From Obrimoposthia wandeli (taxonomy: Eukaryota), in assembly GCA_977020255.1 (NCBI GenBank), contig CDROCS010000162.1, positions 248,001-312,000 on the forward strand: a stretch of 64,000 nt of DNA. The letters run 5' to 3'. Positions 1-64,000 of this stretch are shown one piece after another. Position numbers and translations under genes: made by a program. The number at the start of each line of letters is the position of its first letter. The stretch's first letter is position 1. Below the pieces are notes generated by a model, which saw only the letters and a program-made list of their open reading frames with translations, made no database searches and was not told where the DNA came from.

Positions 1-177
1 AAGCCAGTCGATCCATACAACGACTTGAGGAGGCGGATGGCCATATGAGGTGAACATGAAGCTTTGAAAGATAATGCAGCATGTTGAATATTTTTCGAAT
101 GAATTTTAAATCTGTAGATGGTTAAAAAAAGTCTAATGGGAGTGAAAGTGAAAAAGAAGCTTTAAATATTAGGTAGT

Positions 178-369
178 TGTTGCGACCCTATCCTTTCTCT
201 GTCCTTCTTTCATCACCTTGTGTTTTTATGTTAGTTTTAATATGTTGTATTTTTTATTAAGTAATTAGCAGCTTGGCTGCATAATTAAAAATTGATAGTT
301 AGAATCCATAAATCGTTATTTCTTTATCCTTCAACTATCCCTACTCTCTATTGCCTGCCAACGCTCACA
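178..369 (+). repeat. 5' LTR of Gypsy element
   Basis: Starts TGTTGCGACCCTATCC and ends CAACGCTCACA; aligns by eye with 4277-4469 with many substitutions. Confidence 0.92.
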
Positions 370-371
370 AT

Positions 372-383
372 TGGTCTCAGAAG
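372..383 (+). other. Primer-binding site, tRNA-Leu-like
   Basis: TGGTCTCAGAAG lies 2 nt after the 5' LTR; one mismatch to the TGGTGTCAGAAG tRNA-Leu PBS common in Gypsy elements. Confidence 0.7.
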
Positions 384-3300
384 AAAAGAAACAATACAAC
401 AACTGTATTCATATACACGAGTCAGGCTACAAAACCTTTTCTCAACAACCAACTATCAGAAACCAACCAGTCTCAGTTTGCAAAAATCAACTTCAGCCTG
501 CAGCAACCAGCACCACCAACATCATCATACTCGCCCACTCGAAGTAAGAATACACAACAACAGAACCATGTCTAAATTCTCTACTCTATCAGCCGGATAC
601 CGGTAAGCAGCAACAGCAGCACCAAGCTCAACAGAAACAGCCATCCATCATACAGCAACAATTATAATTTTCCGTTTGTAAATCGCATAAAACTACGAGT
701 TATGCTCCAACCCCAGACAAAAAATCTTTATCGCCGGGGCAACAACATATTCCAGTAATATTCCCCCTATCGTAATTTTTACATTATTTTTACAATCACA
801 ATCACCACATAAAATCTTAAAATGACACACAACAAAACATCAACACCAGAATTTTTCCTAGACGAAAATCACAGTCCTAATAAATGGTTGTACCTCTCTC
901 AAACCATTCATAAATATGTCAGGGACTCACGACCCGAAACACATCACACACAAAATCATTGCATCACTACCCACCGACACACTCAATGACATAGCACATG
1001 ATCTCACCGATATTCACAAACACACTTCACCTTTAAATCACATCAAACACATTTTAAACAAACAAACACTACACTATAAATAAAAATGACTTATTTGAAG
1101 ATCTATTCAACTCACCAATTACCCAACAAACAAAAACGAGTCTAAAATAGACAATTTAAAAATGATCATACATCAACAGAACAAAACTAGAACATCATTA
1201 ACAGAAAAGATCGACAAACGTACGACTTATACACAACACACCACCGACAGATACAAATCACCATCACCATATTACGTCAACAAACAACAGACCACCAACA
1301 GATACAGATCATCATCGCCATATTACGAAAATAAACAACAATACACTAATAACAGATACAGATCATCCTCACCACACAAAAACAAAAAACAACCCAATCC
1401 AGACTACTGCTATTACCACAATACATACGGCATCAAAGCCATCAAATGCGCCACACCTTGCACATAACCAAAAAATGACAAAAATCAATAGTATGCGCAC
1501 CAATTACCGTCGATTGCTTCAACATATTCACGGTGCACTCAAAAATCATCAACATCCATTTCCTCATAGACACTGGCTCTTCAGTACCTATAATCCCATA
1601 CACTATCACGCCAACATACATACAACACACCCCAACTATCGCACTCATGGCAGCGAACCACACACCAATAAAAACTTTCGGTACGAAAAACTAACAATAA
1701 CTTTATACACATCCCCTACAAATGAGATTTTATTATAGCTGACATAATACAACAAATCATCGGGTCTGAATTTTAGCCAATTTCAACATTTTCATCGACT
1801 GCAAAAACAAAACACTAATACGAAACAAAACACCAACACATAAAACTTCCACCCATACAACAAACTGGACAAAACATAACCAAAATGTAATAGGCACAAT
1901 ATACACAAAAAACAGACACGACCCAAACACTACAATCAACTATACCGCCCCAAAACAAAACCAATTCACTCACAAAATCATTACAAACAGACGACCATGC
2001 CACGCCAAAGTAAGGCAACATCCACTAGATAAGCTAGCAGCCGCAAAACAAACATTCACTGAGTTAGAAAAACAAAGCATTATTCAAACATCCAACTCAC
2101 TTGGTCATTTTTCATGATGCAACAACAAAAATACCAAACATGGATATGCTGCGGAGACTACAAAATGTTAAATGCTATGACAACACCAGACTCGTATCCA
2201 CTTCCACTCATAAAATACATCACTACACGCCTAATTCACGCAGCAATCTTTAGTAAAATTGATCTCATATCAGCCTAACACACAATTCCTATGCACACAG
2301 AGGACATCAACAAAACAGCAATCATCACACCATTCGGACTCTACGAATACATCAAAATGCCATTCGGTCTAAAAAATTCTGATGCCGCCAAAGGTTCATG
2401 GATCCCATATTCACAAACACAAACAACTTTGTAACATACATAGACGACATCCTAATAGAGAGCAACAACCACGCCGATCACATCAAAGACATACGAAAAG
2501 TAAAAGACATACTAAAAAAACACAACCTCAAGATCAACACCAAAAGATGCCTTTATCACAAATAGAGTTCCTAGGACATACCATATCACAAAACCAAATC
2601 AAACCTCTATCAAACAAGACAAACATGATAAACAACATGCTAATACCAAACACGGTCAAAAAAATCAGAAACCTCCTAGGAATGGTGAATTTTGACCAGA
2701 CACATACCAAACTGTACAGGAGCACTAGCTCCTCTACACGACCTAATCAAAAACACGCATAAACAAGCAAAGATCACACTAACTGACATCGACATAAAAC
2801 ATTTCAACACAGCCAAACAAGGACTCACATACGCTTCAAATCACGCAATATGAGCAGTTTTAAATCAAACAACAGAAACCACACCATAACCAATCGCATT
2901 CTTCTCAAAGAAACTGAAAATATATCAGACTAAATACTCAACATACGATAGAGAATTACTGGTCATATACGAGGCCATAAACCACTTCTACACATCATCA
3001 CCATGAAAACACTCTCGACACGACAAATCAGCCAGATCAACTACATCTTGCAATTCAATTGTACTTTCCAACACATATCAGGAAACACAAACATCGTAGC
3101 AGACACACTCTCACGCATACCACAAAACAACAACATCATAACGTAAAATATCTTCTCCAACGCGGACATCAGACACAAACAAGGCATATCCAAATTCATA
3201 CGAGGAAACTTACATCTTACAAAAACATCCGACATACTGTACGAAACCACTACCCCCGTTTAATTAGAGTCATACTCCCAAAACCACTACACACAACATT

Positions 3301-4276
3301 CATAAAAAACATCCATGACTTCTATAACTCCAGCATAAAAGCAACATTCGACATAATCAAACAAACTTACATATGACCATGCATGCGCAAAGAAATCAAA
3401 ACATTCGTTAGACAATGCATCAAATGCAACAACATCAAATCAAAAAAATATTAAAAAACAATCCCACTCAACGTCACAAGCAAAAACGCATTCCACGCAA
3501 TTCACATTAACCTCGTTGGACCACTACCATCAAACAACTCGTACACATACCTCCTGACAATAATATACAACAATACAAGCTGGGTTTCCGCCATACCCAT
3601 CAAAGACACATCATCCACATATATATGGAACAAAATATACAAACATTGGTTCACCACATACGGTTTCCCTTCAAAGATAATCACAGATCAGGGACGGAAA
3701 TTCATCAGCAAAACATTCAATGACTGCTGCAACAACAAAAAACATCAAACACACAACCTACAATCAAATGGCAAAATAGAACGACTGCACTGCCGATTTA
3801 AGTAAAATTTGATATTCTTCGACAGCCCAAAGAATTGGCAACACAACATTCACAACTGCATCATGGGTCTCAGAAACACTCCTCACCTAGACGACAACTA
3901 AAGCCCTGCACCTCAAATATTCAAAGCACACATACCACGCATATACAACAAACATGACACACAAACAAAACACTAATGAAACCCAAATCTATCACAACAC
4001 ACTCACAAGCATACATAAAAATACACAACAATCACTTACAAGACACAAAATACGAGGGTCCATACACCATCATCCGACACAACACCAACAATAAATCGCT
4101 CATCAACAAAAACCAAAAGCCAACACTCATCAATAACAGAAATTTGAAAATCACCCACCCAAAGAAACACAAAATCATATCACAAACACACAAACAAAAG
4201 ACAGACAAATTTACCACCGAAACACGTCCGACAAACACCACTCACTCCATAACTCCGTTATCTAATGGGGGAGTTA

Positions 4277-4469
4277 TGTTGTGACCCTATCCTTTCTGTC
4301 TCCTTCTTTCATCGCCTTGTGTTTTTATGTGAGTTTTAATGTGTTGTATTTTTATTGACTAATTTGCAGCTTAGGTGCATTATTAAAAATTGATAGTTAG
4401 AATCGTTATTTCGTTATTTCTTTATCCCTCAACTATCTCAACTCTGTATATCGCCCGGCAACGCTCAAA
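4277..4469 (+). repeat. 3' LTR of Gypsy element
   Basis: Preceded by purine tract AATGGGGGAGTTA, starts TGTTGTGACCCTATCC, followed by TSD GTAGT. Confidence 0.92.
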
Positions 4470-5544
4470 GTAGTATTTCTAAAAAAAGGTATTTATTGTT
4501 GTCGGACAACTTTACGAAAATTATAGAAACATCAAATACTCTATTAAATATTAAAAGTTCGGCCACTTAATATAAATTGAAAAATAACCAATAAATGTAA
4601 CAATATGAAGTAGTAATTATAATATTAGTAATATGTACAATTTTGTTAAACATGATATACACAAATTATTGCTTACAACTTGCAATATTATCAAGTAAAA
4701 TATTTTAACGATTTAAATCAATATATTAAATCAATATTAAATTATCAAGTTATGTCTAAAATATTTTTATTTAATACAATAAGTTTATTTCGGATGATGA
4801 CAAGTGTATGAATTTATATACATGTTCAAATTGAGTTAGATAATTTTTATTGTAAGTATTAACTTTTATATAGGGTGATTTTAATAATGAATTCAGCAGT
4901 TGAATGTCTAACAAGAAAGTTATTGGTAGATATGATATAATGTTGAGACTGTATAGAAGCATTAATATGTTAATGGAATATACAATAATGTAGAAGATCC
5001 TAAATTAATTTTTTTAGTAGAAATAGCTGAAATGAATACATTTAGACTCTTTTATAAATTCATTTAATCCATTAGCTGGATTCATATGAGCTTCAAACGA
5101 ACTCTAATACATATATTTTGTTACGCGTAAATTCATATCTTTATTCCTCCAACAGCTGTTCTGGCAACACACAAAACTAGACTTGCATCGATTGACTTGC
5201 AACACAAAATTTTGGATATTATATAGCCAAACATTCACACAAAATCACATAAATTACTTTAAAGATATATAATAATTATTTTCCTACCGGCCAATTCAAA
5301 TTTAAAAATTGAAAATATTGCTGATTTTTCAGCAAATATATCAACATACCCCACCAAAATCAGACTTAATCATAAACAAAAGCCACACCCCAAGACTGAC
5401 TTCAACAAATCGCTTTCTAAATCACGCAAAAAAAACAATAACTACCACCAGAAAACAGTCCCTCTAACACTTCAATCGACACAAACGACATTGGCTTTAC
5501 CATCTGCTTCCCTTCCACAAACACTTATACTACTAAGCTCACAA

Positions 5545-8400
5545 CGTGTTACTCCATCGGGTATTAAAAATGGTTAGGTGTCAGTGCTTCTAACTCCTTT
5601 GCATCCATATTCTTGTAGCTAATGGGACGAGAATTCAAAATTTGTTCTAATTCAATCAATATTGTGTCCAGCTCCTCGCCCGAAAGATCCTTTTGCTTAT
5701 TAACTTCATTATCGTTCGCTTCATTGATTTCATCCTTATTTCAAAATTTCACAGAAATGTGCTGCATTAGGAAGCTTGAAAATGCATCTGTTTTCGTTTC
5801 TAGTCAATTCTCTTTTTACTGTATTATGGTCAATCTTTATCTCTTTGATGTCTTTGACAGAGCCAATGAAATTAATTCCGTTTTCGGAAATAAAGGTTAC
5901 TTGTCTTTCTTGTCATCCCATAAAACATTTGAAACATATTTAAAAACGTATTTGTGGTGCATATGTATGACATTTGTAAATACACCGGTCTCATTTGCAG
6001 ATATCGCTTTTCTCTTACCATTCTTCTACTTTGTTTAGTTTAAAATGACCCTGCATAATTCTTCCCAATGCGATAAAATACTCGTAGCAGTTCCTAAAAT
6101 CTAAACTTTGGTAATGGTACCATTTGTTGTTGAATATGTTGCACCTTAAAAAACTCAAGATATACATTTGCACTCTGCGACCTTTCTAATTAGCTGCCTT
6201 GTCTTCAAGAGCCAAAACATTTTCTTTGAATTTGGCTTAATACATATTGGACACTTGCACAATGTCTTTACTTTTCATAGTAGCGTCATACAATTTATCT
6301 ACTCAACCCAAATATTTCTATAATAGTATAAAAGGTTTAATGTTTTTATGCTAAATATTATGCATGGCCTTTGCGGAAGTTTGGTTTCACTAACATATAA
6401 GCATTTAGAACCAGACTTACATTTATTTTAATTTTATTAACTCCAAAAACGTTTTAGTCTCCAAACAATTCCTACTAAAAATTATTTCAGCAGTAAACAA
6501 CACATCTACTTTGATTTCATTGTCCCCATCTCGTTCACTATATCTAGGATTTATTAATAAATTTTCGGATGTTTGTGCTAAGAATTGAGTTTTTTTCACA
6601 GTCATTTAATCTCAGCGAGTTCCCCTTTCCCTATTTCTTGTTATATCAAATCTGCAGAATTTTTCTTTGTTGGAACCATTTGATTTTGTTACCTCCTGAA
6701 TGATGCCAACTCAATTTATTACAAATGGTTTATAATATCTCCCTGGTTGCTTGATTCATCACAGCACATCTACTTTATCTGACTAGAAAGTCACATCTTT
6801 AATATTTCTACACCATTTATCTGTGAGTACCTGAGTAAAGTATTCCTAGTCCTCGATTCGTGGTGTTTTTCTATCCTTATCTCTATATAAGGATCCATCT
6901 TCATCATATCTGCGCCTATGAGCATTTTTACGACCTTTCCACTATTTGCTGACGGGGAATTAATATTTCTCAAATGTGGCCAACTCTGTTAAACTTCAAA
7001 CCTTAGAATCTTAGATTCCTAGTAACTTCTTTAATAGTTAGCACTATTATTTCTTTCAACTGACCTTTCCAGATTTTCAAACTTAAAATATACTACTTTA
7101 CATTGTATCTCTTTCAGTAATCGTCTAATTACTTCCATTAAAAAAATACGTTTAATTCTGTCTAATCTTAAATAATCTACCACACCTATATAAACGGTGG
7201 TGCTGGGATTATCCAATAAAGCAATGATTTTGATTTCATTCACAATATTCTTAACAATCACCATAATATTATGTTGAAACTGCAATTGCGTCTGGATTAG
7301 TCTGTCTTCCTAAACTGCTTCGATATTTCGTTTGTGTTTTAATGTGTAACACCCAATGGTGTCTTTTACTACAATCATCTATATAATATAATTGTTCGCA
7401 CCCACAATCTTTAGGTATTTTATAGACTAATTTTTGTCCTTTACCATTTTCTAATGGTCTTCCATGAACAATTTCCAAAACGCATTTCACTGCTAAGTGG
7501 GATGTTCTCCTGTACAATTTTGACAATACCTTCTTCCGATTTTACTTTCACTCATATAAACTTCCTATTTGTCTACCACATTGTTTTGGCTTATATTAGT
7601 ATGAACCTTAATTGATTTATCCATCCTCAAATCCGTCCGGCGTTCTATGTCATCTGCATATCTTTAATAATCTGTACTTTACTGGCTCATTTTAATAATA
7701 TTTCAATAGAATATCCATAGCTTCATCTTCGTTTTAACTCTATAAACTCCAAAATTAAAATGTATGGTAACTTTTATTAGCAACTTTTGGTATAAATAAC
7801 TCTTTTCTATGACATTTTTTCAAGTCGAGTTAAAGATATAAATTTTTTTTATAAACTCAGTAAATCTCTCAAAGTCTTTATTCTCTCTTAGTGTATTATT
7901 TAATATTTTCAACATAATCCAACACATTTTGATACTGTCTTTCTTCTCCATCACACCTCTTTTCCAGTCATTACTTTGCCACATCATACACATCTTCTGA
8001 AAATCCCACATGTTCGAAAAACTTAAGAGTTTCACGTCCCAAATACTAATGCAGCAAAAGAAGCTAGCTTATATTGTCATCCAGCGCATTTCCAATTAAA
8101 ATGTCGAATGTCGGTTATCAACATAAGTAGTTGTAGGACTATAAGTTAAATATTATTATGTTAAATTTCTTAATTTAGTTAAATTCTGTTTTTACCTCCT
8201 TTCTACTTGAACGCATATACACTCTTCGACTTTCTGTTTCTGTTTCTGTATGTTGTTCAATTTGGTGAAAATCAGTGGTAATTTTTTAAAATTTCGTTTA
8301 AATCTCTCTGTAACTCATCTTGTTTTTATTCTTCCTTCAACTCAATACCATTTGCAATACTCTGTTTAGATCTTCCTTTTTCATTGTGTAATAGTCCTAA
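5545..8400 (-). mobile_element. BEL/Pao LTR retrotransposon remnant (gag knuckle, protease, integrase; RT/RH apparently deleted)
   Basis: Minus-strand motifs: CSKRHHWVLH (~7340-7380), IIALLDNPSTTVYI (~7190-7230), KMLIGAD (~6905-6925), FWLLKTRQLIRKVAECKC (~6165-6225), QQMVPLPK...IGKNYAGSF (~6045-6135), EQILNSRPISY...EALTPNHF (~5565-5650). The upper boundary is approximate. Confidence 0.8.
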
Positions 8401-9084
8401 TAATTATCTGTCTGCCCCAAATGCTCACATTGCTAAATTACGCTTTTCATAAGATCAGTTTTTTATAATCGTTTTTCCATCATTCCTTAACTTAACTCCT
8501 CATCTTCGTTTCCCAATTTCAATTGTATTCCCAAATGGATGGTGCTTTCTATCCTAATTCTGCACTCAGTCAGTATATAATTGTTCAGTATATATTGTAA
8601 TATACAACTTTTAAACTGAGTTTCTGTTTATATCCATTATCATTAACTTTTTCTCCGATTTATTCTTTCAATTAAACCTACCTCTATTTTCCTGTTAAAC
8701 TCTCCATATTTCCTTCAATTAATATCCTACAGTTGTTTTAAAATTTGCAATTTGCCAAGGATTTTCTTTCATTGCCTCATTTCTTTTTCATAGCAACTTC
8801 TTCTTAAACACCATTAGACTATCCTTATCAAATTCGTGTCGATTCATTCTATTTTCTAATCATCTACTGACAAGAATACCAACAATCATTCACTGACTCT
8901 CATCTCTTCAAATAAAAATGTATACTATAAATTAAAAATAGTATAATTCATTTAAATTATCTTTTATTTTAACAAAATAAATATACCTCCTAAATATGAT
9001 GTACAGATAAAAGATACAGTAAATGTTTCAAAGAGAAGAATTACCGATTTTGTAGGGTTTTTTTTGTTTGATTTTAATACTCAC

Positions 9085-9117
9085 TATAATTTCCGGGTTG
9101 ATATGTGTTGGTGTTGA
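9085..9117 (-). CDS. Microexon, 33 nt, xNTNTYQPGNY
   Basis: ttatttcag|TCAACACC...AATTATA|gtgagt; paralogue at 12628-12660. Confidence 0.82.
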
Positions 9118-12100
9118 CTGAAATAAAATTTATTCGATTATAAAGCATCTCCAAATTTGTCTAATAATGTTTGAACATATTTCATAAAATCGCTTGGATA
9201 TCAAGGTAAAATAAAACATTTTTAGCATTTGGATTTAAAAATATTATTCTAGAAAAAAAAAGGTTTAAAGAAATTACACTTTAAAACAGTTTCAAATTAT
9301 TAGTTATTTGACTCACATGTATTTGCTGTTTGATGTGACATGCGGTCATCTGAAATAAATTCAATAAGTTTCATAAAAAATATATGGACAATTTATTTAA
9401 AAAGCCACTTTCTTGAGCGAATTAAATATAATTAACATTTTAGCACTGATTTACAAACTATAAGATAAAATAATTTAAATAAATGTGAAATACAATTTTC
9501 TTTTCGATCAATTCATAATTTTCGGTATTTATAACAATGTTTGGAATGCGTTCTCTGATGTGGTGAAGAATTTTCTTGGGAACGGTAAAACTGACAACTA
9601 TCAAGATAGATTTCTTGATATATTTTGTTATCTGGATACTTAATTCTTACATGCCAATGTGTATGTCACAACGTTAAATGTTGTGACTGTGTATGTTTAA
9701 TTCTCGTATTGAGCCTAAAAGTTCTGTTTTTTGTCAAAATGCAAGATCTTATATCTGAAAAACCTGATGCGATAGACAAAAATCTACACCAGATTTGAAT
9801 TCTGCTCACTAACTTTCGCTAAAATCAATTGGAATACATTGTGCCAGAAAAATGTCCTAACCTGTACTATTAATGGTGATTATGGAATATCGAAATATGT
9901 GAAATGACTATTGAAACATCACTATTTAGCAATTATGGCCTTTGGTAGACTGGATAGCACATAGCATATTTTTGGATAGAAAGGTCAATTTACTTATCGT
10001 ACTTGGTGCATTCATTGACTGTTGAATTGTGCCAGGTCCTGAAATTATTTTTATAATTTTACACTATCAAAAGATATTCAATCATATAGTTACAAATGTT
10101 TTGCATTCCTAGGTGACAAGGATATAGGTGAATTTCATTAATATTTCATTAGCATTCTTCGGAGGTATGACAATTAAATCGGAAAAAAAATTATTCAAAA
10201 TAAAGAATATTATTGCAGAGTTCAAGTTCCTCTTTTATCTGATAAATCCTTACTCTATAGTTTGAAGAAAACTTTCATTTCTTTCACGTGAATATCTTCT
10301 TGTTGTCTCTTTCTTATCTTACTCAAAAAGTGTCTTTATTTAGTGAGTGAATATATCATATTTTATATGTCTCCTCTTGTGCGGTTAGTTTCTCTTTTGT
10401 TTCATACTGAGCACAGACTATTTCATTCATTCATGACAAGCCATCGAAATTACCATGGTCAATATCTTTACTATGTTCTAACTTAATATTAAATTCTGAT
10501 AAATTTGCCAGCCATGTTTGAAATTGAAGACTGATTGGGTTTTTCCATCGTTCTTAAAAACATCGATGCTTTATGAACTGTTCTTGCCAAAAATTCTTTT
10601 CCATATAATATTGTTTGAAATGCATAATAAATTCGTATACTGCTGAAAATCATTTTCTGGTAACATAGTAGCCTTTTTCATGAGAAGTCAAATGTCTTGA
10701 AACATATGCAATCACTTTTTCGTTTCTAATTTCATCCAGTTAGCTCAATACTGCCCCAATTGCACCAAAGATTGTGTCTGTATCAATTCGAAATTTTCTA
10801 TTTCGCCTGAAAAAGTTTAATATTGGAACTGTTGTTAATTTTTCTTTGACGAGTGCAAAACGTGTTTTATGATCCGTTTACCATCTTTCATAATAGTTTG
10901 TCTTTCCTATGAAGGATCTTAGTTTCCAGCCACAATATGGTTCTTTGAAATTTATAATTTCATTGACTTTCGACCGATTTGTATGTATTCCGCTTTCTGT
11001 TATGGTATGACCTAGGAATTTTAACTGTTTCTGACCAATGAAGTATTTATTAGGTTTTATTTTGAGGCCTACAGCCGAAATTCTTTTGAATAATTCCCTT
11101 AATAATTTATAATATTCTTCTTGATTGTTACTATAAACAAGGATTTCATCCAGATAAACAATTGTTTCTTTGAATGACAAACCATCCAATATTTTATATA
11201 TCACATTATGGGATGTTGGAGGTACTGTAGGCAACCCAAATGGCAATTGATTCCCAGTTTTTATACTGAAAGCAGTTTTAGTTTGAGAAATATGGTGATT
11301 ATGGAATATCGTAATATGTGAAATGACTCCATTGAAACATCACTATTTAGCAATTATGGCCTTTGGTAGACTGGATAGCACATAGCATATTTTTGGATAG
11401 AAAGGTCAATTTACTTGTCGTACTCATTGACTGTTGAATGGTGCCAGGTCCTGAAATTATTTTTAATAAATAATTTTTTATAATTTAACACTATCAAAAG
11501 ATATTCAATTAAACGACATTTACAAATAATAATGCGAAACTATGCACTATTGGGGTTTCGTGGAATAGTTTTGTTAAGTTCATATCGGCGTTAGAAACAA
11601 TAAAATATTATTTTGATTTTAACCAAAGCCAGTCGATCCATACAGCGACTGGAGTAGGCGGATGGCCATATGAGGTGAACATGGAGCTGTGTAAGATAAT
11701 GCATCATGATGAATTTTTTTCGAATGAGTTTTAAATCTGTAGATAATTAAAAATGGTTAATGCCATAGTTAAAGTGAAAGGGGAAAATAAGCATTGAATA
11801 TTGGGCAGTTTTCTTTCAATATTTATTGTTGTCGGACAACCTTACGAAAATTATAGAAACATCAAATACTCTACTAAATAATAAAAGTTCGGCCACATAT
11901 TATTAAATGCAAAATAACCAATAAATGTAACAATACGAAGTAGTAATTATAATATTAGCAATATGTACAATTTTGATAAACGTGATATGCACAAATTATT
12001 TCTTAAAACTTGCAATATTATCAATTAAAATGTTTTAACGTTTTAAATCAATATATTAAATCAATATTAAATTATCAAGTAATGCCTAAATGTTTATTAT

Positions 12101-15100
12101 TGAAGACAATAATTTGATGTCAGATGATGACAAGTGTATGAATTTATATACATGTTCAAATTGAGTTAGATAATTTTTATTGTAAATATCAACTTGTATA
12201 GTGATGCATTTCAGCTACCAATTCAACAATTGAAGTGGAGTGGGATAACTTTTGTGACATTTGGGAACATATTTAGAAATATTTGACGACTATAAGTGGA
12301 AAAAGTCTATTATAGTCGACATTCATGAGCCAAAGTATTTTAATAAAAAACATCACAGATGCTCTGTGAAAGAAACAAATTGAATTTAATTTTTGATGAT
12401 GCAGTTTAAAATTTTCATCCAAAATTTTAATGAATTTTTAAAACATATTACGTTTGATATATTTAATTGAAAATAAAAAATAAAAATAAAACGTCTACTA
12501 TAATTTAAAAGTAGGACATTTCATTTAATTTCTTTTTTATTATGTTCAGATAATAATCACAGTAAAATTTCTCTTGGAAAGATTACCGATTTACTAAAGT
12601 ATTTTTTTGTTTGTTTTTAACACTCACTGGAATTTCCGGTTTTATATGTGTTGGTGTTGTCTGGAATAAAAATGGTTCGATTAAAAAAAATTTCCAAAAT
12701 TGTAAAATTATGCTTTAACATATTTTCATAAAATCACTTCGAAATCAAGGTAAAATTAGGACATTTCTAGAATTTGGAATGGTAAATATTATTCTAATAT
12801 AAAATAAAATAAACTTTTTTTTTATTGAATCTGCTAATGTTTTTCCAAATGAATAGTTTTTTGACTCACATGTATTTGCGGTTTGAAACGTCATGCGATC
12901 ACCTGAAATAAATTCGAAATAATTCTTATATAAATACAGTTAATTAATGCAAAATGTTATTTTTACATGGGAATTAAATAATCATTAAAATTTTAACACT
13001 GGTATACAAACTAAGAGTGAAAATTATTGATATAAATGGGTCATTTAAATTTTCTTTTCGATCAACTCATTATTTTTTATGTATTTAAATATGGTTTAAT
13101 AAAAGTTTTTCACTAGGTGAGATTACAGATAACAGCTAAATAGACAAGTTACGAAATGTTTTTAAAAGTTTTTATATAGCAAGTAAAACCCAGCCGTTTA
13201 AATGCGATTGTACGTCAATTTAAGCTTAAGATGTCCACTAGGCCGGGTCGAAATTTTATATTTGAATTACACATTATGCCTTGAGTTCCCTTTGGGTTCC
13301 TGAACAACATACTAAAATTACATTGCCATGCGACCCACCCTACCCCTCGCATACGACCCCATCATTTTTGTTAAATCTATGGAAAAAATCCATATATTCA
13401 GACAATTAAACTAGATGAGATATGTAGGTCATAAACTTTATTTTTAATGTTATTATGTGTTTTTAAGGTACTTTATGAATTATAGAATAAAGATTATGTA
13501 AATTATAGAAAACTAGTTCATTCTTCATATGAGCAATGTGTAGAAATTCTATTTTTAAAGAATAATTATAATATACTTAACAAATATTTAATGGTGGTAT
13601 AAAATAAATAAAAGATGCTTTTTAGAAAATGAACATATATTTATATACATAATACGTCGTATTACATTGACCACTGACTTTTCCACTCAAATATAGGCAG
13701 TTTCTTCCTAGAATCAATGACATTTAAAATATATGTTTGCCTGTTAGCGTAGCCAATTCTAACCGCTGATGCTCTTGTAACTAAATTAACTGCATGTTCT
13801 ACTACTTGGCTATGACAGGGGATATTAATAAGTTGTAGGGGTTCTTTTCGTATGATTAAAAGCTCGTCGTTTGTCAAATGTCTTAAAATAGGGGGCGTTG
13901 TGATGTTTTCTTTATCCCAGTCAATCATATCAACATAGTCATTTGCCTTTAGATTCAATGTTTTGGGAAGCTAAAAATTCCTTTCAATTTTACCTGTAGT
14001 TCTTGCGCGAATTATCCACTAGAGTTTCTCAAAATTGGATTAATTAGTCTGCATTTCATTTCATTTAATAATGATTTATAAAATATAAGAATAGTTGAAG
14101 GGGCTTTAGTGCAGACCACTGTAGCAATTACTACGGTGGAATAGAACATTGAAACACATTATTTTAGGATAGTAAGATCATTGTAAACAATTAACATTAC
14201 GTACTCGGTGTATTCGTTGACTGCTCATTGTTGTCGGCTCCTGAAATAATTGTAACAAACTCCTTATAAAAATAATTTTACATTATCAAAAGATATTCAA
14301 CTGAATCAATGTTGCTGTTTATGAGGTGAAACATTTTTATATTTCTTATTAATTATGTACTCTGGTAACTAAGGTTGATTGACTTAATAATAATAGTTGG
14401 ATTAATCTATTATATACATGTTGATAGACAAATAATTTACCCACCATCAAATAGCAAAAGAATGGAATGTTAATAATGATCACACATCAGTGGAGTGGGA
14501 AAACTTCTTGGCGTATGTAAACAACACATTTAGGAAACTTGGACTGGAACGGGTGGAATGATCACACCTGATGAATCAAAGAATATTTCTCTAAAATATT
14601 GCTAATGCTTATGTAGTAAAGCAGATTTGACTTTAGGTTGAGTGGATTTAAATAACCATCTTATGAAAATCGACATATGATATCTTTAATTTAAAATCAC
14701 AGATTAAAACTTCTAAAATAATTTATAAGTAGAACGTTTCATTTCAATTATTTATTATTTTATTATGGTAAAATTTAAGTTTCTTAAAAATATTGTTTTG
14801 ACCGCAGAAAACATGTCAATTAGACCTTAAAGTGAAAGAGTACCAAATTATTAGCTATTTAATTTTGTTTATTTGTTAAACTCTCTATATTTTCTAAATT
14901 GAAATGTATTGGTAATATCTGAAAAAATAATTTTAGTCAAACATGTCTAAAATTTTATTAACATTATTAAAATATCAATTTATACGACTACTTTTCATTT
15001 AGACCCAATTTTACAAATGGGAAGAGAATTTGTGATGTTAAGCTCGGAACGACACCTTACTTTATAATATGATTATGATGACTGATACTAATGATCTATT

Positions 15101-17442
15101 CGGGAGAATCGCCTTCTGACAAATCATCAGACAATACCATGTCCAATAACAAAGACCATGAGTTAGCCTTTTAGACAATTTTAGACTTTTTAACTTGTAA
15201 TTCAGTAAGGTCATACCATACGTACTATAAGAAATAGGTTTACGATGAAATTTCGGTGCAAAATCAAAGATATCAAAATTATAATTTGATTTCATTTTAA
15301 CATTTTTTTAAATCATGTGCAAACTAAATTAAAATATATTAAATTTACTCCAAATTTTATACTGAAAATTCAAATTGATGGATTCTAAGTAACATTTAAG
15401 TTGATATTACAAATTAACACTTGTACCATGTCATGTATATCCTTTCGCTCAACAGTACCAAAGTTATTCCTAGCATATGACTATAAATTAAATTAAATAA
15501 TGCTTTCAACCCTAATACAGATTTATTTATTTCTTGGAGCTGAATTAAATACTGTACATATAGCTATTAAGTTTAAGTAAACACCAATATTTAAAATGTT
15601 TATAGAATTTAATTAAAAAAAAGTGAGCTCAAGGTTTGAAAAAACTTTTACAATTAAAAAAACTCAAAAAACGGCAAGATGGTAGAAAAACGAAAAACAC
15701 GGATTGAAATATGCATTGCATAAAATAATGGTTTGAGCGTTATGTTCTTATGGTATCAAGGTGAGATTTGTCTTGATTGGCCAGTGTAAATTGAACAAGC
15801 AGTCTTGGATCTTATTAAGCTAAGAATATACCAGCTACGGGATATGCTCATCCTGAAACAAAGCCCCGGGGGTTGACTGATGTTCTTTGTTTTTTTTATA
15901 TTTTGAGTAACATATTTAAAAACTGACTTATATTTCGATCGGAATGTCGTATTGACAAGCAGTCTTCACTAAATGATACCTCATGAAGCTTCGAATATGG
16001 TTTTTCAAAGCTGATACTTTAAAGGTTAACCTTCAAAAGTTAATCTTCTGTGGTTAAAACCTTTAAACAGTTACATTTTCTACTATTGAAAGTTATAAGC
16101 TTGATTCGACCCAGGTAAAATCTTTGAGGGTTAGACCTTTACAGGTCAAAACCATCAAAATCTCTACTAGTTTAAGATAATCAAATGCACTTGATCATAA
16201 CTTGAGCAGACCTCAGAAAATCGATCTACAACGGTCAGAACCTTAAAAAATTATTTAATATATTTTTGTAATATTTTCAAAAAAAATAACGCCAAAATAA
16301 AAGAAGTTTTCAAATTACATGTACAACACATTTCGATATGAAAATTTTTACATCTAATTTTTTCTCAGAAACTATTTTTTTCAATTTGAAACTTAAAAGT
16401 AGATAATTATTTTTATAAATGTAAATATTTTTTAAATTTAAACTAGTTTTAATTATAAGTTTTTTTGTTAATTTATTTTAACACGAAGAAACTTCCCCAT
16501 TTTTTTCTTAAAAATATATTTATTTACATTTTAACAACATGCAAGTAGAAAAGAATTTGTTAAAAATGATTATGACATTGTTTCACACAATTTTTATGTT
16601 TGTAATAATATTTGTTTTACTACTTCAATATCATAATATTTTAAATAGGAATTATTACCTAAGTTTTAATTAGTTCAATGTGTAGGTTATTACAATTACT
16701 TTTAGTTTAATTCTATGTTTTATTAGATTGTTAAATACATCAACTAATTAAACCATTTTTAAAATTATTGCTCGTTAATTAATAAAAACTATAATTGAAA
16801 CAATTTTAGGTGTTTAAGTAATCCCACTGCATTATGTAATTATTAACATACATAGTGACACAATGTAATCTTCATCTGAATAGTACATGTACGTACTTAA
16901 ACAATCATGATTACTGTAATAAATAATGGCTAGCAACTATAATGGGATTTAGCTTTACATCTGGTATACAGTAAATCAGCCTAGGCATCTAATCTTCCCA
17001 TAGTTACACACACATGCACATAGAGAGATCTTTTCATAAACTTTTATTACTGTCATTTCATTTAAAATATACACTAGCAAATACATACAAAAGTTCTTGA
17101 AAACAACTTTCAGCCAATCACGGGTAATTAGTAAGCATTTTAAAATGTCTTGGCCTCCCAGAAGCCCGGATCTTAATCTAATGGATTTTTACTTCAGGGG
17201 TTATCTGAAATATGAAGTGTATGAAAAATCGTTTAACTCATTAAAAAGGATCAATAAAAAGAAAGAATTAAATTATGTATTGAAGAAATGAAACTATTAG
17301 ATTTCGACAAAGTAATAAAAAATGTACCGTTAAGACTTCATGCAATTATTGAACAAAAGGGCGAACAAATTGTTCATTATGATAGATTTATATAAATCCC
17401 TTTATGTCTTTAATCTATTTATTAGTGTTTTTTGTAATATAC

Positions 17443-17478
<36 letters not shown>

Positions 17479-20400
17479 TGCTTTGTGATTTTAATTTAAA
17501 ATAGTTCGTTTTTCTGTGAGACACCTTATATATATACACACATTATATACATTAAATTAAAATATTTAACGGTTTTTCGATAATAGCTCTCTCCAAACAT
17601 CGAACTTTTCTAGTTGCCGCTTTTTAATATTAAACAAATATACAATAAAGTTTTCGTACCCACTGTATTCATTGATTGCTGCGTTTTACCAGTTCCTGAA
17701 ATGATCGTAGAAATCTTAATTTTCATAATTGTAATATATCTAAAGAATTTCAACTAAATGACTTCTTCGGTCGATGAAGTGGAAATACGTACAATTAAAA
17801 ATAGTTGAAATCATGGTGCCAAGTTAAAATTTATAAAACATTAATGTTTAAACTTCAATATAATTTTTTCAACTTCACATGCGTATTGTGAATATAAAAT
17901 AAATTTGAGGAAAAAACTGTTCCATTGTTTTATGTGAATCTAAATGGGCTTGTCGGCTGCTGTATTTGAACTTTCACTTTACAGTGCTACAGTTAGAACC
18001 AACTAAAATATTTTGTTATACATGTCAACATTTCAAAATATTGCTTATGTATAATTTACTACTTTCATTTATAAGTAGTATATTTAAAAATAACCTTAGA
18101 TAATTAATTAAATTTTTGTATAAATTACAAAGCAATCACAAAGCAATCACAAAACTCAAGAGAAGGACGGAATCAGAAAAATCTCAGACAAACAACAAGC
18201 AAACCCAATACAGACAGTCAATTGTTCCAAATTAAACCCTAAATAATCATCATTAAAGCCAATGTGACACGTAATTAACCCATTCTATACCACTGTCCTA
18301 TTTTAGGACAGTAACTTTGTGTGATTCCTATACCCAAAGTATTTAATTAAAAATATTATTGTTTGTTTTAACTAATCAACGAATGTTTATTTAATATTTT
18401 GGGACATTTAAATAGTTGTAAATGTAAATAATTGATACCTACTAAACACTAAAAAGTAAGAAATTAACTACATTTATTAGTATGATTTTCATCCTCATTG
18501 TAGAAATGTACAAAATAGTAATAAAAAAAATCCGCAAATTAAAATGTTGAAATAGATAGGTAATAATACTGGATACATTAAAAACCCAAAGTAAAACATT
18601 CAAAGTACTAATCTAGACTTATTTGGTAGTGTCCTTTTATATGACGCTGGTACTTTGAGGCTAATTATTAAAAGTAATGTTTCTTCTTCAAAAATGCACT
18701 TTCAATGCATAATATATTAGTATACAGTGGATTAATTGTTTTTTATAATAGAGTTTGACTATTCAGAATGCTATTATTTTTAATTTTTGATACATATTTA
18801 TTTATTTTACTGTGGGGAAATGCAAATGCAAATCAACTACGGTGTCAGAGACAAAAATTACAATTGCAAACCCAAAACATATTGTGTGAAATGCAAAAAA
18901 ACACTTTGTAAATTTTGTTTTCCCAAATACCATGATCAACTCTAACAATTTCTAGTTCTATTATTGCACATGACACATAATTTATCATGTATGTGTACTG
19001 TACATGTATGCTAAACTTGAAGTGCTCCACCAAAATTAGACATTACTTAAGAAAAATGCAAGCCGAAGTGGTGGGAAACAGAAGCAGAATGAAAGTGTGT
19101 TTGTGAAAGAATTAGACAATCTTTTTGATATAGCCCATGCAGATGCACTAAAATTAATCACAAATCAAGAAGAATGAGAGTTTCTCACAGCCCAACGAAA
19201 AAAGGGGCGTCGTGGTTGCATGGGATCGGTGGACAAGGTGCTATCGTTGAAAGAGTCACGTGCAGTAGAAAGACAACAATCTCAGATGGGGAGACAAGAG
19301 CGTGAAAAGAAGCAGATGGCATATCTAACTGAAACTGTTAATAGTTTTAATGGGGAGGGCAAAGAAAGCAGTAGCGATGAATCTGATCGTACTGTTGAAC
19401 ACGAAGATACGATGAAATCTCCTCCAAGAAAGAGGGCAAGACAAGCTATAATGACACCACAGCTTGAAGCATCACTGGATAGAAATAAAATAAGTGACAG
19501 ACAAGCAACATTTGTTCTGGCTGCCACAGCTCAGAGTCTTGGACATGATATAGGAGATTTAAACATAAACCGTTCATCAATTCGAAGAAGTCGGCATCGT
19601 ATTCGATCATAACTTGCCATCTCTATTACATGCAAGCGTGCCATGGTGAAAGCGATGAAGGAGAAGGATGGAGTACGTGTACCTCCAGCAAGAATTCGAC
19701 TGGACCTTGATAAAGCTGTTGACATAACTATCAGTGATTTTGTTACAAAGAATACCATGAATTTCTTTACCAAGCTTCAAATCGATACATCATTTCTCGA
19801 CCTGGCAATCTCGTCCAGATTATTGTTCTGGTCTGCAGGTAGTGAACCAGTTATGCGTGGTCAATGACAATGCAGAGAGGAGTCGCTCTCATGGAACAGT
19901 TTAACGATAAAATTACTACCGATGAACAACAAAAACAATTTCTGCTACAAGTCGTTCAGGATAACCGAAATCGTGTGCCTTTCTGCAAGAAATCGTTGCT
20001 GCTCTAACTTTTCATACTTCAAGTTAACTATTCTGGATAACAAATTGTAGGACTGTAGTGTAGGTGTATTAGCATTACAAAATATTATAAACTATTATGA
20101 ACAATTGAACACTTTGATATAAACTTTTATGAACACTTTGCATTTTGAACACTAGTAATTTTCATGTTTTTTCCTTAAACGAGTATAATGTATAAATTTT
20201 GGATCGCTTGAGCTACCCCTAAATATTAAGTAAAGTTAATTTTGGATGTTGCTTTTCAATGTAAATAGAAACCATATAAGAGGGTGAGACACTTAAAAAT
20301 CGAAATTTTTGTTGTTGTAAAATTGTTAAGGACCACCCTAATGTACAGTACCTATTATGCATTTGTAATTAGACAATGTTTTAAACTTATACATGTATAA

Positions 20401-23400
20401 TATATAGTTCTTACCTGTACATATGGTATTTATATAATTCAAGACTATACATTTATGTTATGTACCCATCCAATCTATAAATATATTTCTCAACATACAC
20501 AAATTGTACCCAGCATGGTACCAGCGTCCTATAATAGGACAAACCTTTACTAGTGTATAAATAAAATTGTGGAATTTTTGTTGTTGATAATAACAATAGG
20601 GGACCCTTAAATGATATATTTATGCTGATTTTAATTCAAAATTTATTTTCTTTCATAGCTTGGTATTTAATGGGTTAAACTCAAATCTACTATAATACAT
20701 TAAATAAATCACAGACCCTTTTAAATTTTAATGCATAAAATTCAAACAACACTGATTTTGAATAAAATATAAATTACTGATTTTAAAATTGTAGTTTCGA
20801 AGTTAGATTTATATCCAAATCTCAGAACCGAAACGGTAATCAAGTGTAACATATGTGTAGGAATACAAAACCACTATATATTTATTAAATAACATTTGGT
20901 TGGAATTTTTATGCTGTCATTTGATATTTGATTTGTATAATCTGCGTTTATACGAAATATTCCTATGAATATAAATTTATTTGAATTACTAAGATTTAAG
21001 AGAACATTCAGAAAAAGAATCTTACGTTCAAATTTGTTGAACTAAATTGAGATCGATAATTTTCATAACTCATTTGAGGTTGCATTAGTTGACTTTGAGA
21101 AAGAAATATTCTTAAGCCTCTAGCGAGTTATATACTCTAAACCTAACAATATTATGGTAATCAGATGGTAGAAAAAAAGAATACAATAAAATATATTGTA
21201 ATTAATATTAGTTAAAAATCTTTAAACACAAAGAATGACAACAAAATAAAATGTATTATTAATTGGTATGATATTTTTGAAAACCGCTTCTGCAAGGACG
21301 AAGACAAAATAAATACATTTGGTGCACTTAGTTGAGTTAGTACACAGTATACTCTGAATTTCTGTTGATACTTTATTAGTAAACTTATAATCTCATCGGT
21401 AAAACACTGGTCCCTTGAAGTTCGAAAAATTAAACACTTTATCAAGTACAAACATATTTTTCACCTGTGAAATAGTTTTTAAAATATTAACGTTAAAAAA
21501 AACTACTACCTTCCTTGAAACTTTTGGCAGTTTCCTTTGGTTTTGGCCACCATATTCGTTATCATTTCAAATAGACTTTGCTCAAACATTTCTTAATTCT
21601 TTACATTAACTGGGCATAACCATGGGCTTGCCAGTTTTTGGCATAATCGTTCTCTTTCAGCATGCCCTACATATCTTCATTGGGTCTTAGCTGAGGCACT
21701 GATGGTGGAAATTTAGTCTTAAGAATAGAGTTGATTCCTTTTTCTTTGAATACATAAAATGTTAATTTTGTGGAGACTTTTGGTGAAATCTATCCGTAAA
21801 GATAATGTTAGTTAGGGTAATATTGCTGTATGAAGGGATCAAGTGCACTTTGGACTTACCAAGTTAGATCATGAGATGCTTCTTAAACGTTTTTAATTTC
21901 AGTTAAACGCACATTCTCGGGGGTATTATGAGAATTGTACAATGCGTAACAGAGAAGTGCGTTTCGTCATCAATTAGTATTTATGAAACAGAGTTCTTGG
22001 CGTACAAAATGTTGTCCTAAAGTTGTCGAACTCGGGTTCTCTGTGAGGCTGTTTGGGTTTCCGTATTATATATCATTTGTAAATGCCTTAACAATTTTAG
22101 TGAAATATATCATTGATACAAAAAATGTAGATATCATGCTTTGCTGACAAATTGGTTTCTTGTCGTTTGTTTTCTTGATTAAAGCTCACAGCTGGTTTTT
22201 CTGATCCTCGATTTCTCTCAGTTGTGCTTCTCTCGTTGTAGTTTCCAAGAATATGGTAGATATTTCCCTTCAATAATTTGGTGTTTGAAGTTCTCTGTAA
22301 TTTGGTTATTGGTTTAATTCTCGTGACTGGTAAAATTCCACCCCAAATCCGTGCTTAGATTTTGAGTTAGTTTGTCCATTTGAAGGTTGTTAACGAATTA
22401 GAGGTATATGTCACGTTATGTTTTATTTTTACTGTTTTTCTTTTATATTTAATATTGTACTTTTGTATGTATGATGTTTCACTTTGTTATTGCTTTGACA
22501 ATATTATAACACAAACAACAACCGAGTCCAGTTTTTTATCGAGCACATGTTGTATGTGAAATCCAAGACATCAATTTGGTTTGATTTTGGTATTCCCAGA
22601 GAATCAGCATTATGTTTAAATGAATCTAAGCATTGGCTATGCAGATGTTGAACCCCAATAGAAACAATGGATAGAACAATTTCATAATCTTGTTGCTATG
22701 TCTATAGGTACTCATGAACTTATGAAACAAGTCAAGCCCTCCCATGAAAAGTTGTGTGTTTCAATATGGCTGGGCATGACACCTTCGCGTCTGTAATTGC
22801 TGAGCTTGTCAAATTGTATTATTTATTTACTACTCTTTTATTACTCAACTATAATATGACCTAATTAATTTTAGTTAAGATTGATATTACGGAAAACGTA
22901 TAGAATATTTAAAACTGCTGTATCCCCTGATTACAACAGTATCATATATGATTCCAATAGTCTAAATTATGTCTACAATTAATAATAAAATAAAATATAA
23001 CACAAAAATTTTTACTCGAATGTAATCTAGATTTTGAGAATATCAAAACTGTTTGTGTAACAATATATTTAATATTAAACGTACTTACTAATACTTTCCA
23101 CAAACTGTCAATATATAAATTGACGCAAAAACACAACAATGAGTTTAGATAAAGAAATATGTGAAATCAATGAAAAAAACATTGACATGTTTACAAATAA
23201 AAATAAATTTGTATTTTTTAAATAAAATTATGTTATGATAAACTATGTCGTATCATATATAATACCAGTAGAACAAAAGGGTACAAACATTTATAAAATA
23301 TTTCATTTATATTAAAAATTTACAGAATTAAATAAATTTACATAAATATATATATGCAGAAATACATACTTCAACTACGGGTTTTTAATTTTTAAGTGAA

Positions 23401-26400
23401 CCACATTTTATTCAACAAAATAAGTTTCAGTATATGAAACTTTAATAAACCCAACAAGAGTAGTCTAAATTATATTTTGGCCTCATAAAATAAATGTTCT
23501 GAAATCAAAAGTAAACATAAATTCAAAATATTATGATATGACATTTAAAAAATATAATATAATTTATAAATTACAAATTTTAAGTTATTTTCAAAGCAAA
23601 TAAAAACGACTTACTTGCTGTATTTATCGAATTCATAGACTGAAATTCGTTCCCTGGTTAAAAAATGTAAAAATAAACTAATAAGTAGAATAATTAAATT
23701 TATTTATAGATTACAGTTAGATATTCGGAAACTGAAGCCTGGCCATTGATACCTCTTTCACGAGGATACCACAGTCCAATATATGGACAAGCAAAGTTAT
23801 GTTGACTATTTTGATATACTTTTTTCGCATTTTTACATTATGCAATAATTATATTAGTTAACATTTTGTTTTAATTATTGTAAATATCACGTTATTAAAA
23901 CTTGAAATTTAAATACGGAAATAAACTCAATAATTGACGAATATCAGCTTAATTGTAAGGTGTGTTCAGTTTTATAAAAGTCAGAAAATCGATTTTTTTA
24001 ACTGTATTTTAGTAATGAACAATCTCAAACAGCAATAGTAAGAGCTAACCAAATCGAATTCAATGTTAGAAAAGCCGATTTTAATGCTATAAAGTTCTAA
24101 GAGTTTAAAAAATCAATTATGGACACATTCTACTTGAAGGAAAACCTGGCTGTGAAAGTTAAAATATGTTTACTCGTGAAAAGAATAGCGACAGAATTGT
24201 AATAATAAAGTTATTCAATAACAATGACAGTTTTAGTTTGTAATGGATTTATCAAAAATTAAATGTTTTAAAATTTATAATGGAAACTTGAAATGTACAA
24301 AATATCTTGAAATTTTACAATCTCAATTTGTGCCACTTTTAGAATTTAAAATAAATCAAATAAACTAAGTTATTTTTCATGACGATATACACCCTTTCTC
24401 ATTGAAAGAAGAGTGCAAAAGTTTTGAATCTAAAATTTCACGCTAAATCGTGTTTAAGTCGCAAATTGATTATGCATAGCCTCTTAAGTATTATGACCTA
24501 AATCCATTTGACTCGTTTTATTAGGGATTTATGAAATCTAGTCAATGAACCAAAACAGTTAAAACAGTAAATTTTTTAAAATACCAAATTTCTAAAGGTT
24601 TCAATTGATTAGGACAAAAAATGCTCGAGAAAGTTATCAATTCAGTACCAGAAAACTTCAGAGTCATAATAAATAAAAGTGAACATATCGAAAAATGTAA
24701 TGAAAATATAAAAAATGCGTCTTATTCACTTTTTGTTTTTGTACATTTCCTAAGAATTTTTCTCAAACAAATTTTTATGAAATGCACTGTATCTTATCTT
24801 ATCTCATCTTATTATATGTATTACATAGACATTTTGTCATGTAGACGTTTACATCAGCAAATACATAGTTCTGGTTAGTAGTGCAGTAACTACAAAGGTG
24901 TTTAAATTCATCTAAACGTGAGGGGTTGTTTTACCATCAAATAAGAATGTGAAGCTGAAACCTTTATTTGAGACAAACACATGAACCCTCTTGTAAAACT
25001 GCAGAGCGTTTGCTTACCCCGAACGTCTATGGATTTATTAGTTTCAGAAGTAAGATAAATATTTATGAATATATAATGACAAAGCTGCTGATTGATTATA
25101 CTTAATTTTAATATGAAACATATAAATGTAAGGAACGTACTTGAGTTTAAACCTTTTTGAACTCTGCTATTGTCTGAAATTGGGAAAAGATACAAATTTT
25201 AAAAAGTTACAAAATTTTTATAGAACGTGGCTCTTAGGCTATAGTATATTTAGTCATAAACATTGAAGTTACCATGGTAATTTGGAGTGATTGCAAAAAT
25301 TCATTTGATACATTATAACAATCGAATAGCTAGAAATATTTTAAAAAGGCCATCCAAATACAAAAATTGACACATTTGATACTTATATCACTAGAAAAAT
25401 ATGTAAATATTTATAAAATGAATTTATATAAACAAGCCTCCAATCTCCACGATACACTTAAGACAACTTTCCCAATTAAATTAAGTGAAATAACCTGGAT
25501 AACGTTTCAAATCTTTTAGTTATTGTAACGGGTCAAGCTCTTTTTCATAGAAATTTAGAACTTTAGAACTTTAAGAGAAAAACAATCTCTAGGATTCAAA
25601 TCTGGGGAATTTGATGACTGAGTGAAGTCAAAGTTTGAGTTGACACAGGACCAGACATATTTTTGACTCGTGTATCAATGTGAAGTGATGCTCGATCTTG
25701 CTGATTATTATTCCTCATCAAATATAATGATGTTGAAGATTACGATTTGTTGAAATTAGTAGATTCTTCTGATTGGTCAACTTAGCAGCTTCTTCAGCTC
25801 GGTCAACTTAGCAGATTCTTCATCTGAGTTTGGGATTGACCATTTGAGAAAAACATTCTATAGTTTTAAATTTTATAGTGTAAAAATTATTTCTCTATTT
25901 GATGACCTTTACTAATAATCCATGCAGTTTGAGTTTGTGATTGGCCATACATTGTTTTGATGTTCGAATTAAAAATTCATTTTGTAATCAGAAAGATTTA
26001 TGTAAGTCTTTTGTAGTAAATATCAGTTAACCAGAAATTTAAACCCATTTAAATTCAGCAGTTTTGTTGCATCACCTTGTATAGATCTTTATATTAATTA
26101 AAACTTTAAAACAAAAGAAAACGAATATTTCACCTCGCAAACAAAAATGTTGAAATCAGAAAGGTAGTTTTTTGTGCATCATGCAAAGTCCATACAGTTG
26201 TTTGAAATTCCGTTTTCTAGGTTTACATTTTGATTTCATCAACTCGGGCGGTGACAGCAACCAGATTTTGGTATAGTGTGGTGGTTTTTACAAATTATAA
26301 ATGCCCTTGCCTCGAACTTTAAACTTCACGCAGCTACTCTAGCACTTTCTCACGCTGCTTATACAGAGAACATTTTAAATGATGGCCACGCTCAGAGTGA

Positions 26401-29400
26401 AGAGTCATTTTATTTGGTCTGATTTTAATAGAGCTAATACAATGAGCATTGAAACCCAAATATGTTCGAGCAATTAATATCATTTTAGTTATTTTGTACC
26501 CACTTAGCTTATTTAATAAATACAAATATCCCGAAATTAATAACAAACAGAAAGCACTTCAGATCGAAAAAAAATATTTTCACGATTTTAGAAAAATTAG
26601 AAAAACGAAATAGTTTAAAAAATACCGAAATTTTAATTATTTATCGAAACATATCGAAGTACAAACTAAATTTCAATGTTATCAGTTTCGGGAAAATGTA
26701 AAATTGTTCCTTTAATAAAGTTATTAATCTTAAAATAGGTTTTCACAAAAAAAGAATACTTTAAAATTATAAATGCAACACTGTGAACTATCAATAGAAC
26801 CAACTTATTTTTGAACGAAGGTCTCCTAAACGAAATTAATGATAAAACCATATCAAACGATTTTAACTTAACATTTAAATGTATAAAAATATTTTCTGTT
26901 GCTAACTTGTAATTTATATAAAAAATATTTTTTGTCGAAACTGATAAAGTGAAAATACTTTCAAAAAACGTTTAATTAAAAATTGCAAAATATGTATCGA
27001 TAGATAATTGTAAGCATATGATAATTAAATTATTTTAAATTATTTTAAAGGTTGTTATTAAAAATAACAAATGAGATAGTTTTCAATTTTTCAGAAATAT
27101 TTTCTGTTTGAAATAGAATTTTTTATCAATATTATGTACATGAGTACAAGTACATAGCTTCATATGTATTTCTTATTTTTTCTTAAAATATCCCTTTTAT
27201 TTTTGTTTTTTATATGTTTAATAAATGAAAATTATAAAATCATTTCAATGTTCATGCAATTTATCAAACAGTGGTAATGAATATATAATCTTTTGAAGCT
27301 CTAACTAAGAATAATCTATTGGAGAAATTCCTTCGAATATTTATTTGATTATTGAGTTTCTATCAACAACATACTGCTTAAGTATTTTCACTCTATATTC
27401 TATGTGCTTTTATAGGAAATCAATATAGTTGTTAAAATTATGCGCAATTGATTCAGTCTTATTTTTATCTAAAAATAACTAGAACGGATTTATTCAGAAT
27501 GCTTTGTAAACAATGAGAGTTTTATGAACCTTGAATTACAGTTATATAATTTAGAAGAATGTGTTAACATTTCAACAATTTATTAACATAAATACTGATG
27601 AATAGTCAAGATTTTTATCCGATGAAAGTTGCAATAAATCTTTAATCTGATCAGTCATTGTTGAAGTTTCATAACAAAAAGTCAATTTTAATCATGTTAT
27701 TTCATTGCACATTGTATTTCACCTTAAGAATTGAAATATCCTAAAATTATATTTCTGTAAATTTCGTTTACAAAATGTATATTTTTTTGTAATAAAAAAT
27801 TTTAGGTAATCATATTAATATTAATAAAATATGCACATTGGTGTTTTAAATTCTTTTGGAATAATTTTTTTTTTAAAAACTAGAAATACATTGACAATTT
27901 ATTTATCTTAAATGACTTGAAAGTTGATTTTTATTTAAAATATGATTCAATTTAACTATCACTTACTTGAGTTTGAAATCAATGAAAAACACGCTGAAAA
28001 TTAAAAAAAACATATCATTTAGAATACATAGTTAACATAACTACAGCAAAAGGTATGCTTGTCTTTTAGGATATTTATTATTAAGTAAGTCATTAATTTT
28101 ATAATTTATTTAGTATGTTAATTTTTAGTATGTACATTAAACTTATCTCACGAAACTGCTAGATTTTTGGAAAATATAAATATAACATCTTTATGAAGTA
28201 GATGGCATGATAATTAACTCACAATTTATTTGGAAGATCAAATTGTGTAAATGTTTCATGGTTACTTCGATATAGATTTAGGTAATTAGATTTGATCTCA
28301 TGTGATAATTCTTGGCTTCTACTTTAATAAAAAAATTCGACTTTGATTGCATTAAAATATATTAAAAGAAATTTTAGTATTTTACATTTTATTTATTATT
28401 TAATTCGTATAATTAACATTTAAATGAATTGTCGTCATTCTAACTATTAGTTTTCTTTTTATCAATACACTGAAAAGTAAAATTGTTCATGGTTATACGT
28501 AGTTAAATTTTCAAGGATATATAAAATATTCATTTATATGTATAAAAGAATAATTTATGAATTTAACATTTTATAATGTTCATAGTGGGTTTTCTGAAAA
28601 TAATTTCCTTTCTTTGAATGTGATTTTTAATTTAACTTTACTATTGATATATCAGTTTGAAAAAAAATTGAAAGATTTTAAAATAATTTTTTTGTAAAAT
28701 TATTTCGGGAATTATTTTAATAAAATATTTAGATAAATGTAAAATAAAAGAATAATTGATAAACTTTCAATTTCTTAAAAATGGATTTTATATATTCTTC
28801 AATCAATTGATCAATTATTGTTTTTCGGAACAATTTTTTTTTTTTTTAAATCTAGGGGTTTTATTTTAGAAAATAATTTAAATAGAAAGTATATATATAT
28901 ATTTTTGCATTTAATTTTTTGTATAAAATAAGTTAAATAATATACAAAATAAGAAAATAATACAAACAGACATTGAAAAGTAAAAGTGATGCTATTCTGT
29001 AGATTAAATTTACCTTAGACAAAATGTCTTGGCAATTTATTCCTAGAATTTACCAAAACGGGCTATTTTAGATGAACAGTTTAAAACTAAATAAACTTAA
29101 TATTCGACACAACTGTTTTGTTGCCAAACATGGAATTTTGTCCACTATTTTCTGAATTACGAGTATAATAAATGAAAATATTATTCAGGGATATAAAAAT
29201 TTAACATCCAAATCCGCCTCAACGCAACAACTTTTATATATACATTTATGCCATGGTTTCCTTATTAGAAGACAAGTTTTATATTATTTTTCCTTCAAAA
29301 TAGCAGAATAATTTAATTGGTGGTAACACTTATAATTCAAATAAAAAAGTAACAACTCAAAGTTTGATTAAAGTAATAAATTTATAGGATTTAAAAGAAA

Positions 29401-32400
29401 GTATATATATTTTACAGTTACAAATAATATATTTAAAATAATTTATCAAACTAAAAAACTAGCGTTTTATATTTATTTTTATAAATTAGTCTTTTCGTGT
29501 AAAAAATGTTCCGAGCTTTTGCCTATATTATATGACAGCATAACAATATCATAAGGTTTCTATTTGAACAGATCTTATAACATGAGAAGTACGATATATA
29601 ATGATTTCAAAAACACATTATTTCCCTTTAATAATTTTAAACAATCTGTATAAAAGTAAATTTAAAGACAAAAAATGAGTCGATTATTAACTGAAAATTT
29701 GTCAGTTTATTATTGTTAAAATAAAAGGGTAATACAAAGAAATGCAATGAAAAATTAAAGTTTGTGTTTAGAAATATAAAACTATACTTTTAAAAAATAA
29801 ATAAATAAAATTGAAACTTGTTTATAACAAGAGTTAAAATAAACGTTAAAGCATTTTTGTATCAAGGAAATATATTTAATTTGCACAAATGTGAGAGCCA
29901 AATTAATATTAGTTTATCCCAACAACTCAAAACTCACTATTTCGTGTTGATCTCCTTGATTGTTGGGGTGCTACAAATAAATACAGCAAATAAATATTAC
30001 CGGTAATAATATACGATTCTCTTTTATTATTAATACAATAAACTAATACACTTATCATGTTCTTATCTTATGTTCTTAAATAGTTCATACATAGCTGTTA
30101 GTTTTAAAACATTCCTTTATATGACTTCCACGAAATTCATGTTGTTCCAAAATTATCTCTGAATAAAAATATGCAGATTTAGCAAAATATTTAGACAAAT
30201 ACAGTTTCTAAAGAGATCAAGATGAATTTATAAAATAAATAACATTAACTAAATACTATTTCTAGAAATATCTGTCATATGTATTCATAAACAGGAATCC
30301 ATAGGCAAATGTGGTAATATAATATTTAAATTTGCTTGCACTATTATTCTCATGACATTTTGGAAGAGTTAAAAAACACAACATTTTTTATTGGGCTGAC
30401 AATAATCTCAAGGTACGCATTTACAACCTAAGAGTACTGAAAAAAATACAAATCAGTCGCCATCTATCTGGTAATAACGATGATTTAATGTAGATTTCAT
30501 TGTCGATTTTTTAATATAGTAGTATTAAGTTTAAATATTTTACAGAATATATTCCCTACTCCACAGTGAATTTAGGAACACACTCAAGAGAACATTTGCC
30601 ATTAAATAAATGTATATTCAAAGTTTCCTGTAGTATTCTTTTAAATTAATAAGTTACAAACTGTTAAGAATAAAAAAATTGTTGTTTAAAATTGACTAGA
30701 AAAATAGTTTTGTCAACCAATGGAATCATTGAAGCATCTTTCTCCCATAGGACTGTTTTGACACCTTAAACACAATTTGATTGACAACATACTGATTTTC
30801 TTGAAATGTCTACTAAAATAGAAAAACGTTTTTGTGTGTGGAAAGACGTTGTTGTTTTTTGTGAGGAAAGCAGTTTAAATACAAGAAAAAGTAACACTTT
30901 CCTTCAAACTTTTATGCTTTTTTTTATTTTTTTTGTGAATGTCTTACTTGTTTTCTCAACATTTTGAAGGCCTTAGTACAATGTTAATACCCTTGTATAT
31001 TACTATAAACAATAATATTTATCAAATAAAGTATGTACTATGTAAGTAATGGTAAAAAGGTTATTTTGTCAAAAGATACGAGAAAATGCTTCATAAATAT
31101 CTTACCAATGAATCGAGATTGAAAATCATCCTCAAGTCTTTGATCTATAAAGGTCAAAAATACATATTTGAAATTGAGATTTTGACCATATATAACATTT
31201 AATTTGTTAAATTTAAAAAGGATATTTTGAAAATGCAGATGACCCTTTCTTTCGTTAAATTGAATTTAAAATAATGTAAGGATTACATATAACACTGATG
31301 TACAATTATTTTAAATGTTTTATGATACCACAGATGATGATTATTTATCATTTTTACAATGTATTCAAAAATAAAACTCATTTTTTGCATCACATTACAA
31401 ATATAAACCATTAACTGCCGTGTGTCCGTCACTTATTTTCATCACAAATGCATATAAAATAATATAATTTCCACACCCTTCCCTTCCTAAGGGAATTCTG
31501 ATTGATGAAGGGTTCTATAATAGTGACAAAATTACACGTACAAGAGTTCATTTTGGAGCATTAGGTAACAATGTCAGTTAAAAACTACTCTGCACCCCAA
31601 TACACCTTTAACTGCGTTTCAACTGAAATCAACACTAAAATGCTTAGAGAATATTATAATAAATATTTGTAAAACAAAATCATGTCTAAAAATGTAATTG
31701 CATTTTTAACTTCTAATCATAAATTTCACTATCATCTTTCCCCAAACGAAACCATCAAATCAATTTCTTTCAAAATGTTAAAAAAAACTAAAACATTACC
31801 AGAAGTTTCAACTACAACACTACTCCGAATGCGAAATGAGAGGCTTTGAATTGGAACATACCACTAATGTGTTGGATTTCTTTTAAATATCAGCAAAAAT
31901 GCAAATTTGTTTTAAACAAAAAAAATAAAACAATTATAATAAATGAGTTAATCATCAAAATTAAGAAGATAACATTCAATTGAATATATATGTTTATATA
32001 TTTGTATTTACACATCATCATGAAAATGATGGAATTGAATCAAAAATATTGTAGTCAAATCTTTCTTCGTTTCGTAAAGTAAACAGTTTTAGGATATTTA
32101 AATAGAACAAAGGACAGTTAAACCAGAAGTGGGATTTTATTCTGCTAAATAAGAACTTAACAATATAATATAAAATAGACATAAAACCTGAGATAAATTT
32201 AATATAGTCCGATTTCTTAGTAAAGTAAGATTCATTATTCAAAAGTCACATATCAGCAACTTTGACTGTAATATTTTTTAAATCGGGTGTCGATGTATTT
32301 TTTGAATTCTTCAAAATTTTTACACTTTCTAACTACTAATGGTAAACTTTTGAAAAGCTGGTATGCATACACCTGGAAAACATAGTTTTCTTTCTTAGAT

Positions 32401-35400
32401 TTGAATCATCGAATTGCCAGTCTTCTCCTAACGCAAAATTTAAATTTCAAGAGTTTATACAAACATGGAGAGAACTTTACAACCAATTATTTTTGAATAA
32501 ATAACTACAATAATTTTGAATCATGTTTATGTTATACGCTATTTGAGCATATATCAGCAACCAATGAAGTATATATTTCTGTTATGTATAATGTTCAATT
32601 TATGAAGAATCTGCCCTGATTTGTTCATAATTATGTTTATTTAATTTTGTTCAATTTGTGGAAGATTGTACAATAATGAGTTGAAAGGCTAATCTAGAAG
32701 TAACAATATCATTCTTAAACAGTTTCATTATTTGTATTCTTATTTTTTAATAGATAACAGTTTTGTTAATTTAAGAATATTATATTCAGTTTCTTATTAA
32801 GAAAAAATCCATGATTTTTATTTAATATTGTTGATGTAGCTTTTAACAATATAATAACTTTAAAGAAATTTGTAAACCAAGAATAATAACTTTAGCTATT
32901 TATCCATTTAATTTATGATATCTGTTAAGCTTCCTGATTTCTATTTCATCAATAATGTTGTTTAATTTTTTATCAAATGTTCTTTCTTCAATTATGAGAT
33001 TGTCGGCTGGGTGTCATCAACATAAACTTGATATTGAATTCAAAAATTTTTGAATGTATTCTTAATCGAAATTATACATATAAAAACCAAAATTGTAACT
33101 AAAATTGAGCCTTAGAATATTTTTAAACTTCAATTATGGAAAACTCATAATAAGCTTTAACTATCTGTTGTTAGGATTTAAAAAGCTTCCAAACATTTAC
33201 AAATTTATTTATTTGAATCCAGCATTTCTGTCTACAGCAGAATACAGCAGTTTCAGATACTGTACAGGACAATTTCCTAGAGCTATCTTACACAATATGT
33301 AATTGAAAACATTTAGTGATGCTGTTTCCATAGAATGTTAAGAGCGAGTTGACGACTAATATTCTAGAAAAATAATGTAATATTCTAAATAGAACAATAA
33401 AACGAAAAGTAAGATCATTCACAATAACGTTTACCAGAAAGTAAGATTTCGAACAATTAGAATTATTCTTTAATGTCGGGCAAAGTATTGCTCATATTTG
33501 ACTCTTTGGAATTAATCTAGATAATAAAATTATTGGGCAATAATTTTTCAATTAAATGTATTATAGTATATAAAGTATTTTGGTATTTAACAAATAAGTT
33601 GAAAGTAGATAAATTTCATACACCATTGACTTAATTTGAACCATAACTTAAATAATTTCTTTCGACGTCAGTTTCTTTAACTCAAAGTACATTTTATTCC
33701 AAGGGTCAAATTCTTATAAAGGGGTTCTAATTTTCAATTGATATTATTTTCTAAATCGACTTTTTGTAAAAGATTATTATAAATATATTTGTAATTACTT
33801 TAATACATGCAATAACTTAATCAGCAATAAAATAATGCAGAGCAGATATAGGTGACTGTGACGTTTGCTAGCATTATTTGGTAACACCAGGCTTAAAATT
33901 CATCAATTTATAACAAGCCATTTTCATTTGAGTTGATGGTGAATTCGACGTATATTCATATAAACCATCATTTGACATTAGTTCACATACATAATAGGTT
34001 GAGTAACTGCCACTGATAACTTCAGGAGTACTGGATTCTTCTGTCAAAGGTTCAGCATCAGTAATATAACTATCATGTTCGGGAACTTCGTGTTCAGAAA
34101 ATTCTTCGTTAGAGAACATTTTAATATAAATATTTAAACAAATTATGCATTTTTAATCGAAATATAAACATATGAATATACATTCTTCGTTAAAATCATT
34201 AAAATACTTTAAAAATAATTTTTGCTTTAATATTTGGTATAAGTGAACTGAAATGCGGTTAGGTTATTTTTTAAAACGTGTAATTACTAAAATGTATACA
34301 CCATATATCAGATATATCCAGGTGAATATCCAAAGAATCATCATGAAATACAAGAAGAATAAGTAGAACTTCATTTCGGGTAACTTAGAACCACAAAGGG
34401 GTATTAATGTCGAGAAACAGTGAAACAGATTCAAATAAAAACAACAATGAAACGAAAATTGTAAAAAGAAACTAAAATGTAAATGTATCGAAAAGTTGAA
34501 GAAATTAAAGAGAAATTTGTATGACAAAAATAGAACTTATGAGATGTGTATCTACAAAACGTCATTTTAAAAACAGACTATAATTAGAATATAAAATTCA
34601 GATGACCAACACTGACTTGTTTCGCAGGGTTTTGGGGTTTGCTGGGGTTGCTCACCTGAATGATTATTTTTGTCAAATGTAAGAAAAAAATAGTGACAAG
34701 TAACTTAACCCGATTATCAAAATCATTCATTTGGCTATTTAAGGGTATCACATTATGGATGGACAAACAAAGTACTTGGAAGTGAATAAATTATTTAGTT
34801 TTCAGCCCATTCCGACCATATCAATTTTTATGTTTTTGTGGTAGCCAGCTCTAGGGAGAGCTTCAGTTTCCCTCCGTGACAAACCAAACCCATCTTTGAT
34901 GTACAACTAGCCTGGGAATAGGTGAGTGAGTGTTGACGATGATGAATTAAGGTGAGACCAGTCACACAGTCTGGTTGTGTATATGACTGGGTGGCGGGCC
35001 TTAACATAATATATGATTAATTTAAAAAAAAATTATTTCATATACAATAAATATGACCATGACAAACGATGAAGAAAGGTTTTCAGACAAACTAAGCAAA
35101 GTATAGGGAGACAAGATCAATTTGTTTAGAAATTTTGAAAATATAATCCAATACAAAAGAAATGTTGAAGAATTATCAAAATTGACAGCATACTTTTTCA
35201 AATACTCCATAAAAGACAAAGTAAAAAAAAATTAGAGGTTCAAGATAACTGAATTTATCTTGAAGATAAATGTTTCGAGAATTCTACGCTACTGGATAAA
35301 TAATATAAATAAATCATATTTATAGTAATAAAAATTAACGTAAATAAACATTAAAAGAAAAGATTAAAAGTTGTGAATTAAATACTAAAATTAGGGGTTA

Positions 35401-38400
35401 AATTAAGAAATATTGTGTCCTTTAATTAGGCCAAATAGGTGTATAAAGCGATATTGTTGAGTAAGGAAGTGTGAACAATACGAAGAAGGGATAAACAGAA
35501 GATGAAACAGACGAGACAGATCGACTAACATAAGTGGAAAGCCCTCAGAAAGATCAAAAACAGCCAAGAGTATACTAATACGAGCAAATACTCTCAGAAA
35601 CAAAGCAGCTGTTCGCACACACCACACTGAGACCTTTTGGACATAACGATCGATCACACAACAAATCCAAGGGTTGAGAGACGGCCAACAATAAGCAGCT
35701 GATCAGAGAAACGAAATTATAATTAGGAAAATGAAAGTTTTACAATAATTAAAAAACATAAGACTTTCATTTCAGGAGACAGAGGCCAGAAGAACTGGAA
35801 ACAAGAACGACAGCCAAGGAATTCATACCGAAACTAAGCCGAGTCTCGTTAGGATCGAGAAGAACATCACAAAAACTTGGAATCGACAGCCAATGCCAGA
35901 CAGCAGCAACTAACGCCAGCGTATCGTAATACCGATAATTTGAAGTTGATAAAAGGAATTGAATATAAATTGAATCCTTAAAATTAATGTAAGAGCCTAT
36001 CCCCCGTGACATAAAGTAGTTAGAAATCAGCTGTTCATATGCAACTTAATGGGAGTTGATTAGTTTACTGTAAGCTGTTTATTGTTTTATCTGTTCATTG
36101 TTTAATTGTTTTTCTACATTGCGTATCTAATAAACTGTCAAATCAACAAGGTTTGCCTTCATTTAAGACCCTGAAAGTTAGTGCACTTAAAATACTTGTA
36201 GAAATGTCATAAAAGTGATCCATACTGTTTGACGGGAAGGTCAACTCTAAGTAGAGTCGTCCTACTTATAAACTGCCATTTCGTGGACTAGGCTTAGACA
36301 AACTATTTTTGAATTTAACCAACCTTTGGCCTAACCGGTTGTTGTTTACAAACCCACACTACACAATATTAGTTTTGGGGAAATTTCAGAAAATTGTACA
36401 CAGACAATTATGTACCACAAAAACACAGTCAGAAAGATATTTTAATCCAGCCGTAAGCCCAATCATTGCAAGATCCATGTTGGGGCCTCCATACGAGAAT
36501 TCGGAACAAGAGTTTTAGAAAACCCAACATATGATAGGCTTGGTCTGACCTAGGTCAGACCTTTAAGGATTGACCTAAAATGGTGTAAAACTTTCAAATT
36601 ATTTTTATTTCTCTACCTTTAAAAACAATTATAATGTACTTTATTTCACTTTGATTAAAGCTTCATTTTTTAATATTTTTCTACTTTACAAAACAATAAG
36701 TTAATATGTTTATTATTATTGTAAGGTAATATTTCTCCTTATATTCTAGATTTAAACCGTTTAGATTCTAATAATCAATATTTATCATGGAAAATTATCT
36801 TAATTTATCAAACTTTGTTACGTAATATTCGTATTAATTTATGTTTTATTGAATAAAGTCTTGAAATTTGCTTAATGTGTTTAAATTTAGATAAATTTAG
36901 ATATTTTTCAATGATAAGCAATGATAATTTTAAGTTAAACGGTTAAAATCTGGAGAATGTTTTTATTATAGACAAATTAACTTAAAATAATTAATAAATT
37001 ATTAACTTACTAAGAATAAGTAGATTTCAGAATAGATTGATAACATTTCAATGATTCTTTTTCACTTATATTCATTTTAAAACTTGATATCAAAAACTGT
37101 TTCTTATGAATACGATACCTACTAGTAGAGGTACTCAAAATTATTCGTCAAGCATATATATCTTAATATAAAAATTATGTTACTGTGTTGATTTAACCGA
37201 TATAATACAACAAAAATAGATATTTTATACATTTGTTTCAGTCAATGTTAAATAATTCCTATTATAATATTTTTTTTTTAAATATAAAAAAAAGCAACAA
37301 TTAATTTTATTGACACATTAGATATCTTATATTTACTATTTTTCTATTTATTCTTCATCCACATATTGGGCATATTGAAAATTTGTTTGAACAATGAGAA
37401 GGTTGACAGAGAATCACATTCGAAAATCCACCTATCCTATAAGGACCTCAAAAGTACATGTCTGCTATAGTAGATGTCAATACATGTCAAAGCAGTGGAT
37501 GTTCAACAGACGTTGAGTCATTATCCGTCATGATAAGTGATCGATCAGTCATTACGAGTCATTGATGATGTCATCGTTCCTAAAATGAAGTCATACCATA
37601 AGAGGAACAAACCCAAATATCTACCCTGGCATCGACCAAAAACCCGTAAAACGGACACACTCCAGTGAATGTCCCTAAAAATGACGTACTGGGGAAAATC
37701 TTGCGTCAAACGTCAACACCCCACGGGATATGTCTTTGTTCTCAAAGCACATCCCTCTATTTACCATAAGCAAAACACTCAGGTGACATACACTTACATG
37801 TTTCAGATGGTTTTGGAGGAGCTTCAGGTAGCTCACCTGAAAAAACACAATTATTATACGCGAAGCGTTAAAATAATTGATGCAAAAACAGATGATTAAA
37901 AGTATAAATATTGAATTCCCATTTTAAAGTAGATTGTGTGAGTGATAAAAAGTGCATTTGAATAAACTGTCAATTTTATTAAAGTTTTATTTATAAAGTA
38001 CAATAGGATACATTCATATCAGTGACGGGAAGCGGGATCACCACCACAGGCAATACCAACAGCAGTATTCCACCAAAAAGGTTATGATAACTGTTTGGGG
38101 GTCAATATAGGAAATTGTGCACTCTATCGATTTGAATGAAGGCGAAATAATTAATTCAGACTCCTGTTACAGAAGAATTGATATAATTCGTCAAAAATAT
38201 GATCAAAGCAAACCAGTAAAGATAATCGGAAAGGACCCATTTTGATCAATGACAATGCCAAATCACATCTATTGATTGGCACACTGGAGAACTTAATGAG
38301 CTTGTAGTATGAAATCCTTCTACATCCCTCATACTCACCAGATCTGGATCCATCCGATTTTCATATCTTTAAGTATTTATCATCATTTCTGGATGTGTAG

Positions 38401-41400
38401 AAATTTGATAATATACAAAGCATAAAGTCAGAGGTATGCAACTTCTTCTAGTTTAGAAATTTTAAAAAATTAAACAGTTATGAATCTCTTACGAAACGTT
38501 GAAAAATAATATAGAACAAGAAATGTATTATTTTGATTAATTATTGTTTTAATTTATTTATATAAAACCGACATGAACTATGTAACAACCTAATATGTAT
38601 TAGACAATTGTTTCAAGTAGAAATAAATCTAAATATCCTTGCAGTATTCATGTTTAGAAATTACATTTAGTTGATAATTCAACAACTGGCAGATTGTCGT
38701 ACAATGCAACAAACAATTAATGAAATATATAAGTAGTGCAAAGTGTCGGTTCGAACTTATGGACTCAAACCCTCCTGGGTCATAAGTTATAAGTTAATAG
38801 GTCAGAATAACGGCTTTTGTGTGTCATTCCCAGAAACATTTGAGCACAAAGCAACAGTAAATCTTTAATTTTTCATTTTTCCCGATATACTTTCTATGTT
38901 GATAATATTGAGTAAAAATCCAATTTTAATTCGTCTATATGATATGTATTATTTATTGAATAATCAATTTTTAAAATTTGTGAATTATAAGTTAATATTT
39001 ATAATCCATAATTATATTTAGTGATAGTTAGACTAAGTAAAAATGAAAATAAAAAAATTCAATTGCATGGGAGTTGTATAAAAACAGATTAACAAGTATT
39101 ATTACCGTTAATCGTTGAAACTGAAATAAAGCCTAAATTAAGAAAAATAATCTAGGGTGATGGATTAGAGTAAACTGTAATATTCTACTAATAGTCTACT
39201 TTAAAAATTTCATTGATATAATTTTTTATTAAATCCAATAAAATACCGAATTGAAAAATTTATTTTACAAAACACTGTGCATCATTTTGAAGTAAGTTAT
39301 TTTGTTATTGATTTTAATGTGTCGTCTACTTATATTTATGATAAAGAAAAGTTACACCATAAAGGATACGGAAAAGAAAGATGAAAAACAAAAAATAGGC
39401 TCGTGTCAAACATAGTCTTCTAAATGACCTTCGTTTTAATTATGTTATTAAACATATGATATTTGTTTTTCGATCGATGATTCAGATTTGATTTTATGAG
39501 TAAAGATAGCTTATCTTTACGTTTTAAAAGAGCATTTGACAGAGGTTCAGTTGGGATCTATTTGTTGGGACTAGACTTGCTGCACTTCTTATGAGAGCCT
39601 GTAGTTCGTGAGTTCTTGTGTAAAAGACCTTCCCTGATTATTCTCATCTCTGAAGATAAGTGAATGTAAGAACAAACATAATGAATGAACAATCTACTAT
39701 ACTACAGAAACATAAATAAAACAGGGCTATCGTCTAATTTAAAATAAAACATAATACACTTATAGGAATACAAAATTTAACAAATTGTATCAGATAAATT
39801 TGATATGGTAATCCTTCTCGATATGTAATTCTCGTTGCAATTCTCCCTTTCCTTCTTTCTTTTATCCTTTAGCTAGTTCTCTAATTCTAACTTATGTTTG
39901 ATTCATTATCCTTCCTCCAGTACTTGTGACTGCTTTCTATTGGTTGGTGTTGGCAAATTTCCTAAGATTCCAAAACTTACATCCATGTGGGCGAGGGACT
40001 AATTCAGCTCTTCTTCGTTTCTTTCAGTCTCGCTGCGAAACCCTCTCTGCTTCAGATGTCTGACTAATATACCTGTTTTTCCTTTATTGAGTAGATAAAT
40101 TATTTTAAAATACTTATTTGTCCCTTAATTTGGTCTTAGCCAATACTATAAATATAGCCACTTTATCTATTTTTTGAAACTCTAATCGTCCTTTTCTGAA
40201 CCTCAACATATGAAATAATAGGATATAATGATATTTTGAGTTAGAAAACTAGATAAGACTGTTAATTCAGAGATGTGGTTTTATTAATAAATGAAATAAT
40301 TTCAAAACTAAGACGACATTATTGAGCTTGATTTCTTCCTAAAACAATATAATGACAATGTAACATGTTCATATGCATTTGTAAGAGTTCTTGGATGACA
40401 GTATCGTAATCAATATTAAACTATAGTAGTATAAAGGTTGTTTTAATAGAATGTGTGGCTTCTAGAACGGGTCGTCATTTAAACTATCAGTAATTCGGAA
40501 ATCGATTTTGAAATATACTGCTCTAAAATGTCTGGGAATCCTTTATATGTAAACTTGAAAGCACCATTTCTCAAAGACAATTGCTTAAAAACAATTTGGA
40601 TTATTGGATTCGTGATTAGAGGGTTCGATTACTCCATAGAGGTTGTAACCTAATTCTTCAGATGATATGAACTCGGTTTAGAAAATGTGTGCTTTCGAGA
40701 AGGTCTGACTAACGATGGCACATAAACATTGAGCCTATGCATCTTCTACAGAACCAATTTAAACAAAAGTTTTTGTATTTTCATTGAGTTTACTTTAACA
40801 CAACACACTTTATGCTACCATGATTAATTTGAACTATTCTCTACTAATCATCAATCTATATAAATATTATGGGACATTTCTGACAATCTGAGGTTTGAAA
40901 AAGAAATAATTAAATATCAGAATATAATTTTTTACAAAGTCCCATTAACATCCATAATGAATAGTAGACTATTATAATTATTTCCTAATTGTTGTAAAAT
41001 ATTTAAAAACTTCAAATAATACAACTCACATATTTTAGATGGCTTTGGTGGGGCTTGAGGTTGCTCACCTATAAAAATTTTAAAATAAAAAAATCTGATA
41101 AACAATTCAAGCAATAAAGGCTTTTTTTCTAACATGATCTGTAAATCTTCAGTTTTAATAAAAATTCCAAAAGGTCCTAAAATGTTACCTTTTTAATTCC
41201 ACTTTTAAATAAAGCTGGTTTTTTAGTTATCGATAATATTATGTATGGCTAACTATAAAAAAAAATTATTTGATTTACCCATTTTTCATTTTTCTGTACC
41301 AAAATTTTAATTGACTTTTCATTTATTTCCCATAATCTTATTTAATTTTTTTTCAATTCTAAAGGTTTGAGGTGAAATTTTCAACATTTGTGAAGTGCAC

Positions 41401-44400
41401 ATAAACTAAAAAAAATAATCAAGTTTTTAAAAATAAACTGTTTTACATATACAAATCTAGATAAAAGATGGTGGATCAAAAATCAAAAATCCCTGACATT
41501 CCGACCTACTAGACATACTGAATGAGTCCAAGGACATAAATGTAAATAGTCTTTACATAAATAACTTTAAGCAAAATTTTCAAACTAAAACCCTGATATA
41601 GCTTCCCCACAGTATATGCCAATTAAACATGACAAGTTCGGTATACAATTATGGGTTCTTGTTGATATTTATACCAAATAGTTTTAAAATATTATTCCGC
41701 TCGGTTCTTTAGGCACTCAGGTGATAAAATAATACAAGGAATGTATGAAGATATAATGGTACAACATACAACTTGTTTATCGACAAACTATTTTTATAAA
41801 AGCGTATCACAATCGTCAAAAAAAGAATCAACCGCCTTCAGCTTCCTCCATCAAAGAAACCTGACCGTTATGACTTATAATTTTTCGGTCTGATGAAATG
41901 TTTCTAACACAGTATCAAGCGAAGTCTAATGAAGTTGTATATATATATATATATATATAATATGATATTGCCCAATCAAATTTTCACCTTTCCTTTATGC
42001 GGATATGATAAGAAATATAATGTATCTTCCCTACTCCACATAAAGGAAATATGAAGCAGTCAGAATACAAAAACTAGTCACATACCACCATCTATTAAAT
42101 TCGCAAAATATTCTTTGGAAATTTGGACCTGAAGCGTGGAATGACGTCTACAAAAGCTGCATCTTGGCATTGATCACAAACATTATTATACAACATTCTA
42201 GAGATGGTTGGGGAAATGGTCAATCGAATCAACGCGAGAAAATTTATTATTCACTTGTCTGGAAAACTCCACTGAGATTACATCCTTGATAACAAAGGTT
42301 CTGAAGAAGCAGTTGAACCTCATAACGCTTGACTAATTGAAAAATGAGCTAAGCGTACAGTAAAAAGTAATTAAAATCGGAGCAGTACTCTAAATGTATC
42401 AAAAGAGTAATTTGCTTGTTTGTGGAAAGTCCCAATATGTAATGGGTAGAAAATGTGTCAAAAAGAATCTTTAACGATTTATACCTACTTATATATAAAC
42501 CCGTTATTTGACATTGAGTTTATAAATAAATATGACTACATTATTTAAATTACGTCAATTAACACTATCAGCTTTCTAGACAATTCTTAACTTTCAGGTA
42601 TACATAATCACATCTGAAACTTTTTTGCATTACAAATTAGAAGTAATTTTAATTTTTTCCTAATTTTCAGAAAATGTTAATTTAATACAACAAAGTTATT
42701 GCTATTTAAAATTTAAGAGTTTCTAGTGTTCTAGTAAACTAAATAAAACTATCATAATTCAGTCTGGTTCATCGTTGGACGTTCAGCTGAAATAAATGAA
42801 AATTAATTAATCCATAAAACGAGAAACGCATTGACGAAACTTTATATTTCCAATAGAACCTCTAAGAAAGAAGAGCCTACATCACAAAACGGTTTCTGTA
42901 ATTTGGATTAATGTTATCTAAAACCGAAGATCTTTGCAATGGATCATTATTTAGCTGCCAATGTATCCCTGAGTCCACTTGTTATCGATCCACTTCATTA
43001 ATCTGGCTTATTTAATTTGCTATAATGCTGCATAATACTCTCTCGATGCTATTTTACTACCTATGTCTCCAGCTTTTTCAATAAACTGAAGCTTGAATGA
43101 AACATCATAGGGGGAAAATTACAAATACATATTTTAAACAAATCACATTTAACTAAAATTATTGTAAATCAAAAAAAGTTCAAACTTAATATAATGTAAT
43201 GAAGACTTGAATCTTCATAAAATTGAAGCAATTCATGTTAAACTTTAGAACTAAAAACGAAGTTGACCGGAGAAACTCTCGGGATGTAATTTGATTTTTT
43301 TATCATGGAATGAATTAAACTCACAAACACAAATTCATCTACGAGATACAAAAATGTCTCACATATGTCAGAGGGCTTTGCAGGTGGGGGAAGAGGCTCA
43401 CCTGAAAGATACCAAGAAGTCAATTTGAACGAAATTATAAACTTATATTATTTGTTAAATGCTTTAAAAAATTTTAGCAATGAAATAAAAAATGAAAATG
43501 AGCATCGATATGTGGATTAATAAATTTATGAAATATAAATTATTCTTTTGGTTATAATAGGAGCTGTGATTTTAGTCATAAAAAACATTAAATTTAGTTA
43601 GTTGTTTAGTCATAAATAAATGCAAATTTAGTCATTAATAGTAGGTGGATGTGTCCGGTTTAATCCATACTCCCCTCACCCCACTGTCCTTTAAAACCGT
43701 GTATGTGTGTAGAGTGAAATTTCGTGTATGTGTGTAGGGAAAAAAATGATGAAAAATTAAAAGAAGCAACGAATAGGGGGGTACCACTGTCCTTTAAAAT
43801 TGTGCATGTGTGTGGAGTGAAATTTCTTGTATGTGTGCGGAGGGAAATTTCGTGTATGTGTGTCTCCATTCCACCCAAAGGGGGAAAGGAGGGGGGCGGT
43901 CCCCCTACATTTTTTAAAAATTTTAATTTGAAATTTACCACGAATCTCAAAATTGATTAGAGAAGAGTACGGGAATCCATATTGGACCCAGCGGCTTATC
44001 GAAGACGAGATTTCAAATAATATATTACTACTATTTTTAAGAAAGATTTTAGATTACTACATGTTAAATATTTAGGTCAGATTTATAAGAGAAAAATTAG
44101 ATCTATATAATTTAGAGGAGAAAAAACTAAATACGAGTCAAAATTATTTTTCAAAACATTTTATTATAAAACAACATATTGGCTTAACTCAAATACCAAA
44201 TACCATTTTCCCGCCATCAGCAACATATCCATTGAGACGTATTGAGATATTCCATAGTTCTTCATCTAGAATTGGAGCAATCAAATATCCTAGATCATCT
44301 TTAAAATCCAGACTGGGATCAGTTTCAAGCTGGAAACAATTTCCTTCATATACATAATCAGGAATGTAAAATCCCAAAATATTTTTCAATTATCAGATGT

Positions 44401-47400
44401 AATTAAAATTTCGATGAGATATTTATTCTCCACTTTAGATATTTTCACAGGATTCATAACTCGTATAATTTGATGCCTCTTTAATAAATTACATAGTTTT
44501 CCTTTTCAAATTCTTTCTGGATAATAAAAATTTGCTACACGTCTCTTATCTATTCTAAAATAAAGAAACTGATTAAAAACAATGTTTATAAAATATACAT
44601 ATAAGATACATATAAGATACAAATATTTAAAAAATAAAACTGATTATTAATTGTCAAATAAAAGAAACATAGTAAAACCGATTACAATTTATTACATGCA
44701 AAAGAAAAAGGTTAAAACATTGAAATATGAGCACGTTCAATTTTCCACATAGGCAACTTTGTTCATTTCATCCCAAAAAAAATATAAGGGTAAAATAATA
44801 AAAGACATAAGACGAATTTTTTAATACATTTTTTAAACACAACATCACAATGAGATCTGTCAGCAAAGATAAGGCCCAACCTAAAAAAGTATTAAAATAA
44901 CAAAAAGTTAGAGTCAAGGTGCATTAGGGATCTAAAATTTTAAAAAACTAAACTAAAAAAAATCAAAAAAATGAAAACCTTTTAAATTCGGAAGTGTCCA
45001 TAAGCCAGGCTAGCGTTCTTTTCTACCAAAAGCGCTTGTCGTCATTACTACTCAAAGCGATTTTGGTTGATTTATGGGCAATATAGTTGATGGGCTCTTG
45101 AAATAAATCTAGTTTGCTCAACACTTTCAATACACCCAGTATCATAAACTTTCCGGTAGGCCTCAATATGTAAGATTGTTTCTTCCCACACCCTTTGCTC
45201 TCATTGAACATGTATTATTAGATCCATGTAAACTGTAGCATTTAGGGCGTAGGAAAATACAATCATCATACGAAACCTGTCCCTCACTTTCATCCTTAAA
45301 TTTCCCGATAATATCCTTTAAACTCATAGAGTGTAGAGGATGGTTAGCGGGATATTTATGGGTATCTAGTAATTTGTCCCTAAACATTGCTGGTAATAAT
45401 TGATTATTTAAACTAACATTCCTACATTCTAAAAAGAAAGAGTCAGTGTCCCCAGCTGCGATTTTGAACTCACAATTGAATTCTTGTCGATATTTCTTTA
45501 ATTCTATGTATTGAAGCTCGTACATTCTGAGTTTAGAAATGTCTAAAACCGTTTGACCTATTAAACTCGGTCGATCGAGACAAATACTCTGTTTTCCTAA
45601 TAACACTGTTACCAAGTCATCTGCAATTGTAAAACTACGCTTGAAGTTGTACTTGCTAGTATATGTTATTATTTTACACTCATCATTGCAAAACCGTAGA
45701 CAAATACGTTTCCGCAAGTCCTCTACAGTTTTTCCAAAGATACTATTACTTTTTAACTTGTAAAAATCCTGATCGAATTTGCTAGTGGCCAAATTACGTT
45801 TTCTAGAATTCTTCTCAATATAGTCTTTAAACACAAAGTTTTGACTGAAGTTTATAGCACGATGAATTCGAATAATTTTCGCTCCCAACTTTAAGTAGAA
45901 TTAAAGAAGCCGCCAATGCACAACATAATTCAACTTGTCTTAATGTGTTTACAATAATTTCTTAATCTTTGAATAAGGTGACATTGATGAACAGGTGCTA
46001 CTGGAAGATCATCTAATTTATCATGCACATTGGGAGGGATTTTTAAGTCAACATCAACCAAATAGCTGACGTCTGATGAAATTGTATCAACAGTAGCCAA
46101 ATCTGTCATCAACTTATTCAACTCTTCCTCATCATAAACCCACTTAAAGTTGGCATGAGCTAGAGGTTGAGTAAGCGCCCACCCATACAAATTATTAATG
46201 TCGATGTAAAGAATCTCCGTGGATTGATTTTTGACAACATGATGTTTGTTGACAAAAGTCATTCCACCGTGTATACCATAATCATACATTTGATACATCG
46301 CGGGATCTTGCAGTAACTCGATATTAATTTTAAGAGTTTTTATTGCTGTTGCCCATGAAAGACCAGGTAAACTAAAGAAATGCATGGGATCTAACTCATC
46401 TTCTGCTAAGGATTTTACACGAAAGGACTCAAAAACATCAGCTAAAAGATAAATGTCTAACTTCATATAATAAAGCATATATTCTAGAAGATTTCGACAT
46501 TTATTCGCCCAAAATGTACGGGCCTCATTATAGTCTTGAAGACTTACACCCTCAAATTCAGTTATGGGTGGGATTTCTGTATTATTTTCTAAATCTGCAA
46601 AGGTTTTTCGCAAATTTATACGGAAAAATCTCTTTATCATTAACCGAAGCTGAGAACACTGACTGTGTGATTGGCCATGCATTTAAAGATGCCTTTAAAT
46701 TTTTAAAGACCCGCTCAAAAACTGCAGAGAATCTATGAATCTTAAACTGCAGAATTCAGTATATACAGTTAAAGATAAATATTATTGAGTATTATTGGAG
46801 AAAGCGGTACTGGCTCCTTCTTCTTTGGCCGGCCCGGTTTCTTTTTCGGCTTCACCGGTTGTTTTACAGCAATTGTCCTTCCCTCAGGTTTTGGCAATAG
46901 TTGCCACAACCTTTTAGGAGGAGGTGCAGCTGATGTTGATGGCCCCGACATAGAAGTCCTCCTTCCTCTTCCGCGGAGCTTTCTTCTGTTTCTCCTCCTT
47001 CTCATGCTGAAGCTGGCGTGAGACGGCATTCTGTTGCCCTCGCGAACCTGGAAGCATTGCCGGTGTATCCAGTTCCGCCAGGAATTCGTCCAATCCAGCT
47101 TCATCCCAGGCCGTCTTCAAGTTCTGGCTGGTTTTTGAACGAGGAGAAGCAGTCTCCCAAGCCCTAGCCAAATTAGATGTCTACTGCAGACGTCGTTGAC
47201 TCGGTGGCGGACTAATCTCGATTGGTGAGACTGGGATCCTCTCGTATAGAATTGGCCCGTCGTCCACTGGAGATGGGAGAATCTCCTGACGTCCAATCAC
47301 CACCTCAGAAGAATGTCGAATTGAGGTGGAACATTTTTCTCGAGCGCTTCATCTTCTTCACATCTGCTCGCTTCGTCTGTTTCTTGGGGAAAGGAGTAAT

Positions 47401-50400
47401 TTTTCCCCATGTCTCCTCAAATATCTGGACGGGTTCCTGCAAAATATTAATAAAATTTAAACATATAAATAATTTACCTCAATGACGTGCAGGTTCACCA
47501 ACTTGGCTTTCTTCCGATGGACCGTGTGGGTTTTGACCCGATGGCGTTGCGGTTTCTTAACCGCCGCTTGCTTCCTATCCACCGGTTGAATAGGCGTCGC
47601 TTCTTCGAGAATGTTTTCCATCTATGTGAATTATTAAATTTAATATCTAAACAATTTACCTTAAAATTATCTGGAAACGCTAGGTATCGGAGCTCACTCC
47701 TTGGCAGCTCATGGCTACATTGACTCGCCAAGTACTGTGGTTCTATGAGCCTCTCCGCCATGGTCACTGACGGTGCCAAATCCAGTTGAAGTTTCTGAAA
47801 ATTAAATTAAAAATCATTTAAAATAAATTATGTCTAACCTCATTAGTCGCTTTTATTCTCCTAACAGGAGATTTTGGCCTTTTGAATGGTTCAGGCGTTG
47901 TATTATCCGCATTCGGAGTAGCAGAGAGAGTGAGACCATCCCAATCGTCGATGAACAGGTGCCACTCGTCCTCGTCCAATTCTGCCACCATCGAATCGTT
48001 GGCTCCTGGGGCTCCGATACTTGGCTGTATCCATTCGTCGATGAATGGAGTCAAGTCCTCCCATCCGACGGAGGGCGTTGGGCGGTGGGCGGTAGGCGGG
48101 AAAAACTAGGATATAGTCCGCATCCCAAGGCGCGAGCGTTGGTGGTTTGCCTTGATAGGGGCGAAAAATGTTTTTGGGGTACCCCCCTATCCTTTAAAAC
48201 CGTGCATGTGTGTGGAGTGAAATTTCACTCCACACACATGCACGGTTTTAAAGGACAGTGGGGAGAGGGGGTGTGGATTAGACCGGACACATCCACCTAC
48301 TATTAATAAATTGTATAAAAACACAAATCATATTAAACACATTTATTTAAAATATAAAATCAATTTTTTTTTCATATTTTCTTTCGTTAATGATCGTCTT
48401 TTATTAGATAGAATGTTCGGATGAGTTGAAAATGACATCTTCACTTCCACAGAAATAATGAGAGCACTTTGGAGGGCAGCTAATTCTTTTAAATGATATA
48501 ATTCTATATTGAGATCTACAAGCTTTTGAAGTCTATGATTTTTGTTTAGAACATCTTCAAGTTTTTCTAACACATCTAACTCAAACTTTATTTTCATTTC
48601 ATTATAGCGCTCAAAAAAATAGTTGGAGTAACATCCCCTCTGTCACGCAGTGTTATTAAATCTACAAGTGGAATGTACTTCGTCTTTATAGTTAATAATT
48701 CTTTCTTGTTTGCATTATTACTAAGAACATCTTGGATCTCAGCAATACTTGAAACTTTCATTACTTGATATTTCATTACAAATGAAGAAATAGCTTCTAG
48801 ATGTTCAACATAATATGACACGGCTTCTAACCACTTTCCCTATCGAGTGGCACAATGTTCAGGCGAAAGTGATATTCCTTCTTGTTGTAATTTTTGACAA
48901 CTACACTTACAACTTATAATATATAACATATAAAATGTTTTATAATTGAACCCTATTGTTTCAAAATATTTCCGTTTCAGAAGACAATATTTGTGGTAGA
49001 TGGACCTCGTTATAGCCATGGTTAAACTCGAATCACACGTGGCAGAGATTTGATGGAGGTTTTGGGTAAATCCGAAGACACAGATCAAATGACAATTCCT
49101 GTAAGCCCCACTTAATCCACTGAGGGAGCCCGCTTGAATATTCCAAGTGAGACAAGGATGTTAATTTATTTATCTATAAAGGTTATATAAAATTGAAGAA
49201 TGCAACTGAAACATCTGAAAATAAAACTTTCACAACAGTTTGACATATCTGCATTGAACTGTAAACGGTTGTAATTCGAATGAATCTAAAATGATCATTT
49301 TAAACTCACATATGAAAGAGGGTATCAATGATGATTGCGGCTGTTCGACTAAAATATTGAAAATATAATACAACATCAAATATGCAAACTTGGTAAAAGA
49401 TTTAACAAATTCATTTTATTTTTTAATCTCTTATAATTAAATTTTGCTTGAACATAAGTGAACATAAGGCATTGATTTAAAAGACAATTCTTTCTCATAC
49501 AGACACTAATTCCCTTTCTTTCAGTTATGCAATTTTTTACAAAACCTTTTCTATCCCATCATCCCGTAGACCAGATTTCATCAAAAATATTTTAAGTAGT
49601 CACTAAACTTATGATATTGGAATTATGACAAAACATCCAATAAGATGTATATTTTTGTGTATTTACAATGATATTCGTAAAAGCTATTTCGCTTATTGTC
49701 GAAGTTTAAAAATACACCACACTTCTCACACTAAGCTTGCCACAGTTTCGAAACGTTTTCCAGAACTCAGTCAATATCATAGTTCTTTATCTACAAGAAA
49801 AGGCCAATTTGCAGTTTGACCCAAACTTACCACATTTGGTTAAATTGTTGACACTCACTACGCTTTCCCTATCTGATTTCTGCACCAAATGGTTCCATAC
49901 ATATTGCAACATCAAATTGAAACTGTTACAACACGACAATATTGTTTGCAAATCATCCAATCAATTAGAAGCCTAGTTTAATACAAAGAAGAATGTGTGA
50001 TGATACCACCCCTGGTTTTGATGCGTACGTAGACGTCCATTATAATGGCATTGAGGTCGACAACACCCTTTATTTTGTTGTTCAAATTCAAAATATGATA
50101 ACATTGTATTTGGAATTTGCTTCTTTATTACACGTTGTTGCACTGAGAATTCACACCCCATTGAAGGCCATAAATAAATTTATTTAAATGCAGTATAAAT
50201 TCTTGTGTGTATTTTTTTAAAAAATTCATTACTGTATTTAAAACAATTTAGTAAATTAATTAAACCATTTGCTCTTCAAACATAAATGTATTTATATTTG
50301 AAATGTAAATATGTATTGTTTAAATTATTTTATCGAAATATTTACAGATATTTACTGCATAAATACAAACAATTTGTTATGTTATCATAAATCTAATACT

Positions 50401-53400
50401 TGCATTCAAATATTATTTAAATTTTGAATGTAAAATCATGCTAATTTGTATTCTTAAAATGCCTTTTTTAAATAAATACAACTATTTTCTTTGCATTTGA
50501 GTGTGAATACATACTAATATGTACTGTTTAATGCATTTTATCGAAGTATTTGAGAGTAAAAATGTACTGTTTTAAGAAATTTATTTTGAAATTTGAGTGT
50601 AATTACATTGCTCAAAGGAATTTATTACAGTATTTGCAGTTGATTAAAGGAGTTTATTATAAGAAGTGCTTGTAATTATTTGCTAATTAAATACAATTAT
50701 TTGTTTGTAATTATAGAATTTTTTTACTTACCATTTAAATGTATTTCAATGTAACAACATACTAAAATGCATTCTTTACGAGAATTAATGGCAACTATTT
50801 ACTAAATAATTACAATTATATTTATTAAATTTATTGAAGTAATGACAGCTATTTACTTAATAAATGCTTCTATTTGCTATGTTGTCATAAAAGTGTTTGA
50901 AATTTGAATGTAAAAACATGTTAATATTAATTTTAAAAAGCTTTTATTGAAGCAATTTACTAAATAAATAATTCTTTTTTGAGTTTAAAAACAAACTTAT
51001 AGGCTCTGTTTAAATAAAAAAAAAACATTTTGCAAATGTAATAATAAATTTATTTAAATGTAGTAGAAAATTATGTGTAAATACAATGCATAAACTGTGA
51101 TAACATATATTTGTCTCGAATTAAATGATTTTTTTGAAGTAATTGTGATTTTTTATTAAAGTAAAATCAAAGTGAAAAGAAGCTGTTTAATTTTGAACTA
51201 TATGTTCTTGAAGTATTTGAGTATTTGCGTATTTCCAATAGAAAATAAAAAATAATCTACTTACAAATAAAGTACATAAATTAAAAAAAAACTAAGTCAA
51301 ATTCATTTTGTACACTTTTTAAAGATAAACGTCATTATATGTGTGTACACATACACACTCGTTTGTATTAAAATATCTACATACGATAATTTATTGAATT
51401 AATTAGAAGTGATAAGCATGTACTAGAATATGAATAGTTTAACGAATAATAATTGGTCTTGACGTAGCATTTAGACGATACACTTTAAATTTTACAATAA
51501 ACAATTATGACTTCAAAAATGACTCCAATATAACAATTTGAAGAATTACAAAAGCTCTTGAAGCCACAACAGTTTCAATGATATGAAATGAAGTACTTTG
51601 ATGTCTACATGATTTCAGAAGTAATTTTTGAGATAATAAATATTCCATTTAGGTGATTTTTAACACCTTAACTCACACGACGTTATAGCTCCATCAATTT
51701 ATATAGAGGTAATATCTTTGAAATAAACTTTAGTTGCGTACAAATGTTTTTAATTAGTTCAGGAAAACAAATAACGTAGATTTAATAGCTATGTTATTGA
51801 TAAATTTAAATAAACATTTATTCATGTTATTTTTTCAATAAAAAAATACAACAAACACGAAACAATTCTTGCACCAAAAGAATTCTCAAATAAATAACAT
51901 TAAAAAAATTCAAAAAAATATGGAAAAATATCGAGAACAATATTTCAATTTAATAACATAATTAATATTCGGTTTCTCCCTGGGTAGAAGTCTAAAATTG
52001 AGTTTCTCACGAGCATGTCTGCAGGTAACTTCACTCCAGAACCATTTCCCTCTCAAATCGACAGAAACAAGTCAAATTCCAGCGCAAAGTCCGAGACTTG
52101 CCGGATTTGTACATTGCTCCTGAATTAAGCCTGTGTTTGGCAGACATCAAAGGAGGGGGTATGAAGTGAAATTCTAGACTTGACCCATTACACTTCTCAT
52201 TAGATTTCTGGACCTACATCTCTTTATGCTGCTGGTGCAGCATTAAATCGGAATTGTATTCTTCCGTGTCGAGTTTATCATCCTTTGCTGACCAATTCAT
52301 TAACCATACCGCTTATGTTTAAGCATTCATTGCCACATTCTGCACGAATCTCATCAAATTTTCTGACGTTGTCGTCAGATTTTAAGGTTAGTATAGCGTC
52401 ATTGAAATCTAGATTGAAACTGAGAGCTGCTTTGGCAGAAAAAGATAAGTAAGAGTAAAAATAAATTACACAAAAAACCGCGCTATGCTTCTGTAAAGAG
52501 ATATTTCCCACTTATTTTTGTAGATATTGACATATTTCCTACTTAATTTTGTAGATAAAGACATATTTTCACTTACTTTTGTAGATATTGGCATATTTCC
52601 CACTTACTTTTGTAGATATTGACATATTTCACACTTATTTTTGTAGATATTGACATATTTCTCGCTTATTTTCGTAAATAAAGACAAATTTCCCACTTAT
52701 TTTTGTAGATATAGACATATTTTTCACTTATTGCATAATTATTATAAGAAAAAACTAAGAAAACTAAATTAAAAGAACTCTTGTATGAATCGAAACCTCA
52801 ATCAATATCCTGCATTAAATCAAAAAGTTTTTAAAAAATCTGTTTAAATATCATAATGACAATTTGGTTTATTTTTGACCATTATATATAAAATCTGTAA
52901 CCTTGACAAACCAAAAGAGAAACAGACACTTTTGAATGATTTAAATAAAATAAACTGTCTTTGTATTTTAGTAAGTAAACGACAAATTATAAAAAAACAA
53001 GAAATTTATAAAATTAAAAAGTTTCTGCCTATGTAGCTTACAGTTTGCAATGAAATGTTTATATATTTTTATTTATTCTTTGATGTTTGAAAACCGCGTT
53101 AACGAAATAAAACTCACTTAATCCAGTCTCAATCATTGTTGGTCGCTCACCTAAAAAACATGTAAATAAATTCTTCAACACATTTCGAAGTCCTTGAAAA
53201 TGTTTAAATAAGACACACAATATCAAAAAAATTATAAAAATGCAATTTCTATAATAAATTCGAAATAAAATATTTAAAAAGTTTAGGACAGTAAATTTAA
53301 ATGTACATAAATTTAAGTTTTAGATTTAAACGTTTTAAAGAATTACATATTTTTCTGTCAAGGATCAAGATAATGTTTGAATCAAACTCAAAAACACAAA

Positions 53401-56400
53401 TTCATCTACGAGATATAAAACTGTCTTACATATGTCAGAGGGCTTTGGAGGCGGCGGAGGCAGCTCACCTGAAAGATACGAAGAAGTCACTTTGATCAAT
53501 TTTTTAACTAAAACGATGAACTAATAAATTTAATGTTATTTAGTAAACTATAAAAAGAGATTAACAATGATATAACAAAAAATATAAATAAACTTCAAAA
53601 TTAGAATAGTAAATTTACGAAACTTAAATTATTCTAGATTGATAAGCAGAGTGAGCAAAGGAAATCTCACATAAATCCGATTGATTCATTGTTGGTCTTT
53701 CGTCTGTAAACAAAATAAATAAATTATTTCATAAAGGATTTGAAAACTTTGAAAACATTTTGAAACTATTCTAAATTAAAAGGTGTTAAATATACCAAAA
53801 CTTATTTTTGTAAATTTATTTTTAATTACATTTCAGCTTAAGGAACCCCTGCTTTTGTCTACAGAACCCTAGGGTTCCGTGGAACCCACTTTGAGAACCC
53901 CTGCTGTATAGAAACGTATTTTTTAATACAATTCCTTAATAAAAGTTGAAACTCAAACAAAAAAGCTTTCTTTGTCTTTATTTGGAGTGGTAATGCTAAA
54001 CCGTTAATAAAATCACGTAAATCTTATAAAAATGTGTACTTCTGAATCATGCCTCATCCCATACATAAATGTAGGAGCGTATCAAAGTATTTTGCAGTTA
54101 CTACAGATTGATAGTTTTGAGTGTCTAAGTGCTTATAAAACTATCTACATAAAATTTAACGAATATTACAACTTGTATAAGTGAAGTCTCTTACAAATTT
54201 GTAAAATGAATAGAAAACCGAGTTAGTTTGAGAATTTTTGGCGAAATTAAAATATTTCTGTTTTAGACGACGTTTCCTCTGTTCATTCTTAAACACCTGA
54301 AGCGCATGAGTTACTGGAAAGTGTTCTTAAATATAATCTTGATCAGAAATAAATAGTTGTGCTAGATGGACCCCGTTATGACCTTGGTTAAACTGGAATG
54401 ACACGAGCTTGGGATTTGAAGGAGATTAGACGGGGGCTTCTGAGTGAATGATATAACACAGAGATCAAATGAAAATTCCGGTATGACCCACTAAATCCCC
54501 GGGTAGAGCTCACCTGAAACTTCCCAGTGGGATGAGGTTGTTAGTTTATTTATCTCTTGGGCTACATGCAATACAAAAATACAGCTGAAACATCAGAAAA
54601 TGGAACTTTCACAACAGTTTGTCAACTCAACATCGAAGTGTAAATTGTAGAAATTCTAATGAAACCACAAATATCATTATCAACTCACATGTGACAGAGG
54701 GTTTCAATGATGATTGAGGTCGTTCGCCTAAATATAAAAATATCATACAGCATGAGATGTGCCAGCTTGGTAAAAAGTTGAAATACCCTTAACAGTAAAT
54801 TTTATTTATATTGCTCAGGGAAAATCATCGATACGAAAGATACGAAGAAGTCACTTTGAACGAGTTTATAATTAATAAGATGAACTAATAAATTTATATT
54901 ATTCAGTAAATTATAAAAAGAGATTAACAATAAAATAACAAAAATATAAATGAGCTTCAAACTTAGACTAAGAAATTGACAAAAATGAATTATTCCTGAT
55001 TGATAAGCAGAGTGAGCAAAGAAAATCTCACATAAATCCGATTGATTCATTGTTGGTCTTTCGTCTGAAAACAAAATAAATAAATTATTTCACAAGGGAT
55101 TTGAAAACTTTGAAAATATTTTGAAACTGTTCTAAATAAAATGTGTTAAATAGGCCAAATCTTAACAGCATCGAAAATTATTTGACAGATGTTTAAATAT
55201 GGTGAGAAACATTAAATATATTATTAATCCTGATATTTTGTTTAAAGTTACAAAAATGTCTTGATTAGACAGTTATGAATGTTAACAAAATAAATTATTC
55301 CAAAAAATATTTTATTCATGCATTCTACAGCTGTTAAACAACTCGTTTTAAAATTATCGACATGTTTAACTTATTCGAATTAGGTGGTAAAAAATAAAAT
55401 TCCCATTTTCACACAAATCTCTCAGTTTAGCTCGGTGACCCGGAGCATAATCTAAGATTAACAAAATTTTAAATTCAAGATTTTTTGAGTGGCTGTATTT
55501 TTTTACTTAGCCAAAGAAACGGTTTGTAAACCAACATTATAATTGTTTTTAACTGCATTTGCAGCATTTCTCTTTGAATTCTTTTTAGAAATGGGATTTC
55601 TAAAAATTAATAAATTTAAACAGACAATTTTTTTTTAATTAAAATATTCTTATACTTATAAAATATATTTTTAACTAAATATAAACCGCAATAAATCGAA
55701 ATTGGCATAATAGGATAATCATGTACATTAAAAAGCCACCAAATCATACGATTTATGAATCCCATGAACATTTCAAAAGTCAAAAATAAATATTTAATTG
55801 AAATTTAACATATATTATTGATCAGTTCAAAAATATTTTTGGAATATTAGTTTTCTGATTATGTATATGAAGGAAATTCTTTTAAGATTGAAGCTTGACT
55901 CAGTTCGTTTTTTATAGATGACTTTGGTTATTAGATTTATCCTCATTTATATGCATAAATATGTAATATTTCTATACGGTTTAATGGATGCTATTTAGAT
56001 GATAATGAAAAAAAATACAACCTCTTTGGCCTTTGATTAAAGCTAATATGTTTTATATTTAATATTTGTTTTGATTTAATAAATGTATTGCAATTCATTT
56101 TTGTCATGTTATGATATTTCTCAAAAAACTTTAAAAGTCTAACGTACATATGTTTGTCATTCACCGCACTTAACATACATAAGAGATATAGTAATGTATT
56201 TATACAAATTTATCATCTAAAAGTTTGTTTTATAAGTCGATTCCTATACTGACGAGCTATTTCAATTCCTGTGGGTTCTAGGGTCATGTATATGTTTTTA
56301 GGTACTTAGGTCCATCCTTGGACATAGGATGTGAAATTCATACACATATGCACGAAATTTCACTCCATACACATGTACAGTTTAAAGGAACAAAGCATAC

Positions 56401-58114
56401 CTACCACCAAGGATGGATTAGACTGAACAAAATCACATACATATATTTTAAATCAAAATCTTTTACAAGTATAATTAGGTCAAAATTATTTATATTATTG
56501 AATTTATCGAAAAAATATCCATTAAGTCAATTTGATCTGGAATTTAGTGGCTAAATGTGGGTTGACCTCAATCTTTCACTATCCCATATTATTAATACAT
56601 GTTGTGAAAACGAAAAAAAATCTCATCGGTTTTTCGTGTTGGGTTTTTGTTCTATTTTGGTCATCGTGCCATTTCCTGAGCCACTTAAGAATCTTTTCCA
56701 CAAATTTCGTATTATTAATACAGTATTATAACATCAGTATCTTATTATTTCAGCTGGATATAAACTACCTAACATTGTCTACATGGTCGATATACTGGTC
56801 AGTCTGCAAAGTTGCAAAAAATCAAAATTATGTAATTCTGCTAAATATTCTTCGCTTGTCATTAAAATCAACTCGATATGAAGAGTTACTTTTTCCAGTT
56901 TTGAAGAAAATACATCCCAGTTCCTATTAAACTGTATGAATGAAATTATTGTAAGAGTTTTTCATCGGCATGAGAATAGGCCACATCGTAATAGCATTGA
57001 AATTATTTGTCAGATCATTGAATATCCTTTAAAAACAATAAAACGTTTTGAAGAATTACATATTTTATGTCAGTAACCAAAATAATGTTTGGATTAAACT
57101 CAAAAACACAAATTCATCTACGAGATATAAAACTGTCTTACTTATGTTAGAGGGCTTTGGAAGCGGCGGAGGACGCTCACCTGAAAGATACAAATAATTC
57201 ACTTTGATCGAGTTTATAACTAAAACGATGAATTAATAAATTCATATTATATTATTTAATAAATTATAAAAAGAGATTAACAATAAAATAACAAAAATAT
57301 AAATGAGCTTCAAACTTAGACTAAGAAATTGACAAAAATGAATTATTCCTGATTGATAAGCAGAGTGAGCAAAAGAAATCTCACATAAATCCGATTGATT
57401 CATTGTTGGTCTTTCGTCTGAAATCAAAATAAATAAATTCTTTAAAAAAGGATTTGTCAACTTTGAAAACATTTTGTAAACATTATGAAACTGTTCTAAG
57501 AAAACGTTTGTTAAATAGGCCAAATCTTAATAGCATTGAAACTTTTAGACAGATGTTTAAATATGGTGAGAAACATTAAATATATTATTAATCCTGATAT
57601 TTTGTGTAAAGTTAAAAAATGTCTTGATTAGACAGTTATGAATGTTAACAAAATAAATTATCCCTCTGTTCATTCTTAAACACCTGAAGCGCATGAGTTA
57701 CTGGAAAGTGTTCTTAAATATCATATTGATGGGAAATAAATAGTTGTGCTAGATGGACCTCGTTATGACCTTGGTTAAACTGGAATGACACGAGCTGGGG
57801 ATTTGATGGAGATTAGACGGGGGCTTCTGAGTGAATGATATAACACAGAGATCAAATGAAAATTCCGGTATGACCCACTAAATCCCCGGGTAGAGCTCAC
57901 CTGAAACTTCCCAGTGGGATGAGGTTGTTAGTTTATTTATCTCTTGGGCTACATGCAATACAAAAATACAGCTGAAACATCAGAAAATGGAACTTTCACA
58001 ACAGTTTGTCAACTCAACATCGAAGTGTAAATTGTAGAAATTCTAATGAAACCACAAATATCATTATCAACTCACATGTGACAGAGGGTTTCAATGATGA
58101 TTGAGGTCGTTCGC
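9085..58114 (-). CDS. Partial multi-microexon gene: 27 symmetric phase-1 exons, 957 nt, low-complexity P/Q- then S/T/N/Q-rich modular protein
   Basis: Each exon has a pyrimidine-rich YAG acceptor and a GTRAG/GTACG/GTCAG-type donor, length 27-39 nt divisible by 3, and an open frame in phase 1. No stop at any sequential junction. Paralogous exons keep length and splice sites while their flanks diverge. Start and stop exons not located. Confidence 0.82.
9317..9349 (-). CDS. Microexon, 33 nt, xDRMSHQTANT
   Basis: ttatttcag|ATGACCGC...AATACAT|gtgagt; paralogue at 12870-12902. Confidence 0.82.
9651..9686 (-). CDS. Microexon, 36 nt, xTTFNVVTYTLA
   Basis: atacacag|TCACAACA...TTGGCAT|gtaaga; no paralogue seen. 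Confidence 0.55.
10003..10038 (-). CDS. Microexon, 36 nt, xPGTIQQSMNAP
   Basis: aatttcag|GACCTGGC...GCACCAA|gtacga; paralogues at 11424, 14205 and 17660. Confidence 0.82.
10420..11280 (-). mobile_element. Gypsy pol fragment (RT and RNase H), degenerate
   Basis: PFGL...VYLDEILVYS...LKFLGHTI...LRSFIG in ORF 10878-11246; downstream RNase H-like FSAVYEFIMHFKQY and DGLS. Confidence 0.85.
11424..11450 (-). CDS. Microexon, 27 nt, xPGTIQQSM (9-nt in-frame deletion variant of 10003-10038)
   Basis: aatttcag|GACCTGGC...TCAATGA|gtacga, inside a ~210-bp direct repeat (11292-11509 vs 9873-10082). Confidence 0.75.
   Translation of the reverse strand, partial: DLAPFNSQ
12628..12660 (-). CDS. Microexon, 33 nt, xNTNTYKTGNS
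   Basis: ttattccag|ACAACACC...AATTCCA|gtgagt. Confidence 0.82.
12870..12902 (-). CDS. Microexon, 33 nt, xDRMTFQTANT
   Basis: ttatttcag|GTGATCGC...AATACAT|gtgagt. Confidence 0.82.
13239..14020 (-). mobile_element. hAT-superfamily (hATm-like) DNA transposon 3' remnant
   Basis: Terminus TAGGCCGGGTCG at 13239; ORF 13662-13958 carries PCHSQVVEHAVNLVTRAS...SRKKLPIF, resembling the hATm transposase C-terminal motif PCHTQAVERxVKLVTEAS (subfamily from recall). Confidence 0.65.
14205..14240 (-). CDS. Microexon, 36 nt, xADNNEQSTNTP
   Basis: ttatttcag|GAGCCGAC...ACACCGA|gtacgt; diverged paralogue of 10003-10038. Confidence 0.8.
14886..14918 (-). pseudogene. Dead microexon, 33 nt, xITNTFQFRKY, donor GT>GA
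   Basis: tttttcag|ATATTACC...AAATATA|gagagt; positional and peptide paralogue of 9085 and 12628. Confidence 0.6.
17097..17530 (+). mobile_element. Tc1/mariner transposase 3' fragment
   Basis: WPPRSPDLNLMDFYFRGYLKYEVY motif; TIR-like GAGACACCTTATA near 17520. Confidence 0.75.
17660..17695 (-). CDS. Microexon, 36 nt, xTGKTQQSMNTV
   Basis: catttcag|GAACTGGT...ACAGTGG|gtacga; most diverged member of the QQSMN family. Confidence 0.8.
18279..20674 (+). mobile_element. Internally deleted piggyBac element
   Basis: TTAA on both sides (18275-78, 20675-78). TIRs CCCATTCTATACCA / TGGTATTTAATGGG. Subterminal GTCCTATWWTAGGAC palindromes. C-terminal Cys-rich domain RCQ...CKPKTYCVKCKKTLCKFCFPKYH (~18835-18935). 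Confidence 0.8.
19030..20340 (+). mobile_element. hAT-superfamily (hATm-like) remnant nested in the piggyBac
   Basis: QRKKGRRGCMGSVD, LDRNKISDRQATFVLAATAQSLGHD, NDNAER...EQQKQFLLQVVQDNR; terminus GGACCACCCTA at 20340; left end not found. Confidence 0.7.
21250..22400 (-). mobile_element. Possible Penelope-like (GIY-YIG) remnant
   Basis: Weak: RYVGHAERERL at ~21640-21680 resembles the GIY-YIG YVG motif; coding-like but heavily broken. Confidence 0.3.
23615..23653 (-). CDS. Microexon, 39 nt, xNEFQSMNSINTA
   Basis: ttttttaaccag|GGAACGAA...ACAGCAA|gtaagt; shares QSMN with the 36-nt family. Confidence 0.78.
23955..24720 (+). mobile_element. Highly decayed Tc1/mariner element
   Basis: TAAGGTGTGTTCAG terminus-like sequence at ~23957; YDLNPFDSFY*GFMKS at ~24490-24540 resembles SPDLNPLDFFLWGYLKS. 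Confidence 0.45.
25141..25173 (-). CDS. Microexon, 33 nt, xNSRVQKGLNS
   Basis: caatttcag|ACAATAGC...AACTCAA|gtacgt. Confidence 0.72.
27967..27993 (-). CDS. Microexon, 27 nt, xCFSLISNS
   Basis: ttaattttcag|CGTGTTTT...AACTCAA|gtaagt; same AACTCAA end as 25141. Confidence 0.65.
29938..29970 (-). CDS. Microexon, 33 nt, xPQQSRRSTRN
   Basis: ttatttgtag|CACCCCAA...CGAAATA|gtgagt. Confidence 0.72.
31106..31144 (-). CDS. Microexon, 39 nt, xQRLEDDFQSRFI
   Basis: gacctttatag|ATCAAAGA...TTCATTG|gtaaga. Confidence 0.68.
34617..34655 (-). CDS. Microexon, 39 nt, xEQPQQTPKPCET
   Basis: atcattcag|GTGAGCAA...GAAACAA|gtcagt. Confidence 0.8.
34780..36011 (-). mobile_element. Cluster of LTR-like fragments / possible solo LTR
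   Basis: Minus-strand starts TGTCACGGGG (36011), TGTTAAGGCCC (~35005) and TGTCACGGAG (~34880); no TSD or internal domain confirmed. Confidence 0.3.
37798..37836 (-). CDS. Microexon, 39 nt, xELPEAPPKPSET
   Basis: ttttttcag|GTGAGCTA...GAAACAT|gtaagt. Confidence 0.84.
38020..38593 (+). mobile_element. mariner transposase C-terminal remnant with 3' TIR
   Basis: Decayed KKVMITVW, NDNAKSH, HPSYSPDLDPSDFHIF motifs; ends AACAACCTAATA, typical of a mariner TIR. Confidence 0.8.
41030..41068 (-). CDS. Microexon, 39 nt, xEQPQAPPKPSKI
   Basis: tttttatag|GTGAGCAA...AAAATAT|gtgagt. Confidence 0.84.
42754..42786 (-). pseudogene. Dead microexon, 33 nt, xERPTMNQTEL, donor lost
   Basis: ttatttcag|CTGAACGT...GAATTAT|gatagt; peptide paralogue of ERPTMNQSDL exons. 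Confidence 0.65.
43363..43401 (-). CDS. Microexon, 39 nt, xEPLPPPAKPSDI
   Basis: atctttcag|GTGAGCCT...GACATAT|gtgaga. Confidence 0.84.
45023..46682 (-). pseudogene. polB: Protein-primed family B DNA polymerase, N-terminally truncated and frameshifted
   Basis: DIYLLADVFE, GIHGGM, YIDINNLYGWAL, YKLKSNSIFGK, GDTDS, GKFKDE, FLRPKCYS, AKGV across ORFs 45930-46682, 45163-45888 and 45023-45211. Confidence 0.9.
47305..48054 (-). CDS. Spliced Polinton gene of unknown function (4 exons, 208 aa; may originally have been longer)
   Basis: Exons 48054-47839 (72 codons), 47794-47660 (45), 47621-47478 (48), 47436-47305 (43 + stop), joined by AT-rich GT-AG phase-0 introns of 44, 38 and 41 nt. Confidence 0.7.
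48190..48255. repeat. Perfect 66-bp palindrome in right subterminal region of Polinton
   Basis: TCCTTTAAAACCGTGCATGTGTGTGGAGTGAAA followed directly by its exact reverse complement. Confidence 0.95.
48340..48900 (-). mobile_element. hAT transposase C-terminal remnant
   Basis: LSPEHCATR*GKWLEAVSYY and ALIISVEVKMSFSTHPNILSNKRRSLT resemble hAT TRWGTW and dimerisation-domain motifs. Confidence 0.7.
49310..49348 (-). CDS. Microexon, 39 nt, xEQPQSSLIPSFI
   Basis: atattttag|TCGAACAG...TTCATAT|gtgagt; diverged paralogue of 54689 and 58076. Confidence 0.8.
51980..52420 (-). mobile_element. Possible PIF1/Helitron helicase fragment
   Basis: Weak: FLSI*EGNGSGVKLPADML...FYP resembles the Helitron LLxIGxG...LP...YP region; next to a 31-bp tandem array. 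Confidence 0.25.
52499..52730. repeat. 31-bp minisatellite, about 7.5 copies
   Basis: Consensus GACATATTTCCCACTTATTTTTGTAGATATT. Confidence 0.92.
53118..53150 (-). CDS. Microexon, 33 nt, xERPTMIETGL
   Basis: ttttttag|GTGAGCGA...GGATTAA|gtgagt. Confidence 0.82.
53430..53468 (-). CDS. Microexon, 39 nt, xELPPPPPKPSDI
   Basis: atctttcag|GTGAGCTG...GACATAT|gtaaga. Confidence 0.85.
53671..53703 (-). CDS. Microexon, 33 nt, xERPTMNQSDL
   Basis: ttgtttacag|ACGAAAGA...GATTTAT|gtgaga. Confidence 0.84.
54276..54831 (+). repeat. 556-bp near-identical segmental duplicate of 57663-58218
   Basis: Same length and only a few substitutions by eye; contains one microexon; diverged third copy at ~48990-49420. 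Confidence 0.92.
54689..54727 (-). CDS. Microexon, 39 nt, xERPQSSLKPSVT
   Basis: tatatttag|GCGAACGA...GTCACAT|gtgagt. Confidence 0.82.
55032..55064 (-). CDS. Microexon, 33 nt, xERPTMNQSDL
   Basis: ttgttttcag|ACGAAAGA...GATTTAT|gtgaga. Confidence 0.82.
56320..56430. mobile_element. Orphan diverged fragment of the Polinton terminal repeat
   Basis: GAAATTTCACTCCATACACATGTACAGTTTAAAGGA...GGATTAGAC matches 48219-48285. Confidence 0.6.
57142..57180 (-). CDS. Microexon, 39 nt, xERPPPLPKPSNI
   Basis: atctttcag|GTGAGCGT...AACATAA|gtaaga. Confidence 0.85.
   Translation of the reverse strand: MSVLRRFQSPLT
57385..57417 (-). CDS. Microexon, 33 nt, xERPTMNQSDL
   Basis: ttgatttcag|ACGAAAGA...GATTTAT|gtgaga. 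Confidence 0.82.
58076..58114 (-). CDS. Microexon, 39 nt, xERPQSSLKPSVT
   Basis: tatatttag|GCGAACGA...GTCACAT|gtgagt; identical to 54689-54727. Confidence 0.82.
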
Positions 58115-59817
58115 CTAAATATAAAAATATCATACAGCATGAGATGTGCCAGCTTGGTAAAAAGTTGAAATACCCTTAACAGTAAATTTTATTTATATTG
58201 CTCGGGGAAAATCATCGAGGTTTCTCTCGGGAGTAGTCAACCGTTTTAGTGACATTAACCACAGTAGTATATAGTGTCGGTACTAAGACCAAGGAACCAA
58301 GCCTCTGGGGGAAATTCTGTAAACTGTCATTTTTCAACAAAATGTCGTTAAAATGTCTAAATTTTAGACAAAATGTCGTTAAAAATTGTTTAAATTAACT
58401 CAAAATGACTCAAATTTTTTTTACTACTACTTATGTCTGGTATTGTATTGAGGATTTTGAGACTTGACAAATCACGCATACTAAGACAAAGAAACCAAGG
58501 AACCAACCCCCCGGGGGGGACCTTTTACTGCAAAATCTATTTGAGTTAGTTTGTACAAGCAACCCCCGGGGGGAGTACCTTTTACTGCAAAACAATTTTT
58601 GACGTTGTATGCGTGATTTCAAGACCATTTTCAAATATGGCACTAAATATCTTACCGTTTAAAACAAAAGTAGATTTTGAGTAGATTTTAAGTAGATTTT
58701 AAGTAGATTTTAAGTGGCCAAAGTCTCCCTTGTGGAGCTTCCTAAGAGGGGAGCCCTTCATCCGAAGACCGGGCAGCACCTTTGTCAAAGATTATATTTT
58801 ATATTACTTTGGTTTAAAGATTAAAAGAATAATAAAATCAATTAATTATTTATTCATATGACAAATAAAATTAAAATAAAATCAATAAATCATTTATTCA
58901 TGTGATTACAATTCGGTGTCTCATGATGATAGTAGTATTGAATATCTCCCACAACTATTAAATTCATATTATTATTTTTTATTTTAAATAAAAAATTTAC
59001 GTTGATGATATTGGTAAAGTTCTATTATCCTTAATTCGAAAAGTTCTGGAGCACAATATAATGAAAAATATTGAGATGTATATAGTTTAAAAATGTCTTC
59101 TTTAAGGTTAATCCGAAGAGCGCATAACATGTCTAAAGTACTCATAAAGAGTCATAATGGTGAAATGATTTTTAAAACTAAAGTGTTTTGATTATATAAA
59201 AACCTAACTTCAATATAATTGGTCAACTAATCAAAATAATCCTATATAATAAATAAATTGAATAAACACAAAAGTTGTATTAATATATACAAGTGAATAA
59301 ATGAATAACAACAATAACAAAAAATATTTTTTACAACTTTATATTTTGTAGTTGACGTTTTAAGATAAGAAGTTCTAACTTCTCAATTTTCATTTTAAAC
59401 TCTTTAATATCTGTCTGATTCTGTAAGTATCCAATTTGTAAATTTTGAGTTCTTAATATCAAATTTTCAGCTTGTGATACAAAAGATTCCATTATATCGT
59501 TCTAAAAGTTCATAGATTGAAATCTATATTGTGAAATACAGTATGTCATAATATGTTTGTTTGCTATTATTTTCATGTCTTTGGAAATAACAAATTTATT
59601 TGCAAGTGTAAAAAAAAAATTTAATTTATTTAGAAAAGTTTTGTAAAATTCTAACAAATCTAAATTATCAAATTATAAGTTTAAATATTTTATATTTTAT
59701 ATTTCTAAATAAATATCAGATTCTAAAAATGTAAGAAATATTATTTAAATGGTTATTTATCATCTATATATATATATATATATATTTAAAATAAGTCGTT
59801 TAAAATCGTAAAATTTA

Positions 59818-60040
59818 TTAAGAAACTTGATGATACAACCATAAAAAACATAATTGACCACAATTAGTAGTTAGTGGGTTTTGCATACGAGTTTTATTAT
59901 AAAATACATGACGTTTCCCTTGAGTTTGCACATGTCTGATGAGTGCTGATGGATAATAAATTCCTAGAGGATCGAATACGTGTACACTAACACGTCTCAC
60001 GAATAGCGCAATCTAAAAAATTTATTCTACTATAAGTTGT
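59818..60040 (-). pseudogene. Adenain-like cysteine protease, C-terminal part
   Basis: VFDPLG...MQNPLTTNCGQLC resembles the FDSxG...Q...CGxxC catalytic motifs. Confidence 0.75.
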
Positions 60041-60595
60041 ACCTGTTTTTAGTGACATGTTTGCATTAGAAATAATCAATTTTATACCGACATTCATACC
60101 GAGAAGCATATATTTGGGTTGTTCAAAAAAATCCGATCGAATTTAAACCGCACAACTCAAATTCACTAGATTTTTCAATCCACCCTTTTCGTACATTCTC
60201 ATTACTATCATAACCAATTCCATCTGATGAAACACTTTTCGAATCTTTGCTATAATTAAGCATACATTCAATCAAAGCCTTGTGAGTATAATTACTATTT
60301 CCTACTTTAAATAGTGTATAGAAAAAGAAATTTGTTGGTATAAATTTGTCTGCTTCCACCATATCAATATAACTGTGTGTTCCAATATTTTTAAAACTTT
60401 AATTTTCAAATATAACAGAGAATCATTCAAATCTAAATATTCTGTTTCACTCGAATGGATATTAAACTCGATTGTATCAATATTAATACCAGTAATATTA
60501 TTAACCGGGTAAATATTCTCAAAACATCCATTTTCTATAGCAATTTGAGGTAGTGGACAATCAAATAAACACAGTTCAGATTTTTCACATGCCAT
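60040..60595 (-). pseudogene. Major capsid protein (hexon-like), N-terminal part only
   Basis: KSELCLF...IYPV...IEFNI...YLDLNDSLLYLKIKV, PTNFFFYTLF, NYTHKALIECMLNY are typical of the Polinton MCP N-terminus; frameshifted and truncated. Confidence 0.82.
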
Positions 60596-60736
60596 TTCTT
60601 ACTCAAATATGGTTCCTATTTTTCTACGTTTGTTTATACTACCTCTACCTTTTTGTACTTCTTCTTTCATTTCAACAGAAATTTTTGCTAGTCGTTTTCG
60701 ACTTTTCTTTATTGCAGTCATTAGTTGAGTAGCAGC

Positions 60737-60991
60737 TTATGTTGCTTCAGTCAACAAACCTGGTACTTCACTCATTGCATTTGATTTAAGTTCACTCAAA
60801 ATTGGTTTATCGCTCATTACTACATTTATAAGTGTTTTTGCACCAATTCGCCCTAAACGTGATAGTATAGGAAACGCAATTCGTCTCAAAACTTTCAACC
60901 AACCTGAACTATATTGTTTTCCAACAAAGTAGAGTAGTTCACCACCAATTTGGGTTGTACTATACACATCAAATAGAGACATTTTTAACAA
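60737..60991 (-). CDS. Small basic pVII-like core protein
   Basis: Y...QIGG...FVG.QY..G...LRRIAFPIL pattern with a possible adenain cleavage site xxGG|x. Confidence 0.6.
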   Translation of the reverse strand: MLKMSLFDVYSTTQIGGELLYFVGKQYSSGWLKVLRRIAFPILSRLGRIGAKTLINVVMSDKPILSELKSNAMSEVPGLLTEAT

Positions 60992-61059
60992 TTAACATTG
61001 TTTAATTTTGTTTATACATAACTTTTCGGATATGTAGTGTTAAACTAGTTTTGCGTTAT

Positions 61060-62103
61060 GAGCAAAGTTTATCGATATTCCACTATCATACGAATATTTA
61101 CTTCAATATTGGAAATATATGTTGATATTACAGGAAGATACATTGGTTTAATGATTGTAATATTTGCGATATCACCATATTTTTTGTTTTTATCTAACCA
61201 AATTGATTTTAACAATGGTATTTTTACACCACCAACATATATAGACTCTATCAAATTGGTATCAAACTCACATATTAATTGAGGAATACCTTTACCATAA
61301 CCCGTAAATTCTGTTTTATTAAGAACCAGTACAAATGCCATACGATTATTAAACATTATACTTGAAATATTTGATTTTAACTTGAACTTAATGAATTTAT
61401 ATTTTTCAATATAAAACATGCTAAAAATATGATTACATTTAGATATAACGTATTTAATTAATGCATTCAAATCTGTACTATTGAAATCGTTGTCAAACAC
61501 GATTTTTGAATTGATATTTTTCTCTCCTAATTGATAATATTCGAATTTTGTTGATACATATTTATGATACATGGTTTTTTGCGCAGTTAAAATACCATTA
61601 TCATCTGATGCTAAGTAATTTTCATGGTTTAATTGATTATTTAGGAAACCCAATTGATTTTTCGATTTTTTCAATAGTTTTATATACAATATATGTTTAT
61701 TTAAAGATTTTATAACAAGTACATTTTCCATTTTGTCTTCACCATATGTACTATACTCACATTAAAGATTAGCAATGTGTTTTGAGGATTTTATTTCTAC
61801 TTTTGAAATTTTCTTTATAATAAATTTAACAGGTTTATGCTTATCATTATGAATTTCCTTATCTTTAAATTCAACATTTAATGAGACAGTATCGGTTTTC
61901 TTAGCACAAACCGTTTCCTTATACTTTATTTCACTACCCGTGTGTAAAATAACGGGTGTATTACTATAAGTAAATTATGTCAATGCAACTTCCCATTCAC
62001 CTTGAAGTTCTATCGGATTTTCCCAATCAACAATAAATTTCAATGCGGTATTATCAGGTTGAATGTTTGGACAACTATTAGATGGTAACACAATATAGAA
62101 CAT
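61060..62103 (-). pseudogene. Minor capsid protein (penton-like)
   Basis: Starts MFYIVLPSNS...DNT...PIELQGEWEVALT*; ends CEFDTNLIESIYVGGVKIPLLK...PMYLPV...IEVNIR; one internal stop seen. Confidence 0.8.
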
Positions 62104-62109
62104 TTTTAC

Positions 62110-63163
62110 TCTATCTGGTTCGCTTTTATTCATGTTGGTGTTTTATACCCATGCCACTTAACGTAATATTGTTTATTCTTACACCGACCTTTAGATTTAA
62201 TGAATTATTGTATCCTATATACTTTTAGTTTATCAATAACTTGTAATTCTTGCTCATAAAACTTTTCCCCTATCGGACTTTTATCCTCATCTGTGATGTT
62301 ATACATTACAGGGTTTGCATGTTAATTGATTTTTGCTATTTCAAATACTTCATCACTCCAATTATTATCAAAAATTTTAATAAAAGGTGTTGTACTTAGT
62401 CGTGATATCCGAACAAAATCTCCAACTTTGTATTTGGGTTTCTTTATTATTGATTTTTTATAACGAGAAAACCAATCATCAAATGAAATATCAATAGGTT
62501 TTTTACCACCTAAACCGCGATGTGGTGAGTGATTATATGAAATTAACAGTTTAGGTAGTACCTTTACCCATTTCTTTGATCCAATTACAACAAAATGTTT
62601 CTTTAATTTATCTCTTAATGTTCTATTAAATCGTTCAACCAAGACCGCTTTAAAGTGTGAAAACACAGAGTAATGATATACTCCTAATTTATCAAAAGTT
62701 GCTTTAACATGTTTGTTATAAAACTCTTTTCCAGCATCTGTTTGTACATTATTGGGTACAACATCAATCATATTTTTGATGGCAGCATCTATATCTTTAC
62801 CGGATTTTATTTTACTGGTTCAGCACGCTTTTATCTTGTAAATACATCAATACGTGTTAATATACATTTGTAACCGCTATTTATACGCGCATGAGGTATC
62901 ATTTTCATCAAATTCATTTGCCATAAATTATTAGGGCCACTAGTCTTGTACGATCGTGTCGGGAACCTTTTTCGCGTCGGTTTGTTAAGACTGTACGCCA
63001 GTTGATTGCTCAACCATGTTTGAGTTTTCTTTTGGCTCGACTTGGTGTTTGATGATAGAGTTCCAACGCCGCTGTATCCAACACTGGGTCTTCGGGATCG
63101 TACCATATCGTTTCCATTACAACAATTTATTTTTAAATCAAAATTAGGTAAGTTGTTTCCCAT
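62110..63163 (-). pseudogene. Retroviral-like integrase with C-terminal chromo-like motif
   Basis: NLWQMNL, ILTRIDVFTR, VQTDAGKEFYN, VERFNRTL, YNHSPHRG, KYKVGDFVRIS, YYVKWHGY; broken by stops. Confidence 0.9.
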
Positions 63164-63168
63164 ATACT

Positions 63169-63489
63169 TTAAGCAACAGCTCTAGCAAGTAGGGGACCGA
63201 TTAAAGTTGCAACTATCGGTAAAGGTGCAGCAATAAATCCTCCTTTTTGACTTAATACTATTTTCCTTCGACCAGAACCACTTTTTGTATTAACAATATC
63301 AAGTAATACTTTCGTGTGTTTTGTAACTTTCGATTTATGTTTACCGAGATTTACTTTTCCTTTAACTATATTAAACAGAATTTCAACCAATTTATAGATA
63401 ACAAAAGGTGGAAATGAATTGAGAATTCGGACTCTATGTGAACTAGGTGCCTTTAAAAGCGTTTGAAAGTAAGGTAAAACATTTTTCAT
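63169..63489 (-). CDS. pX/mu-like membrane-active core protein precursor
   Basis: C-terminal SQKGGFIAAPLPIVATLIG resembles adenovirus pX RGGFLPALIPIIAAAIG. Confidence 0.6.
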   Translation of the reverse strand: MKNVLPYFQTLLKAPSSHRVRILNSFPPFVIYKLVEILFNIVKGKVNLGKHKSKVTKHTKVLLDIVNTKSGSGRRKIVLSQKGGFIAAPLPIVATLIGPLLARAVA

Positions 63490-63789
63490 TATTATTTAAA
63501 CTGAAAGTACATATATAGTTTATAGTCTTATTAAGAAAATGAATTAAAATTTTCTTTTTGTTTTCCTTTTTATCAATTACAATTCAATTCTTTGTCTTTT
63601 TAACACATTTTTTAACACACTTCTTCTTCTTTTTCTTCTTTTCTTCTTTTTAACACGTTTTTTTGTCAGTTTTTTTTCTTTTTAAAAATTTGATCAGCAT
63701 TTTGACTTCCTTTCAAAACCGTTTTTATCAACTTGTATCAACATAATTAGTTATTTATATTTTTTTGAAATTCATTTTAAAGAAATATT

Positions 63790-64000
63790 ATCTTTGTTTT
63801 TGTTTATACACCATACATTTGTTGAAAATATCGGTTCTTATTCTCAATTCATCAGGACATGATTGAGTAAAATCAAGAAACAAGTAACCATGATGATATT
63901 TAGTTGCATCTTGAATGGAATTTATCATATATTGCCTGTTTTTTATCGTTTTTTCTCAATAACATTAGCATCATGATAGGGTCTTAAACCTTTTGAATAA
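63790..64000 (-). pseudogene. FtsK/A32-like packaging ATPase, C-terminal end
   Basis: DATKYHHGYLFLDFTQSCPDELRIRTDIF matches the Polinton ATPase C-terminal motif. Confidence 0.82.

Follow-up and report, generated by a model that had tools for sequence, protein, structure and literature searches.

In tropoelastin and in the PEVK region of titin, both vertebrate genes, runs of short exons that share one phase and a length divisible by three (3n) have arisen by exon duplication, and the repetitive, disordered modules that they encode are subject to cassette splicing. PEVK exons are about 75-90 nt long and specify mainly proline, glutamate, valine and lysine. Elastin exons range from 27 to 186 nt and specify glycine, valine, alanine and proline, with Lys-Ala or Lys-Pro (KA/KP) cross-link exons.

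Schistosome micro-exon genes (MEGs) contain very small symmetric exons set among long introns, and are hard to annotate automatically (PMC4350168, PMC10526429). Their products, of at most 189 aa, are assembled from 10-20 exons, mostly of 15 bp (PMC10526429), and MEGs have been reported as restricted to platyhelminths (PMC4350168, PMC10526429). Genes consisting almost wholly of exons below 40 nt are difficult for predictors and aligners alike; most of the good documentation comes from schistosomes, in which such genes have been connected with secreted, variable proteins. In the RS-exons of recursive splicing, the rebuilt 5' splice site and the exon's own donor compete, and this competition sets inclusion (PMC6224609, PMC8605326).

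The locus analyzed here is best described as a variant of genes built from symmetric cassette microexons, with a series of exons beginning GTGAG as its most unusual feature. As in a tropoelastin-type cassette gene, all of its exons are 3n, and codons are split in the same way at every border. However, the alternation of hydrophobic (G/V/P/A) and Lys-Ala/Lys-Pro cross-linking exons that marks tropoelastin is absent. Unlike in titin PEVK, proline, glutamate, valine and lysine do not form the majority of residues, valine is rare, and there is no Pfam PPAK match at E <= 1. The exons are also smaller than those of PEVK or elastin, and a part rich in threonine, asparagine, glutamine and serine comes after the proline-rich part.

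The resemblance to schistosome MEGs is one of architecture. Very small 3n exons, separated by far longer, transposon-carrying introns, hold most of the visible coding sequence; in-frame skipping is possible by design; the product is proline-rich and of low complexity; and the array has expanded by recent duplication. The exons are nevertheless 27-39 nt long where those of MEGs are mostly 15 bp, they number at least 27 and encode at least 318 aa, and the array is strongly repetitive internally, being made of A-B-C cassettes. No sequence relation to schistosome MEGs was found with pieces of 63 and 67 aa, a comparison limited by query length, or with Pfam. The original prediction had proposed a system analogous to MEGs; the symmetric tiny exons and long introns bear it out, and the product size, the exon number and the lack of a sequence relation do not. 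Because exon size and number, product length and repetitiveness all differ, and because no signal peptide was found in the window and no sequence relation was seen, the locus is not classed here as a MEG. If it is expressed, it would be a second, independent example of micro-exon design.

The reading that we favor, with a probability of roughly 0.7 as judged from the DNA sequence alone, is a genuine protein-coding array of at least 27 phase-1 microexons that has grown by duplication and whose gene ends lie outside the window, that is, the whole 64,000-base stretch under study. The array would comprise at least 27 minus-strand exons, phase 1 at both borders, together with a 28th copy with a dead donor, all set among transposon-carrying introns. 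The exons would encode modules of 9-13 residues in a low-complexity, probably disordered protein. In the proline-rich half, a cysteine or tyrosine codon would be split at most junctions, with C-E-x-P-x4-K-P-S-x-I alternating with Y-E-R-P-T-M-N-Q-S-D-L. Tandem duplication of the A-B-C cassettes, still ongoing, would account for growth, and selection would retain the peptide, the 3n length and the splice sites.

Layout of the microexon array

The window contains 0 N and has a GC content of 29.5%. A tRNA scan and an Rfam search over the 64 kb gave no match to either, and the only recognizable proteins are transposon fragments. All 27 minus-strand segments of the original prediction, described as AG/GT-bounded, in phase 1 and of 27, 33, 36 or 39 nt, were found where it had placed them when the peptides were located by minus-strand translation. 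A full exon extends 2 nt upstream and 1 nt downstream of its peptide coordinates. In all 27 exons, a pyrimidine-rich tract ending in AG comes before and a GT after, and all are 3n and phase 1-1, with lengths of 27, 33, 36 or 39 nt. The predicted stop-free joined frame also held, although its length was recomputed as 957 nt, or 318 codons, in place of 319. The count of at least 27 microexons stands overall, but one of these (9686-9651) is doubtful, and a further copy (42786-42754) had been overlooked. The exons, with the evidence for each, are as follows; in the text they are cited by an end coordinate.

58076-58114, minus strand: A-type exon, 39 nt, ERPQSSLKPSVT; identical to 54727 and 32/39 to 49348, AG/GT in register; donor at the 99.7th percentile
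57385-57417, minus strand: B-type exon, 33 nt, ERPTMNQSDL; identical copies at 55064 and 53703; acceptor at the 99.5th percentile
57142-57180, minus strand: C-type exon, 39 nt, ERPPPLPKPSNI, GTGAG start; rebuilt 5' splice site score 8.2
55032-55064, minus strand: B-type exon, 33 nt, ERPTMNQSDL, recent duplicate; duplicated-block comparison
54689-54727, minus strand: A-type exon, 39 nt, recent duplicate of 58114; lies in the 556-nt block 54276-54831, 98.6% identical to 57663-58218
53671-53703, minus strand: B-type exon, 33 nt, ERPTMNQSDL; splice sites and duplication
53430-53468, minus strand: C-type exon, 39 nt, ELPPPPPKPSDI, GTGAG start; as a query at >=25/39, matches only five other C-type exons
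53118-53150, minus strand: B'-type exon, 33 nt, ERPTMIETGL, GTGAG start; pS 0.60-0.69 and pN 0.13-0.19 against other B exons
49310-49348, minus strand: A'-type exon, 39 nt, EQPQSSLIPSFI; exon 32/39, flanks about 75% identical to A-exon flanks
43363-43401, minus strand: C-type exon, 39 nt, EPLPPPAKPSDI, GTGAG start; C-family conservation and splice sites
42754-42786, minus strand: extra B-type exon, 33 nt, ERPTMNQTEL; good acceptor, GA donor; pS 0.86 and pN 0.12 against 57417
41030-41068, minus strand: C-type exon, 39 nt, EQPQAPPKPSKI, GTGAG start, old copy; 27-32/39 to other C-type exons, flanks at background
37798-37836, minus strand: C-type exon, 39 nt, ELPEAPPKPSET, GTGAG start, old copy; C-family conservation and pS/pN
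34617-34655, minus strand: C-type exon, 39 nt, EQPQQTPKPCET, GTGAG start, old copy; 23-26/39 to other C-type exons, in register where the all-exon scan lists it, weak acceptor (55th percentile)
31106-31144, minus strand: probable singleton exon, 39 nt, QRLEDDFQSRFI; splice sites at the 94th/98th percentiles, no paralogue
29938-29970, minus strand: probable singleton exon, 33 nt, PQQSRRSTRN; weaker acceptor (79th/99.8th percentiles), no paralogue
27967-27993, minus strand: probable singleton exon, 27 nt, CFSLISNS; splice sites at the 96th/99.6th percentiles
25141-25173, minus strand: probable singleton exon, 33 nt, NSRVQKGLNS; splice sites at the 95th/96th percentiles
23615-23653, minus strand: microexon, 39 nt, NEFQSMNSINTA; QSMN..NT motif in common with F-type exons, at the peptide level only
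17660-17695, minus strand: F-type exon, 36 nt, TGKTQQSMNTV; 23-24/36 to 14240 and 10038, AG/GT in register
14205-14240, minus strand: F-type exon, 36 nt, ADNNEQSTNTP; family match, single-copy depth
12870-12902, minus strand: D-type exon, 33 nt, DRMTFQTANT; 26/33 to 9349, single-copy depth of about 50
12628-12660, minus strand: E-type exon, 33 nt, NTNTYKTGNS; 28/33 to 9117
11424-11450, minus strand: F-type exon, 27 nt, PGTIQQSM; in-frame 9-nt indel against 10038, same gtacga donor
10003-10038, minus strand: F-type exon, 36 nt, PGTIQQSMNAP; family match, gtacga donor
9651-9686, minus strand: doubtful microexon, 36 nt, TTFNVVTYTLA; acceptor at the 56th percentile, no paralogue; frame kept with or without it
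9317-9349, minus strand: D-type exon, 33 nt, DRMSHQTANT; family match to 12902
9085-9117, minus strand: E-type exon, 33 nt, NTNTYQPGNY, the last exon seen; family match to 12660

The exons make up 1.95% of the 49-kb span and have a GC content of 42.6%, against 28.9% for the span. The transposon-carrying introns between them run from 199 to 5919 nt (0.2-5.9 kb). Three families occupy the first half: A (E-R/Q-P-Q-S-S-L-K/I-P-S..), B (E-R-P-T-M-N-Q-S-D-L) and C (E-x-P-x4-K-P-S-x-I/T). Their order there is A B C B A B C B' A' C (B, dead donor) C C C. After these come five singletons, and then the F, D and E families in the Thr/Asn/Gln-rich half. The codon split at the junctions is mostly Cys (T|GT) or Tyr (T|AC). 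By composition, the proline-rich half is 23% proline, 11% glutamate, 11% serine, 8% glutamine and 6% lysine, with rare valine and regularly occurring cysteine. The other half is rich in threonine (19%), asparagine (15%), glutamine and serine.

Exon 11450 could also be read as 36 nt long. This reading was rejected in favor of 27 nt because the gtacga donor of the shorter form is homologous to that of 10038. Motif and identity scans for further exons added 42786 alone; other candidates (22146, 48057, 14918, 57900/54513 and 20414) have either no splice sites or no open frame.

Splice signals

A strand control was carried out with generic criteria that were untrained on the exons, namely a YAG preceded by at least 13 pyrimidines in 20 positions and a donor of the form GTRAG, GTAYG or GTCAG. 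At the four exon lengths, the minus strand has 22 segments that satisfy these criteria and the plus strand has 1.

The splice sites were also scored with position weight matrices built from intron bases only, in a leave-family-out scheme, and ranked against all AG and GT dinucleotides on the control strand. Acceptors have their median at the 95.8th percentile and donors at the 99.3rd, the matrices having been trained on these very exons, a circularity that the leave-family-out scheme lessens without removing. Both sites reach at least the 90th percentile in 23 of the 27 exons. A polypyrimidine-YAG acceptor and a strong GT donor had been described for every exon; the acceptors of 9686 (56th percentile) and 34655 (55th) are poor. 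In the case of 34655, conservation supports the exon even so. With thresholds fixed, 7 short AG..GT pairs occur on the control strand, one of them 3n, and the minus strand yields 25 known exons, all 3n, plus 9 other pairs, of which 2 are 3n.

The four linking exons (31144 to 25141) are placed solely by splice signals and open frame, and it is here that a division of the array has to be weighed. It may be that there are two tandem genes, a proline-rich one at 58114-34617 and a Thr/Asn-rich one at about 23653-9085, and that the four singletons between them are chance AG..GT pairs. The composition does change sharply between the halves, and the linking exons, which lack paralogues, have lower splice scores. 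However, from the control strand only about 0.2 chance 3n segments open in phase 1 would be expected in the intervening 11 kb, where 4 are observed. Both halves also share strand and phase 1, and neither a terminal exon nor an ATG-containing first exon was found between them. Two genes appear quite unlikely, and a single array is tentatively preferred.

Conservation and selection

Similarity among the exons is confined to the exons themselves. The 39-nt exon 53468, used as a query at a threshold of 25/39 against 128 kb of both strands, matches only five other C-type exons, all in exact register with AG and GT; exon 41068 gives the same outcome. Identity scans with all exons likewise show exon-limited matches in each of the families A-F. 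The exons at 34617, 37798 and 41030 had been said to keep their length, splice sites and motif with no similarity in the flanks, and this is what is observed: identity with each other and with the remaining C-type exons is 25-32/39 in register, and the flanking 100 nt of these old copies (41068, 37836 and 34655) stand at a background identity of about 30-40%. The exons have thus been kept while the introns were randomized.

The substitutions between copies also fit a coding role. In a Nei-Gojobori comparison of seven independent paralogue pairs, pooled, the proposed frame gives pS 0.36 and pN 0.17 (dN/dS about 0.39), and the two wrong frames give pS/pN of 0.18/0.23 and 0.25/0.20. The synonymous excess is therefore seen in the proposed frame only, in a small data set of about 230 sites. 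In the C-type exons, synonymous variants occur at the conserved lysine (AAG/AAA) and proline (CCC/CCA/CCT).

Copy number was assessed by depth in sequencing runs of one sample, which behave as genomic DNA: 24-67% of the words of mostly intronic sequence are present, and the reads show no exon-exon joints. Between 9.0 and 14.3 kb the exons stand at about 50x, compared with 10^3-10^5 in intronic repeats, so the exons checked, being at single-copy depth, are not part of a dispersed repeat. The intronic blocks 10062-11300 and 13071-14132, with word depths of 10^3 to 10^5, are very high-copy repeats.

The earlier view that the array reflects selection and not repeat debris is upheld by the exon-limited conservation, the synonymous excess in the proposed frame and the strand-specific splice sites, and the exons are very probably real coding sequence under purifying selection. 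Internal paralogues suffice, from sequence alone, to recognize such an array and to show selection at the protein level. A very improbable alternative is that the exons are a non-functional relic, duplicated pseudo-exons of a dead gene or repeat that are no longer expressed. One exon does have a GA donor, the recent duplications are messy, and the 63- and 67-aa pieces found no homologue. Against this, all 27 frames are intact, the synonymous excess is restricted to the correct frame, the old copies retain their exact length and both splice sites amid randomized introns, and the exons are at single-copy depth.

Duplication history

The copies differ in age. The duplicates grade from 98.6% identity over 556 nt, through 85-90% and about 74-75% including flanks, to similarity in the exon only. 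The near-identical pair is 54276-54831 and 57663-58218. The recent duplications are messy and permuted. The overall pattern is what would be expected as the trace of repeated tandem duplication of exon cassettes combined with selection on the peptide.

The exon overlooked earlier, 42786-42754, lies 577 nt downstream of 43401, a C-type exon, at a point where one of B type would be expected. Its differences from the other B exons are mainly at synonymous positions (pS 0.6-0.86, pN 0.12-0.13), but its donor has GA in place of GT, with stops directly after. It is probably a recently disabled cassette, although the GA may instead be a polymorphism or a rare non-canonical donor. A conserved exon that lacks a GT donor suggests that some cassettes may be dying.

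Variation in the array may also be visible in contigs of the DNA runs. In some, 10060 is joined directly to 11488, so that the 1427 nt with exon 11450 and a high-copy repeat are missing; these contigs have a depth of about 165, compared with about 50 for contigs identical to the window. Contigs that diverge by 1-4% over 9608-11770 likewise have about threefold depth. These variants could stem from a second haplotype, from pooling of the sample or from paralogous copies, and would mean that a cassette exon varies in copy number.

Frame logic and exon skipping

As all exons are phase 1-1, skipping keeps the frame, and nearly any subset can be joined in frame. There are exceptions: 42 of the 351 possible exon-to-exon joins create a TGA, where exons ending in T are joined to the four F-type exons starting with GA. 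No such join occurs inside the proline-rich half. The claim that symmetric exons permit in-frame skipping holds for almost every skipped product, and for all of those inside the proline-rich half.

It could be that the locus is a MEG-like diversity generator, in which many combinations of microexon skipping would give a pool of slightly different isoforms of a secreted or surface protein. The symmetry of all exons in one phase, with no stop-creating skip inside the proline-rich half, would allow this; tiny exons amid long introns are the very description of MEGs (PMC4350168, PMC10526429); and the exons that begin with GTGAG would offer a ready skipping mechanism. However, the window holds no signal-peptide exon, database similarity was absent for the 63- and 67-aa pieces, 42 of 351 joins create TGA, and MEG proteins, with no more than 189 aa encoded by 10-20 exons of mostly 15 bp (PMC10526429), are much smaller and show less internal repetition. 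We consider such a generator unlikely.

Exons beginning with GTGAG

At seven exons (57180, 53468, 53150, 43401, 41068, 37836 and 34655) the acceptor directly abuts a donor consensus, as YAG|GTGAG. Sites of the form YAG|GTRAG total 11 on the minus strand, compared with 3 on the plus. When the seven exons are ligated to the exon upstream, the rebuilt 5' splice site scores 7.2-9.1 with the donor matrix, by score alone, compared with 5.6-14.4 for the real donors of the array and 10.2-12.4 for the seven exons' own donors. Both sequence features of RS-exons are thus present: an acceptor that directly abuts a donor consensus, and an upstream junction that rebuilds a 5' splice site by score. To our knowledge, no arrangement of seven tandem coding RS-type exons in one gene has been described.

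The juxtaposition of acceptor and donor in these seven exons is like that of RS-exons and Drosophila ratchet points (PMC6224609, PMC8605326). Unlike in RS-exons, however, the motif here also codes for Cys-Glu and has been inherited by all members of one exon family. Since GTGAG encodes Cys-Glu and is shared by descent, it may be an incidental by-product of coding. In the seven exons that start with GT, the glutamate codon is always GAG, giving GTGAG; in the A- and B-type exons with GC, TC, AC or CT at the start, also seven in number, it is always GAA. This split fits selection for a donor-like motif, although the families are related and the observations are not independent.

The GTGAG exons could plausibly serve as a handle for removal by recursive splicing. 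In its most developed form, this would make the locus a micro-exon gene outside the schistosome MEGs in which recursive splicing decides the inclusion of each 13-residue Cys-Pro module; a ligated GTGAG exon may then be either kept or removed along with the next intron. As a whole this proposal is speculative and decidedly improbable. If it were true, recursive splicing would act as a built-in generator of isoform combinations that expands as cassettes duplicate. The locus in any case contains a ready-made tandem series of coding exons at which a 5' splice site is rebuilt, suited to testing recursive splicing as an isoform switch.

Gene ends and the encoded protein

No convincing ATG-initiated first exon of phase 1 with a hydrophobic leader was found in the 64-kb window. 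Nor was there a convincing terminal exon, including downstream of 9117, and no stop or polyadenylation context was found. The gene probably reaches past both ends of the window. Searches with a 63-aa proline-rich piece and a 67-aa Thr/Asn-rich piece, which reached proteins of about 35-117 aa only, returned no homologues, and Pfam at E <= 1 assigned neither piece to a family.

With neither gene end in the window, the array may form a constitutively spliced, disordered linker within a much larger conventional gene, with an elastic or spacer role like that of the titin PEVK exons or the tropoelastin cassette exons, the symmetry being a footprint of exon duplication. Tandem exon duplication necessarily yields a common phase and 3n length, and the low-complexity composition would suit a linker. 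On the other hand, conventional exons and domains were not found on the minus strand of the window, the composition resembles that of neither PEVK nor elastin, with no match to Pfam PPAK or any other family, and the regular cysteine suggests an extracellular, cross-linked protein. A linker of this kind is possible but somewhat doubtful.

Exon modules of phase 1-1 are typical of extracellular proteins, which favors a secreted or matrix protein, and the regular occurrence of a cysteine in each unit suggests an extracellular, cross-linked protein over a cytoplasmic spring. From composition and exon phase, the favored product is a secreted or matrix protein that is cross-linkable, possibly O-glycosylated, and structural or adhesive in function. 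It may alternatively be a cytoplasmic PxxP-rich scaffold. For the gene and its product, we infer expression, a disordered structure and a structural or adhesive role, probably extracellular, together with any skipping that is regulated.

Transposons and repeats around the array

The intron between exons 49348 and 43401 contains a 4.7-kb insertion (43634-48307) bounded by 90-nt inverted repeats (43634-43723 and 48307-48219, 93% identical). Within it, two minus-strand ORFs at 45163-46682 match Polinton-type family-B DNA polymerase, and the stretch from 46.7 to 48.3 kb is a GC-rich block (51-56%). A Polinton/Maverick-like remnant is present upstream of the array at 61049-63495 on the minus strand. 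It includes an integrase-core ORF (62325-62819) and a 230-aa ORF (61072-61761) whose nearest protein clusters include penton and minor-capsid-like proteins of Preplasmiviricota.

At the other end of the window, positions 1-4300 form an A/C-rich stretch on the plus strand, with a GC skew of about -0.4, a GC content of 37-38% and a 51-nt tandem repeat at 1233-1374. Owing to a scarcity of stop codons, several frames of this stretch are open simultaneously, and it may be a satellite or a transposon. The intron after exon 53150 holds a 31-nt tandem repeat (92-nt higher-order; 7.5 copies) at 52494-52732. Finally, a repeat of a few hundred nucleotides is common to 1-178, 4490-4870 and 11626-12200, at 83-91% identity and about 3-4 times single-copy depth; these sites lie in the intron after exon 12660 and at two positions downstream of the last exon seen.

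What the first reader, a model, noticed from the sequence alone, without database searches (positions are those of the whole stretch)
34617..57180. Seven microexons start with GTGAG: recursive-splice (AG|GTGAG) architecture
Seen: exons ending at 57180, 53468, 53150, 43401, 41068, 37836 and 34655 all begin YAG|GTGAGC. After ligation the junction recreates almost the same donor the upstream exon just used (e.g. exon 53671 native TTTAT|gtgaga versus spliced TTTAT|GTGAGC). Established: YAG|GURAG sites define recursive splicing and RS-exons in Drosophila and vertebrates, where the exon-junction complex suppresses re-splicing. Inference: a built-in include-or-resplice switch for each module could generate isoform diversity. 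The motif may also record intron origin by duplication of AG/GT proto-splice sites.
Basis: partly seen in the sequence, partly recalled or inferred. Interest (0 to 1): 0.78.

Follow-up and report, generated by a model that had tools for sequence, protein, structure and literature searches.

The report
Microexon array with donor-like exon starts
Seven tiny exons of a repeat-protein gene in a flatworm-type genome do begin with a splice-donor look-alike, but the motif is mostly inherited by exon duplication and spells Cys-Glu, and whether it drives re-splicing could not be tested because no RNA data were found.

Summary
On the minus strand YAG|GTGAGC occurs 9 times, against 0.16 expected. Seven of these are the named 39- or 33-nt exons. 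Two are one recently duplicated intronic site.

The exons belong to a family of 14 paralogous phase 1-1 microexons encoding x-Glu-x-Pro modules. The split codon T|GT is Cys. Seven members start GTGAGC. Seven start GCGAAC, TCGAAC, ACGAAA or CTGAAC. GCGAAC also encodes Cys-Glu without resembling a donor.

Three of the seven are recent copies with alignable introns, so there are about five old lineages, not seven independent cases.

After ligation the junction (TAT|GTGAGC) pairs with U1 as well as the gene's own GTGAGA/GTAAGA donors (-4.4 kcal/mol). Before splicing, cag|GTGAGC is the strongest U1 match in the array (-9.5 to -11.1). The architecture therefore qualifies as RS-exon-like, with the Ubx mI/mII microexons as the closest known case.

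Evidence that the motif is selected beyond coding is weak (p about 0.03-0.1). The upstream introns are short. The proto-splice-site origin idea fails, because the mRNA junctions are not AG|GT.

No RNA run was found, so function is untested. This is an interesting candidate, not a demonstrated switch.

The parts
57142..57180 (-). 39-nt phase 1-1 microexon, family A, head GTGAGC, peptide ERPPPLPKPSNI, donor GTAAGA
   Evidence: In-frame 3-nt deletion variant at 57162 in DNA contigs. Own donor dG -4.5 versus regenerated donor -4.4.
53430..53468 (-). 39-nt microexon, family A, head GTGAGC, peptide ELPPPPPKPSDI
   Evidence: Recent copy of 57180, with flanks 86-89% identical.
53118..53150 (-). 33-nt microexon, family C body (ERPTMIETGL) but head GTGAGC
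   Evidence: Its relatives 57417, 55064 and 53703 start ACGAAA, and 42786 starts CTGAAC.
43363..43401 (-). 39-nt microexon, family A, head GTGAGC, peptide EPLPPPAKPSDI
   Evidence: A unit of about 150 nt is alignable to 57180 and 53468.
41030..41068 (-). 39-nt microexon, family A, head GTGAGC, peptide EQPQAPPKPSKI; old lineage with no flank similarity
37798..37836 (-). 39-nt microexon, family A, head GTGAGC, peptide ELPEAPPKPSET; own donor GTAAGT is the strongest in the array
34617..34655 (-). 39-nt microexon, family A, head GTGAGC, peptide EQPQQTPKPCET; weak donor GTCAGT, so the 3' end is uncertain
58076..58114 (-). Family B microexon, head GCGAAC (still Cys-Glu, not donor-like), peptide ERPQSSLKPSVT; natural control
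54689..54727 (-). Family B microexon, head GCGAAC; identical recent copy of 58114
49310..49348 (-). Family B microexon, head TCGAAC, peptide EQPQSSLIPSFI
57385..57417 (-). Family C' 33-nt microexon, head ACGAAA, peptide ERPTMNQSDL
55032..55064 (-). Family C' microexon, head ACGAAA; identical copy
53671..53703 (-).
42754..42786 (-). Family C-type exon, head CTGAAC, with GATAGT where the donor should be; probable dead exon
57895..57903 (-). Intronic CAG|GTGAGC, not an exon of the family (in-frame stop)
54508..54516 (-). Duplicate of the intronic site at 57895-57903; not kept in the older paralogous intron below 49348

Best explanation
The region is part of a minus-strand gene built from tandemly duplicated, symmetric (phase 1-1) microexons of 39 or 33 nt. 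Each exon encodes one module of a Pro-rich repeat, x-Glu-(Arg/Gln/Leu/Pro)-Pro... The first two exon bases complete a codon begun by the last base of the previous exon: T|GT or T|GC gives Cys, and T|AC gives Tyr. The GTGAGC head is the state of one ancestral exon, propagated by exon-plus-intron duplication, and it reads (Cys)-Glu-C.. in the protein. As a by-product these exons have the acceptor|donor juxtaposition of RS-exons. The unspliced site cag|GTGAGC is the best U1 match in the array. The ligated junction TAT|GTGAGC equals the weaker native donors. Inferred, not shown: the exons are normally included. The regenerated donor would be held in check as in flies and mammals, by competition from the exon's own donor and by the exon junction complex. 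Some in-frame skipping by re-splicing is possible but is not a demonstrated or demonstrably selected switch.
For: Motif and frame. Common descent comes from flank homology groups and local duplications. Seven homologous exons lack the motif, among them GCGAAC, which keeps Cys-Glu. C at position 6 is shared with the B heads and CTGAAC, yet no C stands at +6 in any of the 22 donors (13 family exons, 9 downstream candidates), so it reflects ancestry or coding rather than donor fitness. Real coding exons: four old A lineages with unalignable introns give pS 0.61, pN 0.23, ratio 0.38. The only indel seen inside an exon is 3 nt. Donor equivalence: regenerated -4.4 versus native -3.4 to -7.4 kcal/mol. 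Unspliced heads: -9.5 to -11.1. Known biology of RS-exons and EJC suppression: PMC8605326, PMC8184009.
Against: The two synonymous sites of the head (TGT not TGC, GAG not GAA) are invariant in all five old lineages. Among four old A lineages only 1-2 of 5 comparable synonymous sites in the exon bodies are invariant. That is a hint (p roughly 0.03-0.1) of nucleotide-level constraint. Heads are all-or-none: either 0 changes or 2-4 changes from GTGAGC, with no single-step intermediates. Exon 53150 has a family C body and flank but the family A head. For 4 of 7 exons the exon's own donor is no stronger than the regenerated one. By the donor-competition model this predicts some skipping. No transcript evidence exists either way.
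Confidence: 0.6

Rival explanations
1. Functional re-splicing switch. After the upstream exon is joined to a GTGAGC-headed exon, the regenerated donor competes with the exon's own donor 33-39 nt downstream. Each module is then either kept or removed with the next intron. Because all exons are phase 1-1, every outcome stays in frame, and runs of such exons (43401, 41068, 37836, 34655) could be ratcheted through one after another.
For: The regenerated donor equals or beats the exon's own donor in 4 of 7 cases. All exons are symmetric. There is a hint of synonymous-site constraint on the head, and an all-or-none distribution of head states. Precedent: the Ubx 51-nt mI/mII microexons and donor competition (PMC8605326).
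Against: No RNA evidence. The statistical hint is weak and confounded by ancestry. Position +6 is C in all heads but never in the gene's real donors. Ordinary cassette skipping would give identical mRNAs. Upstream introns are only 202-5908 nt.
Confidence: 0.2
2. The head works in the pre-mRNA, not after ligation. The very strong U1 match cag|GTGAGC recruits U1 to the 5' edge of an exon too short for normal exon definition. This helps, or throttles, recognition of the microexon and its weak donor.
For: Unspliced heads have dG -9.5 to -11.1, against -3.4 to -7.4 for all true donors of the array. The exons are 33-39 nt.
Against: Seven sister exons of equal size, with equally weak donors, manage without such a head. 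No experiment or conservation data bear on it.
Confidence: 0.1
3. The array is not an expressed gene, or is a decaying one, and the motifs are relics carried by segmental duplication.
For: No RNA holder was found. The recent copies show no more conservation in exons than in flanks. One family member has a dead donor. No signal-peptide first exon was found in the window.
Against: Old lineages keep the open frame, canonical splice sites, phase and the PKPS core while their introns have lost all similarity, with pN/pS 0.38. The RNA search was made with a 9.9-kb, mostly intronic query, which can hide a small RNA.
Confidence: 0.08

Closest known systems
Expressed recursive-splice exons (RS-exons), prototype Drosophila Ubx microexons mI/mII; mammalian EJC-suppressed RS-exons
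   Same: An acceptor is directly followed by a donor-like exon start. The exon is short, with its own donor a few tens of nt downstream. The regenerated donor is comparable in strength to the competing donor. Inclusion and skipping are both in frame (PMC8605326).
   Different: No intermediates, lariats or isoforms are shown here. The upstream exons end in TAT, CAT or TAA, so the regenerated site is much weaker than the unspliced one. The introns are short to moderate. The motif occurs in a run of paralogous exons rather than at single conserved sites. Cross-species conservation is unknown.
Intronic ratchet points of long Drosophila and vertebrate introns
   Same: The juxtaposed polypyrimidine-YAG|GTRAG motif.
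   Different: Ratchet points sit in very long introns, and their cryptic exons are out of frame and discarded. Here the exons are coding, under purifying selection, and the introns are 0.2-5.9 kb. The two purely intronic sites (57900, 54513) are not conserved in the older paralogue.
Flatworm micro-exon genes (MEGs) of schistosomes
   Same: Most of the visible coding sequence lies in very small symmetric exons. The array grows by duplication. Skipping of any exon would stay in frame (PMC4350168).
   Different: No signal-peptide exon was found in the window. No transcript or alternative-splicing evidence exists, and no sequence relationship was tested. MEG organisation was proposed as a gain of parasitic flatworms (PMC4398949), whereas earlier unverified notes of this scan place this genome among planarian-type flatworms.
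Tandem exon-duplication arrays of repeat proteins (e.g. titin PEVK-type exon arrays; from general knowledge)
   Same: One repeat module per exon, constant phase, and growth by duplication of exon plus flanking intron.
   Different: The modules here are much shorter (11-13 residues), and half of them start with a donor mimic.

Membership tests
RS-exon (expressed recursive-splice exon) | 3' splice site immediately followed by a 5' splice-site consensus (YAG|GTRAG) | tested here: met
   7 exons read YAG|GTGAGC. The pattern is found 9 times against 0.16 expected. Position +6 is C, which none of the gene's real donors have.
RS-exon (expressed recursive-splice exon) | Ligation to the upstream exon regenerates a usable donor that competes with the exon's own donor | tested here: met
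   In silico only. Regenerated TAT/CAT|GTGAGC has U1 duplex dG -4.4 to -4.5. Own donors range from -3.4 to -7.4, and 4 of 7 are at parity or weaker.
RS-exon (expressed recursive-splice exon) | Recursive intermediates, saw-tooth coverage or lariats whose 5' end is the exon head; skipping when the EJC is lost | not testable with these tools
   No RNA run held the stretch. The only holders are DNA contigs without spliced joints.
RS-exon (expressed recursive-splice exon) | Conservation of the acceptor|donor motif beyond coding needs | tested here: inconclusive
   Only paralogues are available. The head's 2 synonymous sites are invariant in 5 lineages, against 1-2 of 5 body synonymous sites invariant among the four old A lineages, giving p about 0.03-0.1. 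Sister exons use GCGAAC for the same Cys-Glu.
Intronic ratchet point | Lies in a very long intron and its cryptic exon is discarded | tested here: not met
   Upstream introns are 202, 204, 279, 1685, 3142, 3193 and 5908 nt (1685 nt counts the donor-dead exon 42786 as the upstream exon, 2294 nt if it is skipped). The exons are coding and under purifying selection.
Micro-exon gene (MEG) | Most of the coding region is made of very small symmetric exons | tested here: met
   14 family exons of 33 or 39 nt, plus about 9 further candidate phase 1-1 exons of 27-39 nt downstream. The definition is from PMC4350168.
Micro-exon gene (MEG) | Signal peptide / secreted product | tested here: inconclusive
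   No convincing ATG-signal-peptide exon ending in phase 1 lies between 58115 and 64000. It may lie outside the window.
Micro-exon gene (MEG) | Protein variants produced by differential exon use | not testable with these tools
   No RNA data.
Intron gain by duplication at an AG|GT proto-splice site | The exon-exon junction in the mRNA reads AG|GT, and the intron ends are copies of the exon ends | tested here: not met
   The junctions are TAT|GT, CAT|GT and TAA|GT. Intron starts share only GTGAG with the following exon head. Whole exon-plus-intron units were duplicated instead.
Mutually exclusive exon cluster | Homologous exons of equal length and phase with a mechanism that enforces the choice of one | tested here: inconclusive
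   Family A exons are equal in length and phase. But they are symmetric, so multiple inclusion is in frame. Local donor hairpins are no more stable than shuffles. Long-range docking structures were not searched.

The most novel reading that the evidence does not exclude
In a free-living flatworm, a MEG-like gene uses serial re-splicing. Each GTGAGC-headed symmetric microexon is first joined and then either kept or ratcheted out, so a run of such exons yields a combinatorial, always in-frame set of repeat-protein isoforms. GCGAAC- and ACGAAA-headed sister exons would be fixed. This would give a mechanistic basis for micro-exon gene variability and extend Ubx-type recursive exon choice to a whole array.
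Probability: 0.12. Interest if true: 0.7.

Novelty: new member of a known kind. Interest (0 to 1): 0.35.

Why it matters
Exons that start with a donor mimic are a known class: Ubx mI/mII, and thousands of EJC-protected exons in mammals. A run of seven in one array of symmetric microexons would be an unusually clean natural test bed. Sister exons encode the same Cys-Glu without the mimic and serve as built-in controls. The array could test donor competition and EJC protection, and whether flatworm micro-exon genes diversify their products by re-splicing. As it stands it is a well-defined hypothesis with a simple experiment attached, not a discovery.

Tried and rejected
1. RNA evidence. It returned only three runs of one sample, and these proved to be DNA contigs. 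The exons are about 3% of that query, so a spliced RNA could have been missed.
2. Homology searches. Single exons give 10-12 whole codons, below the minimum of the family, structure and representative searches. They are also useless under the length filter of the big protein search.
3. Proto-splice-site origin: rejected.
4. Extra intronic YAG|GTGAGC sites as ratchet points: rejected, because it is one recent duplication and is not conserved in the older paralogue.
5. A GCTCAC element 15 nt into the intron after the family C' exons could pair with the donor or with the next exon's head. The hairpins are no more stable than shuffles, with z about 0.
6. Exon bodies evolving faster than flanks in the recent copies: not significant, p 0.16-0.79.
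7. Rfam and tRNA scans of the window: nothing.
8. First-exon / signal-peptide search upstream of 58114: nothing convincing.
9. Literature. No paper in the library links recursive splicing with micro-exon genes. The two papers that hold both 'recursive splic' and 'flatworm', two versions of one planarian single-cell RNA-sequencing methods paper, mention each once in passing.

Full report
OBSERVATION. The gene lies on the minus strand. YAGGTGAGC occurs 9 times in the 64-kb window, all on the minus strand. Dinucleotide-preserving shuffles give 0.16 expected and a maximum of 2. GTGAGC alone occurs 19 times against 7 expected. They have an in-frame stop. In the older paralogous intron below exon 49348 the same place reads CAA|GCGGGC. 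They therefore represent one recent, probably fortuitous, intronic event.

WHAT THE EXONS ARE. A scan for AG...GT intervals open in phase 1 and a motif scan give 14 homologous microexons between 58114 and 34617. All are 39 or 33 nt and all are phase 1-1. All encode x-Glu-(Arg/Gln/Leu/Pro)-Pro-type modules.
- Family A (..PPKPS..): 57180, 53468, 43401, 41068, 37836, 34655. All have the head GTGAGC.
- Family B (ERPQSSLKPSVT-like): 58114 and 54727 with head GCGAAC, and 49348 with head TCGAAC.
- Family C (ERPTM..): 57417, 55064 and 53703 have head ACGAAA. Exon 53150 has head GTGAGC. Exon 42786 has head CTGAAC and GATAGT in place of a donor, so it is probably dead.

Every exon ends in T or A, so the split codon is T|GT or T|GC (Cys), T|AC (Tyr), and so on. 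GTGAGC thus reads (Cys)-Glu plus a codon starting with C. GCGAAC encodes the same Cys-Glu without resembling a donor. Further candidate phase 1-1 microexons lie downstream (for example 12902, 12660, 9349, 9117). The introns carry transposon remains: DNA_pol_B_2 at 45.9-46.7 kb, RVT_1 at 10.9-11.2 kb, and an integrase fragment at 62.3-62.8 kb.

ARE THEY REAL CODING EXONS? No RNA evidence could be obtained. Laid on 52900-58300, these behave as short DNA contigs covering introns and exons alike, with no splice-like joints. My query was 9.9 kb and mostly intronic, which by the tool's own warning can hide a small RNA, so this blank is uninformative.

The sequence evidence is as follows. The old lineages 41068, 37836, 34655 and 53150 have no detectable flank similarity to any other member. 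They nevertheless keep length, phase, canonical splice sites and the PKPS core. Over the 11 body codons of four old family A lineages, pS is 0.61, pN is 0.23 and the ratio is 0.38. The only indel seen inside an exon in the DNA contigs is a 3-nt deletion in the CCGCCG of exon 57180. Among the recent copies, exon and flank divergence do not differ. I take the gene as real, with probability about 0.9.

INDEPENDENCE. Exons 57180, 53468 and 43401 share alignable introns. The seven cases are therefore about five old lineages of one exon family, not seven independent inventions.

DONOR QUALITY. The U1 5' end sequence was taken from general knowledge, and duplex energies were computed with ViennaRNA.
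- Native donors: -3.4 (GTCAGT), about -4.4 (GTGAGA, GTAAGA), about -5.5 (GTGAGT) and -7.4 (GTAAGT) kcal/mol.
- Every regenerated junction (TAT or CAT|GTGAGC): -4.4 to -4.5.
- Junctions onto non-GT heads: +1.2 to -0.9.

For 57180, 53468, 43401 and 34655 the exon's own donor is no better than the regenerated one. For 53150, 41068 and 37836 it is better.

There the heads (cag or tag|GTGAGC) score -9.5 to -11.1. They are by far the strongest U1 matches of the array, because the intron's own AG supplies the -2/-1 positions that the real donors lack.

IS THE MOTIF SELECTED BEYOND CODING? All six head positions are invariant in the seven exons, against 11 of 33 body columns in family A. But positions 1, 3 and 4 are fixed by Cys and Glu. 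C at position 6 is shared with GCGAAC, TCGAAC and CTGAAC, yet it occurs at +6 in none of the 22 donors examined: those of the 13 family exons with a usable donor and of 9 downstream candidate exons. It therefore marks ancestry or coding, not donor fitness.

That leaves the two wobble sites, TGT rather than TGC and GAG rather than GAA. They are invariant in five old lineages. Among four old A lineages only 1-2 of 5 comparable synonymous sites in the bodies are invariant. The rough probability is 0.03-0.1, which is suggestive but not decisive.

Two oddities point the same way. Head states are all-or-none, with either 0 or 2-4 differences from GTGAGC and no single-step forms. Exon 53150 has a family C body and upstream flank but the family A head. 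Ancestry, or gene conversion from the neighbouring exon 53468, can also explain both.

COMPARISON WITH KNOWN SYSTEMS. Recursive splicing is defined by tandem acceptor-donor pairs. The prototype expressed RS-exons are the two 51-nt Ubx microexons. Mammals may have more than 6,400 expressed RS-exons. Outcome depends on donor competition, exonic elements and prior upstream splicing or the EJC (PMC8605326). The Drosophila EJC suppresses regenerated recursive sites and re-splicing of mRNA (PMC8184009).

The present exons meet the sequence definition. They are not of the long-intron ratchet-point kind, because the upstream introns are only 202 to 5908 nt. The gene architecture resembles flatworm micro-exon genes, which are built of very small symmetric exons that allow in-frame variation (PMC4350168). 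That organisation was proposed as a gain of parasitic flatworms, with the caveat that it might be older (PMC4398949). Earlier AI notes of this scan call this genome a planarian-type flatworm. I did not verify this. No paper in the library links recursive splicing with micro-exon genes. The only two papers holding both 'recursive splic' and 'flatworm' are versions of a planarian single-cell RNA-sequencing methods paper with one mention of each.

PROTO-SPLICE ORIGIN. This idea is rejected. A proto-splice site would make the mRNA junction AG|GT. Here the junctions are TAT|GT, CAT|GT and TAA|GT. The AG is intronic, and intron starts share only GTGAG with the next exon head. The array grew by duplication of exon-plus-intron units.

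VERDICT. The architecture is a legitimate RS-exon candidate, and the Ubx microexons are the closest precedent. The most economical reading is inheritance of a Cys-Glu-encoding head through exon duplication, with re-splicing potential as a by-product (0.6). A selected include-or-resplice switch remains possible (about 0.2) and is cheaply testable, because sister exons with GCGAAC and ACGAAA heads are built-in controls.

LEFT OUT. The single exons are too short for every protein tool.

Noticed in passing
window 9085-58114, minus strand: The microexon array looks like a micro-exon-gene (MEG)-type architecture in what earlier notes call a planarian-type flatworm. MEG organisation has been proposed as a gain of parasitic flatworms (PMC4398949). 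Further phase 1-1 candidate exons stand at 31144, 29970, 27993, 23653, 12902, 12660, 11450, 9349 and 9117.
   Followed up: partly
window 42754-42786, minus strand: A family C-type microexon (ERPTMNQTEL) with a good acceptor but GATAGT where the donor should be. It is probably a dead copy inside the array.
   Followed up: partly
window 57162 (exon 57142-57180): A 3-nt in-frame deletion variant within the CCGCCG of the exon is present in contigs of all three DNA runs, beside the reference form. It is either an allele or a near-identical copy elsewhere in the genome.
   Followed up: no
window 57085-57141, 53373-53429, 43306-43362, minus strand: The first ~55 nt of the intron below the three recent family A exons are nearly identical in the three copies (48 of the first 60 columns invariant). 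The block may be an intronic splicing element, or may simply mark the extent of the duplicated unit.
   Followed up: partly
window 53651-53656, 55012-55017, 57365-57370 (plus-strand GTGAGC = minus-strand GCTCAC): Each family C' exon is followed, 15 nt into its intron, by GCTCAC. This is the exact complement of its own donor core and of the next exon's GTGAGC head. The local hairpins are not more stable than shuffles.
   Followed up: yes
window 45163-46682 minus; 10878-11246 minus; 62322-62771 minus: Transposon remains lie in and around the gene: DNA_pol_B_2 (Polinton-like) in the 5.9-kb intron above exon 43401, an RVT_1 fragment, and an integrase-core fragment.
   Followed up: partly
window 55796-55976 and 56339-56519: There is extremely high word depth in the DNA contigs (tens of thousands, against about 45 for single-copy pieces). 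These are high-copy repeats inside the 2-kb intron between exons 57180 and 55064.
   Followed up: no
window 1-4000: Strong strand asymmetry (GC skew about -0.4, AT skew +0.27 to +0.37), with low-complexity His/Thr/Lys/Asn-rich plus-strand ORFs. The nature of this stretch was not examined.
   Followed up: no
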